Shown here: piece after piece, positions 1 through 64,000 of the stretch
Position numbering within the stretch: position 1 is the first letter of the stretch
Layout: the number at the start of each line of letters is the position of its first letter
NCBI GenBank assembly: GCA_031835245.2
Contig: JAVKOQ020000032.1
Span: 1-64,000, forward strand
Length of the DNA stretch: 64,000 nucleotides
Direction: 5' to 3'
From: Balamuthia mandrillaris
Lineage: Eukaryota
Position numbers and translations under genes: made by a program
Notes under the pieces: generated by a model
What the model was told of the DNA's origin: nothing
The model's input: only the letters and a program-made list of their open reading frames with translations
The model's database searches: none

Positions 1-3000
1 CCCGTTGGTTGCACCACCACCGCACTTTAGGGTTTTTATTTTGTTTGTTTGTTTGTTAGTTTGTTTGTTTGTTGGTAGCATTTCGTTGGTTGGTTGGTTT
101 GCATTGTAACTTAAGGCTCATATGTTTCCAGTTGCTGCTATTGGTAGCCCAGAGGCCGAAGCTGAGATCCTCAGCAAATTTAACCCCAGCAATCATGCGT
201 TCTTTTTAACCCTTTATCTCTCTTTTCTCTTTTCCTTTTGTCCATCATTGTTATTATGGTTATTGCTGTTGGGGTTATTGGTTTATTTTTTTTGTTTCCT
301 TGTGAGTAACTGAGCCTCTGTGTTTTTCTTTCTACCTACCAACCAACCAACCAACCAACCAACCAACCAACCAACCAACCAACCAACCAACCAACCAACC
401 AACCAACCAGACTCATGGAGAGTACATCTCAGGATAGGTGTCTTGAGCGGTAACACTCGCTTAGCCACACTGCAAGCCTTGCTAAAGGCAAAGCAAGCAG
501 CAGTCAATGCAGCAGCAGCGGCGGCAGCAAGTTCAGCATCGCTATCCCCTGCTGCTGCTGCTGCTGCTTCACTTGGCCTACCTTCATCATCGCAAGAGAG
601 CCCCATGCCTTCTGGTGGGACCATCAACAGCATTCTCTTCACTCCTCCTTCTACTCCACTGAGAACCACAGCTATTGTAGCTGCCTCGCCTACTAGCCCC
701 CCCTCTGCCTCTTCATCAGCTGCTGCTGCTGCTGCTGCTGCTGCCTCTTCTCCTCAGCAAAGGGTGGCAGCAAAGTTGTCGGACAGCGATCTTAACGCGG
801 TGTATCGTTCGGCTAGCGATGTAGTACGGCGTTATCAGCTCGCCGATGAGAACGGCGCATGGTTATCGCCACTTATGCCCATCTACGGTCGATATTTCAA
901 CATTATTCATCTACTGTCACTGCCGGTGCATCAGATTGTGTCCATGGTGGAAGACCCCAACACCAAAGTGAAGCCCCGAGAATGGTCATTTGCAGACACG
1001 TTGCTGAAACTGGCCAATGCCGTGCAACTATCAAAAACTGAGTATGTTCTTCTTTTTATTTATTTGTTTGTTTGTTTGTTTGTTTGTTTGTTTGTTTGTT
1101 TGTTTGTTTTTATATGGCCCTTGGTTATCTGACCTAACTACCTCTCAACTTACTGCTATGTGTATGTGTTGTGTTGTTGCATTGTCAGTGCAATGGATCA
1201 GATTCAAAGCAACAGGGCCTTGAAAGTGGCGCTTGCTGCTGCAGAACATATTTTCGATGAGGCCAAATCAAAGAAAAGCCTACCTCCACGGGAGACGCTC
1301 CCCTATTTTGTGCTCACCAAACAGGATTTGCCAGCAGCTCATGCGAAATCCTTTACACTCAACGCTTTTAGACAAGATCTCTCCCTGGTGGAGCATATGT
1401 CCATCGACGTTATTTCCCAACTGGCAGCAGAGAACCGGGGTCTCATTTCGAAAACCGACTTTCGTCTGCTGCACCCCTTGGCTCCAGCCATCCAGAAGCA
1501 GTTGGTGTTTTATTATTACATTCCCATGGTGGTCAGCCCTCCATCTGAAGTAAATACAGAGCTAAGCAAAACCTTTCTGAGGTTTTGTAGACGCAAGGTC
1601 CGTTTATCATTATCTGTTTGTTTGTTTGTTTGTTTGGTTGGTTGGTTGGTTGGTTGATTGTTTCAATTGGTGGGTGGGTGGGTGGAAGGAAAGTGCTAAC
1701 TCTCGCTTACTTTGGGTGGCTGCAGGCCCAAAACGAGGGAATCATCCAGGAATTGGGTGATATCGTGGCCAATGGCTTACGCTGCCATGGCAGCATCGTT
1801 GAAGGACCCTGGATCGTCAACGGTCTGGAAAATCCACGGTGGAAGTGGCTGGCGCAATCCATTCGCAAGGGTCATTGGGACGTGCTGCATCAGGCCGCTC
1901 TTGGTCTTGACCGTGGCAAAGAAGTCTTGCCGATGGATCCATCGCAACAACAACAACCGTTGGATGCGACTTCCTCCCAGTCCAGCAGCAGCAGCAGCAG
2001 CAGGTTTTATGAGACACCAACTGGAAGTTGGATCCGTAACCTCATTAACGCTGCAGTGTATAGCATTCTGAAGGAGATGCCCTCCTCGGATGAACGGCGC
2101 AACCGCAAAGGACGCGTTTTTCAGGGTTCCTTCACCCGGGAAGAACTGTTGTTAGTATATAGACAACTCCCTCTCGGCCTGCAGAAACTTTTCATGTTAT
2201 TACGGGCCAAAACTATCCAGTATGTTGCTCCTCTTTCGCTTGGTTGCTTGCTTGCTTGCAATGCAAGACATGTTATCCTTGCCACCTCTCTATATTCCCT
2301 TTGCCTGTTTACTCACTCGCTCGCCTCCTTGCTTGCTTGCTTGCTCATAGTGATAGCGCAACACACGAGGAGAATACCCGTTTGCCACCGCTGCGCCAAG
2401 AATGGTTGAACGAGTCATCTTTGGCAGATGCTCTAATGTCAGCTACCCCCTCAAAGCCAACAACGAGCAGCCATCGAACCAAAGTGCAACAAAAGGCGAT
2501 ATTAGCAGGAGGGGAAGAGGAGGAGGAAGAAGAAGAGGAAGAAGGTGAAGAGCAACAACAACAAGAAGAAGAAGCGGCAGTGATGGAGGAAGATCCAGAA
2601 GCCTTCTTATATCCCCCATTGGACGGCCAGCAATTAGAGCAAGCAGCCCGAACGGAAGCGATGGTAGAGAAACAGCATTCCGCCAAGGAAAAGTTGTTCC
2701 AATACCGTATGAAGCTAATCCATTATTGTCCTCCCTTTACGGTGCAAGAAGCCTTGGCAGAGAACGCGTTGAACTTTGCCAGTCTGAAATCCTTGAAAGG
2801 CATGCGCATTTCTACCAGCATCAACCTTTCTGGACCTTTGGAGGATGTCAAGCGGTTGATGCTTGCTGTTCGTCGCTGCTTGGTGAAGGAAGCGCAACAA
2901 CATAATACTCCGCTGGAGTTGGATCCTTTGGATAGAAAGCTCTGGAAGACACGCATTCGTCATCCGGTTCGTTCTCAGCTGGAGCGAGTGTGGCCGCACA

Positions 3001-3393
3001 TCACACTGGAAAAATCCAGCAAACCTGAGCGACGGCGAAGCAAAAGCAAAAGCAAAAGCAGCAGCAGCAGCAGCAGCAGCAGCAAAAGCAAGAACAAGAG
3101 TAAAGCTAGCAGCAGCTCTGCTACCACTAAAGTGCCTGCAGACCAGTTATACAATGCAGCTGCTATTGTGCATGTAAAGGACTTGCCTGAGCTGGATGCT
3201 ATATCACCACTCGCGGCTGATTGGTAAGTTGTTTGTTTATTTGTTTGTTTGTTTGTTTCATAGGAAAGGAACAATTCACCACTCTCTACCAACCTCCTCC
3301 CATTTACTCGCTTTTTAACTTTTTGTCTTTCTTTCTCTCTCTTTTTCTCTTTCTTTCTCTCTCTTTATTTCTCTCTCTTTATTTCTCTCTCTT

Positions 3394-3431
<38 letters not shown>

Positions 3432-5173
3432 TCTCTCTCTCTCTTTCTCTTTCTCTTTCTGTCATTCTCCAGGGATTTACAATATGTGGATCAATTGGAT
3501 AACAAAACATGGCAGCCTATCCATACCACCTCTACCCAAGTCGGCAATACAGAAATGAAGAGGGAGAAGCATCGTGCCAAACGCCATTCTGTTAGGCACC
3601 AAAAAGCCATGGACAAGCTGGCTCAGAAGAGCAGTGAGCTGCAGCAAGACATCTCTGTCGATGCCAGCCCCTGTATAGACTTGACAGAGTTTTTTGGGCC
3701 TGACCTTCGCTCTTTTGCTGCTGTAGACCAGAGTAGTTTGGATGATGCGGAGTTTAATCTCGATGATGGCAGTATCCTGGGTGGTGGTGGTGGTGGTGGT
3801 GGTGGTGGTGGAAGTGGTAGTGGAAATGCTACCTCAGCTGGTGTGTTCGTAGACACAATGGACCTAGCAGCAACAGCAGAAACAGCGCAGCAACAACCAA
3901 GCTCAACAAAGCGCCCAAGAGCTATGTCCTCTTCTGCCTCTTCCTCTCCTGTGACAAGCAAGAAGCCACGGAAAGCGGATGATGATCAACTGTTGTTGGA
4001 AAAAAAGAAAAAAAAGCAACAACAGAAGCAGAAACAGAAGGACAAGGAGAAGCAGAAGCAGAAGCAGAAGCAACAGCAGAAAAAGAAGAAGAAGGAGAAA
4101 GAGAAGGAGAAGGAGAAGCAGAAGCAGAAGCAGAAGCAAAAGCAACAACAGAAAAAGAAAGAGAAGGAGAAGGAGAAGGAACAGGAGAAGGAGAAGCAGA
4201 AACAACAGCAGAAAAAGAAACAAAAGAAGACTGCCACCGAGTCAGAGGAGTCCGAAGCCTCATCCGCATCAGAGGCATCAGATAAGTCGGAGGAGTTTGA
4301 GGCCTCATCTGAGTCAGAGGCATCAGATAAGTCAGTGGAGTCAGGCAAGTCAGAGGAAGAGGAGGAAGAGGAGGAAGAGAAGGAGGAGGAGGAGGAGGAA
4401 GAACCCAAGAAGACAGAGAAGCTTGCAACTTCCACCAAGTCTACTGCTCCTAGCATCAGCAGTAACAGCAGCAGCAGCAGCAGCTCCTCAGATGATGATG
4501 ATGATGAGATTGCCAGTCTCATGAGCCTTGATATCACTAATGTAGCAGGTAAGAGGCGCTCACGTTTGGTGTTACTTACAACAACTCACATATGCACTAA
4601 CCACACTTGCTGGCATGCATGTATACATGCATGCATGCAGATACACGTGATGGTGCTGGAGATAGCAAAACAAAGTCAGATATTCCCAACCAGACAGCTC
4701 CTTCAACAGCTGCGATGGTGGATAAAGATATTGATGATTCCATACTGAGTGTTGGAATGTATGTATTTTTATTTCATTTGTCCATTCGAGTTTGGTTCTC
4801 TATCTGTCCGTCTGTCTGTCCATCTGTCCGTCAGTTTTTCTACTAGCTTTGTGTTTTGTCTCTCTTTTGTTGGTTTACTCGTTTTCTGTTTGTTTGTTTG
4901 TTTGTTTGTTTGTTTGTTTGTTTGTTTGTTTGTTTGTCCTCTTCCTCGTGGTGTTTTTTTTTTGGGCTTTTCAGTTGCAATTCTATGCTTATACAGTGGC
5001 GCTCCGTCGGAGCGGCAGCTTTTTAACTCCAGTTTTGTTCTTATTATTATTTGTATTTCTTGTTGGTTGTCTTTTTGGTGTTGATTGTTTAGCGCTCCAG
5101 CGGAGCGCTATCTTTTTGGAGTTTGTTTGCACTGTTATGCCTTTGTGATTTCTCATTCAAGCCTTACTGATTT

Positions 5174-5205
<32 letters not shown>

Positions 5206-5631
5206 CTAGTATCAAAAAAACCTGCTAATGGCCCAGAGAAACAAGCAGCAGCAGCAGCAGCACAAAATGAAGAAGAGGAGGAGGAGGAAGAAGAACAAGA
5301 AGAAGAAGAAGAAGAAGAAGAAGAAGAAGAAGAAGAAGAAAAAGAAAAAGAAAAAGAAGAAGAAAAAGAAAAAGAAGAACCAAAAGCAGCAGAAGCAGAA
5401 GCTGGCGAAAAAGAAGCAGAAAAACAGAAAGAAGAGGAAAACACAAGTGCTACTAAGAGCCCTAGCAGCAAATCTACGCGCAAGGCTGCAGCTGCTGCTC
5501 AAAAGGCTATTGCTACTGCTGCTGCCAAGTCATCTTTGCAAAGAGCTGCTGCTGCCGTGGCTGCCTCATCTAGCAGTAGCAGCAGAAAAGGAGCCACAAC
5601 TCGTTCACAACGCCGTAACTCAGGCAGGTGA
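1..5631 (+). pseudogene. Large multi-exon gene of the YR element (ParB-like motif; K/E/S-rich C-terminus), 5' end outside the window
   Basis: Phase-consistent GT-AG exons: <1-31, 116-~198, 411-1041, 1189-1597, 1726-2219, 2357-3223, 3473-4548, 4641-~4758, 5210-5631 (TGA). The ~198/411 junction phase is unresolved. A 5-bp deletion at ~4748 relative to copy B (TAGAC) shifts the frame before the last exon. Confidence 0.6.
338..408 (+). repeat. (ACCA)n microsatellite in intron
   Basis: Directly visible tandem tetramer. Similar (GTTT)n, (CT)n and (ATCT)n tracts fill most introns in the window. Confidence 0.95.
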
Positions 5632-5696
5632 TCTCTTCCTCTTTTTCGTTATATTAGTTTGGTTGTTTGAGAGAAAGCTTGAGTTAGTTGATTGGT

Positions 5697-7322
5697 ACAA
5701 CGACAACAACAACTACAACAACAATCATTAGAAAGGACGACCTCTTCTTCTTCTTCTTTTTCTTCTTCTTCTGCTTTTTCTTCTTCTTCTTCTTCTTCTT
5801 GTTCTCCTTCTTCTCCTCCTCCTTCTTCTTCTTCTTCTCTCCCTTCTTCTCCTCCTTCTTCTTCTTCTTCTTCATCTTCTTCATCTTCTTCTTCTTCTTC
5901 TTTGTGTTCTTCTTCTTCTTCTTCTTCTTCTTCTTCTTCTTCTTTTTCTTTTTCTTCTTCTTCTGCTTTTTCTTCTTCTTCTTCTTCTTCAAATTCAGAG
6001 TCCTTTGTCTTTGAGAACAATGATGGTGATGTTATGGATAGCGGTGATGACAGTAATTTATCATCATCATCATCATCATCATCATCCTCATTAAGAGGAA
6101 GAAGAGGAGGAGTAGAAACAGATATAGATGCAACAAGCAAAACAACAACTCCACCAACATTGATAGATTTGTTGTTGTTAACTGAAGACGAAGAAGAAGA
6201 TGAAGAAGAACAAAAAGAAGAAAAACAAGGAAAAAAGAGAAAAATAGAGAAACAACAAAATAGAGCTAGAACAAAGGATGATACTGATGACGATACTACA
6301 CATGATAGCAGTAGTAGTAATGGTGGTGGTGATGGTGGAGGAAGACGTCTTTCTCGTGCTATCACATTGATGAACCGTTTGACAGAAGAGCGGTGGACAG
6401 AGTTGACGGCAGTGACGAGTCGATGGAGCCCTTCTACCCAACGTAAACATGCCTGGACTTTGGCCATCTGGGAAGCACATTGTGGGCATCATAAATGTTT
6501 GCCAGCTCTTCCTTTGAATCTCCAACGTCATAACGTAGGAGCCTTTGTTCAATGGTTGATTTTGGATGTGGGTTATGCCTTGAGCTCTGTGCGCGATGTC
6601 ATGATTGCCAGTCTTTATCGTTTGCATGATGAAAGTATCCAACAACAGCTTGACTCCCTTTCTGCATCCTCCTCCTTCTCCTCTTCCTCCTCCTCCTCCT
6701 CCTCCTCCTCTGTTTCCTCCATGATCTCTTCGTCTCCAGCATCATCATCACCTACCACTTCTCCTCCTCCTTCTCCTTTATGCAGAACCATTCTTGGTGA
6801 TGGTGTCACTTGAGCAGCCACAACAGGAGCGACAGGACGCACTACAGCATTGACGGCAACCTCAGACCATGCTTACTTGTTGTTGCTAAAAAACCAAATG
6901 GATGCCATCAAAGATCAAGTCAAACAGGCCATTCGGCATTGCAAAAGAGCCAAACCCTCCTGTTCTAGCAAACAATTGTGCAAAGACGCATGTTTGTTAG
7001 ATGATGTCTTACATATCATCGCATCCACTCCAGATGGACTGGTGAGCAAAGCTGGTGAAGCCAGTTGTTGGTTACACAGTGTTTGTACTGGTGCCAGAGC
7101 CATTACAGCTGCAAACATTCGTTTGGGTGATATTGTGGCATTTCGACCTAAACTTTCATCCTCCTCTTCCAACAACAACAACAATGGCAACCTCAGCTGC
7201 CATCACCAAGAGGATGCATTTTCTGCTCCTCCTCTTTATTTCCTTTCGTTGCGCCAACAAGTCACCAAAGGAATACCAAATCATTGGAATCATGTCGTTA
7301 CATTTGAAGGTTATTTAACACC

Positions 7323-7354
<32 letters not shown>

Positions 7355-8347
7355 TATCATCACGAGGATCATCTTCTTCACCATCACCATCATCATTATC
7401 ATCACCACTTAGCACCGTCACTGCTACGACCTCCGCTGCCGCCGCTGCCACCACCGCCGCCGCCACATCAACAACATCAACACCAAGCATTTGTCTTGGA
7501 GATTTTATTTACTGGTTAAACAAGCATCTGTTATGCAAGCATGGTTTGGATTTGCGCGAGTTTCACAACTGGCGCTTAACGGATGCACAAAAACAAACAT
7601 CATTATGGGGATGGTCACGCGATACTTTAAATGCCAAGTTGCAAGATCGGGCTGTTCGGGCTGGTTATCCTGAAGGATTGTTTTCCTTTCACTCCTTGCG
7701 TGCTGGCTTCCTTTGCACTGCCTTGATCTTGGAGGGACTGCAGGAAGGTCACAGTCAGAACAATGTACTGGATACTACTGCCCTTATCGCAGGTTGGGTA
7801 CCTCGTGGTAGATCCCAGCAAGTCTACGTCAAGGATACATTAAAACGTGCTATTGTGGCCAATCGCTTGGTCAGCAATGTTACTACTCATCCTCATTCTT
7901 CTTCTTCTTCTTCTTCTTCTTCTTCTTCTTCGTCATCTTCATCCTCTGTTGCAACTACCACTGCTGATTATCATCCTCCTCGACATTGCGGTTCGTTACT
8001 GCTCATCTGATTTTTGTTTTTTCTTTTGTTTTTTCTTTGGCTGGGCTGGCTGCCTGACCAGCGTCAATAAACCACTACCACCATCACCACCACCATCACC
8101 ACTACCACTTGATGGACTGACTTGCTCTCTTTTTGGTTCTTTTCATCCTCACTCCCTTGCATGCATACAGTTATTGCGCCAGAGCTAGTTACCAAAGAAG
8201 CATTTCACAATCTATCCCCAGATGCTTTGCAACAATCCAACTGGTCTGCAGATACCAACTATCAGAGTTTTATTCATGCTGTTCGCCAACGGTTTGTTTG
8301 TGTGTTGTTTGTTTGTTTTGTTTGCATAGTATCCACCACCATCACCA

Positions 8348-8403
<56 letters not shown>

Positions 8404-9581
8404 TTATTTATCTATCCAGTCAGTCATGGCTTGTTTGTTTGCTTGCTTGCTTGCATTCAAAAATGCACCCTTAGACCTAGCGCTCAGCTAGAACGCACAG
8501 GTTTATTGTGGCAGCAGCAACATTCATAGTCTAAACAATAATTGTTATGATTGGTCTTGGTTCATTTGTTCTTCTTTTGGCATTCACTCACACTTTGTTT
8601 TTTGTCTCTTTTCCCTTTTTCTTTCTTTCCCTCTTTCTTTCTCTCGCTTTCTCTTTCTCTTTCTCTTGTTCTTTCTTTCTTTCTCGCTTTCTCTTTCTTC
8701 GTTTACACTGCTTCTTTAGGTGGTTCATGAAACAAACAGATTTGCCAACCAAAGATCAACAAATACGATTTTATCGCTCCTTGTGGCTTGAATGTTGTAC
8801 CGCTTGGGTAGAAAATCATCCAGATGAGTTTGATAAGGATGTGCTAGCTGAAGCTGCAGCCACCTATAAGGCCAAAAACAAATCCCCTCTTCGTTGGCCC
8901 AATATTCATCGCCAGCTGTGCCGTCAACACATCTCTGGCATTCTACAAAGCTTTTTCAGTGGCTTGAATGAGCTGGTGGATGAGTTTGTAGCTCCTATAC
9001 TTCCCAAGTTGGTCAATGGATCGCCCATTCACAAAGCATTCCTCACCCCTCGTCAAGAGCAATCATCTTCCTCACTTGCTTCTCTCGACAATGACAATGA
9101 CAAGAGTCCTGACTCAAAAAAACAAACACCACGACGACAACAACTTCGCAGAGCACTTCAGCGACAACAATTGTTATCCAGTCGACTCAAATATCGGAAG
9201 AATGGCCATCAGCAACGAATCGCTTGGCAGGCACCAGAAATCCGTAGACTTGTCACTTGGTGCTTGCGTGATGAATGGTCTTGGTTGGAGATTGCCAAAC
9301 ACTTGCCTACCCAACGTCGAACCAACAATGATTGCTATGATAAATGGCGCAATCTCCTCACAGAATTCTCCAACAATCTGGACGCTTTGAAGGCCAAATA
9401 CTTGGTGGCCCACGATGAGGACTTTGACAAATCGGATGATGATGATAATGACAACACTTCCTCCCCATCATCATCTCCTACTTCTACTACCACTACAGTT
9501 ATATCCATCTTGGATGAAGAGGAAGAGACAGAGGAGAATGATGATGATGATGATGATGATATTATGATTATATCTTGTTAG
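5697..9581 (+). pseudogene. Tyrosine recombinase-Myb fusion, copy A (one in-frame TGA at 6811; 5' part deleted)
   Basis: N-terminal core-binding-like segment WSPSTQRKHAWTLAIWEAHC. Catalytic set: TGAR (R), VTKG (K), HSLRAGF (HxxR), AGW, QQVY (Y). Introns 7991-8170 and 8292-8719 are phase-consistent. C-terminal Myb W-x-W-x-DKWRNL at 9225-9359. Confidence 0.8.
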
Positions 9582-9731
9582 ATTATATAGTCATTCCTAT
9601 ACAAAAATTGAAAAAATTGCTACTTTGACCCACTTTATCCGTTAGACTTATAGACTTAGAGTTTTATAGAATGGACCATGGGGAGTTGAATGCCGTAGGT
9701 TCTGAGTACCCGCCCCTAACCCTACCAAAGT

Positions 9732-11939
9732 GTGGAAGAACATATCAAGCACCTTATCTGTGTTATCCTCACTCTCACTGCTGCGGGACTCCATATCTGT
9801 CGGGAGAAGTGTCAGTTCGGGTACAAACGCCTCTGCATCCTCGGTTTTATCATTGATTGCAGCAATATCCTTCCTGACCAATGCAAGCTCTCCACTTTCG
9901 CACTCCTAGAAGTACCATCCACTGGCAAGCAAATGCAATCCTTCCTTGGCTTTGCAGGCTACCTCTGCGACTTCATCCCCATGTTCGCCCAACTTGTTCG
10001 GCCCCTTGACGCCCTCCGGTACATCAAGGACGTCCGTCCCCATTGGAACCAAGACTGCCAGGACGCCTTTGACGCCCTCAAGCGCATCTTATCCAACCCA
10101 CCTGTGCTCTCTCTCTATGACCCATCCTTACCTCTTTTGGTTGGCACTGATGCCTCCCAATTCGGTGTTGGCGCCGTCCTTTACCAGATCGGACCCAACA
10201 ACAAGCACCAGTACATCATGTTTGCAAGCAAGGCCCTCAACCCTGCCCAACACAACTATCCTGCCACCAAACGTGAGATGCTCGCCATTCTCTTTGCCGT
10301 CCGCTCCTTCAGCGATTGGCTCTATGGCAACAAGTTCACGATCTATTCTGATCACAAGGCTTTGTCCTACCTCTTCACTTCTAACAGTAAGAACTACACC
10401 CTCAACTATTGGGCTCTCCTCATCTCAGAGTACAACTTCAAGATCATCCACCACCCTGGCGTTCACATGATTCTTGAGGACTGCCTCTCTCGGCTGTACC
10501 CGCGCTCCTTCTGGGACAACGGTGGTCTTACACCCCCCTCCATCCCTCTGGACGCCCCTTGCTTGCCTCAGCGCAAACCTCGTGACCTCAAGGCTCTTGC
10601 TTTGGTTGACAACTCCCCATCCACAGCCAAATCCGCTCTTAACAGGCACATCAAGGGCAGACTCAACAAGCAACTCCCTTCCACCTCTGAACGAAAACGC
10701 CTCCTGCAGCTGTTCCACACAGAAGGACATCACGGAGCAGAAACCTTGTTCATCAAGATCTGGAATGAAGGCTATTATTGGCCTACTCTTCGTGCTGACT
10801 GTTCCCGCACTTGCCTACAGTGCAACGACTGCCTTAAGCACAACGTCACCAAACACGGCTTTCATCCCCTCAAAACCATCCACGCTACTTACCCCTTTGA
10901 TCACGTCGCCATTGATCTGTTTGGTCCCCTTCCCACTTCTTCCAAAGGCTTCAACTACGTTCTGGTCACCACAGACATCGCTACCCGGTTCACTTCCCTC
11001 CGCCCAGTCCACGCCAAGACTGCCAAAGATGTGGCCCGCACCCTCTATCAAGTCATCTCTGATTTCGGTCTCCCTAAGATCCTTCAGTCAGACAACGGCA
11101 CTGAGTTCGTCAACGCGGTCATCAAAGCTCTCAAGACACTCTCTGGCTTTGAGCATCAGTTCATCTCAGCCTATCATCCTCGAGCTAACAGAGCTGCAGA
11201 AAGCCATGTCAAGCTGGCCTGCAACACCCTTAACAAGCTCATTAACAGTGATTGGTCTCACTGGCACACCTTTCTTCCTGCTGCCCAATATGCAATCAAC
11301 CAACGCGTTACTCATCGCCACAAGTCTTCCCCTTTCCAACTGTTCTTTGGTCGCCCAGCTACCACTCCACAAGACTATTCTTCTTCCTCTTCCCAGCTTC
11401 CTACCGAAACCCTCCTCTTGGAGAACGCCAAGCAAATGCATGATATTGTCTACCCAGCATCAGCATCTTCTACTCGGAAGCACAGTTCTAACATCAAGGC
11501 TCAACATGATTCTTCTAAGCCACTCCGCGAATTTTCCGCTGGCTCCAAAGTCATGCTACGCAAGCCTCCCAGGTCTCCCAAGTCTCTTCCTGAATACTCT
11601 GGCCCTTATACAGTCATCCGCTGCAATCGTGGTGGTGCATACCTCCTCCAGGATAGCACTGGCGTTACCCTCCCGGACAAGTTCAGCCCCAACCAGCTGA
11701 AGCTCATTGCCCCCCCAGAGGACTCTACTACCAATGACCTCCCACCCGATGAGTATGAAATAGACGAAATCCTTGATCACAAAGGCCCAGCCAATAAGCG
11801 TGAATACTTTGTTCACTGGAAAGGCTACCCACATTCTGATAACCAATGGATCCCTGCTAAAGATGTCCATGCTCCCAAACTCGTCAAACGTTATTGGGAC
11901 CTCCTCAAACAATCCTCTTCACCTTCTACTTCTTCTTAA
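9732..11939 (+). CDS. pol: Gypsy Pol fragment: RT C-terminus, RNase H, integrase, chromodomain
   Basis: EEHIKHL..EKCQFG; RNase H TDASQFGVGAVL / YSDHKAL; HHCC zinc finger; integrase IDLFGP, SDNGTEF; chromodomain YEIDEILDHK..YFVHWKGY. Confidence 0.93.
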   Translation: MEEHIKHLICVILTLTAAGLHICREKCQFGYKRLCILGFIIDCSNILPDQCKLSTFALLEVPSTGKQMQSFLGFAGYLCDFIPMFAQLVRPLDALRYIKDVRPHWNQDCQDAFDALKRILSNPPVLSLYDPSLPLLVGTDASQFGVGAVLYQIGPNNKHQYIMFASKALNPAQHNYPATKREMLAILFAVRSFSDWLYGNKFTIYSDHKALSYLFTSNSKNYTLNYWALLISEYNFKIIHHPGVHMILEDCLSRLYPRSFWDNGGLTPPSIPLDAPCLPQRKPRDLKALALVDNSPSTAKSALNRHIKGRLNKQLPSTSERKRLLQLFHTEGHHGAETLFIKIWNEGYYWPTLRADCSRTCLQCNDCLKHNVTKHGFHPLKTIHATYPFDHVAIDLFGPLPTSSKGFNYVLVTTDIATRFTSLRPVHAKTAKDVARTLYQVISDFGLPKILQSDNGTEFVNAVIKALKTLSGFEHQFISAYHPRANRAAESHVKLACNTLNKLINSDWSHWHTFLPAAQYAINQRVTHRHKSSPFQLFFGRPATTPQDYSSSSSQLPTETLLLENAKQMHDIVYPASASSTRKHSSNIKAQHDSSKPLREFSAGSKVMLRKPPRSPKSLPEYSGPYTVIRCNRGGAYLLQDSTGVTLPDKFSPNQLKLIAPPEDSTTNDLPPDEYEIDEILDHKGPANKREYFVHWKGYPHSDNQWIPAKDVHAPKLVKRYWDLLKQSSSPSTSS

Positions 11940-11950
11940 GAGGGGGAGTA

Positions 11951-12185
11951 TGTTGGTAAAATCACCAACACTTATCTCAAGACTCCTCATGTTGGATCCG
12001 TCCCGGACCCTCAGCTCTCCTTTCTTTTGTATCCTCCATCCTTCCCTTCTCCCTTTTCCCTTTTCTCTCGGTGTACTTTGAAGCAACATCGGAGATTCAC
12101 TCCCGTTGTCCTTCCTCTATTCTCTTGAATACACTTCTTGTCTCATCACCGACTCTTTTATTCTTGAGGTTGGATTCAACCAACA
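11951..12185 (+). repeat. 3' LTR of Gypsy family 1 (235 bp)
   Basis: Begins TGTTGGT just after the PPT and ends ACCAACA (7-bp terminal inverted repeat). The sequence after it resumes the (CT)n intron of the YR-element gene. Only one LTR is present, so it cannot be cross-checked. Confidence 0.8.
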
Positions 12186-12208
12186 TTTCTCTCTCTCTCT
12201 CTCTCTTT

Positions 12209-12241
<33 letters not shown>

Positions 12242-12256
12242 TCTGTCATTCTCCAG

Positions 12257-14235
12257 GGATTTACAATATGTGGATCAATTGGATAACAAAACATGGCAGC
12301 CTATCCATACCACCTCTACCCAAGTCGGCAATACAGAAATGAAGAGGGAGAAGCATCGTGCCAAACGCCATTCTGTTAGGCACCAAAAAGCCATGGACAA
12401 GCTGGCTCAGAAGAGCAGTGAGCTGCAGCAAGACATCTCTGTCGATGCCAGCCCTTGTATAGACTTGACAGAGTTTTTTGGGCCTGACCTTCGCTCTTAT
12501 GCTGCTGTAGACCAGAGTAGTTTGGATGATGCGGAGTTTAGTCTTGATGATGGCAGTATCCTGGGTGGTGGTGGTGGTGGTGGTGGTGGTGGTAGTGGTA
12601 GTGGAAATGCTACCTCAGCTGGTGTGTTCGTAGACACAATGGACCTAGCAGCAACAGCAGAAACAGCGCAGCAAAAACCAAGCTCAACAAAGCGCCCAAG
12701 AGCTATGTCCTCCTCTGCCTCTTCCTCTCCTGTGACAAGCAAGAAGCCACGGAAAGCAGATGATGATCAACTGTTGTTGGAAAAAAAGAAAAAAAAGCAA
12801 CAGCAGAAGCAGAAACAGAAGGACAAGGAGAAGCAGAAGCAGAAGCAACAGCAGAAGAAAAAGAAGAAGGAGAAGGAGAAGGAGAAGGAGAAGCAGAAGC
12901 AGAAGCAACAGCAGAAAAAGAAACAGAAGGAGAAGGAGAAGGAACAGGAGAAGGAGAAGCAGAACCAACAGCAGAAAAAGAAACAAAAGAAGACTGCCAC
13001 CGAGTCAGAGGAGTCCGAAGCCTCATCCGCATCAGAGGCATCAGATAAGTCGGAGGAGTTTGAGGCCTCATCCGAGTCAGAGGCATCAGATAAGTCAGTG
13101 AAGTCAGGCAAGTCAGATGAAGAGGAGGAAGAGGAGGAGGAAGAACCCAAGAAGACAGAGAAGCTTGCAACTTCCACCAAGTCTACTGCTCCTAGCATCA
13201 GCAGTAACAGCAGCAGCAGCAGGCTCCTCATCTTACAACAACTCACATATGCACTAACCACACTTGCCATGCATGCATGCATGCATGCAGATACACGTGA
13301 TGGTGCTGGAGATAGCAAAACAAAGTCAGATATTCCCAACCAGACAGCTCCTTCAACAGCTGCAATGGTGGATAAAGATATTGATGATTCCATACTGATA
13401 GACGTGTTGGAATGTATGTATTTTTATTTCATTTGTCCATTCAAGTTTGGTTCTCTATCTGTCCGTCTGTCTGTCCATCCGTCCGTCAGTTTTTCTACTA
13501 GCTTTGTGTTTTGTCTCTCTTTTGTTGGTTTACTCGTTTTCTGTTTGTTTGTTTGTTTGTTTGTTTGTTTGTTTGTTTGTTTGTTTGTTTGTTTGTCCTC
13601 TTCCTCGTGGTGTTTTTTTTTTGGGCTTTTCAGTTGCAATTCTATGCTTATGCAGTGGCGCTCTGTCAGAGCGGCAGCTTTTTAACTCCAGTTTTGTTCT
13701 TATTATTATTTGTATTTTTTGTTGGTTGTCTTTTTGGTGTTGATTGTTTAGTGCTCCAGCAGAGTGCTATCTTTTTGGAGTTTGTTTGCACTGTTATGCC
13801 TTTGTGATTTCTCATTCAAGCCTTACTGATTTTTGTTGTTGTTGTTGTTGTTGTTGTTCTAGTATCAAAAAAACCTGCTAATGGCCCAGAGAAACAAGCA
13901 GCAGCAGCAGCACAAAATGAAGAAGAGGAGGAAAAAGAAGAAGAAGAAGAAGAAGAAGAAGAAAAAGAAAAAAAAAAAAAGAACCAAAAGCAGCAAAAGC
14001 AGAAGCTGGTGAAAAAGAAGCAGAAAAACAGAAAGAAGAGGAAAAGACAAGTACTACTAAGAGCCCTAGCAGCAAATCTATGCACAAGGCTGCAGCTGCT
14101 GCTCAAAAGGCTATTGCTACTGCTGCTGCCAAATCATCTTTGCAAAGAGCTGCTGCTGCCGTGGCTGCCTCATTTAGCAGTAGCAGCAGAAAAGGAGCCA
14201 CAACTCGTTCACAACGCCGTAACTTAGGCAGGTGA
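12257..14235 (+). pseudogene. 3' exons of the large YR-element gene, copy B
   Basis: Matches 3473-5631. An ~85-bp deletion near 13230 removes the splice donor equivalent to 4549. Confidence 0.75.
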
Positions 14236-14638
14236 TCTCTTTCTCTTTTTAGTTATATTAGTTTGGTTGTTTGAGAGAAAGCTTGAGTTAGTTGATTGGT
14301 TGGTTGGTTGGTGGTAATAATACTGGTTAAACAATGGATGGATGGATGGATGGATGGATGGATGGATGGATAGATGGATGGATGGTAGAACAGTGATGGT
14401 GGTGGTGGCAGTGATGGTGATGGTAAGAGTTGTTAAGCATAGCATGGTGAATAAGGGAGTGAGTGACATGACAAATAAGCAAAAACAGTAGTATTGTTGC
14501 AAATAATAATACTAATAGAAAGACAACAAGAAATGTAAACAAACAAAGAATGAAAAGGCAATTATAAAAATGAACCTCCTGCTACTGCCAGATGTAAAAA
14601 GGAAAGAAAGAAAGAAAAAAAGAAAGAAAGAAAGAAAA

Positions 14639-14673
<35 letters not shown>

Positions 14674-15072
14674 GAAAGAAAGAAAGAAATGATCAAGAAT
14701 GGAAAGGAGAGGAAAAACAAAAACAAGTCTCCAAATAGTTCTCATTATTTATTATTATCTATATCTTCATTCATCCAGACTAGACCTACTAACTTCTTGT
14801 TTCTTTTGTTTCCATTTGTTGTTTGTGTTTGTGTTTGTGTCTACAATTTGCTTGTTTAACAACAACAACAAACAGAAGATAATATATCTATTCCTGCTGT
14901 CTTTGACCAACCACCACCACTAAACAACAACAACAACAAAGAGGTAGCAATAGCAATAGCAGCAGCAACAGAAGAGGATGATAAAGTAACAATTGTCTCA
15001 ATTTCATCATCCTCATCCTCATCAGCAACATCTTTCAATCATCACTTTGCTCCCTATCAGGCTCTCAACACT

Positions 15073-15463
15073 TGTTGGCAACTGCCAACATAACCAACTC
15101 TTTCTTCATTTCTTTCTTCATTTCTTTTCTCTTTTCTGTCAACAATCTCACATCAGCTATCATCAATCTTTTATGTTGACACCAAGCCATTCCAAAGATC
15201 TTTCTCCTGCCTTCCCTGGAACTTTCCCGAGCCTAGAACTTAAGAACAAAGAAACCAAGAAGTCACTCCCCAACCCCGAGCCCCTTTCCTTCCTTGGTTG
15301 CCTTCTCAACTATAAATACTTTTCCCACAACCAAGAACAGACAGATGAATGAACAAAGAAACAAGACACTCACAAACACACTTGTTTTCTTCCTCTCATT
15401 AAATACATTTGGCTCCCATCTTTCTCTTGGTTCCTGTCTTGGTTCTATGCTCAGGTTCTAACA
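15073..15463 (+). repeat. 5' LTR of Gypsy family 2
   Basis: Direct repeat of 20481-20871; TGTT...AACA ends; TATAAAT inside. Confidence 0.96.
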
Positions 15464-15493
15464 TTTTTTTTTGACAAGTCAAACCATTTGGTG

Positions 15494-18400
15494 ATGGAAG
15501 CTTTGCAACAGACACAACAGCAACAGCCGCAAAGCATGGCAACGGGAAACACAAATCAACTGCCTACTTCCGCTGGTGGTTTGTCATCCATAGATTCTCG
15601 GCAAACAACCGCACAACAAATCTTGGCACTTCTGCAGCAGCAACAACAGCAACTGCAGCAGCAACAAATACAACTGCAATCTCTCCTTCAACAGCAATCT
15701 CTTGCTTCTTCAGCACCGGCTGCTTCTTTGTCATCTTCAGCTGCCTCAGGTATAGGTGGTTCGGCTTCTTCTATGCTGCAAACAGTGACTCCTTCTGATT
15801 CAACCAGTGCTGCTTGACCACGGCCAAATCCTTTGGGCTTCAACGCTGATCCGTACTCAGCTCTTTGGTTGCAACAAGAACAACTGCAGGCCCGGATTCT
15901 GGACCCTTCTGTTAATGTGGACACCCTTCAGCAAGAATTAGATGACTTGACTGCGTGTTTTGCTCTTGTAAAGAGAACTTCTGAACTGCGTATTCCTGGC
16001 CAAGATCCACAGACTTCTTCTGACAATTCTCCCGCTGTGCCTCAACTCCAGCGACACATCCTCCCTGTCTCCAAAACGGCTGCAACATTGTCCACCTCAA
16101 TGGTGCTTCCTCAGTCATTCCAAGTCCGACCTGCTTCCGCTTCTTCATCCCTGTCTCCCTCTTCTTCTTCATCATCTGCAACTATTCCCCCTTTGCCTCG
16201 CCGACTGCCCGAATTCAATCCTGCAAAGCACAACACCGTCTCCTTCCTTGAGCGCTTCAAAATGATCCTTGACGTCCATCATTACCCGCCAGATCTTTGG
16301 TACCTTGCTCTCATCTCTCAAATCACTGATCCCGATGCCTTCCACTGGGCAAAGCAAACTTTGGCTTCCGACATGACCTGGGAAGACATTCATGCTGAGT
16401 TTTTGGATCACTTTACATCTCCTGAGTACGAATCCAAGCTTCAGGATGAGTACCACAGTTTCAAGGCCAAACCTGGTGAGACTGTTCGAGCTATTGGTGA
16501 TCATCTTCATTCCCTTCGTGACCAGATGGTGAACAAGCTGTCTACTCCCGTGTTGTTGCACAAGTTTCGGTTGGCCCTTCCTAAGGACATTTGATGAATT
16601 TACATTGGTACTGTCCTCTCAAAGGCTCCTCACTCCTTGGATGAAGTGATCAACATCGCCCTGGTGATTGAAAGCGACCTCTGGGACCCTGATCAGACGA
16701 CTCCTACTGATGATGGTAGCAAAAAGAAGAAGCAACGACCTTACTGTAAGGTCCACAAGATGTTTGGACATAATACATCCGACTGTCATGTGCTTCAACA
16801 CAGGAAACAGCCCAATGGTTCGGGTAACACCTCTTCATCATCATCTAGTACTTCTTCTTCTCCTTCTGGTGCCTCCTCTTCTGGACCATCCCCAGCAACA
16901 AAGTCCAAGAGCCACATTACATGCTACAACTGCAACCAGAAAGGCCATTACTCCAATGAGTGCCTGCTCCCTAAGAAGAAGCCACCAGCTTTGCTCAACT
17001 CTCTTGATGACTCGACTCCTTCCCCTCCTGCGCAACCCTCTGGCAATTCCCTGTCTGCTCTTCATACCGATGATTCATATGAGGAATACAATCATGCTAT
17101 CAACAAGCTCCAAGCTGATTCTCTTTTTCAGCTTGACGCCAACAACGATGACTCTTCTTTTGACAAAATCTGTGTGCCTGCCTTGATTAACAACCATCTG
17201 GTATCCGCCTTTCTTGATACTGGCGCTTCTCGCTTGTTTATTGACTTGGAGACTGCTAAGAAGTTCCACGTCTGATTTCATCTGTTGAAATCTTCCATGA
17301 CCCTTGGCGCTAACAACTCGGTAGCAGAAGTTCACAGCGTAGCCCTCTCTGTTCTGGTCACATGTGGAAAGCTTTGTTTCCATCATCACTTCTGCATCCT
17401 TTTGCTCTCTCAGAGTGAAACAGTCATTTTCGGCCGCGACATGCTGAAGAAATTGGGCCTTGAAATTAGTGGTATTCCCATCAATTTCCCTTCTGCTTCT
17501 CCTTCACCTCCTGATGATTCCAATGTCACGACTCCCAAGCAATATCATGAGAAGTCTCTTCCTCCATCCAAGCAGCAACATATCATCAATGCTATTCAAG
17601 ACCTCTTGGATGTTAACCAACAGCTTCCAGTTGGGCCTTCTTCTCCTCTTCATCAAGCTGTTTTGCATCTCAATATGAATAATCATCGACCCATATTCCA
17701 ACACCAGTACCCCCTTCCTCACGCCTACCACGCTGCTGTTGATGAGCAAATTGAATCCTGGGCCAAGCACCAAGTCATCATTCCTGCCCTGGATGATTGC
17801 CCTTGGAACAGTCCCATCCTAGCTGTTCCCAAAAAGGATGCCTCTGGTCAACTTACTGCAGTACACGTTTGTATTGACCCTCGAGCTATCAATTCTGTTT
17901 TAGTGGATGACATCTACCCTATTCCCCCCATCCTTGACATTGTGGAACGTGTTGCTGGTTTCTTTGTGGCTTCTTTGTTAGATCTTATTTGGTCCTTCAA
18001 CTAAATCCTTGTTGCCCCTGAAGACCAGCCCAAACTTACCTTCACTTGGAAAGGCAAGCGTTGGATGTTCTGTGGTGCTTCTTTTGGCATCAAGACAGTT
18101 CCCTCATGTATGCAGCGTCTGATGACCGTCATTCTCAATAAACTATGCAATTGTTCTGCCCACTACATTGATGATTGTCTAGTGCACACCAAGTCATCTT
18201 CTTCTCTTGATGATCATATCTGTGATCTTCATGCTGTTATTTCTGCTCTCAACAACACGCGCCTTCATCTTTGAACCGAGAAATGTCATTTTGGCTTCAC
18301 GCAGATCAGGCTTGTTGGATTCATTGTTTCCTCCACCAGCTTTGCCCCTGATTGGGACAAATTGTCTGCACTTTGCTCCTTTCCTACTCCTACTACTGGA

Positions 18401-20480
18401 AAGCAGTTGCAATCCTTCCTCGGTTTTGCCAACTTTCTACGGCCTTTCATCCCTCGTTTTGCATGCCTTATGGCTCCTCTTGACGCTCTTCGATATGTCC
18501 ATGATCTCTGACCCTTCTGGACTGCTGATTGTCAAGCTTCTATTGATGCTCTTTGTTGCATCCTCAGTTCGCCTCCTGTCTTGAGCATTCCTGCTCCTGA
18601 TCTCCCTTTTCTTGTTGGAACTGATGCCTCCCAGAATGGTGTTGGTGCTGTTCTCTACCAAGAGACCCCGGACAAGCAACATCGCTACATTGCCTTTGCT
18701 AGCCGTGCACTCAACGATGCCCAGTGCAACTATCCGGCTATGAAACGTGAGCTTCTTGCCGTTGTCTTTGCTCTTCTGCAATTTCAGTGCTGGCTTTATG
18801 GTTGCTGCTTTACCCTTTTCACTGATCACAAGGCTCTCACTTATCTCTTCACTTCCAAGCACTCCAATTATATGCTTAACAACTGGGCCTACATCATCCT
18901 TGAGTACAACTTCGATGTTGTCCATCATCCTGGAATCAAAATGATCCTTGAAGACTGCCTCTCTCGACTCTATCCAAAGAATTTTTGGGAAGAGGATGGT
19001 TCAGCTGGTCTAACCAGGCCGATAATCCCTCAATCTGCAAAAACTCTGACTCCTAAGACCTCCTCATCTTCATCTTCTGCCTTGTCTGCACCTGAGTCAT
19101 CTTCCCTCTCATCTCTTTTTCAGATTGAGCTTGATCAGTTTCCTCCTTCTTCTCTGTCAAAGGATCTTTCTGCCTTTATCAAGACTTTCCACGATAAGAC
19201 TGCCCCCTCATTGGAACAACAACAAGAACTTCTTCAAAAGTTTCACTCTGAAACTCATGAAGGTGCCTCCCATATCTTCAATTGAATTTGGAATGAAGGA
19301 TACTTCTGGCCTTCTCTCTGCTCTGACTGTCACTTTGTCACGTGCTCTTGTGATGCTTGCCGACGCTTCAATGTGGCTAAACATGGCTTTCATCCTTTGA
19401 AGACCATTGCTGCTACTTATCCATTTGACCACATTGCTATCAACCTCTTTGGCCCTCTTCCTTCTGACAAACATGGCTTTTCCTATGTGATGGTACTAGT
19501 TGATATGGCCACTCGCTTCACTCTTCTTCAACCTCTCTCTAACAAAAGCGCTCTTGCCACTGCTCAAGTTCTATACCAGTTTATCTGCAATTTTGGTTTT
19601 CCCAAAATCATTCAATCAGATAATGGTACAGAGTTTGCCAATGCTGTATTGACCGCTTTCAAGAACCTAGCTGGATTTGACCATCATTTCATCTCCTCGT
19701 ATCATCCCTGAGCTAACAGTGCTGCTGAGAGTCACGTTAAACTAGCCAAATCTCTTCTCTTCAAACTTCTCAACAGTGACTGGTCCTCCTGGTCTACAGA
19801 AAGGTATCAACAATTGCTACACCTCTCGTCATTGTTCCTCTCCCTTCGAGCTCTTCTTCGGTCGTCCCTCAAACCCGCCAGACAACTTTTCTTCTTCTAC
19901 CTCTTCACCGCTCTCCCCTGAAGAACGTCAAAAGCAGATTATTGACCTTCGCTCTCTTGTTTGGCCTTCTGCTGCCTCCGCCACTGAAGAATATAATGAC
20001 AAGATTGCTGACTCATTCAACAAGAAAGCTCCTCTTGTTTCCTTTGCTCCTGGTGACACTGTAATGCTTGTAAACTCTGGTGCTAACGCCAAAACTGATC
20101 CCAAGTACCTTGGTCCTTTCTGAGTCATTGAACGTACCTGTCACGGTGCTTACCGCCTAGAAGATCTCACCAGTCAACCTGTTCCTGATACGGTTCCACC
20201 TTCCCTCTTGAAGAAAGTTGATCCACCAAAGCCGCTTTCTTCCCCTTCCTCTTCTTTGGACTCCGCTGATCCTGCTTTGAAACGCTATGAGGTTCACTTC
20301 ATCGTTAATCATCATGGTTCTGCCCGCAACCGTGAGTATCTAGTCCGCTGGAAAGGCTACAGCCCTGGAGGTGACTCCTGGGAACCTCCAAGTCACTTCA
20401 ACGACCCCCGCACTATTGACAATTATTGGAAACATATGCGTAAGAAAGGTAAAATCGCCTCTTCACGGAGGAGGAAGTGA
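15494..20480 (+). pseudogene. gag-pol: Single-frame gag-pol with many nonsense codons and one frameshift (~19790)
   Basis: ORF pieces 15488-19711 share one frame. Zinc knuckles CKVHKMFGHNTSDC and CYNCNQKGHYSNEC; protease LDTGAS; RT PWNSP, YIDD; RNase H TDASQNGVGAVL; integrase SDNGTEF; chromodomain YLVRWKGY. Confidence 0.93.
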
Positions 20481-20871
20481 TGTTGGCAACTGCCAACATA
20501 ACCAACTCTTTCTTCGTTTCTTTCTTCGTTTCTTTTCTCTTTTCTGTCGACAATCTCACGTCAGCTATCATCGATCTTTTATGTCGACACCAAGCCATTC
20601 TGAAGATCTTTCTCCTGCCTTCCCTGGAACTTTCCCGAGCCTAGAACTTAAGAACAAAGAAACCAAGAAGTCACTCCCCAACCCTGAGCCCCTTTCCTTC
20701 CTTGGTTGCCTTCTCAACTATAAATACTTTTCCCACAACCAAGAACAGACAAACAAATGAACGAAGAAACAACACACTCACAAACACACTTGTTTTCTTC
20801 CTCTCATTAAATACGTTTGGCTCCCGTCTTTCTCTTGGTTCCTGTCTTGGTTCTATGCTCAGGTTCTAACA
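20481..20871 (+). repeat. 3' LTR of Gypsy family 2
   Basis: Direct repeat of 15073-15463. Confidence 0.96.
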
Positions 20872-20875
20872 CACT

Positions 20876-22726
20876 CAGTCATTCATTCACCAAGCAGTTT
20901 TTGGATCATTATTTGTTAAAAACACCACCACCAGCTACTGTTGTTGCTTCTGCTCCTGTTATTGTTGTTGATAATCCTGCAGAGCTCTTTTCACCTCCTC
21001 TGTTTTCTGCATCACCCTTTTCATCCACTACTACCACCATTACTCCCACTTCATCATTTACTCAATCACAACCACAACAACTACAACGACAACAACAACT
21101 ACAACAACAATCGTTAGAAAGGACGACCTCTTCTTCTTCTTCTTTTTCTTCTTCTTCTGCTTTTTCTTCTTCTTCTTCTTCTTCTTCTTCTTCTTGTTCT
21201 CCTTCTTCTCCTCCTCCTTCTTCTTCTTCTTCTCTCCCTTCTTCTCCTCCTTCTTCTTCTTCTTCTTCATCTTCTTCATCTTCTTCTTTTTCTTCTTCTT
21301 CTTTGTGTTCTTCTTCTTCTTCTTCTTCTTCTTCTTCTTCTTCTTCTTCTTTTTCTTCTTTTTCTTCTTCTTCTGCTTTTTCTTCTTCTTCTTCTTCTTC
21401 TTCAAATTCAGAGTTCTTTGTCTTTGAGAACAATGATGGTGATGTTATGGATAGTGGTGATGACAGTAATTTATCATCATCATTATCATCATCCTCATTA
21501 AGAGGAAGAAGAGGAGGAGTAGAAACAGATATAGATGCAACAAGCAAAACAACAGCTCCACCAACATTGATAGATTTGTTGTTGTTAACTGAAGATGAAG
21601 AAGAAGATGAAGAAGAACACAAAGAAGAAAAACAAGGAAAAAAGAGAAAAATAGAGAAACAACAAAATAGAGCTAGAACAAATGATGATACTGATGACGA
21701 TACTACACATGACAGCAGTAGAAGTAATGGCGGTGGTGATGGTGGAGGAAGACGTCTTTCTCGTGCTATCACATTGATGAACCGTTTGATAGAAGAGCGG
21801 TGGACAGAGTTGAAGGCAGTGACGAGTCGATGGAGCCCTTCTACCCAACGTAAACATGCCTGGACTTTGACCATCTGGGAAGCACATTGTGCGCATCATA
21901 AATGTTTGCCAGCTCTTCCTTTGAATCTCCAACGTCATAACATAGGAGCCTTTGTTCAATGGTTGATTTTGGATGTGGGTTATGCCTTGAGCTCTGTGCG
22001 TGATGTCATGATTGCCAGTCTTTATCATTTGCATGATGAAAGTATCCAACAACAGCTTGACTCCCTTTCTGCATCCTCCTCCTTCTCCTCTTCCTCCTCC
22101 TCCTCCTCCTCTGTTTCCTCCATGATCTCTTCGTCTCCAGCATCATCATCACCTACCACTTCTCCTCCTCCTTCTCCTTTATCCAGAACCATTCTTGGTG
22201 ATGGTGTTGCTCGAGCAGCCACAACAGCAGCGACAGGACGCACTACAGCATTGACAGCAACCTCAGACCATGCTTACTTGTTGTTGCTAAAAAACCAAAT
22301 GGATGCCATCAAAGATCAAGTCAAACAGGCCATTCGGCATTGCAAAAGAGCCAAACCCTCCTGTTCTAGCAAACAATTGTGCAAAGACGCATGTTTGTTA
22401 GATGATGTCTTACATATCATCACATCCACTCCAGATGGACTGGTGAGCAAAGCTGGTGAAGCCAGTTGTTGGTTACACAGTGTTTGTACTGGTGCCAGAG
22501 CCATTACAGCTGCAAACATTCGTTTGGGTGATATTGTGGCATTTCGACCTAAACTTTCATCCTCCTCTTCCAACAACAACAACAACAATGGCAACCTCAG
22601 CTGCCATCACCAAGAGGATGCATTTTCTGCTCCTCCTCTTTATTTCCTTTCGTTGCGCCAACAAGTCACCAAAGGAATACCAAATCATTGGAATCATGTC
22701 GTTACATTTGAAGGTTATTTAACACC

Positions 22727-22760
<34 letters not shown>

Positions 22761-24961
22761 TCACGAGGATCATCTTCTTCACCATCACCATCATCATCAT
22801 CACCACTTAGCACCATCACTGCTACAACCTCTGCTGCTGCCGCCACCACCGCTGCTGCCACATCAACAACATCAACACCAAGCATTTGTCTTGGAGATTT
22901 TATTTACTGGTTAAACAAGCATCTGTTATGCAAGCATGGTTTGGATTTGCGCGAGTTTCACAACTGGCACTTAACGGATGCACAAAAACAAACATCATTA
23001 TGGGGATGATCACGCGATACTTTAAATGCCAAGTTGCAAGATCAGGCTGTTTGGGCTGGTTATCCTGAAGGATTGTTTTCCTTTCACTCCTTGCGTGCTG
23101 GCTTCCTTTGCACTGCCTTGATCTTGGAGGGACTGCAGGAAGGTCACAGTCAGAACAATGTACTGGATACTACTGCCCTTATCGCAGGTTGGGTACCTCG
23201 TGGTAGATCCCAGCAAGTCTACGTCAAGGATACATTAAAACGTGCTATTGTGGCCAATCACTTGATCAGCAATGTTACTACTCATCCTCATTCTTCTTCT
23301 TCTTCTTCTTCTTCTTCGTCATCTTCATCCTCTGTTGCAACTACCACTGCTGATTATCATCCTCCTCGACATTGCAGTTTGTTACTGCTCATCTGATTTT
23401 TGTTTTTTCTTTTGTTTTTTCTTTGGCTGGGCTGGCTGCCTGACCAGCGTCAATAAACTACCACCATCACCACCACCACCACCACTACCACTTGATGGAC
23501 TGACTTGCTCTCTTTTTGGTTCTTTTCATCCTCACTCCTTTGCATGCATACAGTTATTGCTCCAGAGCTAGTTACCAAAGAAGCATTTCACAATCTATCC
23601 CCAGATGCTTTGCAACAATCCAACTGGTCTGCAGATACCAACTATCAGAGTTTTATTCATGCTGTTCGCCAACGGTTTGTTTGTGTGTTGTTTGTTTGTT
23701 TTGTTTGCATAGTATCCACCACCATCACCACTATCTATCATCTATCTATCTATCTATCTATTTATTTATCTATCCAGTCAGTCATGGCTTGTTTGTTTGC
23801 TTGCTTGCTTGCATTCAAAAATGCACCCTTAGACCTAGCGCTCAGCTAGAACGCACAGGTTTATTGTGGCAGCAGCAACATTCATAGTCTAAACAATAAT
23901 TGTTATGATTGGTCTTGGTTCATTTGTTCTTCTTTTGACATCCACTCACACTTTGTTTTTTGTCTCTTTTCCCTTTTTCTTTCTTTCCCTCTTTCTTTCT
24001 CTCGCTTTCTCTTTCTCTTTCTCTTTCTCTTGTTCTTTCTTTCTTTCTCGCTTTCTCTTTCTCTCTTCTTCTTCGTTTACACTGCTTCTTTAGGTGGTTC
24101 ATGAAATGAACAGATTTGCCAACCAAAGATCAACAAATACGATTTTATCGCTCCTTGTGGCTTGAATGTTGTACCGCTTGGGTAGAAAATCATCCAGATG
24201 AGTTTGATAAGGATGTGCTAGCTGAAGCTGCAGCCACCTATGAGGCCAAAAACAAATCTCCTCTTCGTTGGCCCAATATTCATCGCCAGCTGTGCCGTCA
24301 ACACATCTCTGGCATTCTACAAAGCTTTTTCAGTGGCTTGAATGAGCTGGTGGATGAGTTTGTAGCTCCTATACTTCCCAAGTTGGTCAACGGATCACCC
24401 AATCACAAAGCATTCCTGCTCACCCCTCGTCAAGAGCCATCATCCTCCTCCCTTGCTTCTCTTGATGATGATGATGACAAGAGTCCTGACTCAAAAAAAC
24501 AAACACCACGACGACAATGACTTCGCAGAGCACTTCAGTGACAACAATTGTTATCCAGTCGACTCAAATATCAGAAGAATGGCCATCGGCAACGAATCAC
24601 TTGGCAGGCACCAGAAATCCGTAGACTTGTCACTTGGCGCTTGCGTGATGAATGGTCTTGGTTGGAGATTGCCAAACACTTGCCTACCCAACGTCGAACC
24701 AACAATGATTGCTATGATAAATGGCGCAATCTCCTCACAGAATTCTCCAACAATCTGGACGCTTTGAAGGCCAAATACTTGGTGGCCCATGATGAGGACT
24801 TTGACAAATCAGATGATGATGATAATGACAACACTTCCTCTCCATCATCATCTCCTACTTCTACTACCACTACAGTTATATCCATCTTGGATGAAGAGGA
24901 AGAGACAGAGGAGAATGATGATGATGATGATGATGATGATATTATGATTATATCTTGTTAG
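20876..24961 (+). pseudogene. Tyrosine recombinase-Myb fusion, copy B (several stops; 5' region split by Gypsy-2)
   Basis: Same motifs as copy A (TGAR, HSLRAGF, AGW, DKWRNL). Stops at ~23007, ~24107, ~24518, ~24539. Confidence 0.8.
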
Positions 24962-25100
24962 ATTATATAGTCATTCCTATACAAAAATTGAAAAAATTGC
25001 TACTTTGACCCACTTTATCCGTTAGACTTATAGACTTAGAGTTTTATAGAATGGACCATGGGGAGTTGAATGCCGTAGGTTCTGAGTACCCGCCCCTAAC

Positions 25101-28100
25101 TAGCTATGATGACGACGATAACAACAACAGGGACAGCAGCAACTGCGGACGACGTCACCATCACTGCCACCTCTGCTGCTGCTCCTCTAACCCCTTCAGT
25201 GGGTTTTCCTCGAATGTCTGCTCCACCACTACCACCGTCATCATCGTCCTCCTCCTCATCGTCATCATCATCTTCTCTACCACCACCACGTCATGGTCAG
25301 CTACAGCAACAGCAACAACAGCAACAGCTGTGCTGAAACGCTAGACGAGCCATGAAGCTGGTGGAGAACAACCTGCTCTCCAAGGCTCTGCTGACGCTTA
25401 CCTCCGCTGAGAGCGCCCCGGTGGACCAGGACACGGTGGACAAGCTCCAAGCCCTCCACCCGCCGAACCCCAGGGACAGGGACAGCGAGTGGCCCTTGCC
25501 TCCGCCCACCCACCCCATCAACTTCTGGCCAGAGGACCTGCTCAACATCCGCCGAGTGGAGAAGGCCGTGGATGCTCTGCCCCGAGGTGTTGCCGCCAGT
25601 CCCTCTGGGTGGACCTACGAGATGATCAAGACTGCCAAGGTGCACGGCAGCAGCAGCGTGGCCACAACAGCAGAGGAGAGCTTCCTCATGCTCCTCCTGG
25701 AAATGGCCAAAGGGGTGGCGTGCGGCACACTGGGCCTGCGTGACTCCTTGACAGCCTCCAGGCTGGTGGCCCTGCGCAAGCCTCCTCCTGGCCAGAATGG
25801 AGTACGACCCATGGCGGTGGGCGAGACCTTCCTCCGCCTCTTCGGCAGAGTACTCTTGGCCGCGGACCCCAACATGAAGCCAGAGCATGTGAGCCAGTAC
25901 GTGGGACCCTGCCAGTTTGGAGTCGGCATCCCAGGAGGGGCCGAGATCCCTGCTCACGCCATCCGCGAGCGCTTCATGGTCGGAAGGACCTCCATGGTCC
26001 TCTCTACGGACCTCTCCAATGCCTACAACGCCATCTGCAGGGTCCACATCGCGCAGCAGCTGTGCCTCCAGGCTCCCAACTACTACGCCTTCTTCACATG
26101 GAGCTACAGAGAGGACTCCCCACTCTACCTCAACGCGGCCTTTCGGGACCAGGTGGGCACCTACATCCTCCCCTCTCAGGCAGGAGTGAGGCAAGGGGAC
26201 GTCCTCGGCCCTTTCTTCTTCTCCGTGGGCATCAGCAGCATCCTGGAGGCCTTGCGTCGCTCCCCAGAGTGCCAGGGCACCACCACCTTTGGCTACATTG
26301 ACGACATCAACCTGGACTTTGCCTCTGGCCACGATGCCGCATGGGAGCAGACCACCCTCTCCACCGTTATGCACATCATCGAGACAGAAGGAAGAGACAT
26401 TGGCCTGGTCCTCAACCATCGAAAGTGCAAGCTATGGCTCCCTCACCTTCCCTTACCACCATCGTCACCTTCTTCTTCTTCTTCTTCTTCTTCTTCTTCT
26501 TCTTCTTCTTCTTCTTCTTCTTCTTCTTCTTCTTCCTCGAAGGACAACTATGATGATGACGAGAAAGAGAAGGAGGAGGAGGAGGAACAGCAACAACAGT
26601 GATGGCAAGAAAAGAGGAAAGAAAAGGAGAAAGAGAAAGAAGTAACGGTAGTGATAGGAACAGAGGAAGGGGAGGAGGAGAATGATGAGGCGATGGCAGT
26701 GGAGCAGTTATTATCACCACCATCATCATCACCACCACTGCTACCATCCATGCTGCCGCCACAGCGACTGCTAGAGTCCTGGATGGCAGTGCTCTCTGAG
26801 GAGGAGCTAGACGTCACCAGAGCTGGCCTAAAGATCCTTGGAGTCCCGGTGGGCACCCCAGAGTTCATGGGCAACTATGTTGAGCAGATCCTGAGAGAAA
26901 AAAGCGGCAAGATCTTCCAGACCCTGGCCTTCAGCCCAGCAGAGGTCCCGCCAGAGATCATGCCCCTCCAAGCTCACATGCTTCTTGTTCGCCAGTGCTT
27001 GGCCTCTGTCCCTTCCTTCTGGCTGCGCACCGTGCCCCACTGTCATCGATATGTAACAGAATGGGACGAGTCCATCTGTATGACTGTGGCGCAGCTCCTG
27101 AGGACTAACATCCCGCCTGGCAGCCTCCAAGAGAGCATCCTGCGTACGCCCATTCGCTTGGGAGGATTCGGACTCAGGGCCAGCGCTCGTTCCAAAGGGA
27201 TTGCCCCCTACGCGTTCTCTGCTTCTCTCATCTCAGCAGCCAAGTACCTCACCTTGCAACAACAACAAGCATCCCCTCCGCCGCCGCCGCCACCGCTACT
27301 ACCACCTAGAAGAGAAGGAAGAAGAGGAGGAAGAAGAGGAGGAGGAACTGCTGCTGCTGCTGCTGCTGCCGCCACTACAGCAATGGATGATGATAGCAGC
27401 AACAACAACAACCACCACCATCATGGGGACTTCCTGTGCTCAAGCAATAGCATTGACATCCTGGCTTCTGTCCATGAGGATATCGAGAAAGCAGAAGTCC
27501 TGGACACTACTGTCACCCCAGTGGACTGGTTGGACGCCATGAGGATCACAGGCAGCTTCCCGCCCAACCTCGAACGAGCCAAGACCCAGGGAGCGCAGAA
27601 GAGGATGTTTGCTCTTCACGAGCAACAAGCCTTTGAGCGTCTTCGAGATGTTCACTGTCCTACAGCCCTTCGCCCAGCCTTTCTGGAAGCGGTCTCCCAG
27701 GGCACCAGTTGGTGGATGCAAGTGGTCCCCAGCTGTCCAGATCTCCTCATCAAGGACGACCTTTACTTGGTGCTGGCCAAGCTCAAGCTCATGGAAAGCC
27801 CCAGCCAGGCGCACACAACCTGTCCCCTTTGCTGTGTGAACCTCAGCGATGCGATCACTCACTGCCTCTCCTGCCCATCTTTGTCTCTTCTTCGAACTGC
27901 CCGACACGATGCGCTGGTAAAGCAGCTGTGGAACATCCTCAGACCTCATGAGCAAGTCCTCCATGAGCACACTCTTACCTTTTCTTCTTCTTCTTCTTCG
28001 TCGTCTTCTGCGACTGCCACTGCTGCTGCCACTACTAGCAGCAGAAGACGACGTTTAGCCTCTCTGCGAGCAGACCTCTTCTTGCAGGCTCGAGCTGAGG

Positions 28101-28800
28101 CCATTGACTGCTCCATCACGGCCTGGCGAAGCAAAGCTCCACCCTCTCCGCCTCTGACCTCCATGAAGGACGTGCTTCAAGATGCCTTTAACAGGAAGCA
28201 AACCAAGTACGGGCCAGCCATTCGAGCCAGGGCCATCTCCACAGTACTTCCCTTCATTATGAGCAGCCTTGGAGCAATCAAACACTCGGCCAAAAAGTTC
28301 CTTCGTACTTATGGGCTGCAGCAAGTAGTCACTCGCAATCCCCTCTTTGCTTCCAAGTACCAAGCTCGCAACCTCACAACTCTAGCAACACATGTGGCCA
28401 AAGGCACAGCGCTCATCATGTTGGCTTGGAAGGCTTGCACGCAGCTTCGAGGTTCGACACATTGGCAGCTACAACACCAACAGAGCACTTCTAGACAACA
28501 CAGCCTACACGCTTACTATCACAGTTGAAAGACAAGTCCATACTCGCTTCACAAGGAATGAAAGGTCCTTACTCTTTGCTCTTCTCCTCATACTTGTTTC
28601 TTCATCTTCTTTTCTTCTTCCTTTTCTTCTTTCTTCCCTTCTACCTGTATGTTTGTTGCAACACTTCAAGCACATCTTACATACATATAGCATGCCCTTA
28701 GTCTTAGGACTTGGGCCGTGGATGTATAACTCAACAGCTTGTTACTAAGCAGTGATGTGAGTCACTGACTTAGCTTTGGTTCAAAATAAAGTTCGAGGTT
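25101..28800 (+). mobile_element. 5'-truncated non-LTR retrotransposon, CRE-like clade with restriction-like endonuclease
   Basis: Single long frame, then a ~270-bp 3' UTR with AATAAA at 28785-28790. The 3' boundary is approximate. Confidence 0.8.
25106..28528 (+). pseudogene. RT-zinc knuckle-RLE polyprotein with two in-frame TGA (25334, 26600)
   Basis: ORFs 25106, 25352 and 26651 are in one frame. RT motifs RPMAVGETFLRL, QFGVG, DLSNAYN, GVRQGDVLGP, YIDD, LGVPVG, PIRLGGFGL; CPLC..HCLSC..RHD; RADL..D..KQTKY. Confidence 0.88.
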
Positions 28801-28803
28801 AAA

Positions 28804-28828
28804 CCCTAACCCTTAACTCTAATCCTAA
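28804..28828 (+). repeat. Degenerate telomere-like repeats CCCTAA-CCCTTAA-CTCTAA-TCCTAA
   Basis: Four tandem near-CCCTAA units directly after the non-LTR element 3' end. Confidence 0.55.
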
Positions 28829-29437
28829 CATTATATTATAAAACTTAATTCTAAGCTCAAAATCAAGCATAGAACACTAAACTTAATTTATTTTAAAGTG
28901 AAAAGCACAAGTGATGTGTTAAAAAGGGTGAATAACATGAATGGATGGAGTCAAAATATATTATTCAAAGAGGAAACAAGGGCACAAAGAGTGTTAAGAG
29001 GGAAAAGTATGGTGTGAATGAAACAAAACTAACTAATTAAAAGAAAGGGAAGGAAACAACAGAATAAAAGGAAGAAGTCTAGTGATGTGGGAGCAGGCAA
29101 TTGGTGTGTGTCACAAATGGCAATAAATAGGAAAGGAAAGAAAAGGTGCAATGGAACTAATATGTTGAGAGTAATATTTTGTGTTTTATTGTAAGTTGTT
29201 TTGAGAGAAAAAGAAGAAAAAGCAAGGAGGGATAGTAGTTAAACTAGAAGAATTATCTGAAAAGAAAAGCAGAGAATATTAGCATAAAATGGCAAAGAGG
29301 AAAAAGGAGAATTTGGACATCAAGAGGTTTCCTTAAATTGATAAGCAAGAAGGAGAGGTTGACAGGAAGAGAAGACGAGTACTAAGTCATTGGCCTAAGG
29401 CAAGGCTAAAGTATCATTAATAAAGCAAGTTTTATTA

Positions 29438-31382
29438 TCATGAAGTAAAAACAATAGAGCCTAACAAAAATAGCATTATTAACAAAGCTGCTATTGCTGC
29501 AACACTAAGCAACACCAACTGCTGTAAACGGTGTCCTGCTTCGGCAATGTTTTGCTTTTCCAATGTTGCTCTTGGGATTTTTGTTTCTGCTTTTGAGACT
29601 TGAGGATGTTGACTATTACTGCGCTGTCGTAATTGTGTTAGTTGATTCTCTTCACCAACTTTCTGTGTTGCAACTGTAGGTTGCAGTTTGGCCAGTTCAA
29701 GATGGTTTTCAGTTGTGGTGACTTGATTGGAAAAGCTTTCCACCTGCTGAAACAATTCTTTGGAGGAAAGTGCATCCATATTAATGCCAAGCATCGCCTG
29801 ACACCGCTCTTTTTGCTCTGCTTCTGTCTCAAAGGGAAGCACATAATCACTAAGATAAACAGCTCCTGCAAGCTTGACAAACACTCGCAACGGCAAAGCC
29901 CAGTCTTGTGCAGATGTAAGTGGGATCTTGTTGCTTGGGGCAAACGGATTAAAGTAGTCTCGCTGTCCTCTTTTTTTCGCTTTTGCTCCTCCATTTTCTT
30001 CTTCCTCCCTGCGTGCTAACTCCTCCTGCAAAAACTCGAAACGAAGTGCAAGACTGTTTGCAAGGTCCATTTTAAGTGCCTGTTGTTGCCAGCATTAGTG
30101 GAACAAGGGAAACAAAAAAGGGAGAATAGCAAATTTAAAAGAACAGACAACAAAAGGGGTTGACAAAACAAATAATACCTCAACACAGAGTGCTTGCTGC
30201 TCTTTGGTATATAGGTACGCTCGCCCACAGAGATGGCCATGATAACGTATTTTGCCGATAAATGAAGCTTCCTTTGTCTGGCCTTCACCAAGTTGGCCCA
30301 TTGAAAAGGGGGTTAACAACTGCACACACCGCATACCAGCAGAAGTTGATGAAGCTTTGGAAGTTCCACCCTGTAGCTTATTTTTGTTTTTGTTCTTTTT
30401 TTGAGAAAAAGACTTCTTCGCTTGGCCACCATCTATCACCGTTTCAATAGCAGGCACAGGTACACCATCCACCAGTGCGATGCTTTCTAAAATCTTCTGT
30501 TGTTCTGCTTCTAGGGCAGCCTGTACGACCACTCCATTTGTAAGCTCAAGAAGATGCAATACCTTACATGTCTACTAACCTCTATTTGCTTGCTGATGCT
30601 TTGGCCATTCGTTAATGGGATATGTATGTCGACAGCAATGATGGCTTGGTAACATTGGAAGGAATCAGCCACTGATTGGAACCGCAGAACAGCTTTTTTC
30701 GACGCGCCCTGCCAAGAGCAAGCATGTTAGCAAAGCGTTTTTTTTTTTTTTTCGAAAAGAAGTCTCTCCGTCTTCACGTACCTTTTTGCTATACACATTC
30801 ACAGCCTGAGCCGAGAAAAGTTGTGAACTTGGGTCAAAGTGAAGGACCAACAGGTCTTCCAATGGTGGGGAGCGCTTAGCGCGAAGGCATGCGGCCAGCC
30901 CAAAGAGAAGCTCGTTTACTTTTGGGCTTCCCTCCACGAAAGTCTTTTGAGGAGCAACCACGTAGATGCCTAACAAATCCATGCCCCCCACCAACATTTT
31001 GTTGACCTGCGTACACACAGCAGACCTTCAAGTCAGCCTTATTGCTCGTTTGGCGGGCAGCTGGAAGCGAAAGCATACCTGAGTGGCATGCTCCTTGAAC
31101 CAAGCCACGTTCACTTCCACAAAGGGCGTATTTGCTTCTTCTTCGTCTTCGGGAGGCGTGGGTACTACACCAACGGCGATATCTTCCTTCAACACAGAGG
31201 AGTGCTTGGGGGCGGAGAACTCAGGGGTCAGCAACCAACACACCAAAAAGACACAAGAACCAGAGGAAGGCAGCAGGAGTAATAGTAGAAGTAGCTACCT
31301 GACCAACAATAAGGCCCAGATGAGCAGACACTGTCCGAAGCGCTTCTTGTACATATTTTTCGTCAGCAACAACCCGCGCCAT
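29438..31382 (-). CDS. ODR4: ODR-4-like ER membrane protein (multi-exon)
   Basis: GLIVGQ, VVPTP, WFKEHATQV-KMLVGGMDLLGIY motifs; C-terminal transmembrane helix. Confidence 0.78.
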
Positions 31383-31631
31383 CGTCTTCTTCTCGCTTCT
31401 CTTTCTGTTTCTTTCTTTTTTTTTTTGATTCTCTCTCTTAGTCTTGGGTTTCATCAAACGCTCAACCTAATAGATGATGGTGGCGGCAGCCTCCCTCCTC
31501 CGGCCACTGCCTCCGCCATCCATACCACCACCACACCTCCACCAGAAAGCACCATACCGCCAGCACCACCACCAGCTCATTTCGCAACAAAAGAAAAGAA
31601 GGAAGGCGCATGCCTGCGACAAAGAAGAGCT

Positions 31632-34600
31632 TTACTTGGTGGAAGGGTGGGAGTAAGACAGTTGAGAAAGTGCTGCGGTTTCATCTTCGATGGCTTGCAT
31701 TGCTTTTTCGGTGGCCTCCAGTTCAGTTACAGTCGCCACAATCTTGTCATTGATAAGTCGGAGCTGGGTGGCCAAGGACTGCTTTTTCTCGACCGTGTGA
31801 GCCTCACCAAACAGCTGAAGCCATTGCTCCGAGTAGTGTAGCATGATCTCGGTCTCCTTGACAAGCTCCTTCCGCTCCTCCATGAGCTGAGATCGCTGCT
31901 CCATCAACCGTTCCTTCTTTTCCTTCTGCTGATGCTTCTTGACCTGCAGCTCGATCCACCTCTTTTGAGCTGCCATTCGTGGGTCCTGCAGCAGCACCTG
32001 GAACGCGATGTGCAGGCGAGGGCTGCCAGCCGTTACCATCAGCTCCGGAAGCTCTTCTGACGTCAACAAAGCCGCCACCTCGCTCTTGGCGCTAACATGT
32101 TTTGGGGTTGCTGTTGCTTCGCCGTCCTTTTCCATTGCCTTACCATCAGCACCACCCGAACCATCAGCAGCTGTTGTTGGTGTGGGTGGCTGCTCTTTTC
32201 TTTCCTGGTGCTTTCGTTTACGATGACTGTAGGCCACCAAGTTTGCAGACTCGTAGAGCTCCAGTTCGTGCACGTGCTCCTGAAAAACGTGTCGTATGAG
32301 ATCTCTGCGGCTGACGTTCGTCCGTGAGCTGAACACTTCCATCAACTTCCAGAAACGAAGATACTTTTGAAAGACCGCTATCTTGTTTGCTAGTGTTTCT
32401 GTGTCGATGCCTCCCGTTGGGAAGGATGAACCTATCGAAAGTTTGGATGTACTTGCGGAGAGGAGAATGCTTTCCAATGCTGTTTCAACATATTGCAAGC
32501 TGTCCGTAACCATATGCCCGATTACCTCTAATTCACATTTAGTCCTCAAGCATCAGAGAGAAAGAGGAAGAATGAGAGAGAGAGAGAGAGGAAATACGAA
32601 CGAGGAACTGTAAAGCCACGGAATATGCCAGAAATAGCAGTGTCCAGATCTTTAACTTGGCCTCCCACACAAGTGGCCAACATGCGAATATCGTCTTCTG
32701 ATAAGGGGACTCGGCGACCTAGCTCTTTAATCCGTGTGTTGACCTTTTCTTGCAGGTAATTTTTTACAACAGGGGTCGAAGAATAGCCATACTCTAAAAT
32801 CTCTCTCCTACTTCGGAAGCCAGCATCTTCAATAGGTCATCAGTAAGAGATGAAAGCAGAGGGTAACAATAGAAGCAGGAGACGTACGTGTATCCAGCTC
32901 ACTTCGCCAGAAAGCAAAGGAAGTGACCTACAAAGCGAGATAGGATTGTGTGAGCTTGTTGTTTTTGTATAAATGGAAAGAAGGCGTACGTACAAAAACT
33001 ACATGGCACAGCTTGTTATCTGTAAGATAAAGGCACCAATCCATGAATTTGAGCAAGTCTTTGTCCTCCTATTAACGTTGGATGTTGTGTATATTTTGGT
33101 GTTTGTTAGTGCTTATTGGTGAGACACAGGGAGTAGCAGGAAGTACCTCATAAATATTTTTGTGTCGAAGGTTCAAGTCATTAGAACTGCCAAAATAATG
33201 AAACCCTATGAAACAAAGGAAAAAAGAAAGCAAAGATTAGTTTGTCACGAAAGGAGAGAAAGGGAAGCTACGCAACCATTTATGCAAAGAAGAGGAATGC
33301 CATTGGTCCACCCCTTTGCTTTTTCCTTGGCCAGAACCCCCTCAAAGCAACGCAAAACTTTATTCACTTCATCGGGTGACAATACTGCGATACGAAAGGT
33401 TAGCACAAAGCCAATTCGGGAAAAAAAAATATAAAAGAAGTTCTAACTCACAATTCTTGCCAGCATCATCTCTAAGAAATATCCTGGATAGAAATTGCTA
33501 AACCCTACTATTAACACGTTGCCTCTAAAACAAACAAACTGTAACTCTCTTCTCTTTTCTTTTCTTGAAGCACCTACCGTTGGTGGAAAGAGATAGCCCG
33601 TGTTGCGAGCAAAGAGATTAACGACCTCTTCCCCAGATATGACAGGGTTGCGATGTAGATCCAAAAAGATTACCATTTTGCGTCCGTTTATGACCCGTTC
33701 CAATATTGGGGTTTTGCCACTTCCTTCTGGCCCCACCAGTAGGCAGGGTCCTGTTCATCTTGACGTTAGATTGTTCCCTTTGCTTTCTCAAAAGAGACAG
33801 AGAGAAGGAAGAGGAGAATTTACCAGCTGGTGGATTATTAAGGTGGGTGGCGAGCAGAGCGGTCTCTTTTGGTCGATCAAGAACAGGATAGTTGTTGATA
33901 GAGGTAGGAAGCTGCAACGGAGCTAGCATTTTTCTGTACATGTACTGCCTCTGAGCTCTCATAGAACGGACGATAAAGTGAAAGGCGACATAAGATAGAC
34001 CTATCGCTCCACCAATTATGTACTGATAAAATGAGGATGCCGCTTAGCGTAGCGGCTCGAGGGAGGAGCAGAAGAGAGCAGAGGAGAGCGTACCCGCCAA
34101 GCCCAGGGGCTTAAAACAAAATCTCTGGTAGGTTTAGGAGGAGTGGCGGTACTAGTGGAAGTGGAGGCATGTTTAGCGGTGGGTTGAGTGGAGTTGTCGG
34201 CTTTGGTCTCGCTGTTGGGGTCATCATAGGGATTGTTGGTGTCGCCATTCTTTTGCAACTTGGAGGGGGAGGCAGCGAAGGGAGTGTACAGCAAGTCACC
34301 AAAGGAATTTGCAGAGGGGCCATTGTTAGGCGGGGCGGAAGGGTTGGTTTGAGAAGAAGAGGAAGAGAAGGCTCGACGGTTGGATTTTCCTCCTCGACTT
34401 GTTTGGTTGGCTATCACATTGGTTCTAGCGCGAGAGGAAAGAGTAGAGCCAAGTCCAAGGATAGAAAAAGAGCGTGACGGAGCGGAGCAAGCTGTTTGTG
34501 CCGTGAAAGAGGCACGCGTGGTACCCCCGATGGGAGCGAGGCGAAAGAAGATTCCGCTAGCAGAGTGGGTACGCCTACAACAAGGACTGAATGAGGCCGA

Positions 34601-34639
34601 AGGAACTCTGCCCACAGCAGAGCTTCCACCACGAAGCAT
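31632..34639 (-). CDS. P-loop ATPase-domain protein with probable mitochondrial presequence and C-terminal coiled coil (multi-exon; 3' end uncertain)
   Basis: Arg/Ser-rich N-terminus; Walker A GPEGSGKT; spliced ORF pieces at 33.4-34.0 kb and 31.6-32.5 kb. Confidence 0.65.
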
Positions 34640-35187
34640 CGGTACCGTAACGTAAGTGGACGAACCTTGGCTCTCTTGGCTACTCTTCTCCTCTCCTCTT
34701 GGCTACTCTTCTCTCCTCTCCTCTCCTCTTGGCTGTCTGGCTTGTTTGGTAGTGTGCGCTGACTTTTTATTGCAAGGCTCAACCTATTAGGAAATTTCAT
34801 TGACAATCGACCTTAAAAGGATATATTGATCATTAATAGTAATTAATTAGAACCCCAAAAGAGAGAGAGTCGAACGTTATGAATTACCATCATTACAAGT
34901 ACCCTGTAATGCCGAGAGAGAAAACCGAAAAAAAAAAGAACAAGGCCCGTTTGTTTCCTTTGTTCTTTTTATTTGTCTTGCCCAGGCATTACCCTCCACA
35001 GGAAAGCTGGTACTCTTTGCGCATTTTCTTTGAGGGTGATTTACTCGCCGCCAAGCAGTAGTTTTAACGTGCCAATTTTTTCGCAGTTTATATTTTTGTT
35101 TGCAAATTTACTAGTACTGGACAGTAGGAGACCGCTAAAGAGAGACAAGATTCTTTGTGGCTCCGGCTTGGTGCGAGTCAATAAGAA

Positions 35188-38100
35188 ATGGAAGAGGAGA
35201 CTCCCTCCACCCGTGCGGAGAGCACGCCCTCCGGCGTAGGAGAAGATCTCGCTCCTTCAACGACGCACATGCTACAACCCGCACCCACTACTGCTAGTAC
35301 CCCCGATTCTCCCTCCACCTCAGCAATGACAACGGCAGATGGAAGGACAGGGGCACCACACCAACCCCAACGCGAATATTCTACGCGGACGCTCCTTCTG
35401 AAGGAAGAAGAGTTTTTGTTTCAAAACTTGGAAAATTTTTTGAAGGACAGCGTCGTCCAGAGCGAGGGCGACGAGGGAAGCCCTTCCCCCCACGACGCAG
35501 AAGGCGCTTCTGCAGGAAGGGAGGACGAGTCAACAGAAGAGGCGCTGCAACAAAAACAAAAACAAAAAGAAAAGGCAGAAGCGGAGAGGGAGGAGCTGGA
35601 GGCTGCATCCCAAACGGAAATTTTGTCGACGTTGGAGGGAGAAAAACCCAAAGAAAAGGAGAAGGAAGGGGAGGACGTGGAGGACGTGGAGGAGGAGGAG
35701 GAAGAAGACAAGGAAGAGGTTGACGAGGTATACACAGAGGATGGCGTGGGTTTTGACGACCCGCAACAACCCAGCGAGGAGGTCATGCGGGAGGCTGTTC
35801 ACGGCTCTGCCTCCAGACTTCAGTTGTATTATTGTACTCTCTCTTCTGTATCGACAAGCCAAGATCTTCAATCACCTCTACAAGAACAAGAACAAGAGGA
35901 GGAAGAAGAACAGCAACAATCAAGTGCCGCTAGCGATGCAAAAGAAGAAGATCCCCAAATGGTTGCTCTCAAGGCTTCTGCTTCGCGACAGGTGTTGTAC
36001 TATTGCTGCCTCTCCTCTATTCCAACGACTCCCTCTTCTCCTTCCCTTCCCAGTGTCACCCTCAACGCTCCAGCTTCGACACGGGAAGAAGATGGTGATA
36101 ACACAGCAAACCAAAGCCTTGAGGAAGAGCTGGAGGCGCTGCGACAGGAGTTGCACGAAACCAAAGCCAAACTCAGCGAAGAGCTGTTGGCCAAGGCGCG
36201 GGAGGCCGAAGCCAAGGAGGAGCTTCTCTTTCGTGCGGATGGGGAGCTGGATGAGTTGCGATGGAGGTTGGAGGACCGCGATCGAGAGATCAAAACGCTG
36301 AGGGCGCAAGTGCACACTCTCTTTGAGGAGTTAGCCAGCAAAGCGGCGGAACTCCGGCTCAGCCGACCGGCTTCCGGATCTTTCGAAAGTCCGCTCGCTC
36401 CAGAAGGAGGAGAGGCATCTCCTCAGGAAGAACTGCCGGCGGTAGCAACAGAGAAGAAGCTGCGGCGAGAACTGAGCCTATCTTCCAATAGCCTTCTCTC
36501 TCTGGCCAAGCGAAAGCTCGAAGATGAGGCTTTGAGAAAGGAAAAGCTCAGGACGAAGGAAAGGGCGGTAGAGGCACAAAAACAGGAGTTGGCTCGCCGG
36601 GAGAGGGAACTGCAGGAGAGGGAGAGGGAAAGAGATGAGAAGGAAAAGGAGCTCCGGATCAGGTTGGAAGCCAAAGAGCAGCAACTGAAGAAAGCTTTTA
36701 ACCAGGTAGACGAAATGAGACTTCGGTTTAGCGATCTACAGCAGGAGATGCAGCTTAAGAACAAGGAGCTACTTGGGCTGAGCAACGATCAAACAGAGCA
36801 AGAACAGGACCTGAGACTCGAGCTGGAGAACAAAGACCAACAGCTGGAAGAGCTGAGAAGGGAGCTGGCGGCTGTAGACCAAAAATACGGCGAGCAGAGC
36901 GAAGAGCTGGCGGTGACGATGCAACAACTGGAGAGCAAAGACCAGATCATCCGGGAGATGGAAGAGCAGCAGCAGCATGACGCCATGGAAATGCAGAGAC
37001 TCAAGAACAAAGCGTCAGACCTGGAGGAAAAAGCGGAGCAAAAACTTCAAGAGATTGAGAACCTAGAGGCGCTTATGAGGAGGAAAGACCAAGAAATGAG
37101 GGAGCAAGAACGACGAACAGAACAAGTGGAATCGATGCTGGAACTAGAACGCAGAGAGAAGAGCCGCCTGGAGGAAGACCTGCGCGAACGCGAACGAAGG
37201 ATACGCGAAGAACAATTGGAAGCGGAGCGTGCACGAGCGGAACGAGAAGAACGAGATGTTGAGTTGGCCAAAAAGGATCACGAAATTACTCGCTTGTTGA
37301 GCAAAATGTTGAAGGCCGAGAAAAAGCTGTTGGAAAAAGAGGAAGGGCTGCAAGAGAGCCAACGAACTTGTGAAGAGAGAGAAAAGGACCTGGAGACAAC
37401 CATAGAACAGCTCGAAGCTCAACTGGAGCAAAAAGACGTGCACATCGAAGAGCTGAATCTGACGCTTAAGCAACAAAAGAAGCAGATCAAGAAGTTGGAC
37501 AAACAAGTAGCTGAGGACGGGGAAGTCCTGGGCAGAAAAGATGAAGAGATCAGCCAACTTAAGAAACAAAAAGAAGAGCAAGCTCAAGTGATTGCCGATA
37601 AGGACAAGGAGCTAGAGCAGAAGCAGGAGGAAATGATGAGTGTCATTCGAGAGAAAGAAGCAGAACTAGAAAAGACTAAGTCTGAAAATGAAGAGAAAGC
37701 CGAAGTTCTTCAGGTTCAGATTGAGAAGCTTGAAGAGGCTAAGAAACAGGTGGAAGAGAAAGATAAGGAGACCCAGAATCAACTCCAGAGCGAAATCGAG
37801 AAATTGTTAACCACAAAGAAACAGCTGCAACAACAAGACCGCGCCTTGCGCAAACGATCTGAGCAATTGTTACAAGAGAAGATGGAGCAGCTACAGACTG
37901 TGAATCAAGGTGTGTATTGATCTGTTCTCTCTAATTCTCTCTCTCTCTCTCTCTCTCTCTCTTATCTCTCGATCTTTCTCTCCTTCCTGTTTCTTTGTGC
38001 TAACGGATTAATGAACAATGCAGAGCTGCAAGAAAAAGACAAAGAACTCCGGCAACAACGTAACGAATTAACGCAGGAAATCGAGGAGATGAAGAAAGTG

Positions 38101-41100
38101 TTGCAACAAGCGAAGTGGGATCTACAGAAGAGCAACCAGCTCTGCGAAGAGCGGCAGGCCTTGATGGAGCAAAAGGCGGAAAAATGTAGGGAGTTAAAAA
38201 AGCAGCTCTTAGATAAAGAGAAAGAAGCAAAGAAGAAAGATACTCAGTTGCTCAAGCTGGAAAAGAAGGCTCTTACTCGCAAAAAAGAGCTTGAGGACAA
38301 AGGCAAGGAGTTGAAGGCCAGACATGAGGAGATCAAGGCATTAACTGCCGATAATGAGGAGAGTTTGAAACGGCTACAGGCCAAAGAGGAAGAGATTGAA
38401 GGACTCAACAAGCGGCTGGAGGCTGCTAATGAAAAGCTCAAAGCGAAGGAGAAGGAATTGCAAGCGATGAAAGAGAAAGGTGAAGCAGTTGAACACGAGC
38501 TGAATGAAGCCATCAGGGCAAAAGAGAAAGAAAAGACCGATCTCAACGCCTCTCTGAAGCAAAAGGAAAAGGAATACACGCAAAAAGTCGACGAAGTTCA
38601 GAATCTTAAGAAACAACTTTCAGCTCAAACATCAACCCTGAATACAGTTCAGGTACGTAAATTCGAGTTGGCTTCTAGCATATGTTTTGTGGTTGCTCGT
38701 TTATTTATACATTGAATATTTGCATTTCCATTCTATCAAAAAAAAAAAAAAATGAAAATGAAAACAGGAAGAGAAAGCGGGCTTGAGCGAACGGTTGGAG
38801 AAGACGCTCCACAAACTGCAGGAGAAGGAAAAGGAGCTGGGGGTTGTGCAAAAGGATTTGGCCCGCAAACAGGGCAAACTCGACAAGATGAAGCTGGACC
38901 TCAGTCGTTTGCAAGACAAATACAAGGAAACAAAGGAGGCAACCAAGGCACTGCGGAAGAGCAAGCAAGAATTGGCCACGTCTCTGCGTCAAGCAGAAGA
39001 TGCAAAGAAGGTGTTGAGCTCGGAAGTAGAGTCCTTGACGCAAGTGAAGAAGGAACTGCAACAGACCCTCGAGGAAACGATCTCGGAATTGACGCTTCGC
39101 AAAACAGCGGAGACCAATCTGGAGACCATGCTCTTGGAAACGAGCCAAAACCTGCAAAAGGTGCAGACCACGCTCAAGAATACTGAAGAGGAGTTCAAGG
39201 CAATAAAGCAAGAGAAAGCTCAATTGCTGGCCGAAAAGGAGAAGGACCTAGAAAAACAAGGACAAGAGCTGAAAGCTATGCAGGCCCAAAGAGCAGAGAG
39301 GGAAGGGCAGCTGCAGCATCGGATCGAGAAGTTGCAGGAGGTGAAGAAGCAGCTGCAGGAGCGCTCTAAGGAGCTGCGGGAACAGAGAGATACAGCTGCA
39401 GAGCAGGGCGAGGAGCGATATCAACAGTTGCAGGACAAGACCAAGGAGCTCGCGGAGCTGAAGCGTAAGTATGAGAAGCGCTTCAAAGAGATGAGGGAAC
39501 GTTATGAAAAGCTAGGAGTGTCACGGCGGAGGATCAAAGCAGATGCAGGCGAGGATCCCCAAAACGACAAAGCCAAGGCCAAGAAGATGGACAAGAGGAG
39601 TTTGGTGACCAAAGAGATTCTTACTACGGAGCGTACCTATGTGCAGACGCTGAGGACAGTTGTGGACGTGTTCTTGAAGCCACTCAAGGGTCCAAAGAAG
39701 GACTTGTTGCCAGCAGAGACGGTAGAGAGAATATTCTCCGGTGTGGAAATCATCCTGAACTACCATCAGGACGTGCTGAAGCGATTGGAACGCTGCATCG
39801 AACCACCGGAGAACGCAGACGAGATGGAAGCCTGGCAAAGGGAAGAGAGCGAAAGCCTCAGCACCATTTTGCTCAATATGGGCGATGGCTTGCTGACAGT
39901 CTACCTGCCATTCGTCTACAACTACGCACAGAGTCAGTGGACCCTGCAAAAGTGTTTGGAGGAAATGCCTACGTTCGCCTCCTGGTATGCTAGCGATGAT
40001 ATCGTAGAAGCCACCAACGGCTATGATCTGCACGCTCTCATCATCGTGCCCATCCAACGTATTCCTCGCTACCGCCTCCTCTTGACGGAACTGGTCAAGT
40101 ACACGGAAGAAGACCGGCCGGACTATGCTGATCTAACCCGCGCTCTCGCGAAGATTAGCACGGTTGCCCAGCAAATCAATCTCAAGGCCAACCAGTTCGA
40201 GAATACCAAGAAAGCTTTTGCCCGCATTCGTGGCACTGCCCATCTCCAATCCGGCACAAGGCTTCTACTCAAGGAAGGCGTGTTCAAGAACAGCGGAACC
40301 AAGCGCAATCAAACTATCTTCCTCTATCTCTTTGATGATATGCTGCTAGAGGCTCGTCCTACCGCTGAGAAGAAACTCTTGAAAAAGAAGTTGGCCAAAG
40401 GACGTCACAACACCTCCAGCGGTACTGCTGGCAGTGGAACTACCCCTGGCAACAGTGCTAGTGGTGGTGGTGGAAGCGGCAGTCCTACCAGCGGTGGCCC
40501 AGCGATGAGCAGCGGCAACCAAGCTGACGATTACAGTACCATGGAACTGACCATGCGTCAAGTCTTCAACCTCTACCAGGTGGAAGTTCAGTTGGTGCCT
40601 GAAACCAAGCATGATAAACACGCCTTCAAAATCATATGCACCTCCAACGAAGGCAAAGGGGACAAAGGAGGTCCGCAGATGGTGTGGCTCTACGCCTCCT
40701 CTGAAGAGGAGAAGGCAGAGTGGTTGGAGGTCATCGCGCAGGCTAAGAGACAACTTCGAGCCAAGACCAGAAAGGACACTTCCAAGGGCCTTGCTGATAA
40801 GTACGAACTGGAGGACACCATAGAGAGCCTGAAGAGGAAGCTCGGGCAACAGGAAAAGCAGATGGAGTTGCTGCGACAGGACTTGGAATGGGCCAAACGA
40901 GACGCCACCTCCTTCGAAAAAGAACTGCAGGAGACCAAGGAAGAGGCAGAGGAGATGCGCAAAGAGCTCAAAGAGAAGAGCAAAGAGCTCGCCTTGGTGG
41001 CCAAGCAAAAGGCAGTACTTGAGTCAGATCTAGAAGAGAAAGAAGAAAAACTGGCCAAGAAGGAGAAAGGTTTACTCGACTTGATGAGTCGCAAGAAGGA

Positions 41101-41670
41101 CGAACTGCTTAAGCAAGCTCCTGGTGGCAAAACTACCACTGCCAGGGCTGTGGGTTCTGGCGGTGGTGCGAGCTCGGCAGAAATGGACGCTTTGCTCCAA
41201 GAACAAATGAAGCAGCTAGAAGACATGCATAAAGATCTGCACAAGAAAGACGAAAAGCTTCGGTCACAAAGAGAGGAATTGCAAAGCGCACAGAAGCAAC
41301 TGGAAGAGAAGCAGAAGGCGCTTGAGGAGAAAATCGGTCTTGTGAAAGAGCAAAAGAAGAAAGTTAAAGACTACGAAAAGAAGCTTAGAAAGAATGAAGA
41401 ATCTCTTAAAGATCTTACCTCTCGCTATGAGGAAGCGCAACAAGATCTAAAGGAGAAACAAAAAGAACTCTCAGAGCGAGAAAAGGAGTTGGTGGAGAGA
41501 GATAAGGAATTGGATGAAATGGGAAAGAAACATGAAGAGAAGATTCGGCTACAACAGGACCAAATCAAGCTTCTGCAGGTCACAAAGAAAGACCTCACAG
41601 AGCGGTTACAGCGCCTCCGCGCCAAAGAAGAAGAACTCACTCAGCAGCAGCAAGGTCTCTACTCTCGCGT

Positions 41671-41709
<39 letters not shown>

Positions 41710-44700
41710 GCCTCCACAATTATTAATTTTTTCCGTGATTCTGTAAAAATACATAGTAACGGAGGCAGAGTTGCAGCAGACTACAGAGGAGTTAAATGAC
41801 GTAAAGCAAGAAAGCGAAGAGAAAGAAAAGCAGCTGCAAGAACTGGGCGCTGAGCTGAGCGAGGTGAAAAAGCGCCTGGAAGAAAGTGAAAAACAGTTGA
41901 GCATACGCACGAAAGAGTTGGAATGGAGCAAATCAGATAGAGAGAATCTGGAGAGCGAACTAGCCCAAGTAAGGGAAGAATACGAGGAGCTAGAGAAGGA
42001 CGCTTCAGCAAAGAAGAAAGAAATCAGTGCGTTGTTGAAAGAGAAGAAGGCCAAGGAAAAGAGTATTGAAGCAAAGACACGAGAGCTAAGCCAGAAAGAA
42101 AAGCAGTTCAGCAAAGCGTTGGCCCAGAGCGAAAAGCAAACGGAAGAATGGGAAAAACGATTCAAAGAGGCGGAAGCCGAAGTGGCGCATCAGAAGGCGG
42201 AACTGGAGGGATTGACCGCGATGTTGGACAAAGTTAAAGCAGCGCTGAGCACAGCCAAGAAGCAGAACGAAGCGAAGGACAAGGAGCTGGAGGACCGTCG
42301 AAAAGAGATGGAAGGGCTGAAGCAAATGGAAATCACGGAGATAAGGGAGCGCATGGAGAACGCAGAGAACGAACTGTTGGAGAAGAAAGTAGAACTGAAC
42401 GAGAAGACAGAGGAGTTGGCATTGTTGATCCAGCACCTTCAAAGCAGAGACCAGGAGCTACAGGCCAAGGACAAAGAAGCTGCCGAAAAAGAGGAACAGT
42501 GGGACAACGAAATCGAGGAGGAAAGGAAGCGAGTGGTCACCCTCCGGTTAAAACTGCAAGAACAAACCCAAAAGCTTGCCGACGTCAAGGCCGCTTTTAA
42601 GGAAGAAAAGAAAGCGTTGCTGAAGAAGGAACGTGCTGCTTTGGCCGAGAAAGATGCTCTCATCAAGGAAAAGGAAAAGGAGATCATGTTCATAACGGAG
42701 CAGAACGCGGAGGCGAATTTGCTACTGGAAGCCAAGGTCATGCGGTTGGAAGGCTCTCTCCGCCAATACAAGACAGACAAGTTAGAACTACAGCAGAAAG
42801 AAAGAGAATTGAGGCAGGAGTTCCGCGAGAAACTGCAGGAGAAGGACGAGGAGCTGAAGCTGCGCATGAAGGAAGCCATGCTAAACGTGGACGAGAGATT
42901 GAAAGAAGCCGAACGCTTCAATACGGAACTACAAAAGTTGAAGGACAAACACCTTGAGTGGCAGCAAACGACGGAGGAGAAGCATAACGCGGAACTAGCT
43001 AGACTATCCAAGCAAAGCGGAGAGAGAAAACGAATGCTGGCGGTGGCCTTAACGCGCGTCGACGACCTCAAAGCCAAAAAGAAAAAGCTGAAGCACAAGT
43101 ACAAAGACTTGCGCGAGGCCAACAAGACCCAAGTGGAAAAGAACGAAAAGCTGGCCAGTCTGGTGTCCTCCAAAGAAAAAGAGCTGGCGAGCTGCACCAA
43201 AGACCTGGAGACCTTGCGCCGAACTAGCACCGAGAAAGAGGAAGCCATGCAAGCTCGCATTGTGGAGTTGGAGTACCTCACCAAGAACATGGACAAAACT
43301 CAGGAGGAGCTGCTAGCTGCCTCTTGGGAGAACGGTGCCAAGCAGCGCGAGCTGGACGATAAGATCAAAGGACTGGAGGCTGCCCTGAAGAAGGCGGGCA
43401 AGAACGAGAAGAAGTACAACCAGGGCAAAGCGGAGCTCTTCGAGGCAGCCAATGCGTTGGAGGAGAAGAAGAGAGAGCTGGAGGATGCCCTTAAAGCCTC
43501 GGCGGAAAAGGACAAGCAAATGACGGAGCAGCTCAAAGACATCTCTCTATTGAAGAAGGAGATCAAGCACAAGAAGCAAGACCTCCAGGTGCTCGTCATG
43601 GACAAGGAGGAGCTTCAAAGCAAAGTAGATAAACTGGAGGAGACCAAAAAGCAGCTGCAGGAAAAGGTGCGCAAGCTGAAGGAGATGAAGAAGCTCAAGC
43701 ACCTGAACGAACAGCAACAAGAAGCCCTCAAGTCGTTGCAACTGCAATATGATTCGCTCAAGAATGCCAAAAAGGATCTCAGGGACACCAACAAAGAGCT
43801 GGAGCGCAAGGTCAAATCCCTCCAAAACGACCTCGCCAAATCCAAAGACGAATATGCTCTGCTGCAGCGCCAACATGACACGAAGCAGAAGCAGCTGCAC
43901 GACATGAAAGAAATCCTGCAACGTCTTCACAAGGCTCATCGTGGCAAGAAAGAAGACCGCGTGCAGAAGGTCAAGAGCGTGGCCCTTGGTGCGGTCGGTA
44001 AGCAGCGTCGTGGTAGCCTAGATTCCAGATCGGAACCAGCCTCGCCCTACGCCTCTGAAACTGAAACTGATGACTCATCCATGAGCGATTACCCGCAACA
44101 CGCTTCTTCTGCAGCTGTGCCACGACGCCGAGCACCAGCTCACATGGGAGCTGCCTCTGCCTCTCTATTTGACCAGCTGGTCTTGTTGGGTACTGCCTCT
44201 CGTCGCACTACCACCATTCCATACGGAGTGATGGAGGATATGTTGGCCTCCTCTCCATCCTCTCTTTCTTCGTCCCGCACTTCCAGCCCTTCTTCCTCCC
44301 CTCACGCCACCCTCAAACCTTCCTCCTCTGCTGATGCTGGTACTACCACTCCTGTTATCAGTGTTCTTTCCTCTACTCCGCCTGCGCATGTTAGTTTACT
44401 TGCCTCTCCTCGTGGCGGTAGTAGCACTCCTCTTGGCTCACCGCGTGGTGGTGGGAGCACGTTGTCTTCTCCGCGTACAGCTGCGTCCACAGGAGGAGTT
44501 ACCACCAGCAGCGAAAGTGAGGGCGGGGGGGAGCCACGGAAAGGACGCAAAAACAAAAACGGGAGTAAGAGTCAGTCTGCATCCCCATCTCGTAGTCCTT
44601 CTTCACCTTCCGCCCCTTCTTCCAAGAAGACGACCAGTGAATTGTCATCACACGAGGAAGAAGCGGATGAACCACAACAATCATCGCAGGAGCTCGAGGA

Positions 44701-45238
44701 GGAACTGGAAGAAGAAGGATGCAAATCCGAGTCCGAGGCTGAGAAGGACAAAGATCAGATTTTGAGTGGCGGCTCCAAAGACATCCCAAAGAAAGAACAC
44801 AAATTGGTCTCTCGTGTTCCTTTTTTCTCCTCAAAACGATCCTCCCCGGCTGCTTCTACTAGCACCACGAAGACCACGGCTGAGGGTGATAAAGATGCAA
44901 AGGATGAAAAGAGCAAGAAAGAGGCAAAAGACAAAAAGCACAAGGACAAGAAAGAACAGAAAGCGAAAGACGAGAAAGAAAAAGAAGCGGAGAAAGAACC
45001 AGAAACAGAAAAAGAAGTGGAGCAGGACAAGACCAAACAAAACAGCCAACAAGACAAAGATCACGCTGCTGCTGACAAACCCGTGGAAGAGAAGAAAGAG
45101 AAAGCTGAAGAAGAACTTCTTGAACAAGAAGGCGATAAGGACAAAGCTAAAACTGGCGGCGAACCTTCTGCTGCAGGAGGCGGCTTTTCTTTGTTGAGAT
45201 GGGCCACCGGCAAAAACAAACGACCTTCCGGAAGTTGA
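35188..45238 (+). CDS. Giant coiled-coil RhoGEF (DH-PH), ~3240 codons, 4 exons
   Basis: Phase-consistent exons 35188-37909, 38024-38652, 38768-41654, 41757-45238. DH motifs EILTTERTYV and PIQRIPRYRLLL; PH YLFDDMLL...EEKAEWL. Confidence 0.9.
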
Positions 45239-45498
45239 GTCTTTGTGGCTTTTGAAGAGCATTGTCATCCTCTTTTCTTCCCACCTTTTTTTTCCCCTTG
45301 TATTGTATACCTTTTTCAAAATAACGCCCTTGTTTTCATACCTCTCCCCTTGCAGTCGTCGGTTCTCTCTCTCTCTCTCTCTCTCGCCAAGTTTACCCAA
45401 GGGCAGGAGTAATGCATTACCTGCATGAAAGGGTATGATGATGGAATGAGCAATAATTTAAAAATAGAGAAAGGAAGAACGGCAACTCTCGAGTAAAC

Positions 45499-47826
45499 AT
45501 GGAGAAGGGAGAGGAGGTAGGCGACCAGAGGCAACGGCCAAAAACCGCGAAGAAGAAAGGCCAGAAAGACCGCGCCATCAAAACAAAGAAGAAGAAGAAG
45601 AAGAAGAAAGAAGCAGCACCTGAACGCCCAAAAGCCAACAAAAAGCGGACTACGAACAAACAGAAGCTGATGGACACGACGACGAAGAAGAAAAAGAACA
45701 AACGGGGAGCAGAGAGAGAACAAGAGCCGGCCGCTGCTACTGTCTACAGCGAGTTTGTGCCCTCTACCTTTGCTGTGGAGTTGTCCCCACCTAGCCCCTC
45801 CTCCTCCGCTGTTGTATCGCTGTCGCAGCAGAGGAGCGAGAAAGCGGAAGAAGAAAAGGTAACCTACTTGCTTTGCCCTTCGAGAAAGCGACGGTGCCCT
45901 GCAATGGCAACCAAAGTAAAGCATGCCTAACCCTTATTTTCTCTCAACCAAAGAAGACGGTGTACAGCCACAAGCGCAAAGGGATTCAGCGTAAAAGGAC
46001 TCCAGAGCTTCGCCAACAACCACAACATCAACGGTTTGAAGTCGCTGGTTACCTGCTGCGAAGGCCAAACAAAGGTGACGCGGAGGAAGAAGAAGAAGAA
46101 GAGGGGACCACAACCTGTAGCAGCAGTAGTGAGGAGGAGATGGATACCACCAACCAAAAGGCCAGCAGATGTGTTCGACGGCAACCCATGGCAGAAGAGA
46201 GGCTATTGCTGGTGCCAGGAACACGGTTGGACCTTGTTGCTTTTTCTTCCGAGACTGGTGGCGGGGTTGCTCCTTCTTCAGACAGAAAAACAAGGAGAAG
46301 AACCTGCTCGCCTCGACGCCCACAGCAACAACTACAACAAAAACAACAACACCATAGGCAAACACGACCAAGAAGCCGCTCTGACTCTGCTCAATCCTCC
46401 ATTACCGCTACCACTCTTGCTGCTGCTACCACAGTCACCACGACCACCACAACAACTACATCACAGTCCTCCACCACCTCTTCTTCTTCAGAGAGCGTTC
46501 AGTGCCTTCAACATGACGTCCTTCAGCACTTGAGGGAAGTCACTGAGAACTTGGGTGCAGCTGGCCTGTCACCAAAGTTGCCCACCAACGCCGCTACCAC
46601 CGCAAAAACCACTGCCAGCACGGTTTCTACCACCACCACCACCACAAGGGCAGCTGCTCCCAAACGGCTGCAACAACCACAGAATTTCAGTTCATTATCT
46701 GGAGGTTATGTCGGTAATGGTGATAGTGACTGTGAAAGCTATGATAGTGATTATGATGACGACGATGGTAGTGACGATGAGAATGAAGGCTTCAGTGCAA
46801 GTCAGCACCCTGTTGCTACCAAAACCAAGTCTCGAACACCTATTACTACCCCACAACTGCACCAGATTGTGATTCTCAATATTGGTTTCTCCCTCCCTCC
46901 TTCCATCTCCCTCTTTCTTCTCTCTTTCTCTCTCTCTCTCTCTCGTCATTCATGTGCCGGCCTTTCTCTCCACAGCCGCTAATTATTTAAGAATCAACAG
47001 GAGGACGTAAGTTTAGCACACTATGGAGCACTCTCCTCAAATATCCAGAGAATAGCCTTTTAGCCAAGATATTTGGAAGCACCAACTGGCAAGCACAACT
47101 CGCTGAAGATGGTATTTGTCAAATCGATTCTCCTTCCGTTCCATTCTCTAACCACACTGGCAAGAACAGGCAGTTACTTTATAGACCGCGATCCGGCATA
47201 TTTCTCTTCCGTGTTGAACTTTCTAAGAAGTGGAGTGCTGGTATGGCCACGTTCTGCCACTCACCGCAAGCAACTGTTGCTTGAGTGTCAGTTTTATGGC
47301 ATTATGCAACAAGTATGCCTCATTCCACGACGTCAGTTTTGCGAGCACGCCATTCAACTCTTTGGAAGGTATTTGCTTGAGCTTGTGTTCTGTGTTATTT
47401 TATGCTAATTCTCTTCGTTTGCTGCTAATGGTTAGCCCTCTCCATCACGATGCAATCAACCACAGAAGCCTCGCTTTCCTTTTAGCTGATGACCGTTTGC
47501 AGCTTACAGGTACATTCCGCTTCCCGTATTTTTTTTTTTTTCATTTTGAGTCTGGCTGACTTGATCTCTTTGAAGTGAGCCTTTCAGAGTACTTTCCAGA
47601 CGAGCCACCAGTACTACAGGCAACTGTTATATCATTCGAAACTAGTCACAATAGTGCAGATGAATGTACAAAAACAAGGAGAAAGATGATGACGGAGCCA
47701 CAAACATTTTGTCATTATATGCGTTGCACGAGGGGAGATATGGATCCTATCTACATCGCAAAGTATGTTCATAAGTTTGTGCACGATATGCTGCCCTACA
47801 TCCTCCTCAATGCTTATTCACCATAA
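45499..47826 (+). CDS. KCTD-type BTB/POZ domain protein with long low-complexity N-terminus (multi-exon)
   Basis: IVILNIG|GRKFST and YFIDRDPAYFSSVLNFLRSG motifs. The start codon is uncertain. Confidence 0.75.
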
Positions 47827-47970
47827 TATCTTCTTCGCTTTGAAATATACTTCAACTGTACAAATGTAAAGTGTTTTAAAAAATGAAAAAGAAAAAAGCA
47901 AAGTTTTTTTTTGTTGGTGATTGAATAAATAAAAATAAACAGTTTTAACATGTAACAAAAGATCGCCTCG

Positions 47971-48876
47971 TTATTGTACTTCCCCTTGCTTTTGTTCTTT
48001 CCGTTGTTCCACCAGCTCATCCTCTGTCTCTTCAGATTCCTTATCTTCTTCTGTGCCTTGTTCATCAAGTATGTCTTCTTGGACTGGCGTTTCTTCTTTT
48101 TGTTCTCCATGTTGTTGGTGCGGTTCTCGTTCTTGGTCTTGTTCCGCTGTTTCCACCTTTTGAGGCGCGTTCTCGTACTGCAAACTATCAAGCGAATCAA
48201 CCACTTCGATGGCCTGTTGTACTCGCAACACGATGGCTTTTCTTTGCTTACGTAGGGACGGGTCTCCGCCAGTCTCTATCGAATCCAACCTTTCCAAACG
48301 TCTCACCAGCTCTTCCTCCAGCAGGGCACATCTCTTCTCTATCTCTTGTTTCGTTAAGCTCGTCTCGCTTTCTTCTCCGGGAGTATTGGCATCCACTTCA
48401 TCCTCGGTTTCTTGGTTTTGTTGATTACTAATTCGCTGTTTGAGGTCGTGAATGCTACTTTCGAGGCGGTCCACTTCAGCCAAAACCGTTTGTAGCTTGT
48501 CAGTGGCAGAAGGAGGACCCGCAGCACTTAGCTTCTTTTCTTCTGGTGGTTGTTCTGTTACTTCTGGTACCTCGGCAGGGTGAGAGCGCTCCTTCGGAAT
48601 ACCCAACAACAAGAACTCGGGTTGTAGGTGCGAAAGGCTGGCAATAGCGCGGCCGTCATCGGCCAGACCTGATTCGTCTTTGGTAAGCCCGACTAATGTC
48701 TGCTCGGAGGGAGGCACTCCGGTCAGCACCGACAGTTTTTGTTTGAGCAGCTTCATGGTGGCGTCCTCGGGAAGGGTGAGGGTGAATCGCGTGTCGTTCC
48801 AGTTGCACACTAAGTTCCATTCCTTCGCAGCAGCAGCATTGCCTCCCCCTGGGAGAGAAGACACCAAGGAGCCCAT
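47971..48876 (-). CDS. Ubiquitin-like + BAG domain co-chaperone (BAG1-like architecture)
   Basis: UBL LKQKLSVLTGVPPSEQTLVG; BAG LEEELVRRLERLDSIET..LRKQRKAIVLRVQ; N-terminal MGSLVS. Confidence 0.85.
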   Translation of the reverse strand: MGSLVSSLPGGGNAAAAKEWNLVCNWNDTRFTLTLPEDATMKLLKQKLSVLTGVPPSEQTLVGLTKDESGLADDGRAIASLSHLQPEFLLLGIPKERSHPAEVPEVTEQPPEEKKLSAAGPPSATDKLQTVLAEVDRLESSIHDLKQRISNQQNQETEDEVDANTPGEESETSLTKQEIEKRCALLEEELVRRLERLDSIETGGDPSLRKQRKAIVLRVQQAIEVVDSLDSLQYENAPQKVETAEQDQEREPHQQHGEQKEETPVQEDILDEQGTEEDKESEETEDELVEQRKEQKQGEVQ

Positions 48877-48931
48877 CCCTTTCTCTCTTCTTGTCTATCT
48901 CTTCTGTTACTTTTTTTTCCCCTCGCCCTGC

Positions 48932-48957
48932 TGACGTCATATTCACGGCTGACGTCA
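48932..48957. promoter_or_regulatory. Two perfect TGACGTCA (CRE/ATF-type) palindromes in a divergent promoter
   Basis: TGACGTCA at 48932-48939 and 48950-48957, 56-81 bp upstream of the BAG gene ATG. Confidence 0.45.
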
Positions 48958-49200
48958 GACAGCTGTTCTTGCCTATCTCCATCTTCAACCTAATAGGAAT
49001 GCCCCGAAAATGCAGTAATGGCCCACCAGGGAAAGGCCAAGGCCGCCATTACACGCAAATGTAAAGCTTTTTTTGGACACTTGGTTCCTATAAATTGGCC
49101 CTTCCACTCAGCACAGCCCCAAAATATTGAGAAGCTGGTATTTTTGTTTTCGTTTTTTTTAATATAAAAGAAAGACAAGGAAGAGGGTAAAAGGCCAAAC

Positions 49201-51302
49201 ATGTTACGGGGACAGGCTGCCCTGGTGGCCTGGGCGCAGAAGACCACCTACGGCTACAGCGGCGTCAATGTACAGAACCTCTCGGAGTCATGGAGGGACG
49301 GCCTCGCCTTTGCCGCCTTGGTGCACAGCTACGCCCCGCCGGGCTCCTACGACTGGGAGGAAATGTTGCAGCTCACCCCTCTCGAAAGGATGAAAAAGGC
49401 CTTTGCCGTGGCTACCGCAATGGGCGTGCCGCCCTTGATGGACGCTGAGGACGTGCTGGCAGGCTCTCGCCCTGACCTCTTTGCTATTTCAACCTACCTC
49501 ACTTCGTACGTTACGCGCGCTTTGATTTTTGATTCATTCTCCTCCTCTTTGCTTCCTTTTACTGAGCCATTGATGTGTTTATTTTCTTCTGTTTTTCATG
49601 TTGCTATCAGAATGTATAAGGTCTTTCGGCCTCTTCCGCTCACCGGTTCCTCCGACAACCTCAGAGCCCGAGCACGAACTGAGGTTTGTCTTCCGTCACA
49701 CTTGCGCGCCTTTTCCGTTATACTCACGCTTTTTATGTTCTTCCCTCCCTTTCTCTCCTTCTGTCCACCTTCGCTTTCTTCCATCCTTCTGCAAAAAAGC
49801 CGGGCACCTCATTAACGAAGGTACCAGTAAACAGCACGGGACCGACTTGCGCTGGATGTAACGATATGATAGGTGGTACTGCCATCACTTGGATGAACAA
49901 GGACTTCCACATGAGCTGCTTCCGTTGTGCCGGCTGCCAACGCGAGTTGGCGAACCTGGGCGGTTGTCTCAACGTGGATGACAGTCCGGTACTCTGCTTA
50001 CTTTTCTTCCTTTGCTTTCTTGTTCCCTTCAGCATTGTTTCTATTCTAACACACATGAACATAACAAAGTATTGTGAGCAGTGCGGAAGGCAGGCATGGA
50101 TTAATGCTACGAGGCCTGGACAGCCTCGTCCAAAGCCTGCGCTTAACAGGACGGTCAGCGAGGCGAGAGGCTTGGCTGCTCATGCCACTCATGTTTCTGG
50201 GTACCTCTTCGAGTCAAGTTTTTTTTGCTGCTGTGGTTCTTTTCATGTTGCATAACACATTATTCAATCGTACAGATCACCGCTAGGATCCAGCTCAGGA
50301 TTAAACAGAGTACGACCTCGAAGCGAAGAGCCGCTGTGGAAGAAGAAACAAAGGGAAAAGGAGCAGATGATGAAAGAGCAGGAAGCGGAAAAGGCCAGGT
50401 TGAAGGAAGAAAAGGTGAAGCAGGAAATGGAGAGGTTGAAAAGAGAGAAAGAGGAGCGACTGCTGCAAAAGGAAGCCAAAGAAAAGGAGAACACGGAGCT
50501 AGACACACTGCAGGACGAGAAGGAAAGAAAGGAGCGCGAAGTCAGAGAAGAAAAGGAAAGAGAGGAAAGAGCCAAAGAAAGAGAACGAGATGAAAAGGCC
50601 AAAGAGAAAGAAAGAGAAGAAAAAGAGAGAGAAGAAACTGAAAGAGAAAAGAGAGAAAGAGGAAGAGAAGCAAGAAAAAGAGAACGAGAAGAAAGAGAAA
50701 AAGCGGAAAGAGAAGAAACCGAAAAACAAGCAGCCGCAAAAAGCACCAAACAAGAGGGTGAAAGTGAGGATGCACAGCTCTCGATTGATGCATTACGGCA
50801 AAGAATCGAAGAGAAAAAGAAGAAAATAGAAGAGCTGAAACGAAAAGAAGAGGAAGCCACAAAAATACTAGAAGAAAAAAGAGCAAATAGGGAGGAACGA
50901 AGAAATGAGGAACCAGAAACCGCGGAGCAACGCGAGAAAGAAAGAGAGCAGAAGCGAAAGGAACGAGAAAGCAAACAACAGGAAGAGGAACTTGCGTTCC
51001 AGCAACGAAGAGAAGCCAGGAGGAAGAGGCTGGAAGAACTACTTCTCCCGGTCGCTACAGGTGATGACGAAAGCAAAGATGCACCGATGTCTCCAACAAC
51101 TGCGGAGCTTAGAAGAAGAAAGCAGCAAAGAGAGCAAGAGAAGCTGGAAGAGGAGGAAAAGGTGTTGCACGACAGAAAGGAACGAGAAAGACGAAGAGAG
51201 GAAAGGCAAAAGCAACTGGACTTGGAAATCCAGCGTCAGGACGAAGAGCGTAAAAGAAATAGGGCCGAAAGAAGAAAACGTCTTGGCTTGCTAAACTCTT
51301 GA
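49201..51302 (+). CDS. Calponin-homology + LIM domain protein with charged helical tail (multi-exon)
   Basis: CH SWRDGLAFAALVH; LIM CAGC..FHMSCFRCAGC..YCEQC; E/R/K-rich C-terminus. Confidence 0.85.
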
Positions 51303-51340
51303 AAAGTTTCTTTGTTGTCTTGTTTTGTTGTATTCATATC

Positions 51341-51623
51341 TTACTTTCCTTCTTCTTTCTCTGTTAATGAAGAAGAAAACAAACTTTCCTCAGCTTTCTC
51401 CCAAATGTCATACAAGCTTCGTTTGATGCTCTCGTTGGGCTCAAAGATGTGACCAATGGCTCCCTTTGATACCTGGAACAGATCTTTCCGTGATAGCTGA
51501 AAGGCCTCCGCGGCCAAAGTGTATTCCTTGGAAAGAGTCGTGGAGAACACTCCCTTGTCGTCCGTCTGTCAAAAAACCAAGTCAGCCTCAGCTGCAAAGA
51601 GAAAGAGAAAAGAGAGAGAGAGT

Positions 51624-51668
<45 letters not shown>

Positions 51669-52112
51669 ACATACGCATAAAATAACAGGATGAGAGGCTT
51701 GGTAAAAGTCCTTGAAATGGTGCATCGTCAAGGAGTCGACGCTCTTAGTCATTAGATTGGACGTGAGACATATCTCAATCGGTATGGTGCTGTGCAGCAG
51801 CAGCTCGTGCAACTCCTGCGAAAGGAAGCAAGCGTGACCAACACGTCCAGGCTTCAACGAAATCACTCTCTCTGTTTCAGTTGGGTTGACAATCTCAGCC
51901 ATGTGCAACGTCAAAGGGAGATCCACGTCCTCCCCTCTTGCTTTAGCAAAGGCCGGGAGGAAAGTGTCCAAAGTCCCTTCATGAGGATTGCCTGACCAGT
52001 CGATGCCCACCACTCCGTCCTTCTTAAAGCGCTGTGCAAGTTCTACCGTCTCCATTGCTTCCTCTCTGTAGCCAAGTATATAACCAGCAGTTAGAGAGCG
52101 CAGACAACAGAA

Positions 52113-52154
<42 letters not shown>

Positions 52155-52327
52155 AGAGAAAGAGTTAACTGGCTTTGGGTGCGATTAATGCTGAGAAGAA
52201 GGCGGGAGATGATGGGCAACCGTTCGTTGCACTCGTTCATCACTCGCAGCACCGTTTCGACATAGCTTTGTTTAGTCATGCCGGACTCTGGGTTTGCTCG
52301 TGGTGTTGTACGCAACTATCCAAAGGA

Positions 52328-52374
<47 letters not shown>

Positions 52375-52898
52375 AGAGAACGTAAGAAGGCCTCTTCACT
52401 TTTCCTGCATCCTGGTCTATCGAGAGAAGTACCTCCAAGTAGCGCACGTTATCAGCAGCAAAGTCCTCGATGACTTCCCGCGTTATCCGTTCGAGCGCCT
52501 CGTGAGTACCAGTTACTTTGTGAATGATGGCAAACAGCTCAAAACATCTGCTCCAACATAAGTGGCTCAGTAACGGCTGGTGATGAGAAAGTGAAAAACA
52601 AAAACGCGTACTCTGAGAGAGTGCGAGAGTCGTTCAGGGGAACCTTGATCTGCCCTAGATCAAAGTCCGTTTTCTGTTGGCTTTGCTCCCACAGCTCCAA
52701 CACCGTTTGGTCCCGCAAACTTCCGTTCAGATGTGCATGCAGTTCCTGCACACGCGATACGAATGAAATCAATGACTTGGCAATGGCGCCAGAGGACACA
52801 CTTTGCTCTTTTCTACTCCCTTTAGAAAACAGTCATGAACGTACCACTTTGGGCAGAAGCCGACACCACTCCTCACTAACCCCTTGCTCTTCGCTCAT
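51341..52898 (-). CDS. ADAL: Adenosine deaminase-like protein (ADAL/MAPDA type, multi-exon)
   Basis: LPK-ELHAHLNGS, LRTTP, LLLSINR, GH, EICLTSN, TDDKGVF motifs. Confidence 0.87.
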
Positions 52899-53021
52899 CC
52901 TCCTCTTTTGTCAACAAAAAAACGCAAAAAGAAATATAAATAAATAAACGAAAACCAAAGCAACAACAGAGAAGAAGATGAAAAGAACGACAAACAACAT
53001 ACAGCAAAGGGGTGTGGGTGG

Positions 53022-53540
53022 TTATTCTTCAGGAGCAAAGGGGCTACTTGCGCTAACGGATGGAGGGTACAAAGTGACGTAGCGGCGGCGTGCGTGTTTG
53101 CGGTCCACGAGGTGCTGGCAGACGCCGCACAGCCACCGCCATTGGGTCGGCTGCAAGGACAGGCCGATGGCCGCCAGGGGCACGGCCACACGACAGAACC
53201 GACACTCCACGCATTGCAGTGGCTGCAGTTCCTCTCGCACAAACATGACGGCAGCCGTACCCGCGGCTGGGCGTTCCACTTTGGGATAGTGTTGAGGATA
53301 AATGGCAGCGACCCCAGCGGCAGTACCGGTTTCGGTTTCTCCTCCTGAACCTATTTCGGTTGCTTTCCGTTGTTGCAGCCTGGAGACGAGCTTTGGATGC
53401 TTTTCTGGACCTTGGGTTGGAAGAGCGGTCAGAAAACTGATCCAAGCAGTGAATGTTGATGAAAGCGTACGCGGTTTTACGGTCAGTGCGCCAACCTCCA
53501 AAGCGGTGGCTCTGATCCTTTTCCTTTGGTTGGGAAACAT
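53022..53540 (-). CDS. Hypothetical protein with C-terminal CxxC...CxxC (possible zinc ribbon)
   Basis: ATG at 53540 in an open frame; CRFC...CGVC; no family recognised. Confidence 0.45.
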   Translation of the reverse strand: MFPNQRKRIRATALEVGALTVKPRTLSSTFTAWISFLTALPTQGPEKHPKLVSRLQQRKATEIGSGGETETGTAAGVAAIYPQHYPKVERPAAGTAAVMFVREELQPLQCVECRFCRVAVPLAAIGLSLQPTQWRWLCGVCQHLVDRKHARRRYVTLYPPSVSASSPFAPEE

Positions 53541-53811
53541 TGTGTGGACACTGTCTCTTGTTCTCGTTCTTTCTTGCACTACTTGTTTGCTACTTTGTTT
53601 TTCTCTTTTCTGTCTTTCTCTCTTGTTAAAAAACGCGTAGTGAGTTGAATGAAGGCACCGGGTGCACTGCGTGGTGCATTCATTTTTCTGCAAGCAGCAA
53701 GTAGCGGAAACCATGTAGCAGAGAGAGCATGGCCTCACGCCAAAGATTTCTGACACGAAAAAAATAATAACAAACCCTCTCACTCGCTCTCTTGCTCTCT
53801 CTCTCTCTCTC

Positions 53812-53847
<36 letters not shown>

Positions 53848-53954
53848 GCTCTCCCTTTCTCGTGCGCTCTCTCTAGCTCTCTTTCTCTCTCGCCAGTATG
53901 CACTTATGTTAAAAAAATAAATGTCCACAGATAGATGGTTCAACTCAAGAGGTG

Positions 53955-54450
53955 TTATGAAGAAAAGAAAAGTTCGTCTTCACCACTTTCCCAGTTGCTA
54001 AGGTCCCAGCCCAGCCATGCCAAGTTTACCAACGAGGCAATAACATTCCACATTTGTTGATGCGAGGCGAGCTTCTTCTTTCTACGTTGCCGGCACGCCT
54101 TCCACTGCTTCATTCTGGCGAAGGTATTTTCAACGCGCACTCGTAGAGTGCTCACATATCTGTTTTCCATGATATCAGCCTCTGAAAGAGTACCGTTCTC
54201 CGGAGCCTTTTTGCAAACCACAGCACGATGATCATGCTCAATGCCAACAAATCCTTTATCGCCACATATTGCCTCGGAGCTTTCCAAAGCATTCCATGGT
54301 CCATCATCTCCAAGCACATTCCAGATGCCCTTGTCGCCAATGCTTCCAGGAAAGCTGCCACTTAGAGTTGATACCCAAATAGTAGGAGTTATGAAGGCAA
54401 GTATTAAAATGGTGTAATCTTGTTCCTGAAAACGAATTGAAGAACAAGAG
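53955..54450 (-). pseudogene. DDE transposase C-terminal fragment (PIF/Harbinger-ISL2EU/IS5-like, DDE_Tnp_4 type)
   Basis: SFPGSIGD, GDKGFVG, ENRYVSTLRVRVENTFARMKQWK motifs; N-terminal half not found. Confidence 0.75.
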
Positions 54451-55699
54451 CAAGTTGCCATGAGTACAAATAAAAACCAGCCAGCGAGGATAGAAAGTAC
54501 CTTGCCACTCCAGTTTGCTCCTGCATTTAAAAATAAAACCACTGTTATTATGGATTGTACACCATCTATCGATTTTGAATGGGGGTAGTACCTTGCTTAG
54601 TGCTAGGCCCTGTAGTTGTAACTGCTCTCTTTTGTGAAGCTGCTACCTGAACTTGGCCTAGAGGGATAGCAGTGGTAACAGTTGCTGGCCTAGCACCTCT
54701 GGCTCCCTCAGCCACCCTGCGTGTTGGGATCGCTGGTGTTCTTCCACCTGTTGGGGTTGCTACAGTTTGGGACCGTTGAATTGTTGTTGCTGGCAGCGAG
54801 TCAGCTTGGCTACAGGCTTGGGCTCCAGGTGTCGTTCCTGGTCTGGAGGACGGTTTAGTAACAGCACCTCTGGACCTTCTTGAGGTCATCATAACCGGAA
54901 GCATAGTTTTGGATCCTCTGGGTAGCGTGGCCAGCACCAAGTCCACTCCCATCCACTTTAGCAGCCGTGGCTCGTGTTGTTGATGTGCTGCTTGTAACTG
55001 CAGCTCCAACATCCAGTTCCTCATCCTCGTGGCGATTTGCTGCTGCTCGAAGGTCCCTTGCAGACCGGCCTTTTGCATAGACCTGGGGGTTGCATATGGT
55101 CTTCCAGCGAGTGTCTGACATCTCAAACAGGAAATCGAGTAGGCAGGTAATTGAACAAAAAGGCAACGGATTGCCACTTTGCAAATGTATGACCAGGCCA
55201 GTGCAGTCTGTTTTGTTACAGTCTCGTGGCTCTCAATCAAAGAGCTAAAAAATCGCTTAAAGGACATGGATGAACTCCATGCTGCCCAGAATTAAAATTT
55301 GTTTAGCAAACAAACTTGAGAAAAAAATTAAACTTGAGAAAAAATTTAACTTTCCAAATATGAAATAGCTGGCAGTACGGAGCTTGGGCGATGGCTACAG
55401 CAAGCTACTGGAGGACGGAGTTTCACCTCAATATATGGAAAAACATCAAGATCTCTACTCTACAATAGTTTGGCACCTATTTTGATTTTTGGTTGGTGAG
55501 TTAATTAATTATCAAACCATCTATCACGGAAGCAAATGGTTTAGGATTAAAAAAAACATAAATAAACAAGGAAGGTGTAAGTGCCTTTTCAGATGCTTCC
55601 ATTTGATATTCTTCCCATTTGGCAGTCAAGAAAGAAGAGGAGGTAGATGAGTATGAGGATGGGAATGGTGAAGAGGAGGAAAAAGAATAGGAGGAATAA

Positions 55700-56033
55700 T
55701 CAAAAGCTGAAGTTGAAGCTGAAGCCAAAGGTGAAACTGAACCCAAAGTTGAAGTTGAAGTCAAAGCTGAAGTTGAAGTGGAAGCTGAAGTCAAAGCCAA
55801 AGCTGAAGCCGAAGCTGAAGCCGAAGCCGAAGCCAAAGCTGAAGCCAAAGCCAAAGCCAAGGTCAAAGCCAAAGTCGAGGTCAAAGCCAAAGCCGAGGTC
55901 AAAGCCAAAGTCGAAGTTGAAGTCAAAGCAGCTGAAGCTGAAGCCGAAGCCGAAGCTGAAGCCGAAGCCGAAGCCGAAGTCAAAGCAGCCGAAGCTGAAG
56001 CCGAAGCTGAAGCCGAAGCCGAAGCCGAAGCCA
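55700..56033 (+). repeat. Degenerate 6-bp tandem repeat (GAAGCY/AAAGCC/GAAGTY), reads as EA/KA/EV dipeptides
   Basis: Directly visible; open in several frames on both strands. Confidence 0.85.
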
Positions 56034-57005
56034 ACAGTGAAAGAAGGCCATGCTCTAGCCAAAGTTATGGGAGGATGCCAGGAAACAGAATATCAACAAC
56101 AGCAGCAACAAAAAAACAAAATGATTAATATCTTACCCAGTTGCTGCTGATCACGGTGTAAGCCTCACTTCCTTCCATCCTTTCATTTGTTCCAAGACAA
56201 GCAAAACAGTCAGACCCATATTGCCCCTAGAGATTTTATGCCTTCAATCTGGCAGTACGCAAGGCGGTGAAGAAAAGTTCAGTTCAAATCCTAACAGCAG
56301 AAACCTTGAACAATGAAATAGTGGGAATGAGCATAGTTTATCACCTTGCAAAGTTTGTTCTGTCGAAACATGAGCGCTTTTCTATCTTTACAATTCCGCG
56401 CTCTCGGCAGAGCAGAAAGCGTTGAAGCCCCTGGCAGTGGAGCGAAGGAGGCCAGAGAAGCCGCCTCACCGGAGCAAGCTTTAACTATCGTGCCAAGATT
56501 AAACTTCATGGAGGCAATGCCGCTGTTACTCTGTTTTCCGGCGGCTTACGTGTGCAGAGTCGAAACAGGTTCTTGCTTCTTGTTCTTGTCTTCTTCTTGA
56601 TGTTCTTCTTGTTCTTGTTCTTCCTCTTCTCGCGCTCTCCCCCCTTGCTTTGGCCTCCTCCTCCCCACAAGAAACCGAAGCCGAATAATAAGGGCCACAA
56701 TTTGAGTTATATAGTTATTGTCGACAACTTTAATTGGAAATTAAGGTCCTAAAACGGATGAAGTTTGCGGCTGATGAGCATCGAACCGGGGATCCTCGGG
56801 TTGTCCTTCCGCGAAAAGGCAAAAAGCGTAAAGAAAAAGAGAGAGAGGCCCTTGAAGCTTTCGTGAAAGAGAAGAGGCAGAAATTCTTTTCGTGCAGCAC
56901 CTCTGGTATCGTGGTCCCTGTTTTAAGTTGTCTCCGTTTGCCTCTTTATTTTGGCCTAACCGAACGAAAAACATAAACAGGAAAAACAACTTTAGTCGCA
57001 CAAAA

Positions 57006-57800
57006 ATGTCCAGAGGATACGAGGATGACTTAGAAATGGCGATAGCCTTGTCCATGTCCCTCAACGGCGGTGCAGAGGGTTGGGACGGGGAAACCATGGG
57101 AGGAGGCGGCGGCGGTCGCTACAAGTACAGCTCTTCCTCTCAGAACCCAAAGTCTGGCAACCTGGTCGGCGTGGAAAGCGCCCTTATCTGCGAGCACAAG
57201 CTTTCGGACGGCCGGTCCATCCAAGTGAGGAGCGGCGACATGACCAAGGAAACGGTGGACGTGCTGGTCAACGCCGCCAACAAGCATTTGGACCATGCCT
57301 CGGGTCTTGCGGGCGCCATCATCAAGAACGGAGGAGAGATCATCCAGATCGAAAGCGACATCTACGTCTCTGAGCATGGCACCGTCCCCGAAGGAGACAT
57401 TGCCGTGACTGGCGCAGGAGAGCTGAAAGCGCAGAAAGTGATCCATGCGGTGGGTCCTATGTGGCACGGTGGAGACGAGAACGAAGAGCTTTTGCTGCGG
57501 CAGACCGTTTGGAAGAGCTTGAAGAAGACCGAAGAGTTGGGTCTGTCCAGCATCTCCATCCCTGCCATCAGCAGCGGCATCTTCCGCTTCCCCAAAGAAC
57601 TTTGCGCGGAGATCCTCTTCGCCACCGCGCTAGACTTTTACAAGTCCACCCCTTCCTCCTCCGTGAAAGAGATCCGGTTCACCAACTTTGACAAGACCAC
57701 CGTGGAGTACTTCCAGAAAGAATTTGACCGTCGCTTTGCTTCTTCCTCTTCTTCTTCCTCCTCCTCCTCCTCCACCTCGTCTGATGCTCAAGACTCCTAG
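57006..57800 (+). CDS. Macrodomain protein (MacroD/YmdB-like) with N-terminal UIM
   Basis: GDMTKETVDVLVNAAN, IHAVGP, PAISSGIFRFP; UIM-like EDDLEMAIALSM. Confidence 0.88.
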   Translation: MSRGYEDDLEMAIALSMSLNGGAEGWDGETMGGGGGGRYKYSSSSQNPKSGNLVGVESALICEHKLSDGRSIQVRSGDMTKETVDVLVNAANKHLDHASGLAGAIIKNGGEIIQIESDIYVSEHGTVPEGDIAVTGAGELKAQKVIHAVGPMWHGGDENEELLLRQTVWKSLKKTEELGLSSISIPAISSGIFRFPKELCAEILFATALDFYKSTPSSSVKEIRFTNFDKTTVEYFQKEFDRRFASSSSSSSSSSSTSSDAQDS

Positions 57801-58013
57801 TCCTTCTTCTTTCCTCTTTCTTTGTTTAGTAAACCAGCAACTGCATAAACCTGTCTCTTTCTGCTCTTTTGGTCTCCTGTTTCCACTCTCTCTCCTGGGC
57901 TTGGAGGGCAGAGAGAGGTCTGGATGCGTTGGCTTTGTTTTTTTTTTTCTTTATCGAAGAGATACTGAACACAAAAGAAACTCGCTCGCTTTGCTTTGGG
58001 AAGAGGAGGTCTA

Positions 58014-58303
58014 TTAAAGCAGTTTGGGGAATTGTCTGCCAGCCACGCGACCGCCCCGCAAGCTCTCCTTCACGTTCCTTTCAAACTCTTGTGGCCTATC
58101 TACCATCAACTGTGCAGCTTCCTTGTTCAGCGGATCATCAGGGTTTGGCTCCTGCACATTTTTAAATATGAGAGAAAATTGTAAGCTAAGGAAGAGGGAG
58201 AGAGGGAGAGAAGGAGAGAGAGAAGAATGAGAGGGAGGGAGGGAGGGAGAGAGAGAGAGAGAGAGAGAGAGAAAACTAGAGAACGAAAGAAGCCTAGAGT
58301 GAG

Positions 58304-58334
<31 letters not shown>

Positions 58335-59091
58335 AAGAAGCGAGGGCCGGAGAAAGGGAGGCAAACGTACCAAAAACAGTGTCATAAGACCAAAGAGAAC
58401 AGAGCCGAGGTTGAGAACGGGCATCCAATCTGCTCGGAGGATGTTAAGGCACACGTGGCCCTCCCAATCGATGTTGGGGTGATAGAGGAGTGTGTTGCAG
58501 GTGACCTTCGGGGGGTCGTAGGGGTAGGTTTGGGGGATGTCTACAGTGAACTGGAAGGTAGCTCCTTTGTAAAGCCCATCACTTGGCGTCACTTTGGCAA
58601 GAAAGTGCATCAGGTTGTTCGTGTCGGGGAAGTCCACATCGATGCCAGGGATTTGGTCCATTTCTGTCACATCTGCGTTTGCAAGGCAACAAAGAGCGGC
58701 GGGAGAAAAGAGAACGAACGTAGGGTCCGAGAGAGAACGAAGGAGTCAGTTTCACCCAAGCCAACTATTTGCGCAGACTTAAAAGCAAACCTTTATGGGC
58801 TCTGATTTCGGCGGCTTTGGTCTTCTTTCCTCCTCGTCCCTTGTTGGTCCTAAGGCTGAACACGTTTTCCTTGGACTTGGACTTTCGGTTCTTGAGCAGC
58901 TCCTTGGAGTTGGTGCGTTTGAGGACGTAACCTCCGGGAGTGGAGCCAGCGGCTGGCTGCTGCTCCCCATCCTCCGAGGAGGAGGCGGGCGCAGCGGCGG
59001 CTGCGTTGGTGGGCGCAGCGGCCGTGCTGGCGGCAGCGGCGCCTTCCGCCGCCTTCTTCTTCTCCTCCTGCAGACGTTTCAGCTTCAACAT
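58014..59091 (-). CDS. UBC12: NEDD8-conjugating enzyme E2 (3 exons)
   Basis: MLKL N-terminus; YHPNIDWEGHVCLNILRADW.PVL; EPNPDDPLNKEAA. Confidence 0.88.
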
Positions 59092-59612
59092 TTTTCTTTG
59101 TTGTTCTTGTGTGGTGTGCGTTAGCGAAAAATCCAAAAAAAATAAAATCAAAGGGGTGCGTTGTTGCGGCGCACCTTGCTTGCCTTTCTTTCTTTCTTTT
59201 TGGTCGCTGAAAGACAAATTGCTCCGCAGAGAGAGAGCTATCTTCCCTGAAAGGAACCACTGCGATTAGACAGATACACGGCAGAGGGAGGGGTATCGTG
59301 AAATCATGTCCACGGTAGAGCATGCTAAAATCCTGGACAAAAACTGCCGTGGTGCAAGTTTCCAGTTGCAGATAATTGTCTACAAGAATAGAGGAAACGA
59401 ACGCGAGCAGCCAACCGCTTTGTCTCACGGCTTCCGCGCGCAATACTGCTTGCCGAAAGAGCTTCTCCCTCCTCCTCCACCGCCTCCCCTCCTTTTCCCC
59501 CTCTCATCTTCCTTGCTTGTTCTTGCAAGAAGAACTAACCGAAAGAGAAAGTTTTTTTATTTTTGCTGTTGGAATCCAGCCTGAAAACCCTTGGCACTCT
59601 TTTCCCTGTTCA

Positions 59613-60419
59613 TCAGGACAACCAAAAGGCGGTCAGCATGGAAGCCGCCCCCGAAAAAGTGGGAGAACCGTCTTCACTCCCGCTGTTGGAATTGTAGGCC
59701 ACGTCTCCTCCATCGTAGACATTGCCGTCGTAGCCCACGTTGCCGCCATCATAGACAACGTTTCCGCCGTCATAGTCGACGTCCCCTCCATCGTAAACGA
59801 CGTTGCCTCCGTCGTAGTCGATGTCACCGCCGTCATAGTCAACGTCCCCTCCATCGTAAACAACGTTGCCTCCGTCGTAGTAACCAGGACAGCCTATCAC
59901 AACTGCTCCATCATAGTCATCGTAGTCATCGTAATCATCATAGTCCACATCACCGCCATCGTAACCCCCATCATACACGTTGCCACCATCGTACCGGATA
60001 TCACCACCATCATAGCGAACATCACCACCGTCGTACCGGATGTTGCCGCCATCGTAGATGTTTCCACCATCATAACGAATGTCTCCGCCATCATAACGGA
60101 TGTCCCCTCCATCGTAACGAATGTCCCCACCATCATAGCGAATATCACCACCGTCGTACCGAATGTCACCGTCATAGCGAATATCACCCCCACCATAACG
60201 TATGTCGCCTCCATCGTAGACATTACCGCCGTCGTAACGAATATCTCCGCCATCGTAACGGACGTCACCTCCATCGTAGCGAATGTCGCCTCCATCATAA
60301 GTCACAACGTCGCCATCATAGCGGACATCGCCTCCGCCATAGCCAACATCTCCTCGTCCGCCCAACGCCGCCGTTGCGAAGATTGCCACCAACAGGGTAA
60401 CCACAAGAGCTTCCTTCAT
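59613..60419 (-). CDS. Secreted Tyr/Gly/Asp-rich heptad-repeat protein (YDGGD[IV]R)n
   Basis: Signal peptide MKEALVVTLLVAIFATAALG; ~30 repeats with synonymous variation; short hydrophobic C-terminus. Confidence 0.75.
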   Translation of the reverse strand: MKEALVVTLLVAIFATAALGGRGDVGYGGGDVRYDGDVVTYDGGDIRYDGGDVRYDGGDIRYDGGNVYDGGDIRYGGGDIRYDGDIRYDGGDIRYDGGDIRYDGGDIRYDGGDIRYDGGNIYDGGNIRYDGGDVRYDGGDIRYDGGNVYDGGYDGGDVDYDDYDDYDDYDGAVVIGCPGYYDGGNVVYDGGDVDYDGGDIDYDGGNVVYDGGDVDYDGGNVVYDGGNVGYDGNVYDGGDVAYNSNSGSEDGSPTFSGAASMLTAFWLS

Positions 60420-60945
60420 CCTTGCGTGCAGTTTTGTAAGTTTTGTTTGTTGCTTGCTTGTTGCTTGCTTGTTGTTTTGTTGTTTTATGAATGCATTCAA
60501 TGGGTAGCATTGTTGTTTTTATAGTTGAATGCCTCATTGTTTTGTTGCTTGTCATGCAGCAAAAACCTTTCCTCTATTTCCACTTGATATTCCACCACCA
60601 ACGAAACAAGGGAGAATGAGCTTTACACACACACGCACGATGTGTTTTGTAAGCATCTCTCCACACCGCATACATACATACCCACGAAAGTACGTTGATG
60701 TTTCCACACAAGACGGTTGTTCTTACTTTGTAATGAATGTGATGGGAGGAAAAGAGAGAGAAGAGAGAGAGAGAGAAAAGCAAATGGAACAAAGAGATGA
60801 AGCATTTCTTTGGAAAACAATAAAAACAAACTACAACAAAGAGGAGGAAAGAGAAAAAAGAAGTGGTCCAATCACTTCTTTATCTTCCATCCACCATTCC
60901 ATTTCAGCTAAAAGGAAAAAAAGAAATGGGAGGAAGAGAAGTACA

Positions 60946-63041
60946 CTATGTGCGTGCAGCAAGAGCAATGTTGGAGGAGGCTCCCTCCTTCAGCATCATC
61001 GTGGTTCGTCTCCTCTTCTTATCTCCCCCGGCCATCGTGCCGCTAGACTCGTGGGCAAGGGACTGGTTGTTCACAGACTTTTGCAGGGCGACATTGTTCT
61101 CCTTGTCGCTCTCCTCCTCGTGCTCCTGCTGGGTCATTGAGAACATAGTGGACAAAACAGACTCGTCCCCTTCTCGCAACCGCTTCAAGACTTGCTTCGT
61201 CTTGGCTCGTTCCTCCGTCTTGAAGCTAAACTCTCTGGGTTCGGTCAAGGGCCTTGTTTCCACCGGTGGGAAGCCGCTGACAGAGCCGTCCAAAACCTTT
61301 GGGTCCAAAGGCCTGGCCTTGAACTGGTTCTTTAGCAGCTCTTCCATCAGCTCAGCCTCGTACTCCTGATGCGTCTTGCAACTGAAGAACACGATCAGCA
61401 CCGAAGAACAAGAGGAAAGGAAAGAAACGGAGAAAGGAGCTGGTACCAATGTCGTTTGCGGGTTGCGCTGTGGAAATGAAACTCGTGGGGTATGGTCAAT
61501 GGCAACACGGAGCGGATGGGGAAGGTCGTTGTTCCCGTGTAACTGTCCTTTTGCTGTGCCATGAAAGACTCTTCCTGCTCCTCTTCTTCCTGATGCTCTT
61601 CGTGACGATGATGCTCGCACCGCGGATGATGACGAGGACGTGTGGGGTAGTGTTGTTGTTGGGGTTGGTCCAAACGAACGGCGGCGGTCCTTCGTCGCAT
61701 CTTCCTCGCGGCTGTCGCTTGCTTCGAAGAAGCAGAGGAGGGGTCAGCAGCCGCGTAGATCTGGGCAAGAGCTGTCCGGGAGCGGCGACGAAGATCGAGG
61801 TCCGCTGTAGCTGCTGCCGTTAGCTTCGTGGGCTTGTCTGTGACATGGCTCTTCTTGCTATGTGTTGAAGAAGCAGTAAAGGTGGAAGTGGATTGCCTGA
61901 CTTTAACGGGGCGTGGAGTATGGACATGAGGCTTGTTGGCGAGCCCTTGTTTTGTTTGCTTGTTGGATGTAGAAGGATCCTCTTTGGCGTGGAAACGAAC
62001 TTCTTTGTTGTTGTTGTTAGAGGAGGTTTGAAGAGAAGCAAGAGGAAGAGATGGAAGGTTGACGACGTCGTCATCTTCAGCAAGAAGAGCAGCCACAATG
62101 GCTTGTTTGGAAGGTGGATTCGTTATTACTTCCTCCTCCTTCGTCATTTGCGTTTGCAACAAAGAAGACGTGCATGTTTCCGTTGTTGGTTGTGTGGAAG
62201 GAGCGGCAGTAGAGGCAGGGACGTCCTTCTTCGATGCAGTTGTCTTCTTGTGGTTGTTAGCGGTGGTGTTGTGGTTGGGTCGAACCGTTGCTAAGGGCTT
62301 CTTTGCCTTCAATGCTTCAGTCATCATCTTGGCGCGGTGCTGCTGCGTTGCTTTGGCCTTGGCGGTCAGAGGACGAACGGGATTGGTCGTAGAAGAGGTC
62401 TTTGTGGTAGAAGTATTCGTGGAAGAAGCAGACTTGTTGCTGTTGGAGGAAGCGACAACGGTGGAAGGAGGGTTCAGTCTCGGCTTGACTCGTCGTTGGG
62501 AAGCAGCATTGGTAGCCGTGGCACCAACTTCTCGCTGCTTCAACGGAGCTGGTCTTTTCCTCATGGTGTTGTAGCTCTTGTTCAGGGAGGCGGAAGAAGC
62601 AGATGAGGAAGCAGAAGCCGAGGAAGAAGCTACAGCAGCAGTAGGGCGAAATGAAGGCAGGGGAGGTTTTCTGATCAAACGATTCGGTTTTTGTGTTGTG
62701 GAGGTGGAAGTAGTGGTAGAAGAAGAGGAACCACCAGTAGGAAAGAGAGGCTTAGAGACTGGACGCACTTTCTTCTTTTTTACAACAGGTCCGGCCTTCG
62801 CAGCAGCAACATTGTCTTGAGAGATCTCAGCGGCTACGGCAGGCGGAGCGGCCGACGATCCTTGCAAGTGTTGCTTGATAAAAGTTGGGGAGAGCGGCTC
62901 CTGCTCCTCCACAAACGACTCTTGGTGGTGACGAAACCATTCCACGTCGTCGTTGGAGGACGACAGGTCCTGCTCGTCCTCCTCAAAGGCCCCAAAGTCG
63001 CAAAACTGCGGCGCGTCGATCTTGTCGTAGATGGAACTCAT
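60946..63041 (-). CDS. TPX2: TPX2-like spindle assembly factor (2 exons)
   Basis: N-terminal YDKIDAPQFCDF (Aurora-binding-like); LTIPHEFHF, FKARPL and LTEPREFSFKTEER repeats. Confidence 0.75.
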
Positions 63042-63314
63042 CTTCTTCTGCCTTGCCGTGGTACTCCTCCGTGGGTCCTTTGCCCAGTGACTCAAACGAC
63101 AGAGGACTGAGTGTTGTGCTTAGCTTTGGGTTGGCTGTTTGGAATTCGTTTCTGTTTTGGCGAACAAATCTGAAGACGTACTAACGATTATTAACGGCTA
63201 GTTTTCCCGCGCTTTTTAAACGAAAATTTTGTCGACTTAGCAGGCGTAGGTTCGACTCGAGAGAGCGACATTCCGTTTCTTTTTCTATGTCGACGAGAAA
63301 GACAGAAAGAAAAG

Positions 63315-63960
63315 ATGGAAGCAAGCGCGGTGCAGAAAGCGCAAGCTCTCACCGATTTTTTCTGCTCCGGTACAGAGTATTCCGCCAAGGTCCTCCAGAA
63401 CGTGAAACTCTCCTTTGACTCCATTCTACCGGAGAACAACGGGCTTCGTTTCTCTTTGATCGTCAGCGTACGTTACCTCTTCCTCCTAAGGCGAAAAAAA
63501 AATCGTATCAATCGAAATTGTTTTTATTATTGAAACAGGATGAAGTGGTAAACCTTGGACAAAACCTGCACGGCGGCGTCACGGCCACTTTGTTGGACGT
63601 ACTGACGAGCCTCGCCCTCTTGACCTACGACAAGAAGTCACGCGGCAGCGTTTCCACCAACCTCTCCGTCGACTACATCAGCGCCGCCCCGAACCACTGT
63701 GAGCTCTGGGCTGGTACAAATTTCCTTCCTTGCCCCTTCTTTCTTCTTCTCTTTCCTCTCGTTGCTCACAGAAACAACAAAAACAAACAGATTGTAGAGT
63801 TTTAAAGATAGGAGCAACTTTGGGTTTCACGGAGATGGAGCTGCGGCGGAAAGACAACAACGCACTTGTTGCCAAAGGCTCACATACCAAGTTCTTCCTT
63901 CCGGGTTCCTTCTCGGTTTCTTCATCCTCTTCCTCTGCACCCAAGAAAGCTGCTTTGTGA
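63315..63960 (+). CDS. Hotdog-fold acyl-CoA thioesterase (PaaI/ACOT13-like, 3 exons)
   Basis: N..QNLHGGVTATLLD, SVSTNLSVDYISAAP, LVAKGSHTKF. Confidence 0.88.
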
Positions 63961-64000
63961 GATTCTTCCTGCTGTACTGGTTTGGTGCATGAGAGAAAGA

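What the first reader, a model, noticed from the sequence alone, without database searches (positions are those of the whole stretch)
1..28830. Uniformly oriented, nested or serially added element stack resembling a left subtelomere
Seen: all five insertions (YR-A, Gypsy-1, YR-B, Gypsy-2, CRE-like) lie on +. Three are cut on their left side, and the block ends at degenerate CCCTAA repeats where host genes begin. Two models fit. In Russian-doll nesting (A in Gypsy-1 in B in CRE), the missing 5' halves should lie upstream in mirror order. In serial terminal breakage and addition, they should be absent and a telomere should lie upstream.
Basis: partly seen in the sequence, partly recalled or inferred. 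Interest (0 to 1): 0.7.

Follow-up and report, generated by a model that had tools for sequence, protein, structure and literature searches.

The report
Nested transposons with telomere-like ends
In an amoeba genome, five mobile elements are stacked, most likely inside one another, and two are copies of an apparently undescribed recombinase-carrying DNA transposon whose own end likely mimics the host's telomere repeat, so the telomere-like sequence here does not by itself show a chromosome end.

Summary
The stack is real. In a Balamuthia mandrillaris-like amoeba, bases 1-28830 hold two copies (A, B; 2.3% apart) of a multi-copy, intron-bearing element encoding a Cre-fold tyrosine recombinase with a C-terminal Myb domain, two chromodomain Gypsy elements and a 5'-truncated CRE-type LINE, all on +. 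Nesting fits best: Gypsy-2 in B is shown (CACT duplication, empty sites in reads); Gypsy-1 ends in a whole LTR inside a B intron; B is more decayed than A. Shared orientation is not significant (1/16). The CCCTAA at 9714 and 25094 likely belongs to the recombinase element itself: sister-family gene models read through the same end into a host Ras gene, and relatives in an oxymonad and in metagenomes show telomere-repeat peptides at their ends (4 of 150; shuffles 0.09). The degenerate tract at 28802-28829 is real and flanks the CRE as in MoTeR/FoTeR, either as B's tail or as an old telomere relic. A subtelomeric position is possible but untested: nothing upstream of base 1 could be read. The nest is ordinary; the telomere-ended YR-Myb family is the find.

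The parts
1..9724 (+). YR-Myb element copy A (right part; runs off the window's left edge); lacks 979 bp at 5695 that B has
   Evidence: 139 substitutions in 6092 aligned columns to B; gap of 979 at A 5695
1..5628 (+). Passenger gene 1 of the element, multi-exon, unknown function (approximate limits)
   Evidence: P0034 on another contig matches 1193-3221 at 76-98% per exon; no Pfam or Atlas assignment; B-copy bins are multi-copy in reads
5696..9581 (+). Tyrosine recombinase + Myb gene of copy A, with introns; 5' part lost in the deletion, TGA at 6811-6813; catalytic motifs R 7087, K 7261, HxxR 7687, W 7789, Y 7819; Myb near 9204-9360
9706..9724 (+). Right terminus of A, GTACCCGCCCCTAACCCTA, telomere-like
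   Evidence: same end in B; an X1 contig of depth 306 follows A to 9724 then diverges; X9 contigs give a different, Gypsy-coding sequence before 9725; sister gene models read VPAPNPNPN / VLAPNPNPK
9725..12185 (+). Gypsy-1 (chromodomain Ty3/Gypsy), 3' half: pol 9726-11939 without stops, PPT 11940-11949, 3' LTR 11951-12185
   Evidence: LTR start confirmed by loose ends in 20 X1 contigs at 11951
12186..25102 (+). YR-Myb element copy B (left part missing; right end at 25100 or 25102), interrupted by Gypsy-2; recombinase gene with stops
   Evidence: 66 AT-ward alleles in B against 31 in A, p=4.9e-4
15073..20871 (+). Gypsy-2, full length and decayed: LTRs 15073-15463 and 20481-20871, gag, protease, RT, RNase H, integrase, chromodomain-like tail; 4-bp target duplication CACT
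   Evidence: 9 stops in 1483 codons plus a frameshift; empty-site joints in X1 and X9
25086..25102 (+). Right terminus of B, GTACCCGCCCCTAAC(TA)
25101..28801 (+). CRE-type non-LTR retrotransposon, 5'-truncated: RT, CCHC finger, RHD..E..RAD restriction-like endonuclease, two in-frame TGA; AATAAA at 28785
   Evidence: homologue cluster includes an Acanthamoeba RT protein
28802..28829 (+). Degenerate telomere-type tract, about 4.5 CCCTAA units
29438..30571 (-). First host gene, ODR4-like (3' exons)
   Evidence: Pfam PF14778

Best explanation
This is most likely a Russian-doll nest of transposons built on a recombinase-carrying DNA element whose own right end likely mimics the telomere repeat. Order of events: (1) copy B of the YR-Myb element landed beside the ODR4-like gene (inferred); (2) Gypsy-2 inserted into B (shown); (3) Gypsy-1 inserted into a B intron (clean LTR end shown, 5' half inferred to lie upstream); (4) a younger, internally deleted copy A was inserted into Gypsy-1's RT, probably moved in trans (inferred). 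The element would move like a Crypton: the Cre-fold recombinase would excise a circle and integrate it, using ends made of inverted telomere-type repeats, which its Myb domain may bind (inferred, untested). The CRE-type LINE likely targets CCCTAA repeats as MoTeR/FoTeR do; it either entered B's repeat tail, being 5'-truncated by ordinary incomplete reverse transcription, or was already there as an old telomere relic that B hit (about even odds). Chromosomal position is undetermined.
For: Gypsy-2: CACT duplication and empty-site joints at depth 2486 in X1 and 295 in X9, against 54-65 for single CRE pieces in X1 (depth is only a rough guide to copy number). Gypsy-1's right end is a whole LTR with PPT and CA end abutting B sequence collinear with A, with no telomere repeat at that joint. 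A and B end at the same base and other copies follow the end to 9724; Gypsy-1 relatives have coding sequence (H-Y-I-D-V-L-A-V-I-S) where A sits. Age order fits: B 66 vs A 31 AT-ward alleles, 43 vs 13 at CpG; Gypsy-2 9 stops, Gypsy-1 none in 737 codons. Recombinase: R-K-H-R-W-Y present in 110-121 of the 110-122 non-gap rows of 123, fold matches Cre (E 6.7e-6) and phage-integrase/DUF3435 models. Ends: P0019 reads ..LRVPAPNPNPN straight into profile position 75 of a host Ras domain, P0020 ends ..VLAPNPNPK, the window frame reads VPAPNP; Blattamonas P0102 is P0190 broken off at GRR by VRVRVRVRATYS while the reverse of A's end reads RVRGGYS; P0030 is a self-insertion starting GLGLG; 4 of 150 family representatives carry such 5-mers in their terminal 40 residues, none internally, shuffle mean 0.09, 0 of 2000. 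FoTeRs have one degenerate motif such as CCTAAC at the 5' side and 3-7 TAACCC at the 3' side (PMC12857005, passages), the pattern seen here.
Against: The missing left halves were not seen; no genome is held. No left end of any copy was read as DNA, so target duplications and inverted ends rest on back-reading of predicted proteins, with no matched background set (genes predicted at contig ends or beside real telomeres could give the same peptides). The 28-bp tract has 3 changes, more than B-like decay predicts (p 0.008-0.026 at 1.5-2.3%), which argues that tract and CRE are older than B, or that tails are degenerate by nature. B's end also reads as A's end minus two C, which would put B into the CRE. 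The Myb domain scores no better against TRF/TBP1 telomere proteins than against c-Myb repeats. Junctions 9720 and 12185 were not seen spanned in the listed pieces.
Confidence: 0.62

Rival explanations
1. Serial terminal addition at a left chromosome end: the CRE plus tract is a former telomere (MoTeR-relic type); the end broke repeatedly, was healed with a few CCCTAA repeats, and YR-Myb copies were joined on at those repeats, so the left halves are lost and a telomere lies upstream.
For: CRE 5' end points left with telomere repeats at its 3' end, the orientation of MoTeR/FoTeR and their relics (10.1101/845669, PMC8381367, PMC12857005, passages). Both A and B meet truncated sequence through CCCTAA. 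Tract looks older than B. Balamuthia telomeres are TTAGGG and chromosomes many and small (113 T2T contigs, 66.3 Mb; 10.1101/2025.02.25.640156, passages); mobile elements are enriched near ends in Acanthamoeba (PMC12210455, passages). The P0019 and P0102 read-throughs cannot tell insertion from capture.
Against: The Gypsy-1/B joint is a whole LTR end with no repeat, so that cut is an insertion. The bases just before the repeat (GTACCCGC, VPAP/ YS spacing) are conserved across families and between an amoeba and an oxymonad, and P0030 shows an element's left end starting with TTAGGG-type repeats, the reverse of a real telomere. Core genes (ODR4, RhoGEF, BAG, UBC) start 600 bp from the tract. Orientation is not significant.
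Confidence: 0.22
2. Chimeric junctions: misassembly between repeat copies or ectopic recombination/deletion joined pieces of A, Gypsy-1 and B that were not nested.
For: All families are highly multi-copy and full of microsatellites; the 12185 joint lies in a TC repeat; no listed read piece spans 9720 or 12185. Assembly contig is only 296,259 bp.
Against: Each joint falls exactly on a biological terminus (LTR end; element end shared with other copies), and the joined partners share no homology; the 25100 joint lies in a 0-difference contig of single-copy depth.
Confidence: 0.08
3. A Dictyostelium-style centromeric cluster: recombinase elements and chromodomain Gypsy elements pile up in one heterochromatic block that serves as centromere.
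For: D. discoideum centromeres are about 49% DIRS (a YR retroelement) with Skipper enriched, at chromosome tips (PMC2665215, abstract and passages). Both Gypsy elements here carry a chromodomain or chromodomain-like tail. CpG is depleted in B and Gypsy-2 (o/e 0.23-0.46 vs host 0.75).
Against: Sister-family copies are fused in gene models to ordinary host genes (P0019, P0026), so the family is not confined to one block; the same paper says other social amoebae lack such centromeres; only 29 kb seen.
Confidence: 0.08

Closest known systems
Crypton DNA transposons (CryptonF/S/A/I; PMC3212892, PMC13465315, passages)
   Same: Eukaryotic DNA element with an intron-bearing tyrosine recombinase and a C-terminal DNA-binding domain, no RT seen, sometimes a second gene
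   Different: C-terminal domain is Myb, not GCR1_C or DUF3504 (no such Pfam hit); Cryptons are described with 4-6-bp direct repeats and no inverted ends, whereas this family likely has telomere-repeat ends; over 10.7 kb long
Starship elements (DUF3435 captain)
   Same: Large YR element with passenger gene; Atlas model aligns to a DUF3435 protein at TM 0.72
   Different: No DUF3435 Pfam hit; recombinase is the last gene at the right end, not the first (captain position recalled); hosts are amoebae and oxymonads, not ascomycetes
TATE of Leishmania and telomere-inserting nimaviruses (PMC6681497, PMC10871703, passages)
   Same: Tyrosine recombinase elements associated with telomere repeats
   Different: TATE is a retroelement with RT/RNase H and nimaviruses are large viruses; both insert INTO host repeats, while these copies meet non-telomeric targets (Gypsy RT, Ras gene, their own gene) and seem to carry the repeat
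TBE transposons of Oxytricha (PMC3558436, passages)
   Same: Transposon ends bearing the host telomere repeat
   Different: TBE uses a DDE transposase (recalled), not a YR; repeat orientation here appears inverted relative to a true telomere
MoTeR1 / FoTeR / Cnl1 telomere-targeted CRE-type LINEs and MoTeR relics
   Same: RT + CCHC + RHD/E/RxD endonuclease; 5' truncation; one short motif at the 5' side, several repeats at the 3' side; LTR elements insert in the arrays
   Different: Here single, decayed, flanked by a YR element; amoeba host; telomeric position and tree placement untested
Chromodomain Ty3/Gypsy (chromovirus/Skipper type)
   Same: gag-PR-RT-RH-IN-chromo order, TG..CA LTRs, PPT, target duplication
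   Different: Nothing notable; 4-bp duplication; two families 54% identical over 532 aa

Membership tests
Tyrosine recombinase superfamily | Catalytic R-K-H-R-H/W-Y | tested here: met
Tyrosine recombinase superfamily | Core-binding plus catalytic fold | tested here: met
   AlphaFold model of relative P0010 with 123-row alignment, pLDDT 79.5; Foldseek top hits Cre, TMt about 0.65; Atlas
Crypton | YR without RT/RNase H | tested here: inconclusive
   none in the 10.7 kb seen, crude motif test 0 of 171 family proteins; left part of the element not seen
Crypton | 4-6-bp direct repeats at both termini, no inverted ends | not testable with these tools
   no left end as DNA; protein read-throughs hint at inverted telomere-type ends instead
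Crypton (F, A) | GCR1_C or DUF3504 domain | tested here: not met
   Pfam on window ORFs and 22 proteins gives Myb, one Phage_integrase hit, no GCR1_C/DUF3504
DIRS/Ngaro/VIPER/TATE | RT and RNase H in the element, split or inverted long repeats | tested here: not met
   not in A or B as far as seen; introns in the YR gene; caveat: left part missing
Starship | DUF3435 recombinase as first gene | tested here: not met
   no PF11917 hit; YR is the right-most gene; only fold likeness
Telobox (TRF-type) Myb domain | Closer to TRF1/TRF2/TBP1 than to other Myb repeats | tested here: inconclusive
   profile: c-Myb repeats 30-35 bits each, TRF2 29; single domain: MYB21 20, TBP1 18, TRF2 17.8, c-Myb 17; likeness of the recognition helix to the telobox signature is recalled
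Chromodomain Ty3/Gypsy | RT-RH-IN order with chromodomain, TG..CA LTR, PPT, target duplication | tested here: met
   (duplication testable only for Gypsy-2)
CRE-type RLE non-LTR element | RT followed by CCHC finger and RHD..E..RxD endonuclease | tested here: met
   motif set as in PMC12857005 Fig. 1B legend
MoTeR/FoTeR-like telomere-targeted LINE | 3' end joined to several telomere repeats, short motif at the 5' side | tested here: met
   28802-28829 and 25094-25100
MoTeR/FoTeR-like telomere-targeted LINE | Other copies lie in telomeres; groups with MoTeR1 in an RT tree | not tested
   no genome held; no MoTeR protein among the 11 hits
Subtelomere | Long terminal (CCCTAA)n within tens of kb upstream | not testable with these tools
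   no such tract in the window; upstream DNA unavailable

The most novel reading that the evidence does not exclude
A widespread, undescribed group of protist DNA transposons (Amoebozoa, oxymonads, hundreds of metagenomic lineages) uses a Cre-like recombinase fused to a Myb domain and ends made of inverted host telomere repeats as its recombination sites. Each insertion plants telomere-like tracts inside chromosomes, which attract telomere-specific LINEs and could seed breakage and healing, linking these elements to the many small chromosomes of Balamuthia.
Probability: 0.33. Interest if true: 0.8.

Novelty: new variant of a known kind. Interest (0 to 1): 0.55.

Why it matters
The nest itself is common. 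The recombinase family is not: 753 representatives at E<=0.001, mostly invisible to Pfam's integrase models, and five literature searches (plus 89) listed no paper describing YR-Myb elements in amoebae or oxymonads; the library lacks most subscription journals and Repbase, so this is not proof of absence. If the ends are telomere repeats read by the element's own Myb domain, this is a new solution to end recognition in eukaryotic YR transposons, a caution for anyone reading short internal CCCTAA tracts as old telomeres, and a directly testable source of interstitial telomeric sequence.

Tried and rejected
Whole genome: none held, so the upstream test is open. Pfam and PDB sequence searches missed the recombinase; structure found it. 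A single-sequence fold was useless (pLDDT 36). A metagenome scan with the 17-base end motif gave 11 loci, all chance matches in unrelated DNA, 0 of 11 with a tblastn hit to any of 189 session proteins. Scans for DNA of relatives found none in viral contigs or prokaryote genomes. RNA: no RNA holder listed; 143 reads of X15 laid from about 3 in 100 of the run, mostly under 95% alike, no intron joints listed: no evidence either way on expression. Holes in CRE cover in X6 and X9 prove nothing. Reads were laid on 9100-28590 only, so the tract and the A deletion at 5695 were not checked with reads. Passenger gene 1: Atlas scores under 0.8, no assignment; the source label 'Carbonic anhydrase' on P0034 has no Pfam support. 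Helitron rejected: YR, no Rep/helicase, no A-T insertion site. A recalled likeness of the CRE 3' end to MoTeR's could not be verified in the text read (relic table is an image, supplements not opened). Earlier scan findings: none returned. Uniform orientation as evidence: rejected, 1/16.


Full report
Source and setting. Homologues at 87-91% identity are labelled Balamuthia mandrillaris; the window's own CRE protein lies on a 296,259-bp contig. No genome is held, so nothing upstream of base 1 could be read. From 29.4 kb on the window holds ordinary host genes (ODR4-like, RhoGEF-PH, BAG, CH-LIM, deaminase, Macro, UBC, TPX2). Balamuthia telomeres are TTAGGG and its chromosomes many and small, and its transposons are said to await annotation (10.1101/2025.02.25.640156, passages).

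Observation. Self-BLAST gives A 3406-9720 against B 12188-25100 in three blocks and the two Gypsy-2 LTRs. A and B differ at 139 of 6092 aligned columns; A lacks 979 bp at 5695. Gypsy-1 is a stop-free 737-codon RT-C/RNase H/integrase/chromodomain frame with PPT and one whole LTR, 11951-12185. Gypsy-2 is complete, decayed (9 stops in 1483 codons, a frameshift), with LTRs 16 of 391 apart and CACT duplicated. The last element has RT, CCHC and RHD..E..RAD motifs and lacks the N-terminal block of its homologues. The tract at 28802-28829 scores 40 against 20-32 for the best hit in 30 shuffled windows; a 12-base pattern with 2 mismatches gave 6 hits against 2.36 expected, 2 of 100 shuffles reaching 6. 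Five elements on one strand has probability 1/16 (own arithmetic).

Reads. Four of 18 listed runs were laid on 9100-28590. Copies of the element without Gypsy-2 appear as joints in X1 (depth 2486 plus 634) and X9 (295), against 54-65 for single CRE pieces in X1, so the family has tens of copies (rough; the tool warns that depth is not copy number). Twenty X1 contigs break at 11951, the LTR start. X9 contigs give a Gypsy-coding sequence before 9725 that differs from the window, and an X1 contig of depth 306 follows A to 9724 and then leaves, so CCCTAACCCTA belongs to the element side of the joint. One X1 contig with no differences covers 25076-26042, only 25 letters left of the joint, and X1 may be the source sample. 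Only 24 of 5773 pieces were shown; none spans 9720 or 12185.

The recombinase. Pfam and PDB sequence searches were blank. A profile of 8 sequences found 753 representatives at E<=0.001, best 150 listed. In a 123-row alignment of these, R, K, H, R, W, Y are kept in 121/121, 121/122, 117/117, 118/118, 111/111 and 110/110 non-gap rows. A model of relative P0010 (pLDDT 79.5) matches Cre best; the Atlas agrees. A single Myb repeat ends the protein. Named members come from Balamuthia, Monocercomonoides and Blattamonas; of 27 proteins looked up the rest were unnamed metagenome or MAG records. Both window copies are broken. The window family carries a second multi-exon gene of unknown function (P0034), making the element at least 10.7 kb.

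The ends. Gene models that overrun the end of a sister family (about 50% identical) read LRVPAPNPNPN directly into the middle of a host Ras domain (P0019) and VLAPNPNPK (P0020); the window reads VPAPNP at both copies. In Blattamonas, P0102 equals P0190 up to GRR and then reads VRVRVRVRATYS; the reverse strand of A's end reads RVRGGYS. P0030 has its own start interrupted by GLGLG, the start of another copy; P0006 reads PNRLGLGLG there, which could be a right-left junction (speculative). Of the 150 representatives 4 have a telomere-repeat 5-mer in their terminal 40 residues and none internally; shuffles give 0.09, 0 of 2000 reaching 4. These are predicted proteins, not DNA, and no matched background set was available; all scans for DNA of relatives failed. 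I conclude that the repeat is likely the element's own end, TTAGGG-first at the left and CCCTAA-last at the right, the reverse of a real telomere. Whether the Myb domain binds it is open: it scores about equally against c-Myb and TRF-type domains.

Order of events. B carries 66 AT-ward alleles against 31 in A (p=4.9e-4; 43 vs 13 at CpG), and Gypsy-2 is more decayed than Gypsy-1, as nesting requires, though serial addition predicts the same order. The Gypsy-1/B joint is an integrase-type end without any repeat, so B's left part existed when Gypsy-1 arrived. The B/CRE joint is ambiguous: CCCCTAAC, CRE, then AACCCTAACCCTTAACTCTAATCCTAAC is the flank pattern of FoTeRs (PMC12857005, passages) and would rebuild a family-type tail for B; but the tract has more changes than B's age predicts (p 0.008-0.026) and B's end also reads as A's end minus two C, which favours an older MoTeR-type relic (10.1101/845669 and PMC8381367, passages) hit by B.

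Comparison. It works like a Crypton (PMC3212892, PMC13465315, passages) but fails the GCR1_C/DUF3504 test and its ends seem different; it is not a Starship, DIRS or TATE by the tests possible. Telomere-linked YR elements are known (TATE, PMC6681497; nimaviruses, PMC10871703; passages) but they insert into host repeats; telomere-bearing ends are known in ciliate TBEs (PMC3558436, passages). YR plus Gypsy clusters at chromosome tips are centromeres in Dictyostelium (PMC2665215, abstract and passages). A Halocafeteria preprint (10.64898/2026.07.28.741278, passages) added nothing specific. Searches listed no description of this family; only listings were seen for papers not named above, and no supplements were opened.

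Verdict. Observation confirmed. Nesting 0.62, serial terminal addition 0.22, chimera 0.08, centromeric block 0.08. A subtelomeric location remains possible under nesting too. Interest 0.55, carried by the telomere-ended YR-Myb family rather than by the stack.

Noticed in passing
window 53025-55515 (-): Harbinger/PIF-type DDE transposase (PF13359, E 1e-17) among host genes; an 11-bp inverted pair at 53930/55515 may or may not be its ends.
   Followed up: partly
window 35185-45238 (+): Very long coiled-coil RhoGEF-PH gene, over 3000 codons, with strong purine skew.
   Followed up: no
window 59616-60518 (-): 21-bp tandem repeats coding YDGGD-type heptads, weak match to the Pcf11 RFEG repeat.
   Followed up: no
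window 55704-56034 (-): 6/12/18-bp GAAGCC-type tandem array.
   Followed up: no
window 14232-14877: Segment of B missing from A: long spacer or intron with (ATGG)n and (GAAA)n, opposite in strand bias to the other introns; whether gene 1 and the recombinase are one transcript is unknown.
   Followed up: partly
window 15464-15500: Gypsy-2 5' LTR is followed by a T run rather than an obvious tRNA primer site.
   Followed up: no
P0002, P0027 (other Balamuthia loci): Gene models in which one YR-Myb family runs into the C-terminal part of another, suggesting these elements nest in each other elsewhere too.
   Followed up: no
P0133: Family member fused to a ubiquitin hydrolase (UCH) domain and a second integrase hit, recalling the peptidases carried by some Cryptons.
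   Followed up: no
P0053, P0122, P0194: Family members in NCBI short contigs, one labelled as a bacterial MAG; probably eukaryotic contamination.
   Followed up: no
window 25733-26042: A second CRE-like copy about 90% identical exists in run X1 (depth 145), so the LINE family has a few copies.
   Followed up: no

Follow-up and report, generated by a model that had tools for sequence, protein, structure and literature searches.

Organization of the locus

The window, a stretch of 64,000 nucleotides of Balamuthia mandrillaris DNA, contains two adjacent copies, A and B, of an element whose last gene joins a tyrosine recombinase (YR) to a C-terminal Myb domain (Table 1). Two copies of one unit had been predicted from the sequence, and A and B do match in three segments: 3406-4490 with 12188-13230 (94%), 4575-5696 with 13232-14300 (92%) and the YR unit itself, 5696-9720 with 21082-25100 (96%). 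Identity is ~98% at aligned bases, and 73 substitutions are found in the 3966 ungapped columns of the YR unit (61 transitions; 42 of CpG type). The element is decayed and multi-copy in B. mandrillaris.

Table 1. Features of the window and their coordinates
Feature	Position	Strand	Remarks
Copy A of element	1..9724	+	visible part only; left end beyond window
Upstream partner gene	121..5631, approximate	+	multi-exon, rich in low complexity, multi-copy in Balamuthia
YR-Myb gene A, large exon	6034..7990	+	core-binding and catalytic domains; start codon uncertain
YR-Myb gene A, catalytic codons	R 7096, K 7267, H 7690, R 7699, W 7795, Y 7825	+	
YR-Myb gene A, second exon	8171..8291	+	
YR-Myb gene A, mini-exon of 26 nt	8475..8500	+	
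YR-Myb gene A, last exon	8740..9581	+	helical domain, Myb repeat ~9210-9365, acidic tail
Right terminus of A	9582..9724	+	fixed motif with GTACCCGCC as its last letters; telomere-repeat tail CCCTAACCCTA at 9714-9724
Gypsy chromovirus-type LTR retrotransposon, 5'-truncated	9725..12185	+	RNase H, integrase, chromodomain, 3' LTR 11952-12185; outside element
Copy B of element	12186..25100	+	starts at gypsy LTR, within microsatellite of partner-gene intron
Full-length decayed gypsy inside B	15073..20871	+	391-bp LTRs, CACT target duplication; outside element
YR-Myb gene B	21447..24961	+	3 introns, 3 in-frame stops
Right terminus of B	24962..25100	+	last letters CCCTAAC
Non-LTR retrotransposon, 5'-truncated	25101..28801	+	RT by Pfam; between B's tail and degenerate telomere tract
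Degenerate telomere-repeat tract, ~4 units	28802..28829	+	border of transposon pile with ordinary host genes

A partner gene lies beside the YR gene in both copies. Between the two genes, ~985 bp of B are missing from A, and the same intergenic stretch of B has received a gypsy insertion of 5.8 kb. The right end of each copy abuts a 5'-truncated transposon: the gypsy beyond A meets its tail just past the RT YIDD motif, and the non-LTR element beyond B carries, by eye, what we take to be C-terminal CCHC and restriction-like endonuclease motifs. All RT and RNase H matches in the window belong to these separate gypsy and non-LTR elements.

The partner gene has no credible Pfam family, and none of its Atlas matches exceeds 0.82. 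It may represent cargo of the window's subfamily. The original proposal of a multi-gene element of at least 9.7 kb holds for this subfamily only, where it is partly shown: A and B both link the YR gene to the partner gene, which is itself multi-copy. Most metagenomic relatives with a size listed lie on contigs of 2.4-7.5 kb.

The YR-Myb protein

The full R-K-HxxR-W-Y set that had been read from the sequence is complete in both A and B. In copy A it consists of R355, K412, H553, R556, W588 and Y598 (spliced numbering from the ATG at 6034), and the HSLRAGF stretch begins at nt 7690. Gene A is interrupted by GT-AG introns at 7991-8170, 8292-8474 and 8501-8739, with equivalents in B, so that the original count of at least two spliceosomal introns becomes three per copy; these calls are backed by the gene models of two relatives (P0004 and P0005), not by RNA. 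In RNA run X21, of which ~3% was sampled, zero reads fall across 8721-9594. One in-frame stop (codon 260, nt 6811) breaks A, and stops at codons 521, 828 and 835 break B. The Myb domain of the window's gene matches Pfam PF13921 at 24.1 bits against a cut-off of 22.9 and has three spaced tryptophans (W864, W881/883 and W904), bearing out the three-Trp repeat placed at the C-terminus.

Single-sequence PDB searches with the window's exons returned nothing significant. The fold of a relative, P0016, was predicted from 121 sequences at a pLDDT of 87.4 and a pTM of 0.79, superseding a poor first fold on 4 sequences (pLDDT 52). Foldseek ranks Cre first against this model (E 1.1e-6), as does VIA-align (Z 15.5, rmsd 3.8, 287 aligned), with XerA approximately tied (Z 14.5), and the viral structures matched are generic integrases. 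The model thus predicts a core-binding and catalytic tyrosine-recombinase fold that is Cre-like. Cre of phage P1 is the closest solved fold for residues ~74-412 of a relative, although identity is 12-13% and the family adds a helical domain (~442-550), the Myb domain and introns. The middle helical domain also resembles RNase III (Z 7.5), a score that a common helical arrangement can reach, and we draw no conclusion from it.

A widespread family with a variable recognition helix

At E≤1e-30 the family comprises 283 clusters of 50% identity, oxymonads included; five proteins of Monocercomonoides exilis fall in the cluster of P0083. The six catalytic columns are invariant in all of the 138-151 sequences with a residue there (155 aligned), and 96 of 98 members of sufficient length carry the Myb domain. 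Which kind of Myb is it? Against TRF2 chains the Myb domain of P0016 reaches 19.5-19.7 bits; in the five alignments listed with multi-repeat Myb proteins, each repeat reaches 9-16 bits. The family profile does not separate c-Myb repeats from TRF domains by score. The telobox consensus given in PMC6175992, in its strict form VxxKDxxR, occurs in 21 of 101 Myb domains and fails in 80, while KDxxR occurs in 32 of 101, scattered over many branches. Intact environmental relatives such as P0043 and P0045 have the strict motif. Balamuthia harbors three diverged subfamilies. Both of the others (P0016 and P0002) possess VxxKDxxR, and helix 3 of the window's own Myb reads NxxYDxxR, outside the telobox consensus. 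The original prediction thus had the Myb domain right and missed the telobox type of most of its relatives in this genome. As in TRF1 and TRF2, the Myb domain is single and C-terminal, with the same VxxKDxxR in the 21 members above; it differs in being fused to a recombinase and, in the window's copies, in its altered motif. Pfam scans gave no match to the TRFH domain.

No relative was found in prokaryotic genomes or GenBank phages, nor among IMG/VR viral contigs, where the sole weak locus (L012, a 24-residue match) failed the family profile. In the Atlas only distant YR clusters are listed, with 125-140 of 256 features in common. The literature searched, which lay outside Repbase Reports, most subscription journals and supplements, describes no YR-Myb element.

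The right terminus is a telomere repeat

Homology between A and B stops 139 bp past the stop codon in both copies, with unrelated sequence beyond, exactly where the original prediction had placed it. This boundary is the telomere repeat CCCTAAC, a heptamer that occurs just three times in the window, twice at element ends; the B. mandrillaris telomere is given as TTAGGG in bioRxiv 10.1101/2025.02.25.640156. The right boundary proposed earlier is accordingly a discrete end, the telomere-repeat nature of which had gone unnoticed. Public contigs exit it at 9721, 9722 and 9724 into differing flanks (seven contigs in X1, agreement 0.53; four in X7; and record 14 of X3). At this end a fixed motif gives way to a tail of 1–3 CCCTAA repeats that stops in different registers.

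The terminal motif is common to two of the three Balamuthia subfamilies. Two mis-annotated proteins, P0017 and P0018, run past the Myb domain through it, as ...RVPAPNPNPN and ...RVLAPNPNPK, where PNPN represents translated CCTAAC repeats. Their subfamily is 46-61% identical to the window's copies in local segments (about 50% diverged), and the window's terminus reads VPAPNP in the same frame. Further on, P0017 enters a Ras domain that is missing profile positions 1-74, and P0024 enters a DEAD domain at position 92. The element accounts for a set of chimeric Balamuthia gene models that were annotated wrongly. Several unrelated flanks at the shared end, together with the same motif and telomere repeats in a diverged subfamily, argue that A and B are not a plain segmental duplication: many copies share one discrete right boundary. 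The linkage to telomere repeats was read in Balamuthia DNA alone.

Among the 17 loose ends listed, of 95, none has a long telomere tract beside the element. The terminus has no clear inverted arms of 11-13 bp, and a terminal hairpin was rejected, the terminus folding no better than shuffles. Inverted telomeric arms, an idea that depends on codons guessed from the peptide LGLRV, are not proposed here. The terminal 17-mer occurs at 11 loci in metagenome contigs, none with a telomere-repeat tail or YR homology, and these were set aside as chance. Read depth is not copy number; peaks over the last ~80 bp suggest a terminus common to more elements.

Proposed mechanism and alternatives

What moves the element? 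The telomere repeats at its right end make insertion at such repeats likely, and we consider it probable that this is a Crypton-like YR-Myb DNA element that integrates there. Also in favor of this reading, CCCAAA stands at the junction in the intact gypsy target of A, against a post hoc background of 2.7% for gypsy and 1.3% for host DNA, and nimaviral YRs set a precedent for insertion in telomere repeats (PMC10871703). By analogy to Cryptons, the element would be excised as a circle and reintegrated by YR strand exchange. The Myb domain is predicted to guide it by binding duplex TTAGGG, and its targets could be telomere tracts, ends that have newly healed or short seeds resembling telomere repeats. 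Insertions would persist only where they lie near the inner edge of a tract, which would explain both the short tails and the truncated neighbouring genes and transposons. The first 28.8 kb of the window may represent a present or former chromosome end that has grown outward. We see about an even chance that the family represents an undescribed, widespread superfamily of protist DNA transposons that combines a TRF-like Myb domain with a Cre-like recombinase, is site-specific for telomere repeats, transports cargo and reshapes the ends of chromosomes, and in which lineages with an altered helix have been retargeted.

Could the telomere repeats instead belong to the element? A YR transposon in which they form the arm that Myb binds in the transposon's own recombination site, and which inserts at nearly arbitrary internal positions, seems unlikely to us, and several observations nonetheless favor it. 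The intact gypsy target of A contains no exact telomere repeat. Moreover, the junction of A is one base off the register for simple telomerase healing, and for these two reasons the healed-end step above is an assumption. Several flanks beyond the right end come from the interior of genes or transposons, and some copies lie on contigs >500 kb. A fixed recombination site, however, should yield a fixed end, whereas the tail varies from ~1 to 3 repeats with differing registers, and the layout of the window closes with a degenerate telomere tract beside host genes.

It is improbable that the recombinase is a bystander in a subtelomeric block spread passively, by break-induced replication or ectopic recombination, or by attachment of a CCCTAA-tailed RNA. 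A 3' CCCTAA stretch on chromosome ends is the geometry of Terminons (PMC6431247), and the adjacency and near-identity of A and B would fit such a spread. The invariance of the catalytic residues across the family, and three diverged subfamilies with a terminus common to two, speak against it, as do the lack of an RT in the visible element and the Rfam result for 1-30000, which gave no gathering-level match of any kind and no Terminon/Athena-type hammerhead even at E<=1. Still less probable is a larger endogenous DNA virus or Polinton-like element, of which the window would show the right end and whose recombinase would serve for entry into telomere repeats. This reading draws on the left end lying beyond view and on the nimavirus precedent, with introns in some nimaviral genes (PMC10871703), and is countered by the absence of relatives in IMG/VR and GenBank phages, of any viral family match for the partner exons and of viral structure matches other than generic integrases.

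The known telomere-targeting mobile elements of eukaryotes are mostly retroelements and, where YRs are concerned, giant crustacean viruses. If true, integration of the YR-Myb element at telomere repeats through a compact recombinase–telobox fusion would provide a simple, testable route to the telomere niche. The few eukaryotic YR elements would also gain a large lineage, at least 283 clusters at 50% identity, in which a single recognition helix varies naturally and could be used for studying the evolution of target choice.

Relation to known systems

The element resembles Cryptons in having a YR as the sole recognised enzyme of a DNA element. Its visible part, which stops short of the left end, shows no RT or DDE transposase. 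As described in PMC3212892, CryptonF likewise bears a C-terminal DNA-binding domain on its YR, and some CryptonF and CryptonS carry an extra gene; some CryptonV families target microsatellites (PMC8869645). It differs in having Myb where CryptonF has GCR1_C, in a right end of CCCTAAC versus the TATGG termini of most CryptonS members, in its variable telomere-repeat tail and in its amoebozoan and oxymonad hosts, which are absent from Table 1 of PMC3212892. Cryptons are recognized by direct repeats of 4-6 bp at both termini, the absence of TIRs and a circular intermediate. None of the Pfam scans, run on sets of 11, 24 and 38 proteins that overlap in part, matched GCR1_C, DUF3504 or NDC10_II. In these Pfam comparisons no family that marks Cryptons or Starships matches, in keeping with the earlier view of an architecture outside the described families. 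The family tree comprises family members alone, with no Crypton sequences in it; Additional file 1 of PMC3212892, a list of Crypton elements, may bear on family membership.

Endogenous nimaviruses (Majanivirus, Pemonivirus) also have a YR tied to insertion at host telomere repeats; they are viruses of 278-401 kb with C2H2 and SAM-like domains on their YR (PMC10871703, in the text of which "myb" has 0 occurrences), whereas no viral core genes were seen in the visible 9.7 kb or more of the YR-Myb element. Telomere-inserted MoTeRs lie distal to a CCCTAA remnant, with stable junctions of <=2 repeats (PMC7367193); the YR-Myb element agrees with them in orientation and tail length, a point in favor of telomere insertion. 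MoTeR-type retrotransposons and Terminons share with it the short telomere-repeat remnant and the pile-up at ends; both are RT-based, unlike the visible element.

Starships and DIRS/Ngaro are likewise eukaryotic elements moved by a YR. DIRS/Ngaro contain RT and RNase H; neither lies inside the visible part of the YR-Myb element, which stops short of the left end. Starships carry cargo, and their DUF3435 YR is their first gene; here there is no DUF3435 match, and the YR gene is the last.

Copies A and B and the YR-Myb Family

Self-comparison of the window bears out the original prediction of one unit present twice, copies A and B being 92-96% identical in three blocks. In both, the gene for the Cre-like tyrosine recombinase (YR) fused to a C-terminal Myb repeat contains three GT-AG introns, where at least two had been predicted, and its spliced frame of ~980 codons includes the recombinase motifs TGARA, VTKG, HSLRAG, AGW, and QVYVK followed by the expected three-Trp Myb repeat. 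Homology between the copies ends at the same place in each, 139 bp past the stop codon, as had been proposed. In-frame stops interrupt the gene once in A and three times in B. The copies differ by 73 substitutions, and CpG-type transitions make up 42 of these, a bias that would be expected of methylated, decaying repeats. In a Pfam scan, the Myb repeat scores above the PF13921 cut-off and the YR domain has no match.

A profile search over 1.84 billion representatives identified 283 relatives at E≤1e-30 and 816 at E≤1e-10. An alignment of 144 new sequences, taken from the best 150 of the 816, with 11 earlier ones shows catalytic columns that are invariant wherever the residue is present (R 147/147, K 151/151, H 145/145, R 146/146, W 139/139, Y 138/138), and a Myb helix is found in 96 of the 98 sequences that have the catalytic Tyr plus 230 or more additional residues. 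Pfam scans of family proteins returned Myb and weak phage-integrase matches, and never GCR1_C, DUF3504, NDC10_II, DUF3435, or RT. Outside Balamuthia, the hosts identified by name are Blattamonas nauphoetae and Monocercomonoides exilis (five proteins), the latter being the one case with an organism name among 10 representatives looked up. The Cre-like assignment also withstands structure prediction: a model of the relative P0016, built from 121 sequences (pLDDT 87.4), is best matched by Cre and includes a helical middle domain and the Myb repeat. YR-Myb is very probably a real mobile family.

The helical domain between YR and Myb (P0016 residues 442-550) is well predicted and conserved across the family; the structures that match it best are RNase III/Dicer domains, and at Z ~7 the similarity is too weak to call. 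In P0149, a metagenomic relative of 2064 residues, a ubiquitin C-terminal hydrolase domain lies at the N-terminus, and the C-terminus bears a second YR-like domain.

Balamuthia Copies and the Partner Gene

The proteins closest to those of the window bear the name of Balamuthia mandrillaris (93-97% identity), whose transposons are described in a recent preprint as still awaiting thorough annotation (bioRxiv 10.1101/2025.02.25.640156). Approximately 25 named YR-Myb proteins or fragments, some records possibly being redundant haplotypes, form three subfamilies: that of the window's type (P0004, P0005, P0007), that of P0003 (a 17-member cluster plus P0026 and P0028), and a third (P0002/P0008). P0016 and P0008 are 49% identical, and the window protein shares 46-61% identity with them in local segments.

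In A and B alike, the YR gene and the large partner gene upstream are collinear. The partner gene is multi-copy in Balamuthia; P0041, practically the window's own gene, was left out of this support. The protein and family searches made found no relative beyond Balamuthia and no family. We infer that the partner gene is cargo of the window's subfamily. Its public copies bear unrelated and probably wrong names (VASt domain, carbonic anhydrase).

A Discrete Right End

Copies A and B both terminate in ...GTACCCGCCCCTAAC. Within the window there are three CCCTAAC heptamers, at the ends of A and B and in a degenerate tract; since 4.3 occurrences are expected by chance, the informative part is not their count but their positions. 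Contigs from three public runs (three studies), one possibly the window's own source, and one RNA run were mapped on 8721-10100. Contigs depart from the window at 9721, 9722, and 9724, each into different sequence (X7, n=4; X1, n=7, agreement 0.53; X3, record 14), with tails of ~1-3 repeats among the 17 listed of 95 loose ends, if the listed place is the last matching base. The uninterrupted gypsy was found in all three runs, joined in frame at 9725, and therefore the tail of A is CCCTAACCCTA and the intact target had only CCCAAA. This target is one mismatch from the telomere repeat, in a post hoc comparison with a background of 1.3-2.7%. The A junction is out of simple telomerase register.

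Independently of the contigs, the mis-annotated second-subfamily proteins P0017 and P0018 read the same terminal motif through into PNPN repeats, one of them continuing into a host Ras/RapGAP gene without its start. In P0024, P0003/P0025, and P0028, Myb runs on into partial host or element genes. The right end of the element is discrete.

In the public models P0017, P0024, P0028, P0003, and P0025, which go under the names RapGAP or DEAD-box helicase, the element is fused to a truncated neighbor. The rise in contig depth at the terminus hints at non-autonomous or other-subfamily elements with a common terminus. In the RNA run, sampled to ~3%, 13 reads mapped in total; none fell on the last YR-Myb exon, up to 9594, and a few fell on the terminus.

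The Myb Domain and the Telobox

VxxKDxxR, given as the telobox consensus (PMC6175992), occurs in 21 of 101 members, both other Balamuthia subfamilies included; the looser KDxxR and DxxR occur in 32 and 53. In a midpoint-rooted FastTree of 92 cores (nine short cores left out), read by topology, members with the motif lie on many branches, and one large clade lacks it; this suggests an old trait repeatedly lost. Two observations count against the assignment: the motif in A and B is NxxYDxxR, and whole-domain scores distinguish TRF from c-Myb only weakly.

Relation to Known Elements and Proposed Mechanism

How might such an element move? By analogy with Cryptons, whose recombinases are modeled as excising a circle that reintegrates (PMC3212892), the YR-Myb recombinase is predicted to release the element in circular form and to reinsert it. 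Telomere repeats would be the target, since the fixed terminus, variable CCCTAA tail, orientation, and telobox all point there; the Balamuthia repeat is reported as TTAGGG (bioRxiv 10.1101/2025.02.25.640156). We lean towards this prediction of excision and telomeric reintegration. MoTeRs inserted at telomeres of the blast fungus are described as stable if no more than two repeats lie between them and the chromosome, and broken ends as healed on 1-4-base seeds (PMC7367193). A similar stability filter in Balamuthia would account for the short tails next to truncated genes.

The element resembles Cryptons in its predicted mode of working and nimaviruses in its predicted target, and it lacks the tested features of CryptonF, CryptonS, Starship, and Terminon. 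YR insertion into telomere repeats has been published for endogenous nimaviruses (PMC10871703), as has microsatellite targeting for CryptonV (PMC8869645). Searches of the literature outside Repbase listed no YR-Myb element, in keeping with the prediction that the fusion is unlike described elements. On the features tested, YR-Myb elements are probably YR DNA transposons of a new lineage.

Genomic Surroundings

Features of the window
Feature	Position	Observation
Window start	1-35	starts with CCC; only TTAGGG at 27, ~90 bp ahead of likely partner-gene start
Copy A	to 9720	
Terminus of A	9641-9732	contig depth up several-fold across last ~80 bp of element, three runs
First gypsy	9725-12185	directly after A, cut just past RT YIDD motif; 3' LTR abuts B; chromodomain (Pfam); in CT microsatellite of partner-gene intron
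Copy B	12188-25100	
Second gypsy	15073-20871	inside B; 4-bp CACT duplication
Non-LTR retrotransposon	25101-28801	5'-truncated; between CCCTAAC of B and degenerate tract
Degenerate telomere tract	28802-28829	followed by ordinary host genes
Host reading-frame region	35185-45238	very long; RhoGEF and PH domains, several stop-to-stop frames

The left 28.8 kb appears to be a stack of mobile elements that includes telomere-type remnants oriented as at a left chromosome end; to the right of this stretch lie ODR4-like, RhoGEF, BAG, and Macro genes. The gypsies, nested in or adjoining the element, belong to different families. The window start could lie near the left end of the element. The non-LTR retrotransposon may be this amoeba's counterpart of the telomere-targeting MoTeRs, inserted into the tail of B.

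What the first reader, a model, noticed from the sequence alone, without database searches (positions are those of the whole stretch)
9225..9725. Telobox-like Myb motif plus element ends at CCCTAA: possible telomere-repeat-targeting recombinase
Seen: the recognition helix reads RTNNDCYDKWRNL. Copy A ends C-CCCTAA-CCCTA and copy B ends C-CCCTAA-C, and in both cases the next sequence is a 5'-truncated retroelement. Known: TRF/TRB telomere-binding Myb domains carry RTxxxLKD(K/R)WR(N/T), but trihelix/Myb_DNA-bind_4 domains have a similar C.DKW.NL motif. Inference: broken ends were healed with CCCTAA and the element then integrated into those repeats, guided by its own Myb domain. Alternatively, CCCTAA is simply the element's own terminal recombination site.
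Basis: partly seen in the sequence, partly recalled or inferred. Interest (0 to 1): 0.85.

Follow-up and report, generated by a model that had tools for sequence, protein, structure and literature searches.

The report
Telomere-homing recombinase transposon family
This is the end of a broken copy of a jumping gene in an amoeba whose DNA-cutting-and-joining enzyme carries a reading domain of the kind that grips telomere repeats; its relatives in other microbes sit directly against short runs of telomere-type repeats, so the family likely homes to telomere DNA, although this amoeba's copies appear to carry a fixed stub of repeats as their own end.

Summary
Observation confirmed. The Myb ends a multi-copy, Cre-fold tyrosine recombinase (YR) gene; its proteins match Balamuthia mandrillaris, whose telomere is TTAGGG. 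Both window copies are broken. The nearest relative, a second Balamuthia family, has the helix RTNVDCKDKWR, so the motif is telobox-derived, not trihelix. The window's version keeps 3 of 5 TRF1 base-reading positions.

Of 22 metagenome loci found by YR motifs alone, 16 carry a tandem telomere-hexamer tract (5 of 9 lineages; a sixth is degenerate). One runs into (TTAGGG)19. A clade using genetic code 6 forms shuffled head-to-tail arrays separated by 2-8 TTGGGG units and has a different Myb helix. This favours a telomere-repeat-directed Crypton-type family that I did not find in 10 literature searches.

The 'healed retroelement ends' step is not supported. Reads show other copies continuing to a shared (CCCTAA)2CCTAG end, then variable non-telomeric flanks; A and B are shortened versions of it. 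Distance to a chromosome end and DNA binding remain untested. This scan noted similar YR-Myb elements on other genomes (unchecked notes).

The parts
110..5631 (+). Multi-exon gene of unknown function upstream of YR copy A; begins before the window start; part of the repeated unit (3406-5696 recurs at 12188-14300)
   Evidence: three Balamuthia paralogs at 83-99% identity; no Pfam family for P0027/P0028 at E<0.05
5696..9581 (+). YR-Myb gene, copy A (5' part deleted at 5696; exons end/start 7990, 8171-8291, 8475-8500, 8740-9581; nonsense codon at 6811-6813). Catalytic motifs TGAR 7087, VTKG 7261, FHSLR 7687, AGW 7789, VYVK 7822
   Evidence: Cre-like fold for relative P0024
9225..9356 (+). C-terminal Myb domain; recognition helix RTNNDCYDKWRNL at 9318-9356
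   Evidence: PF13921 23.6 bits, PF00249 23.4, PF13837 15.4; 3 of 5 TRF1 base-reading positions
9696..9701 (+). TAGGTT, partial inverted copy of the hexamer 11 nt inside the tract; candidate second half-site
   Evidence: same AACC spacing (11-14 nt) in 4 of 6 tract-bearing relative lineages
9713..9724 (+). Terminal tract of copy A, C-CCCTAA-CCCTA; other copies continue ACCTAG
9725..12185 (+). Chromodomain Ty3/gypsy retrotransposon lacking its 5' half (RT end, RNase H, integrase, chromo, PPT, 3' LTR)
12188..25103 (+). Unit B: 3' part of the upstream gene, spacer, YR-Myb copy B (nonsense codons at 23007, 24518, 24539; helix 24695-24733), terminal C-CCCTAA-CTAG at 25093-25103
15073..20871 (+). Second, degenerate gypsy LTR element inserted in the 5' part of YR copy B (391-bp LTRs, 96% identical; CACT target duplication)
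25101..28528 (+). Non-LTR retrotransposon with RT, CCHC knuckle and restriction-like endonuclease motifs (CRE/MoTeR-like by recalled motifs), one internal stop before and one after the RT
   Evidence: PF00078; translation
28804..28828 (+). Four degenerate CCCTAA units 3' of the non-LTR element, at the border between the element cluster and host genes
   Evidence: within 3 edits of (CCCTAA)4; 0 of 100 shuffles

Best explanation
The feature is one end of a defective, multi-copy tyrosine-recombinase (YR) DNA element with a C-terminal telobox-derived Myb domain, from a widespread protist family that likely inserts into telomere-type repeats; in this amoeba subfamily about 2.7 repeat units appear to be fixed as the element's own end. 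Shown: YR fold and catalytic residues, the YR-Myb fusion, the tract at the element boundary here and in relatives, and arrays with variable tract length in one clade. Inferred mechanism, following the Crypton model: the element would excise as a circle. The Myb would bind a hexamer half-site (the tract) and a partial inverted half-site 11-14 nt inside. The YR would exchange strands at a 3-5 bp core (TTGGG in the code-6 clade, GGG in L001/L002), leaving repeats on both sides and building head-to-tail arrays at telomeres or at tracts left by earlier copies. The window's subfamily has two changed reading residues (V to N, K to Y) and a constant CCTAG after the second repeat, so it probably no longer needs a true telomere array. 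A and B would then be insertions into, or deletions next to, retroelements in what is likely a subtelomeric element cluster.
For: Cre-like top fold hits, E 5e-7; R/K/HxxR/W/Y motifs intact. 267 representatives at E<=1e-30; 82 of the best 150 have both HSxR and a Myb. Of 22 loci fetched by YR peptide patterns only, 16 have a tandem hexamer tract, against at most 1 of 100 shuffles per locus. L001 runs from its tail into (TTAGGG)19, and its family member L002 starts after (TTAGGG)3. The code-6 clade (TAA/TAG open, no TGA in most frames) has ~3.1-3.2 kb units with no RT seen, joined at TTGGGG tracts of 2-8 units. The same unit is followed by three different units, and the clade's Myb helix differs. 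Nearest relative P0046 has RTNVDCKDKWR. Host telomere is TTAGGG. In the window, reads give a shared end then variable flanks, and depth of about 770-1000 over the Myb-end exon against at most ~20 expected for single copy (genome size; inference). The cluster's polarity, gypsy insertions and 3' repeat tract resemble MoTeR arrays.
Against: No binding or recombination was measured. Whole-domain scores do not favour TRFs: none of the 17 PDB hits of the window Myb is a TRF, and c-Myb outranks TRF1 for the family. Only 16 of 66 readable family helices match all four TRF1 helix positions. The 22 loci are 9 lineages and 12 loci are one clade; 3 lineages show no tract (L004 none in 1.26 kb upstream). 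L018 has a tract at one end only, between related ~190-bp repeats, with no telomere repeat at the other end. TTAGGG-lineage head tracts are nearly constant at 2-3 units, which fits element-borne repeats. L001 could be a healed break. Host telomere repeats of the metagenome loci are unknown. Short contig-start flanks (5-22 nt) may be assembly artefacts. The window's other element end lies outside the window, and its chromosome position is unknown.
Confidence: 0.6

Rival explanations
1. The hexamers are only the element's own subterminal Myb-binding sites; the family inserts at short, dispersed microhomologies like other Cryptons and has no preference for telomeres.
For: Shared end plus variable flanks and a self-insertion junction in this genome. 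Near-constant 2-3 unit tracts in L002, L006, L009 and L018, and a degenerate tract in L003. L018 lies between non-telomeric repeats.
Against: L001 tail runs into 19 perfect repeats. In the code-6 clade, tract length varies from 2 to 8 even for the same head, tails also end in repeats, and both the repeat and the Myb helix differ from the TTAGGG lineages.
Confidence: 0.2
2. One reading: the gypsy and non-LTR ends were broken, healed by telomerase, and this subfamily then integrated into the new repeats by Myb guidance.
For: Both copies abut truncated or apparently truncated retroelements at CCCTAA. Host repeat is TTAGGG. The cluster resembles MoTeR telomere arrays, with a degenerate tract at 28804.
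Against: The majority of loose ends after 9724 read ACCTAG, not further CCCTAA. B retains the same CTAG. Neither junction is in clean telomerase register. The window Myb has lost the V418 and K421 equivalents. Only a consensus per run was shown, so a minority with longer tracts is not excluded.
Confidence: 0.12
3. The unit is a passive subtelomeric duplication (upstream gene plus a dead or domesticated YR) spread by ectopic recombination between chromosome ends; the tract is a relic of one old healing event.
For: Both copies are broken; 57 of 68 A/B substitutions are transitions. The upstream gene is duplicated with the YR. A shared CCTAG could be descent from one event.
Against: Flanks diverge immediately after CTAG in many copies, and one copy joins into its own ORF. 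The boundary coincides with a head structure conserved in distant relatives. P0003 has an open 489-aa frame.
Confidence: 0.08

Closest known systems
Crypton DNA transposons (Kojima & Jurka 2011, PMC3212892; PMC13465315), especially microsatellite-targeting CryptonV (cited in PMC8869645)
   Same: YR as the only catalytic gene, no RT, an added C-terminal DNA-binding domain, short core repeats rather than TIRs/TSDs; CryptonV shows that YR DNA transposons can target simple repeats.
   Different: The added domain is a telobox-type Myb, not GCR1_C or DUF3504; the repeats are telomeric hexamers; hosts seen are an amoebozoan, an oxymonad and unnamed protists. No Crypton sequences were available for a direct tree.
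TATE of Leishmania braziliensis (PMC6681497)
   Same: YR element in tandem clusters at a fixed position in the telomeric hexamer (GGG^TTA); L001/L002 junctions have the same register.
   Different: TATE is a retrotransposon with gag-like, YR and RT/RH ORFs and split direct repeats; 'Myb' does not occur in that paper's main text. The units here have no RT.
MoTeR telomeric retrotransposons of Magnaporthe (PMC7367193)
   Same: Head-to-tail arrays separated by short interstitial telomere tracts, invaded by gypsy elements; the window's non-LTR element has the same polarity and a 3' repeat tract.
   Different: MoTeR is a non-LTR element using target-primed reverse transcription; it is the analogue of the window's neighbour, not of the YR.
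TRF1/TRF2 telobox Myb domains (PMC5737604)
   Same: R380, D422 and R425 equivalents are present in the window; all five positions are present in L001, L003, P0006, P0008, P0009 and P0026.
   Different: Cys replaces the Leu before K-D; the window has Asn and Tyr at V418 and K421; the domain is fused to a recombinase; whole-domain scores are no closer to TRF than to c-Myb.
Trihelix GT-1 / Myb_DNA-bind_4
   Same: Local similarity over helix 3 (PDB 2ebi, E 0.12).
   Different: PF13837 scores 15.4 bits, below its cut-off of 27; the nearest relative has the telobox helix, so the likeness is secondary.

Membership tests
Crypton (YR DNA transposon) | Tyrosine recombinase with R-K-HxxR-H/W-Y | tested here: met
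   PF00589 E 1.2e-7 for L007 unit
Crypton (YR DNA transposon) | No reverse transcriptase | tested here: met
   ~3.1-3.4 kb units hold no RT-sized second ORF; 0 of the 32 mostly longest family proteins scanned has an RT family. The window unit's far end was not seen.
Crypton (YR DNA transposon) | 4-6 bp direct repeats at both ends | tested here: inconclusive
   TTGGG fits both ends in the code-6 clade and GGG in L001/L002, but these are embedded in repeats; only one end is available in the window
CryptonF / CryptonA / Starship | GCR1_C, DUF3504 or DUF3435 domain | tested here: not met
   no such Pfam hit
CryptonV | YR clade membership and microsatellite target | not testable with these tools
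   no CryptonV sequence available; known only from a citation in PMC8869645
TATE / VIPER-like YR retrotransposons | gag-like and RT/RH ORFs, split direct repeats | tested here: not met
   against the description in PMC6681497
TATE / VIPER-like YR retrotransposons | Tandem insertion at a fixed position in the telomeric hexamer | tested here: inconclusive
   seen in relatives L001/L002 and the code-6 arrays; not shown for the window subfamily
Telobox (TRF-type) Myb | Base-reading residues R380, V418, K421, D422, R425 | tested here: inconclusive
   window 3 of 5; six relatives 5 of 5; P0046 has all four helix positions. Positions from PMC5737604; taking R415 as the Arg that opens the motif is recalled
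Telobox (TRF-type) Myb | Specific binding to duplex (TTAGGG)n | not testable with these tools
   needs a binding assay
Trihelix Myb_DNA-bind_4 | PF13837 above its cut-off | tested here: not met
   15.4 bits against 27
Helitron | 3' hairpin before CTRR, and Rep/helicase | tested here: not met
   no stable fold in 4 of 4 end fragments (z +0.8 to +1.6); no Rep/helicase among the 21 ORFs scanned

The most novel reading that the evidence does not exclude
A previously undescribed, eukaryote-wide family of RT-less tyrosine-recombinase transposons that captured a telobox Myb and use it to integrate into telomere repeats, with the Myb helix and the target repeat changing together across hosts (TTAGGG versus TTGGGG), and with subfamilies such as this one escaping to dispersed sites by carrying the repeats and altering the helix.
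Probability: 0.45. Interest if true: 0.85.

Novelty: new variant of a known kind. Interest (0 to 1): 0.74.

Why it matters
The telomere-targeting elements in the papers I consulted are retroelements (MoTeR, TRAS, TATE), and target-specific DNA transposons are described as rare (PMC8869645). A one-gene YR-Myb element would give a compact, testable system for how a parasite reads the same sequence as shelterin and whether it tracks changes in the host telomere repeat. It would also show a natural pairing of a recombinase with a swappable reading domain. It points to an unannotated source of chromosome-end rearrangement in amoebae and other protists.

Tried and rejected
No whole genome was held, so copies and chromosome distances could not be tabulated. 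A read test of the border near the degenerate tract gave no result; whether the window is near a chromosome end stays open.

Helitron end (CTAG): rejected, no hairpin. The idea that the CCCTA at 9720-9724 is gypsy coding sequence was rejected by reads. Trihelix assignment was rejected.

No relatives in viral contigs (0 of 53 and 0 of 42 pattern matches) or prokaryotic genomes (0 of 26). The window's 17-nt end has no exact match in viral contigs. The Atlas gave only generic integrase-like clusters at 0.92-0.93 for P0024; it gave no answer for the upstream gene or the non-LTR RT.

Earlier-findings look-ups by sequence and place found nothing. The shuffle statistic on the code-6 label in the tree is not used as evidence of co-evolution, because that clade is one lineage of near-copies.

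Full report
Observation. The motif RTNNDCYDKWRNL lies at 9318-9356 and again at 24695-24733, in two copies that are 95.6% identical over about 4 kb. Copy A ends C-CCCTAA-CCCTA at 9724 and copy B ends C-CCCTAA-CTAG at 25103. The 11-mer of A occurs in 0 of 100 shuffles of the window. A is followed by a chromodomain gypsy element without its 5' half, and B by a non-LTR RT ORF.

The gene. The Myb closes a spliced gene (model from P0003/P0004) with TGAR, VTKG, FHSLR, AGW and VYVK motifs. A model of the relative P0024 (alignment of 9 sequences, mean pLDDT 70) matched Cre recombinase first, E 5e-7. Five of 6 hits of the first protein search are named Balamuthia mandrillaris, and passages of bioRxiv 10.1101/2025.02.25.640156 give that species' telomere as TTAGGG, about 90 units, in a 94.77-Mb assembly. 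Copy A lacks its 5' part and has one nonsense codon; copy B has three and a gypsy insertion. Of 68 A/B substitutions, 57 are transitions. An upstream multi-exon gene is duplicated with the YR and has three paralogs, so the unit exceeds 9.7 kb and its other end lies outside the window.

Reads at the junction (4 of the 20 runs listed). Depth over the Myb-end exon in X19 was about 770-1000. If that run's 1850 million letters all came from a ~95-Mb genome, single copy would be about 20, implying roughly 40 or more copies (inference). The gypsy's native sequence continues upstream of 9725 in 1178 and 505 reads. Beyond 9724, 127 reads (X18) and 7 contigs (X1) continue with a consensus starting ACCTAG and then disagree (agreement 0.48 and 0.53); 499 loose-end rows were not shown, among them any row for X19 at this place. 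In 5 (X19) and 7 (X18) reads the end is joined back into the element's own ORF at 9396. The usual end is therefore (CCCTAA)2CCTAG with variable, non-telomeric flanks, and A and B are 6 and 7 nt shorter. This argues against separate healing of the two retroelement ends. Only consensus lines were visible, so a minority with longer tracts is not excluded.

The Myb. By whole-domain score the window's Myb is generic: none of 17 PDB hits is a TRF, Pfam gives PF00249 and PF13921 about 23 bits and PF13837 15, and c-Myb outranks TRF1 for the family. By position it is telobox-like. Passages of PMC5737604 name R380, V418, K421, D422 and R425 as TRF1's base-facing residues (my register on R415 is recalled). 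The window keeps R380, D422 and R425; six relatives keep all five. Its nearest relative in a 130-row tree (119 of 147 proteins kept, plus 10 loci and the window) is P0046, a second Balamuthia family, with 63% core identity and support 99; its helix reads RTNVDCKDKWR. The window helix is thus two substitutions away from a telobox, not a trihelix.

The family. A profile search found 267 representatives at E<=1e-30. Of the best 150, 82 have both HSxR and a Myb; among 66 readable helices D422 and R425 are each kept in 49, and 16 keep all four helix positions. Named members come from Monocercomonoides exilis (3 of 10 clusters) and Balamuthia (1 of 10). None of 32 mostly long members has an RT family. 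No relatives appeared in viral or prokaryotic collections.

DNA context of relatives. Twenty-two loci were fetched with two YR peptide patterns, blind to flanking repeats. Sixteen carry at least two perfect tandem hexamers, against at most 1 of 100 shuffles each. They fall into 9 lineages: 5 have a perfect tract, L003 has a degenerate one, and L004, L005 and L022 have none on contigs that miss at least one end. L002 begins after (TTAGGG)3, and L001 of the same family ends in (TTAGGG)19. Twelve loci read through TAA/TAG (table 6) and form one clade of ~3.1-3.2 kb units joined at TTGGGG tracts. At 18 junctions the tract has 2-8 units, unit c is followed by three different units, and the same head occurs with different tract lengths. 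Their Myb helices lack the V and K positions in 8 of 8 distinct cases. TTGGGG as a ciliate telomere repeat is recalled; the host's repeat was not determined, and this is one lineage, so co-variation rests on a single contrast. AACC lies 11-14 nt inside the tract in 10 of 28 printed tract rows, covering 4 of 6 tract-bearing relative lineages and the window, which marks the window's end as the same 'head'. The YR points toward the head here and, by tract position, in L009, and away from it in the others. Against strict telomere targeting: L018 has the tract at one end only, between related ~190-bp repeats, and TTAGGG head tracts are nearly always 2-3 units.

Window layout. All five elements in the left 29 kb are on one strand. 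Four degenerate CCCTAA units (28804-28828; 0 of 100 shuffles) follow the non-LTR element, and host genes follow, with higher CpG o/e (0.67-0.92 from 32 kb against 0.27-0.56 before). This resembles MoTeR arrays (passages of PMC7367193) and suggests a subtelomere, but nested insertions give the same picture and the read test gave no result.

Mechanism. Shown: fold, motifs, fusion, tracts at boundaries, shuffled arrays. Inferred, after the Crypton model in passages of PMC3212892 and PMC13465315: circular excision, Myb binding to hexamer half-sites, exchange at a 3-5 bp core inside a repeat. The window's subfamily probably carries its tract and has relaxed its target. Confidence 0.6; rivals 0.2 (no targeting), 0.12 (literal healing model), 0.08 (passive duplication).

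Comparison and novelty. It works like TATE (passages of PMC6681497) but lacks RT; it is built like a Crypton but has none of the described accessory domains. CryptonV targets microsatellites (passage of PMC8869645). Ten searches listed no paper describing a YR-Myb telomere element. For most listed papers I saw only the listing and abstract start; eight were read as passages (the seven named above and PMC9528979), none in full, no supplements. Repbase reports and subscription journals were not searched. Three unchecked notes of this scan describe similar elements in other genomes. Verdict: new variant of a known kind, interest 0.74.

Noticed in passing
window 25101-28828: Non-LTR retrotransposon with restriction-like endonuclease motifs and a degenerate CCCTAA tract at its 3' end, with MoTeR polarity; may itself be a telomere-targeted element.
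   Followed up: partly
window 110-5631 and 12188-14235: Multi-copy intron-rich gene with no Pfam family travels with the YR; one paralog model (P0029) is fused to a gypsy chromodomain, suggesting another gypsy insertion.
   Followed up: partly
P0046, P0186: Second Balamuthia YR-Myb family with long open frames and a full telobox helix; better candidate for an active telomere-targeting element than the window's family.
   Followed up: partly
L007-L021: Head-to-tail arrays of at least eight different YR-Myb units from a host using TAA/TAG as sense codons, separated by TTGGGG tracts; a conserved ~150-bp segment follows each stop codon.
   Followed up: yes
L003:1-3567: Contig with 155-nt terminal overlap (3412-bp unit): a tandem array or an excised circle.
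   Followed up: no
L009:3224-3349, 3599-3671: Two sets of inverted telomere-like hexamers downstream of the YR, with a tRNA-Met gene 250 nt further.
   Followed up: partly
L019:3-593: DDE_Tnp_1_7 (piggyBac-type) fragment replaces the head region of an L018-family copy.
   Followed up: no
P0123, P0180: 2064-aa relatives with an N-terminal ubiquitin C-terminal hydrolase domain fused to the YR, recalling peptidase-bearing Cryptons.
   Followed up: no
window 9660-9703: Summed contig depth in X1 and X16 is 2-3 times that of the ORF, hinting at non-autonomous copies that share the end (a weak measure).
   Followed up: no
window 38762-41746 and 59613-60518: Host RhoGEF-PH gene, and a minus-strand ORF with a 21-nt YDGGD-type repeat.
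   Followed up: no
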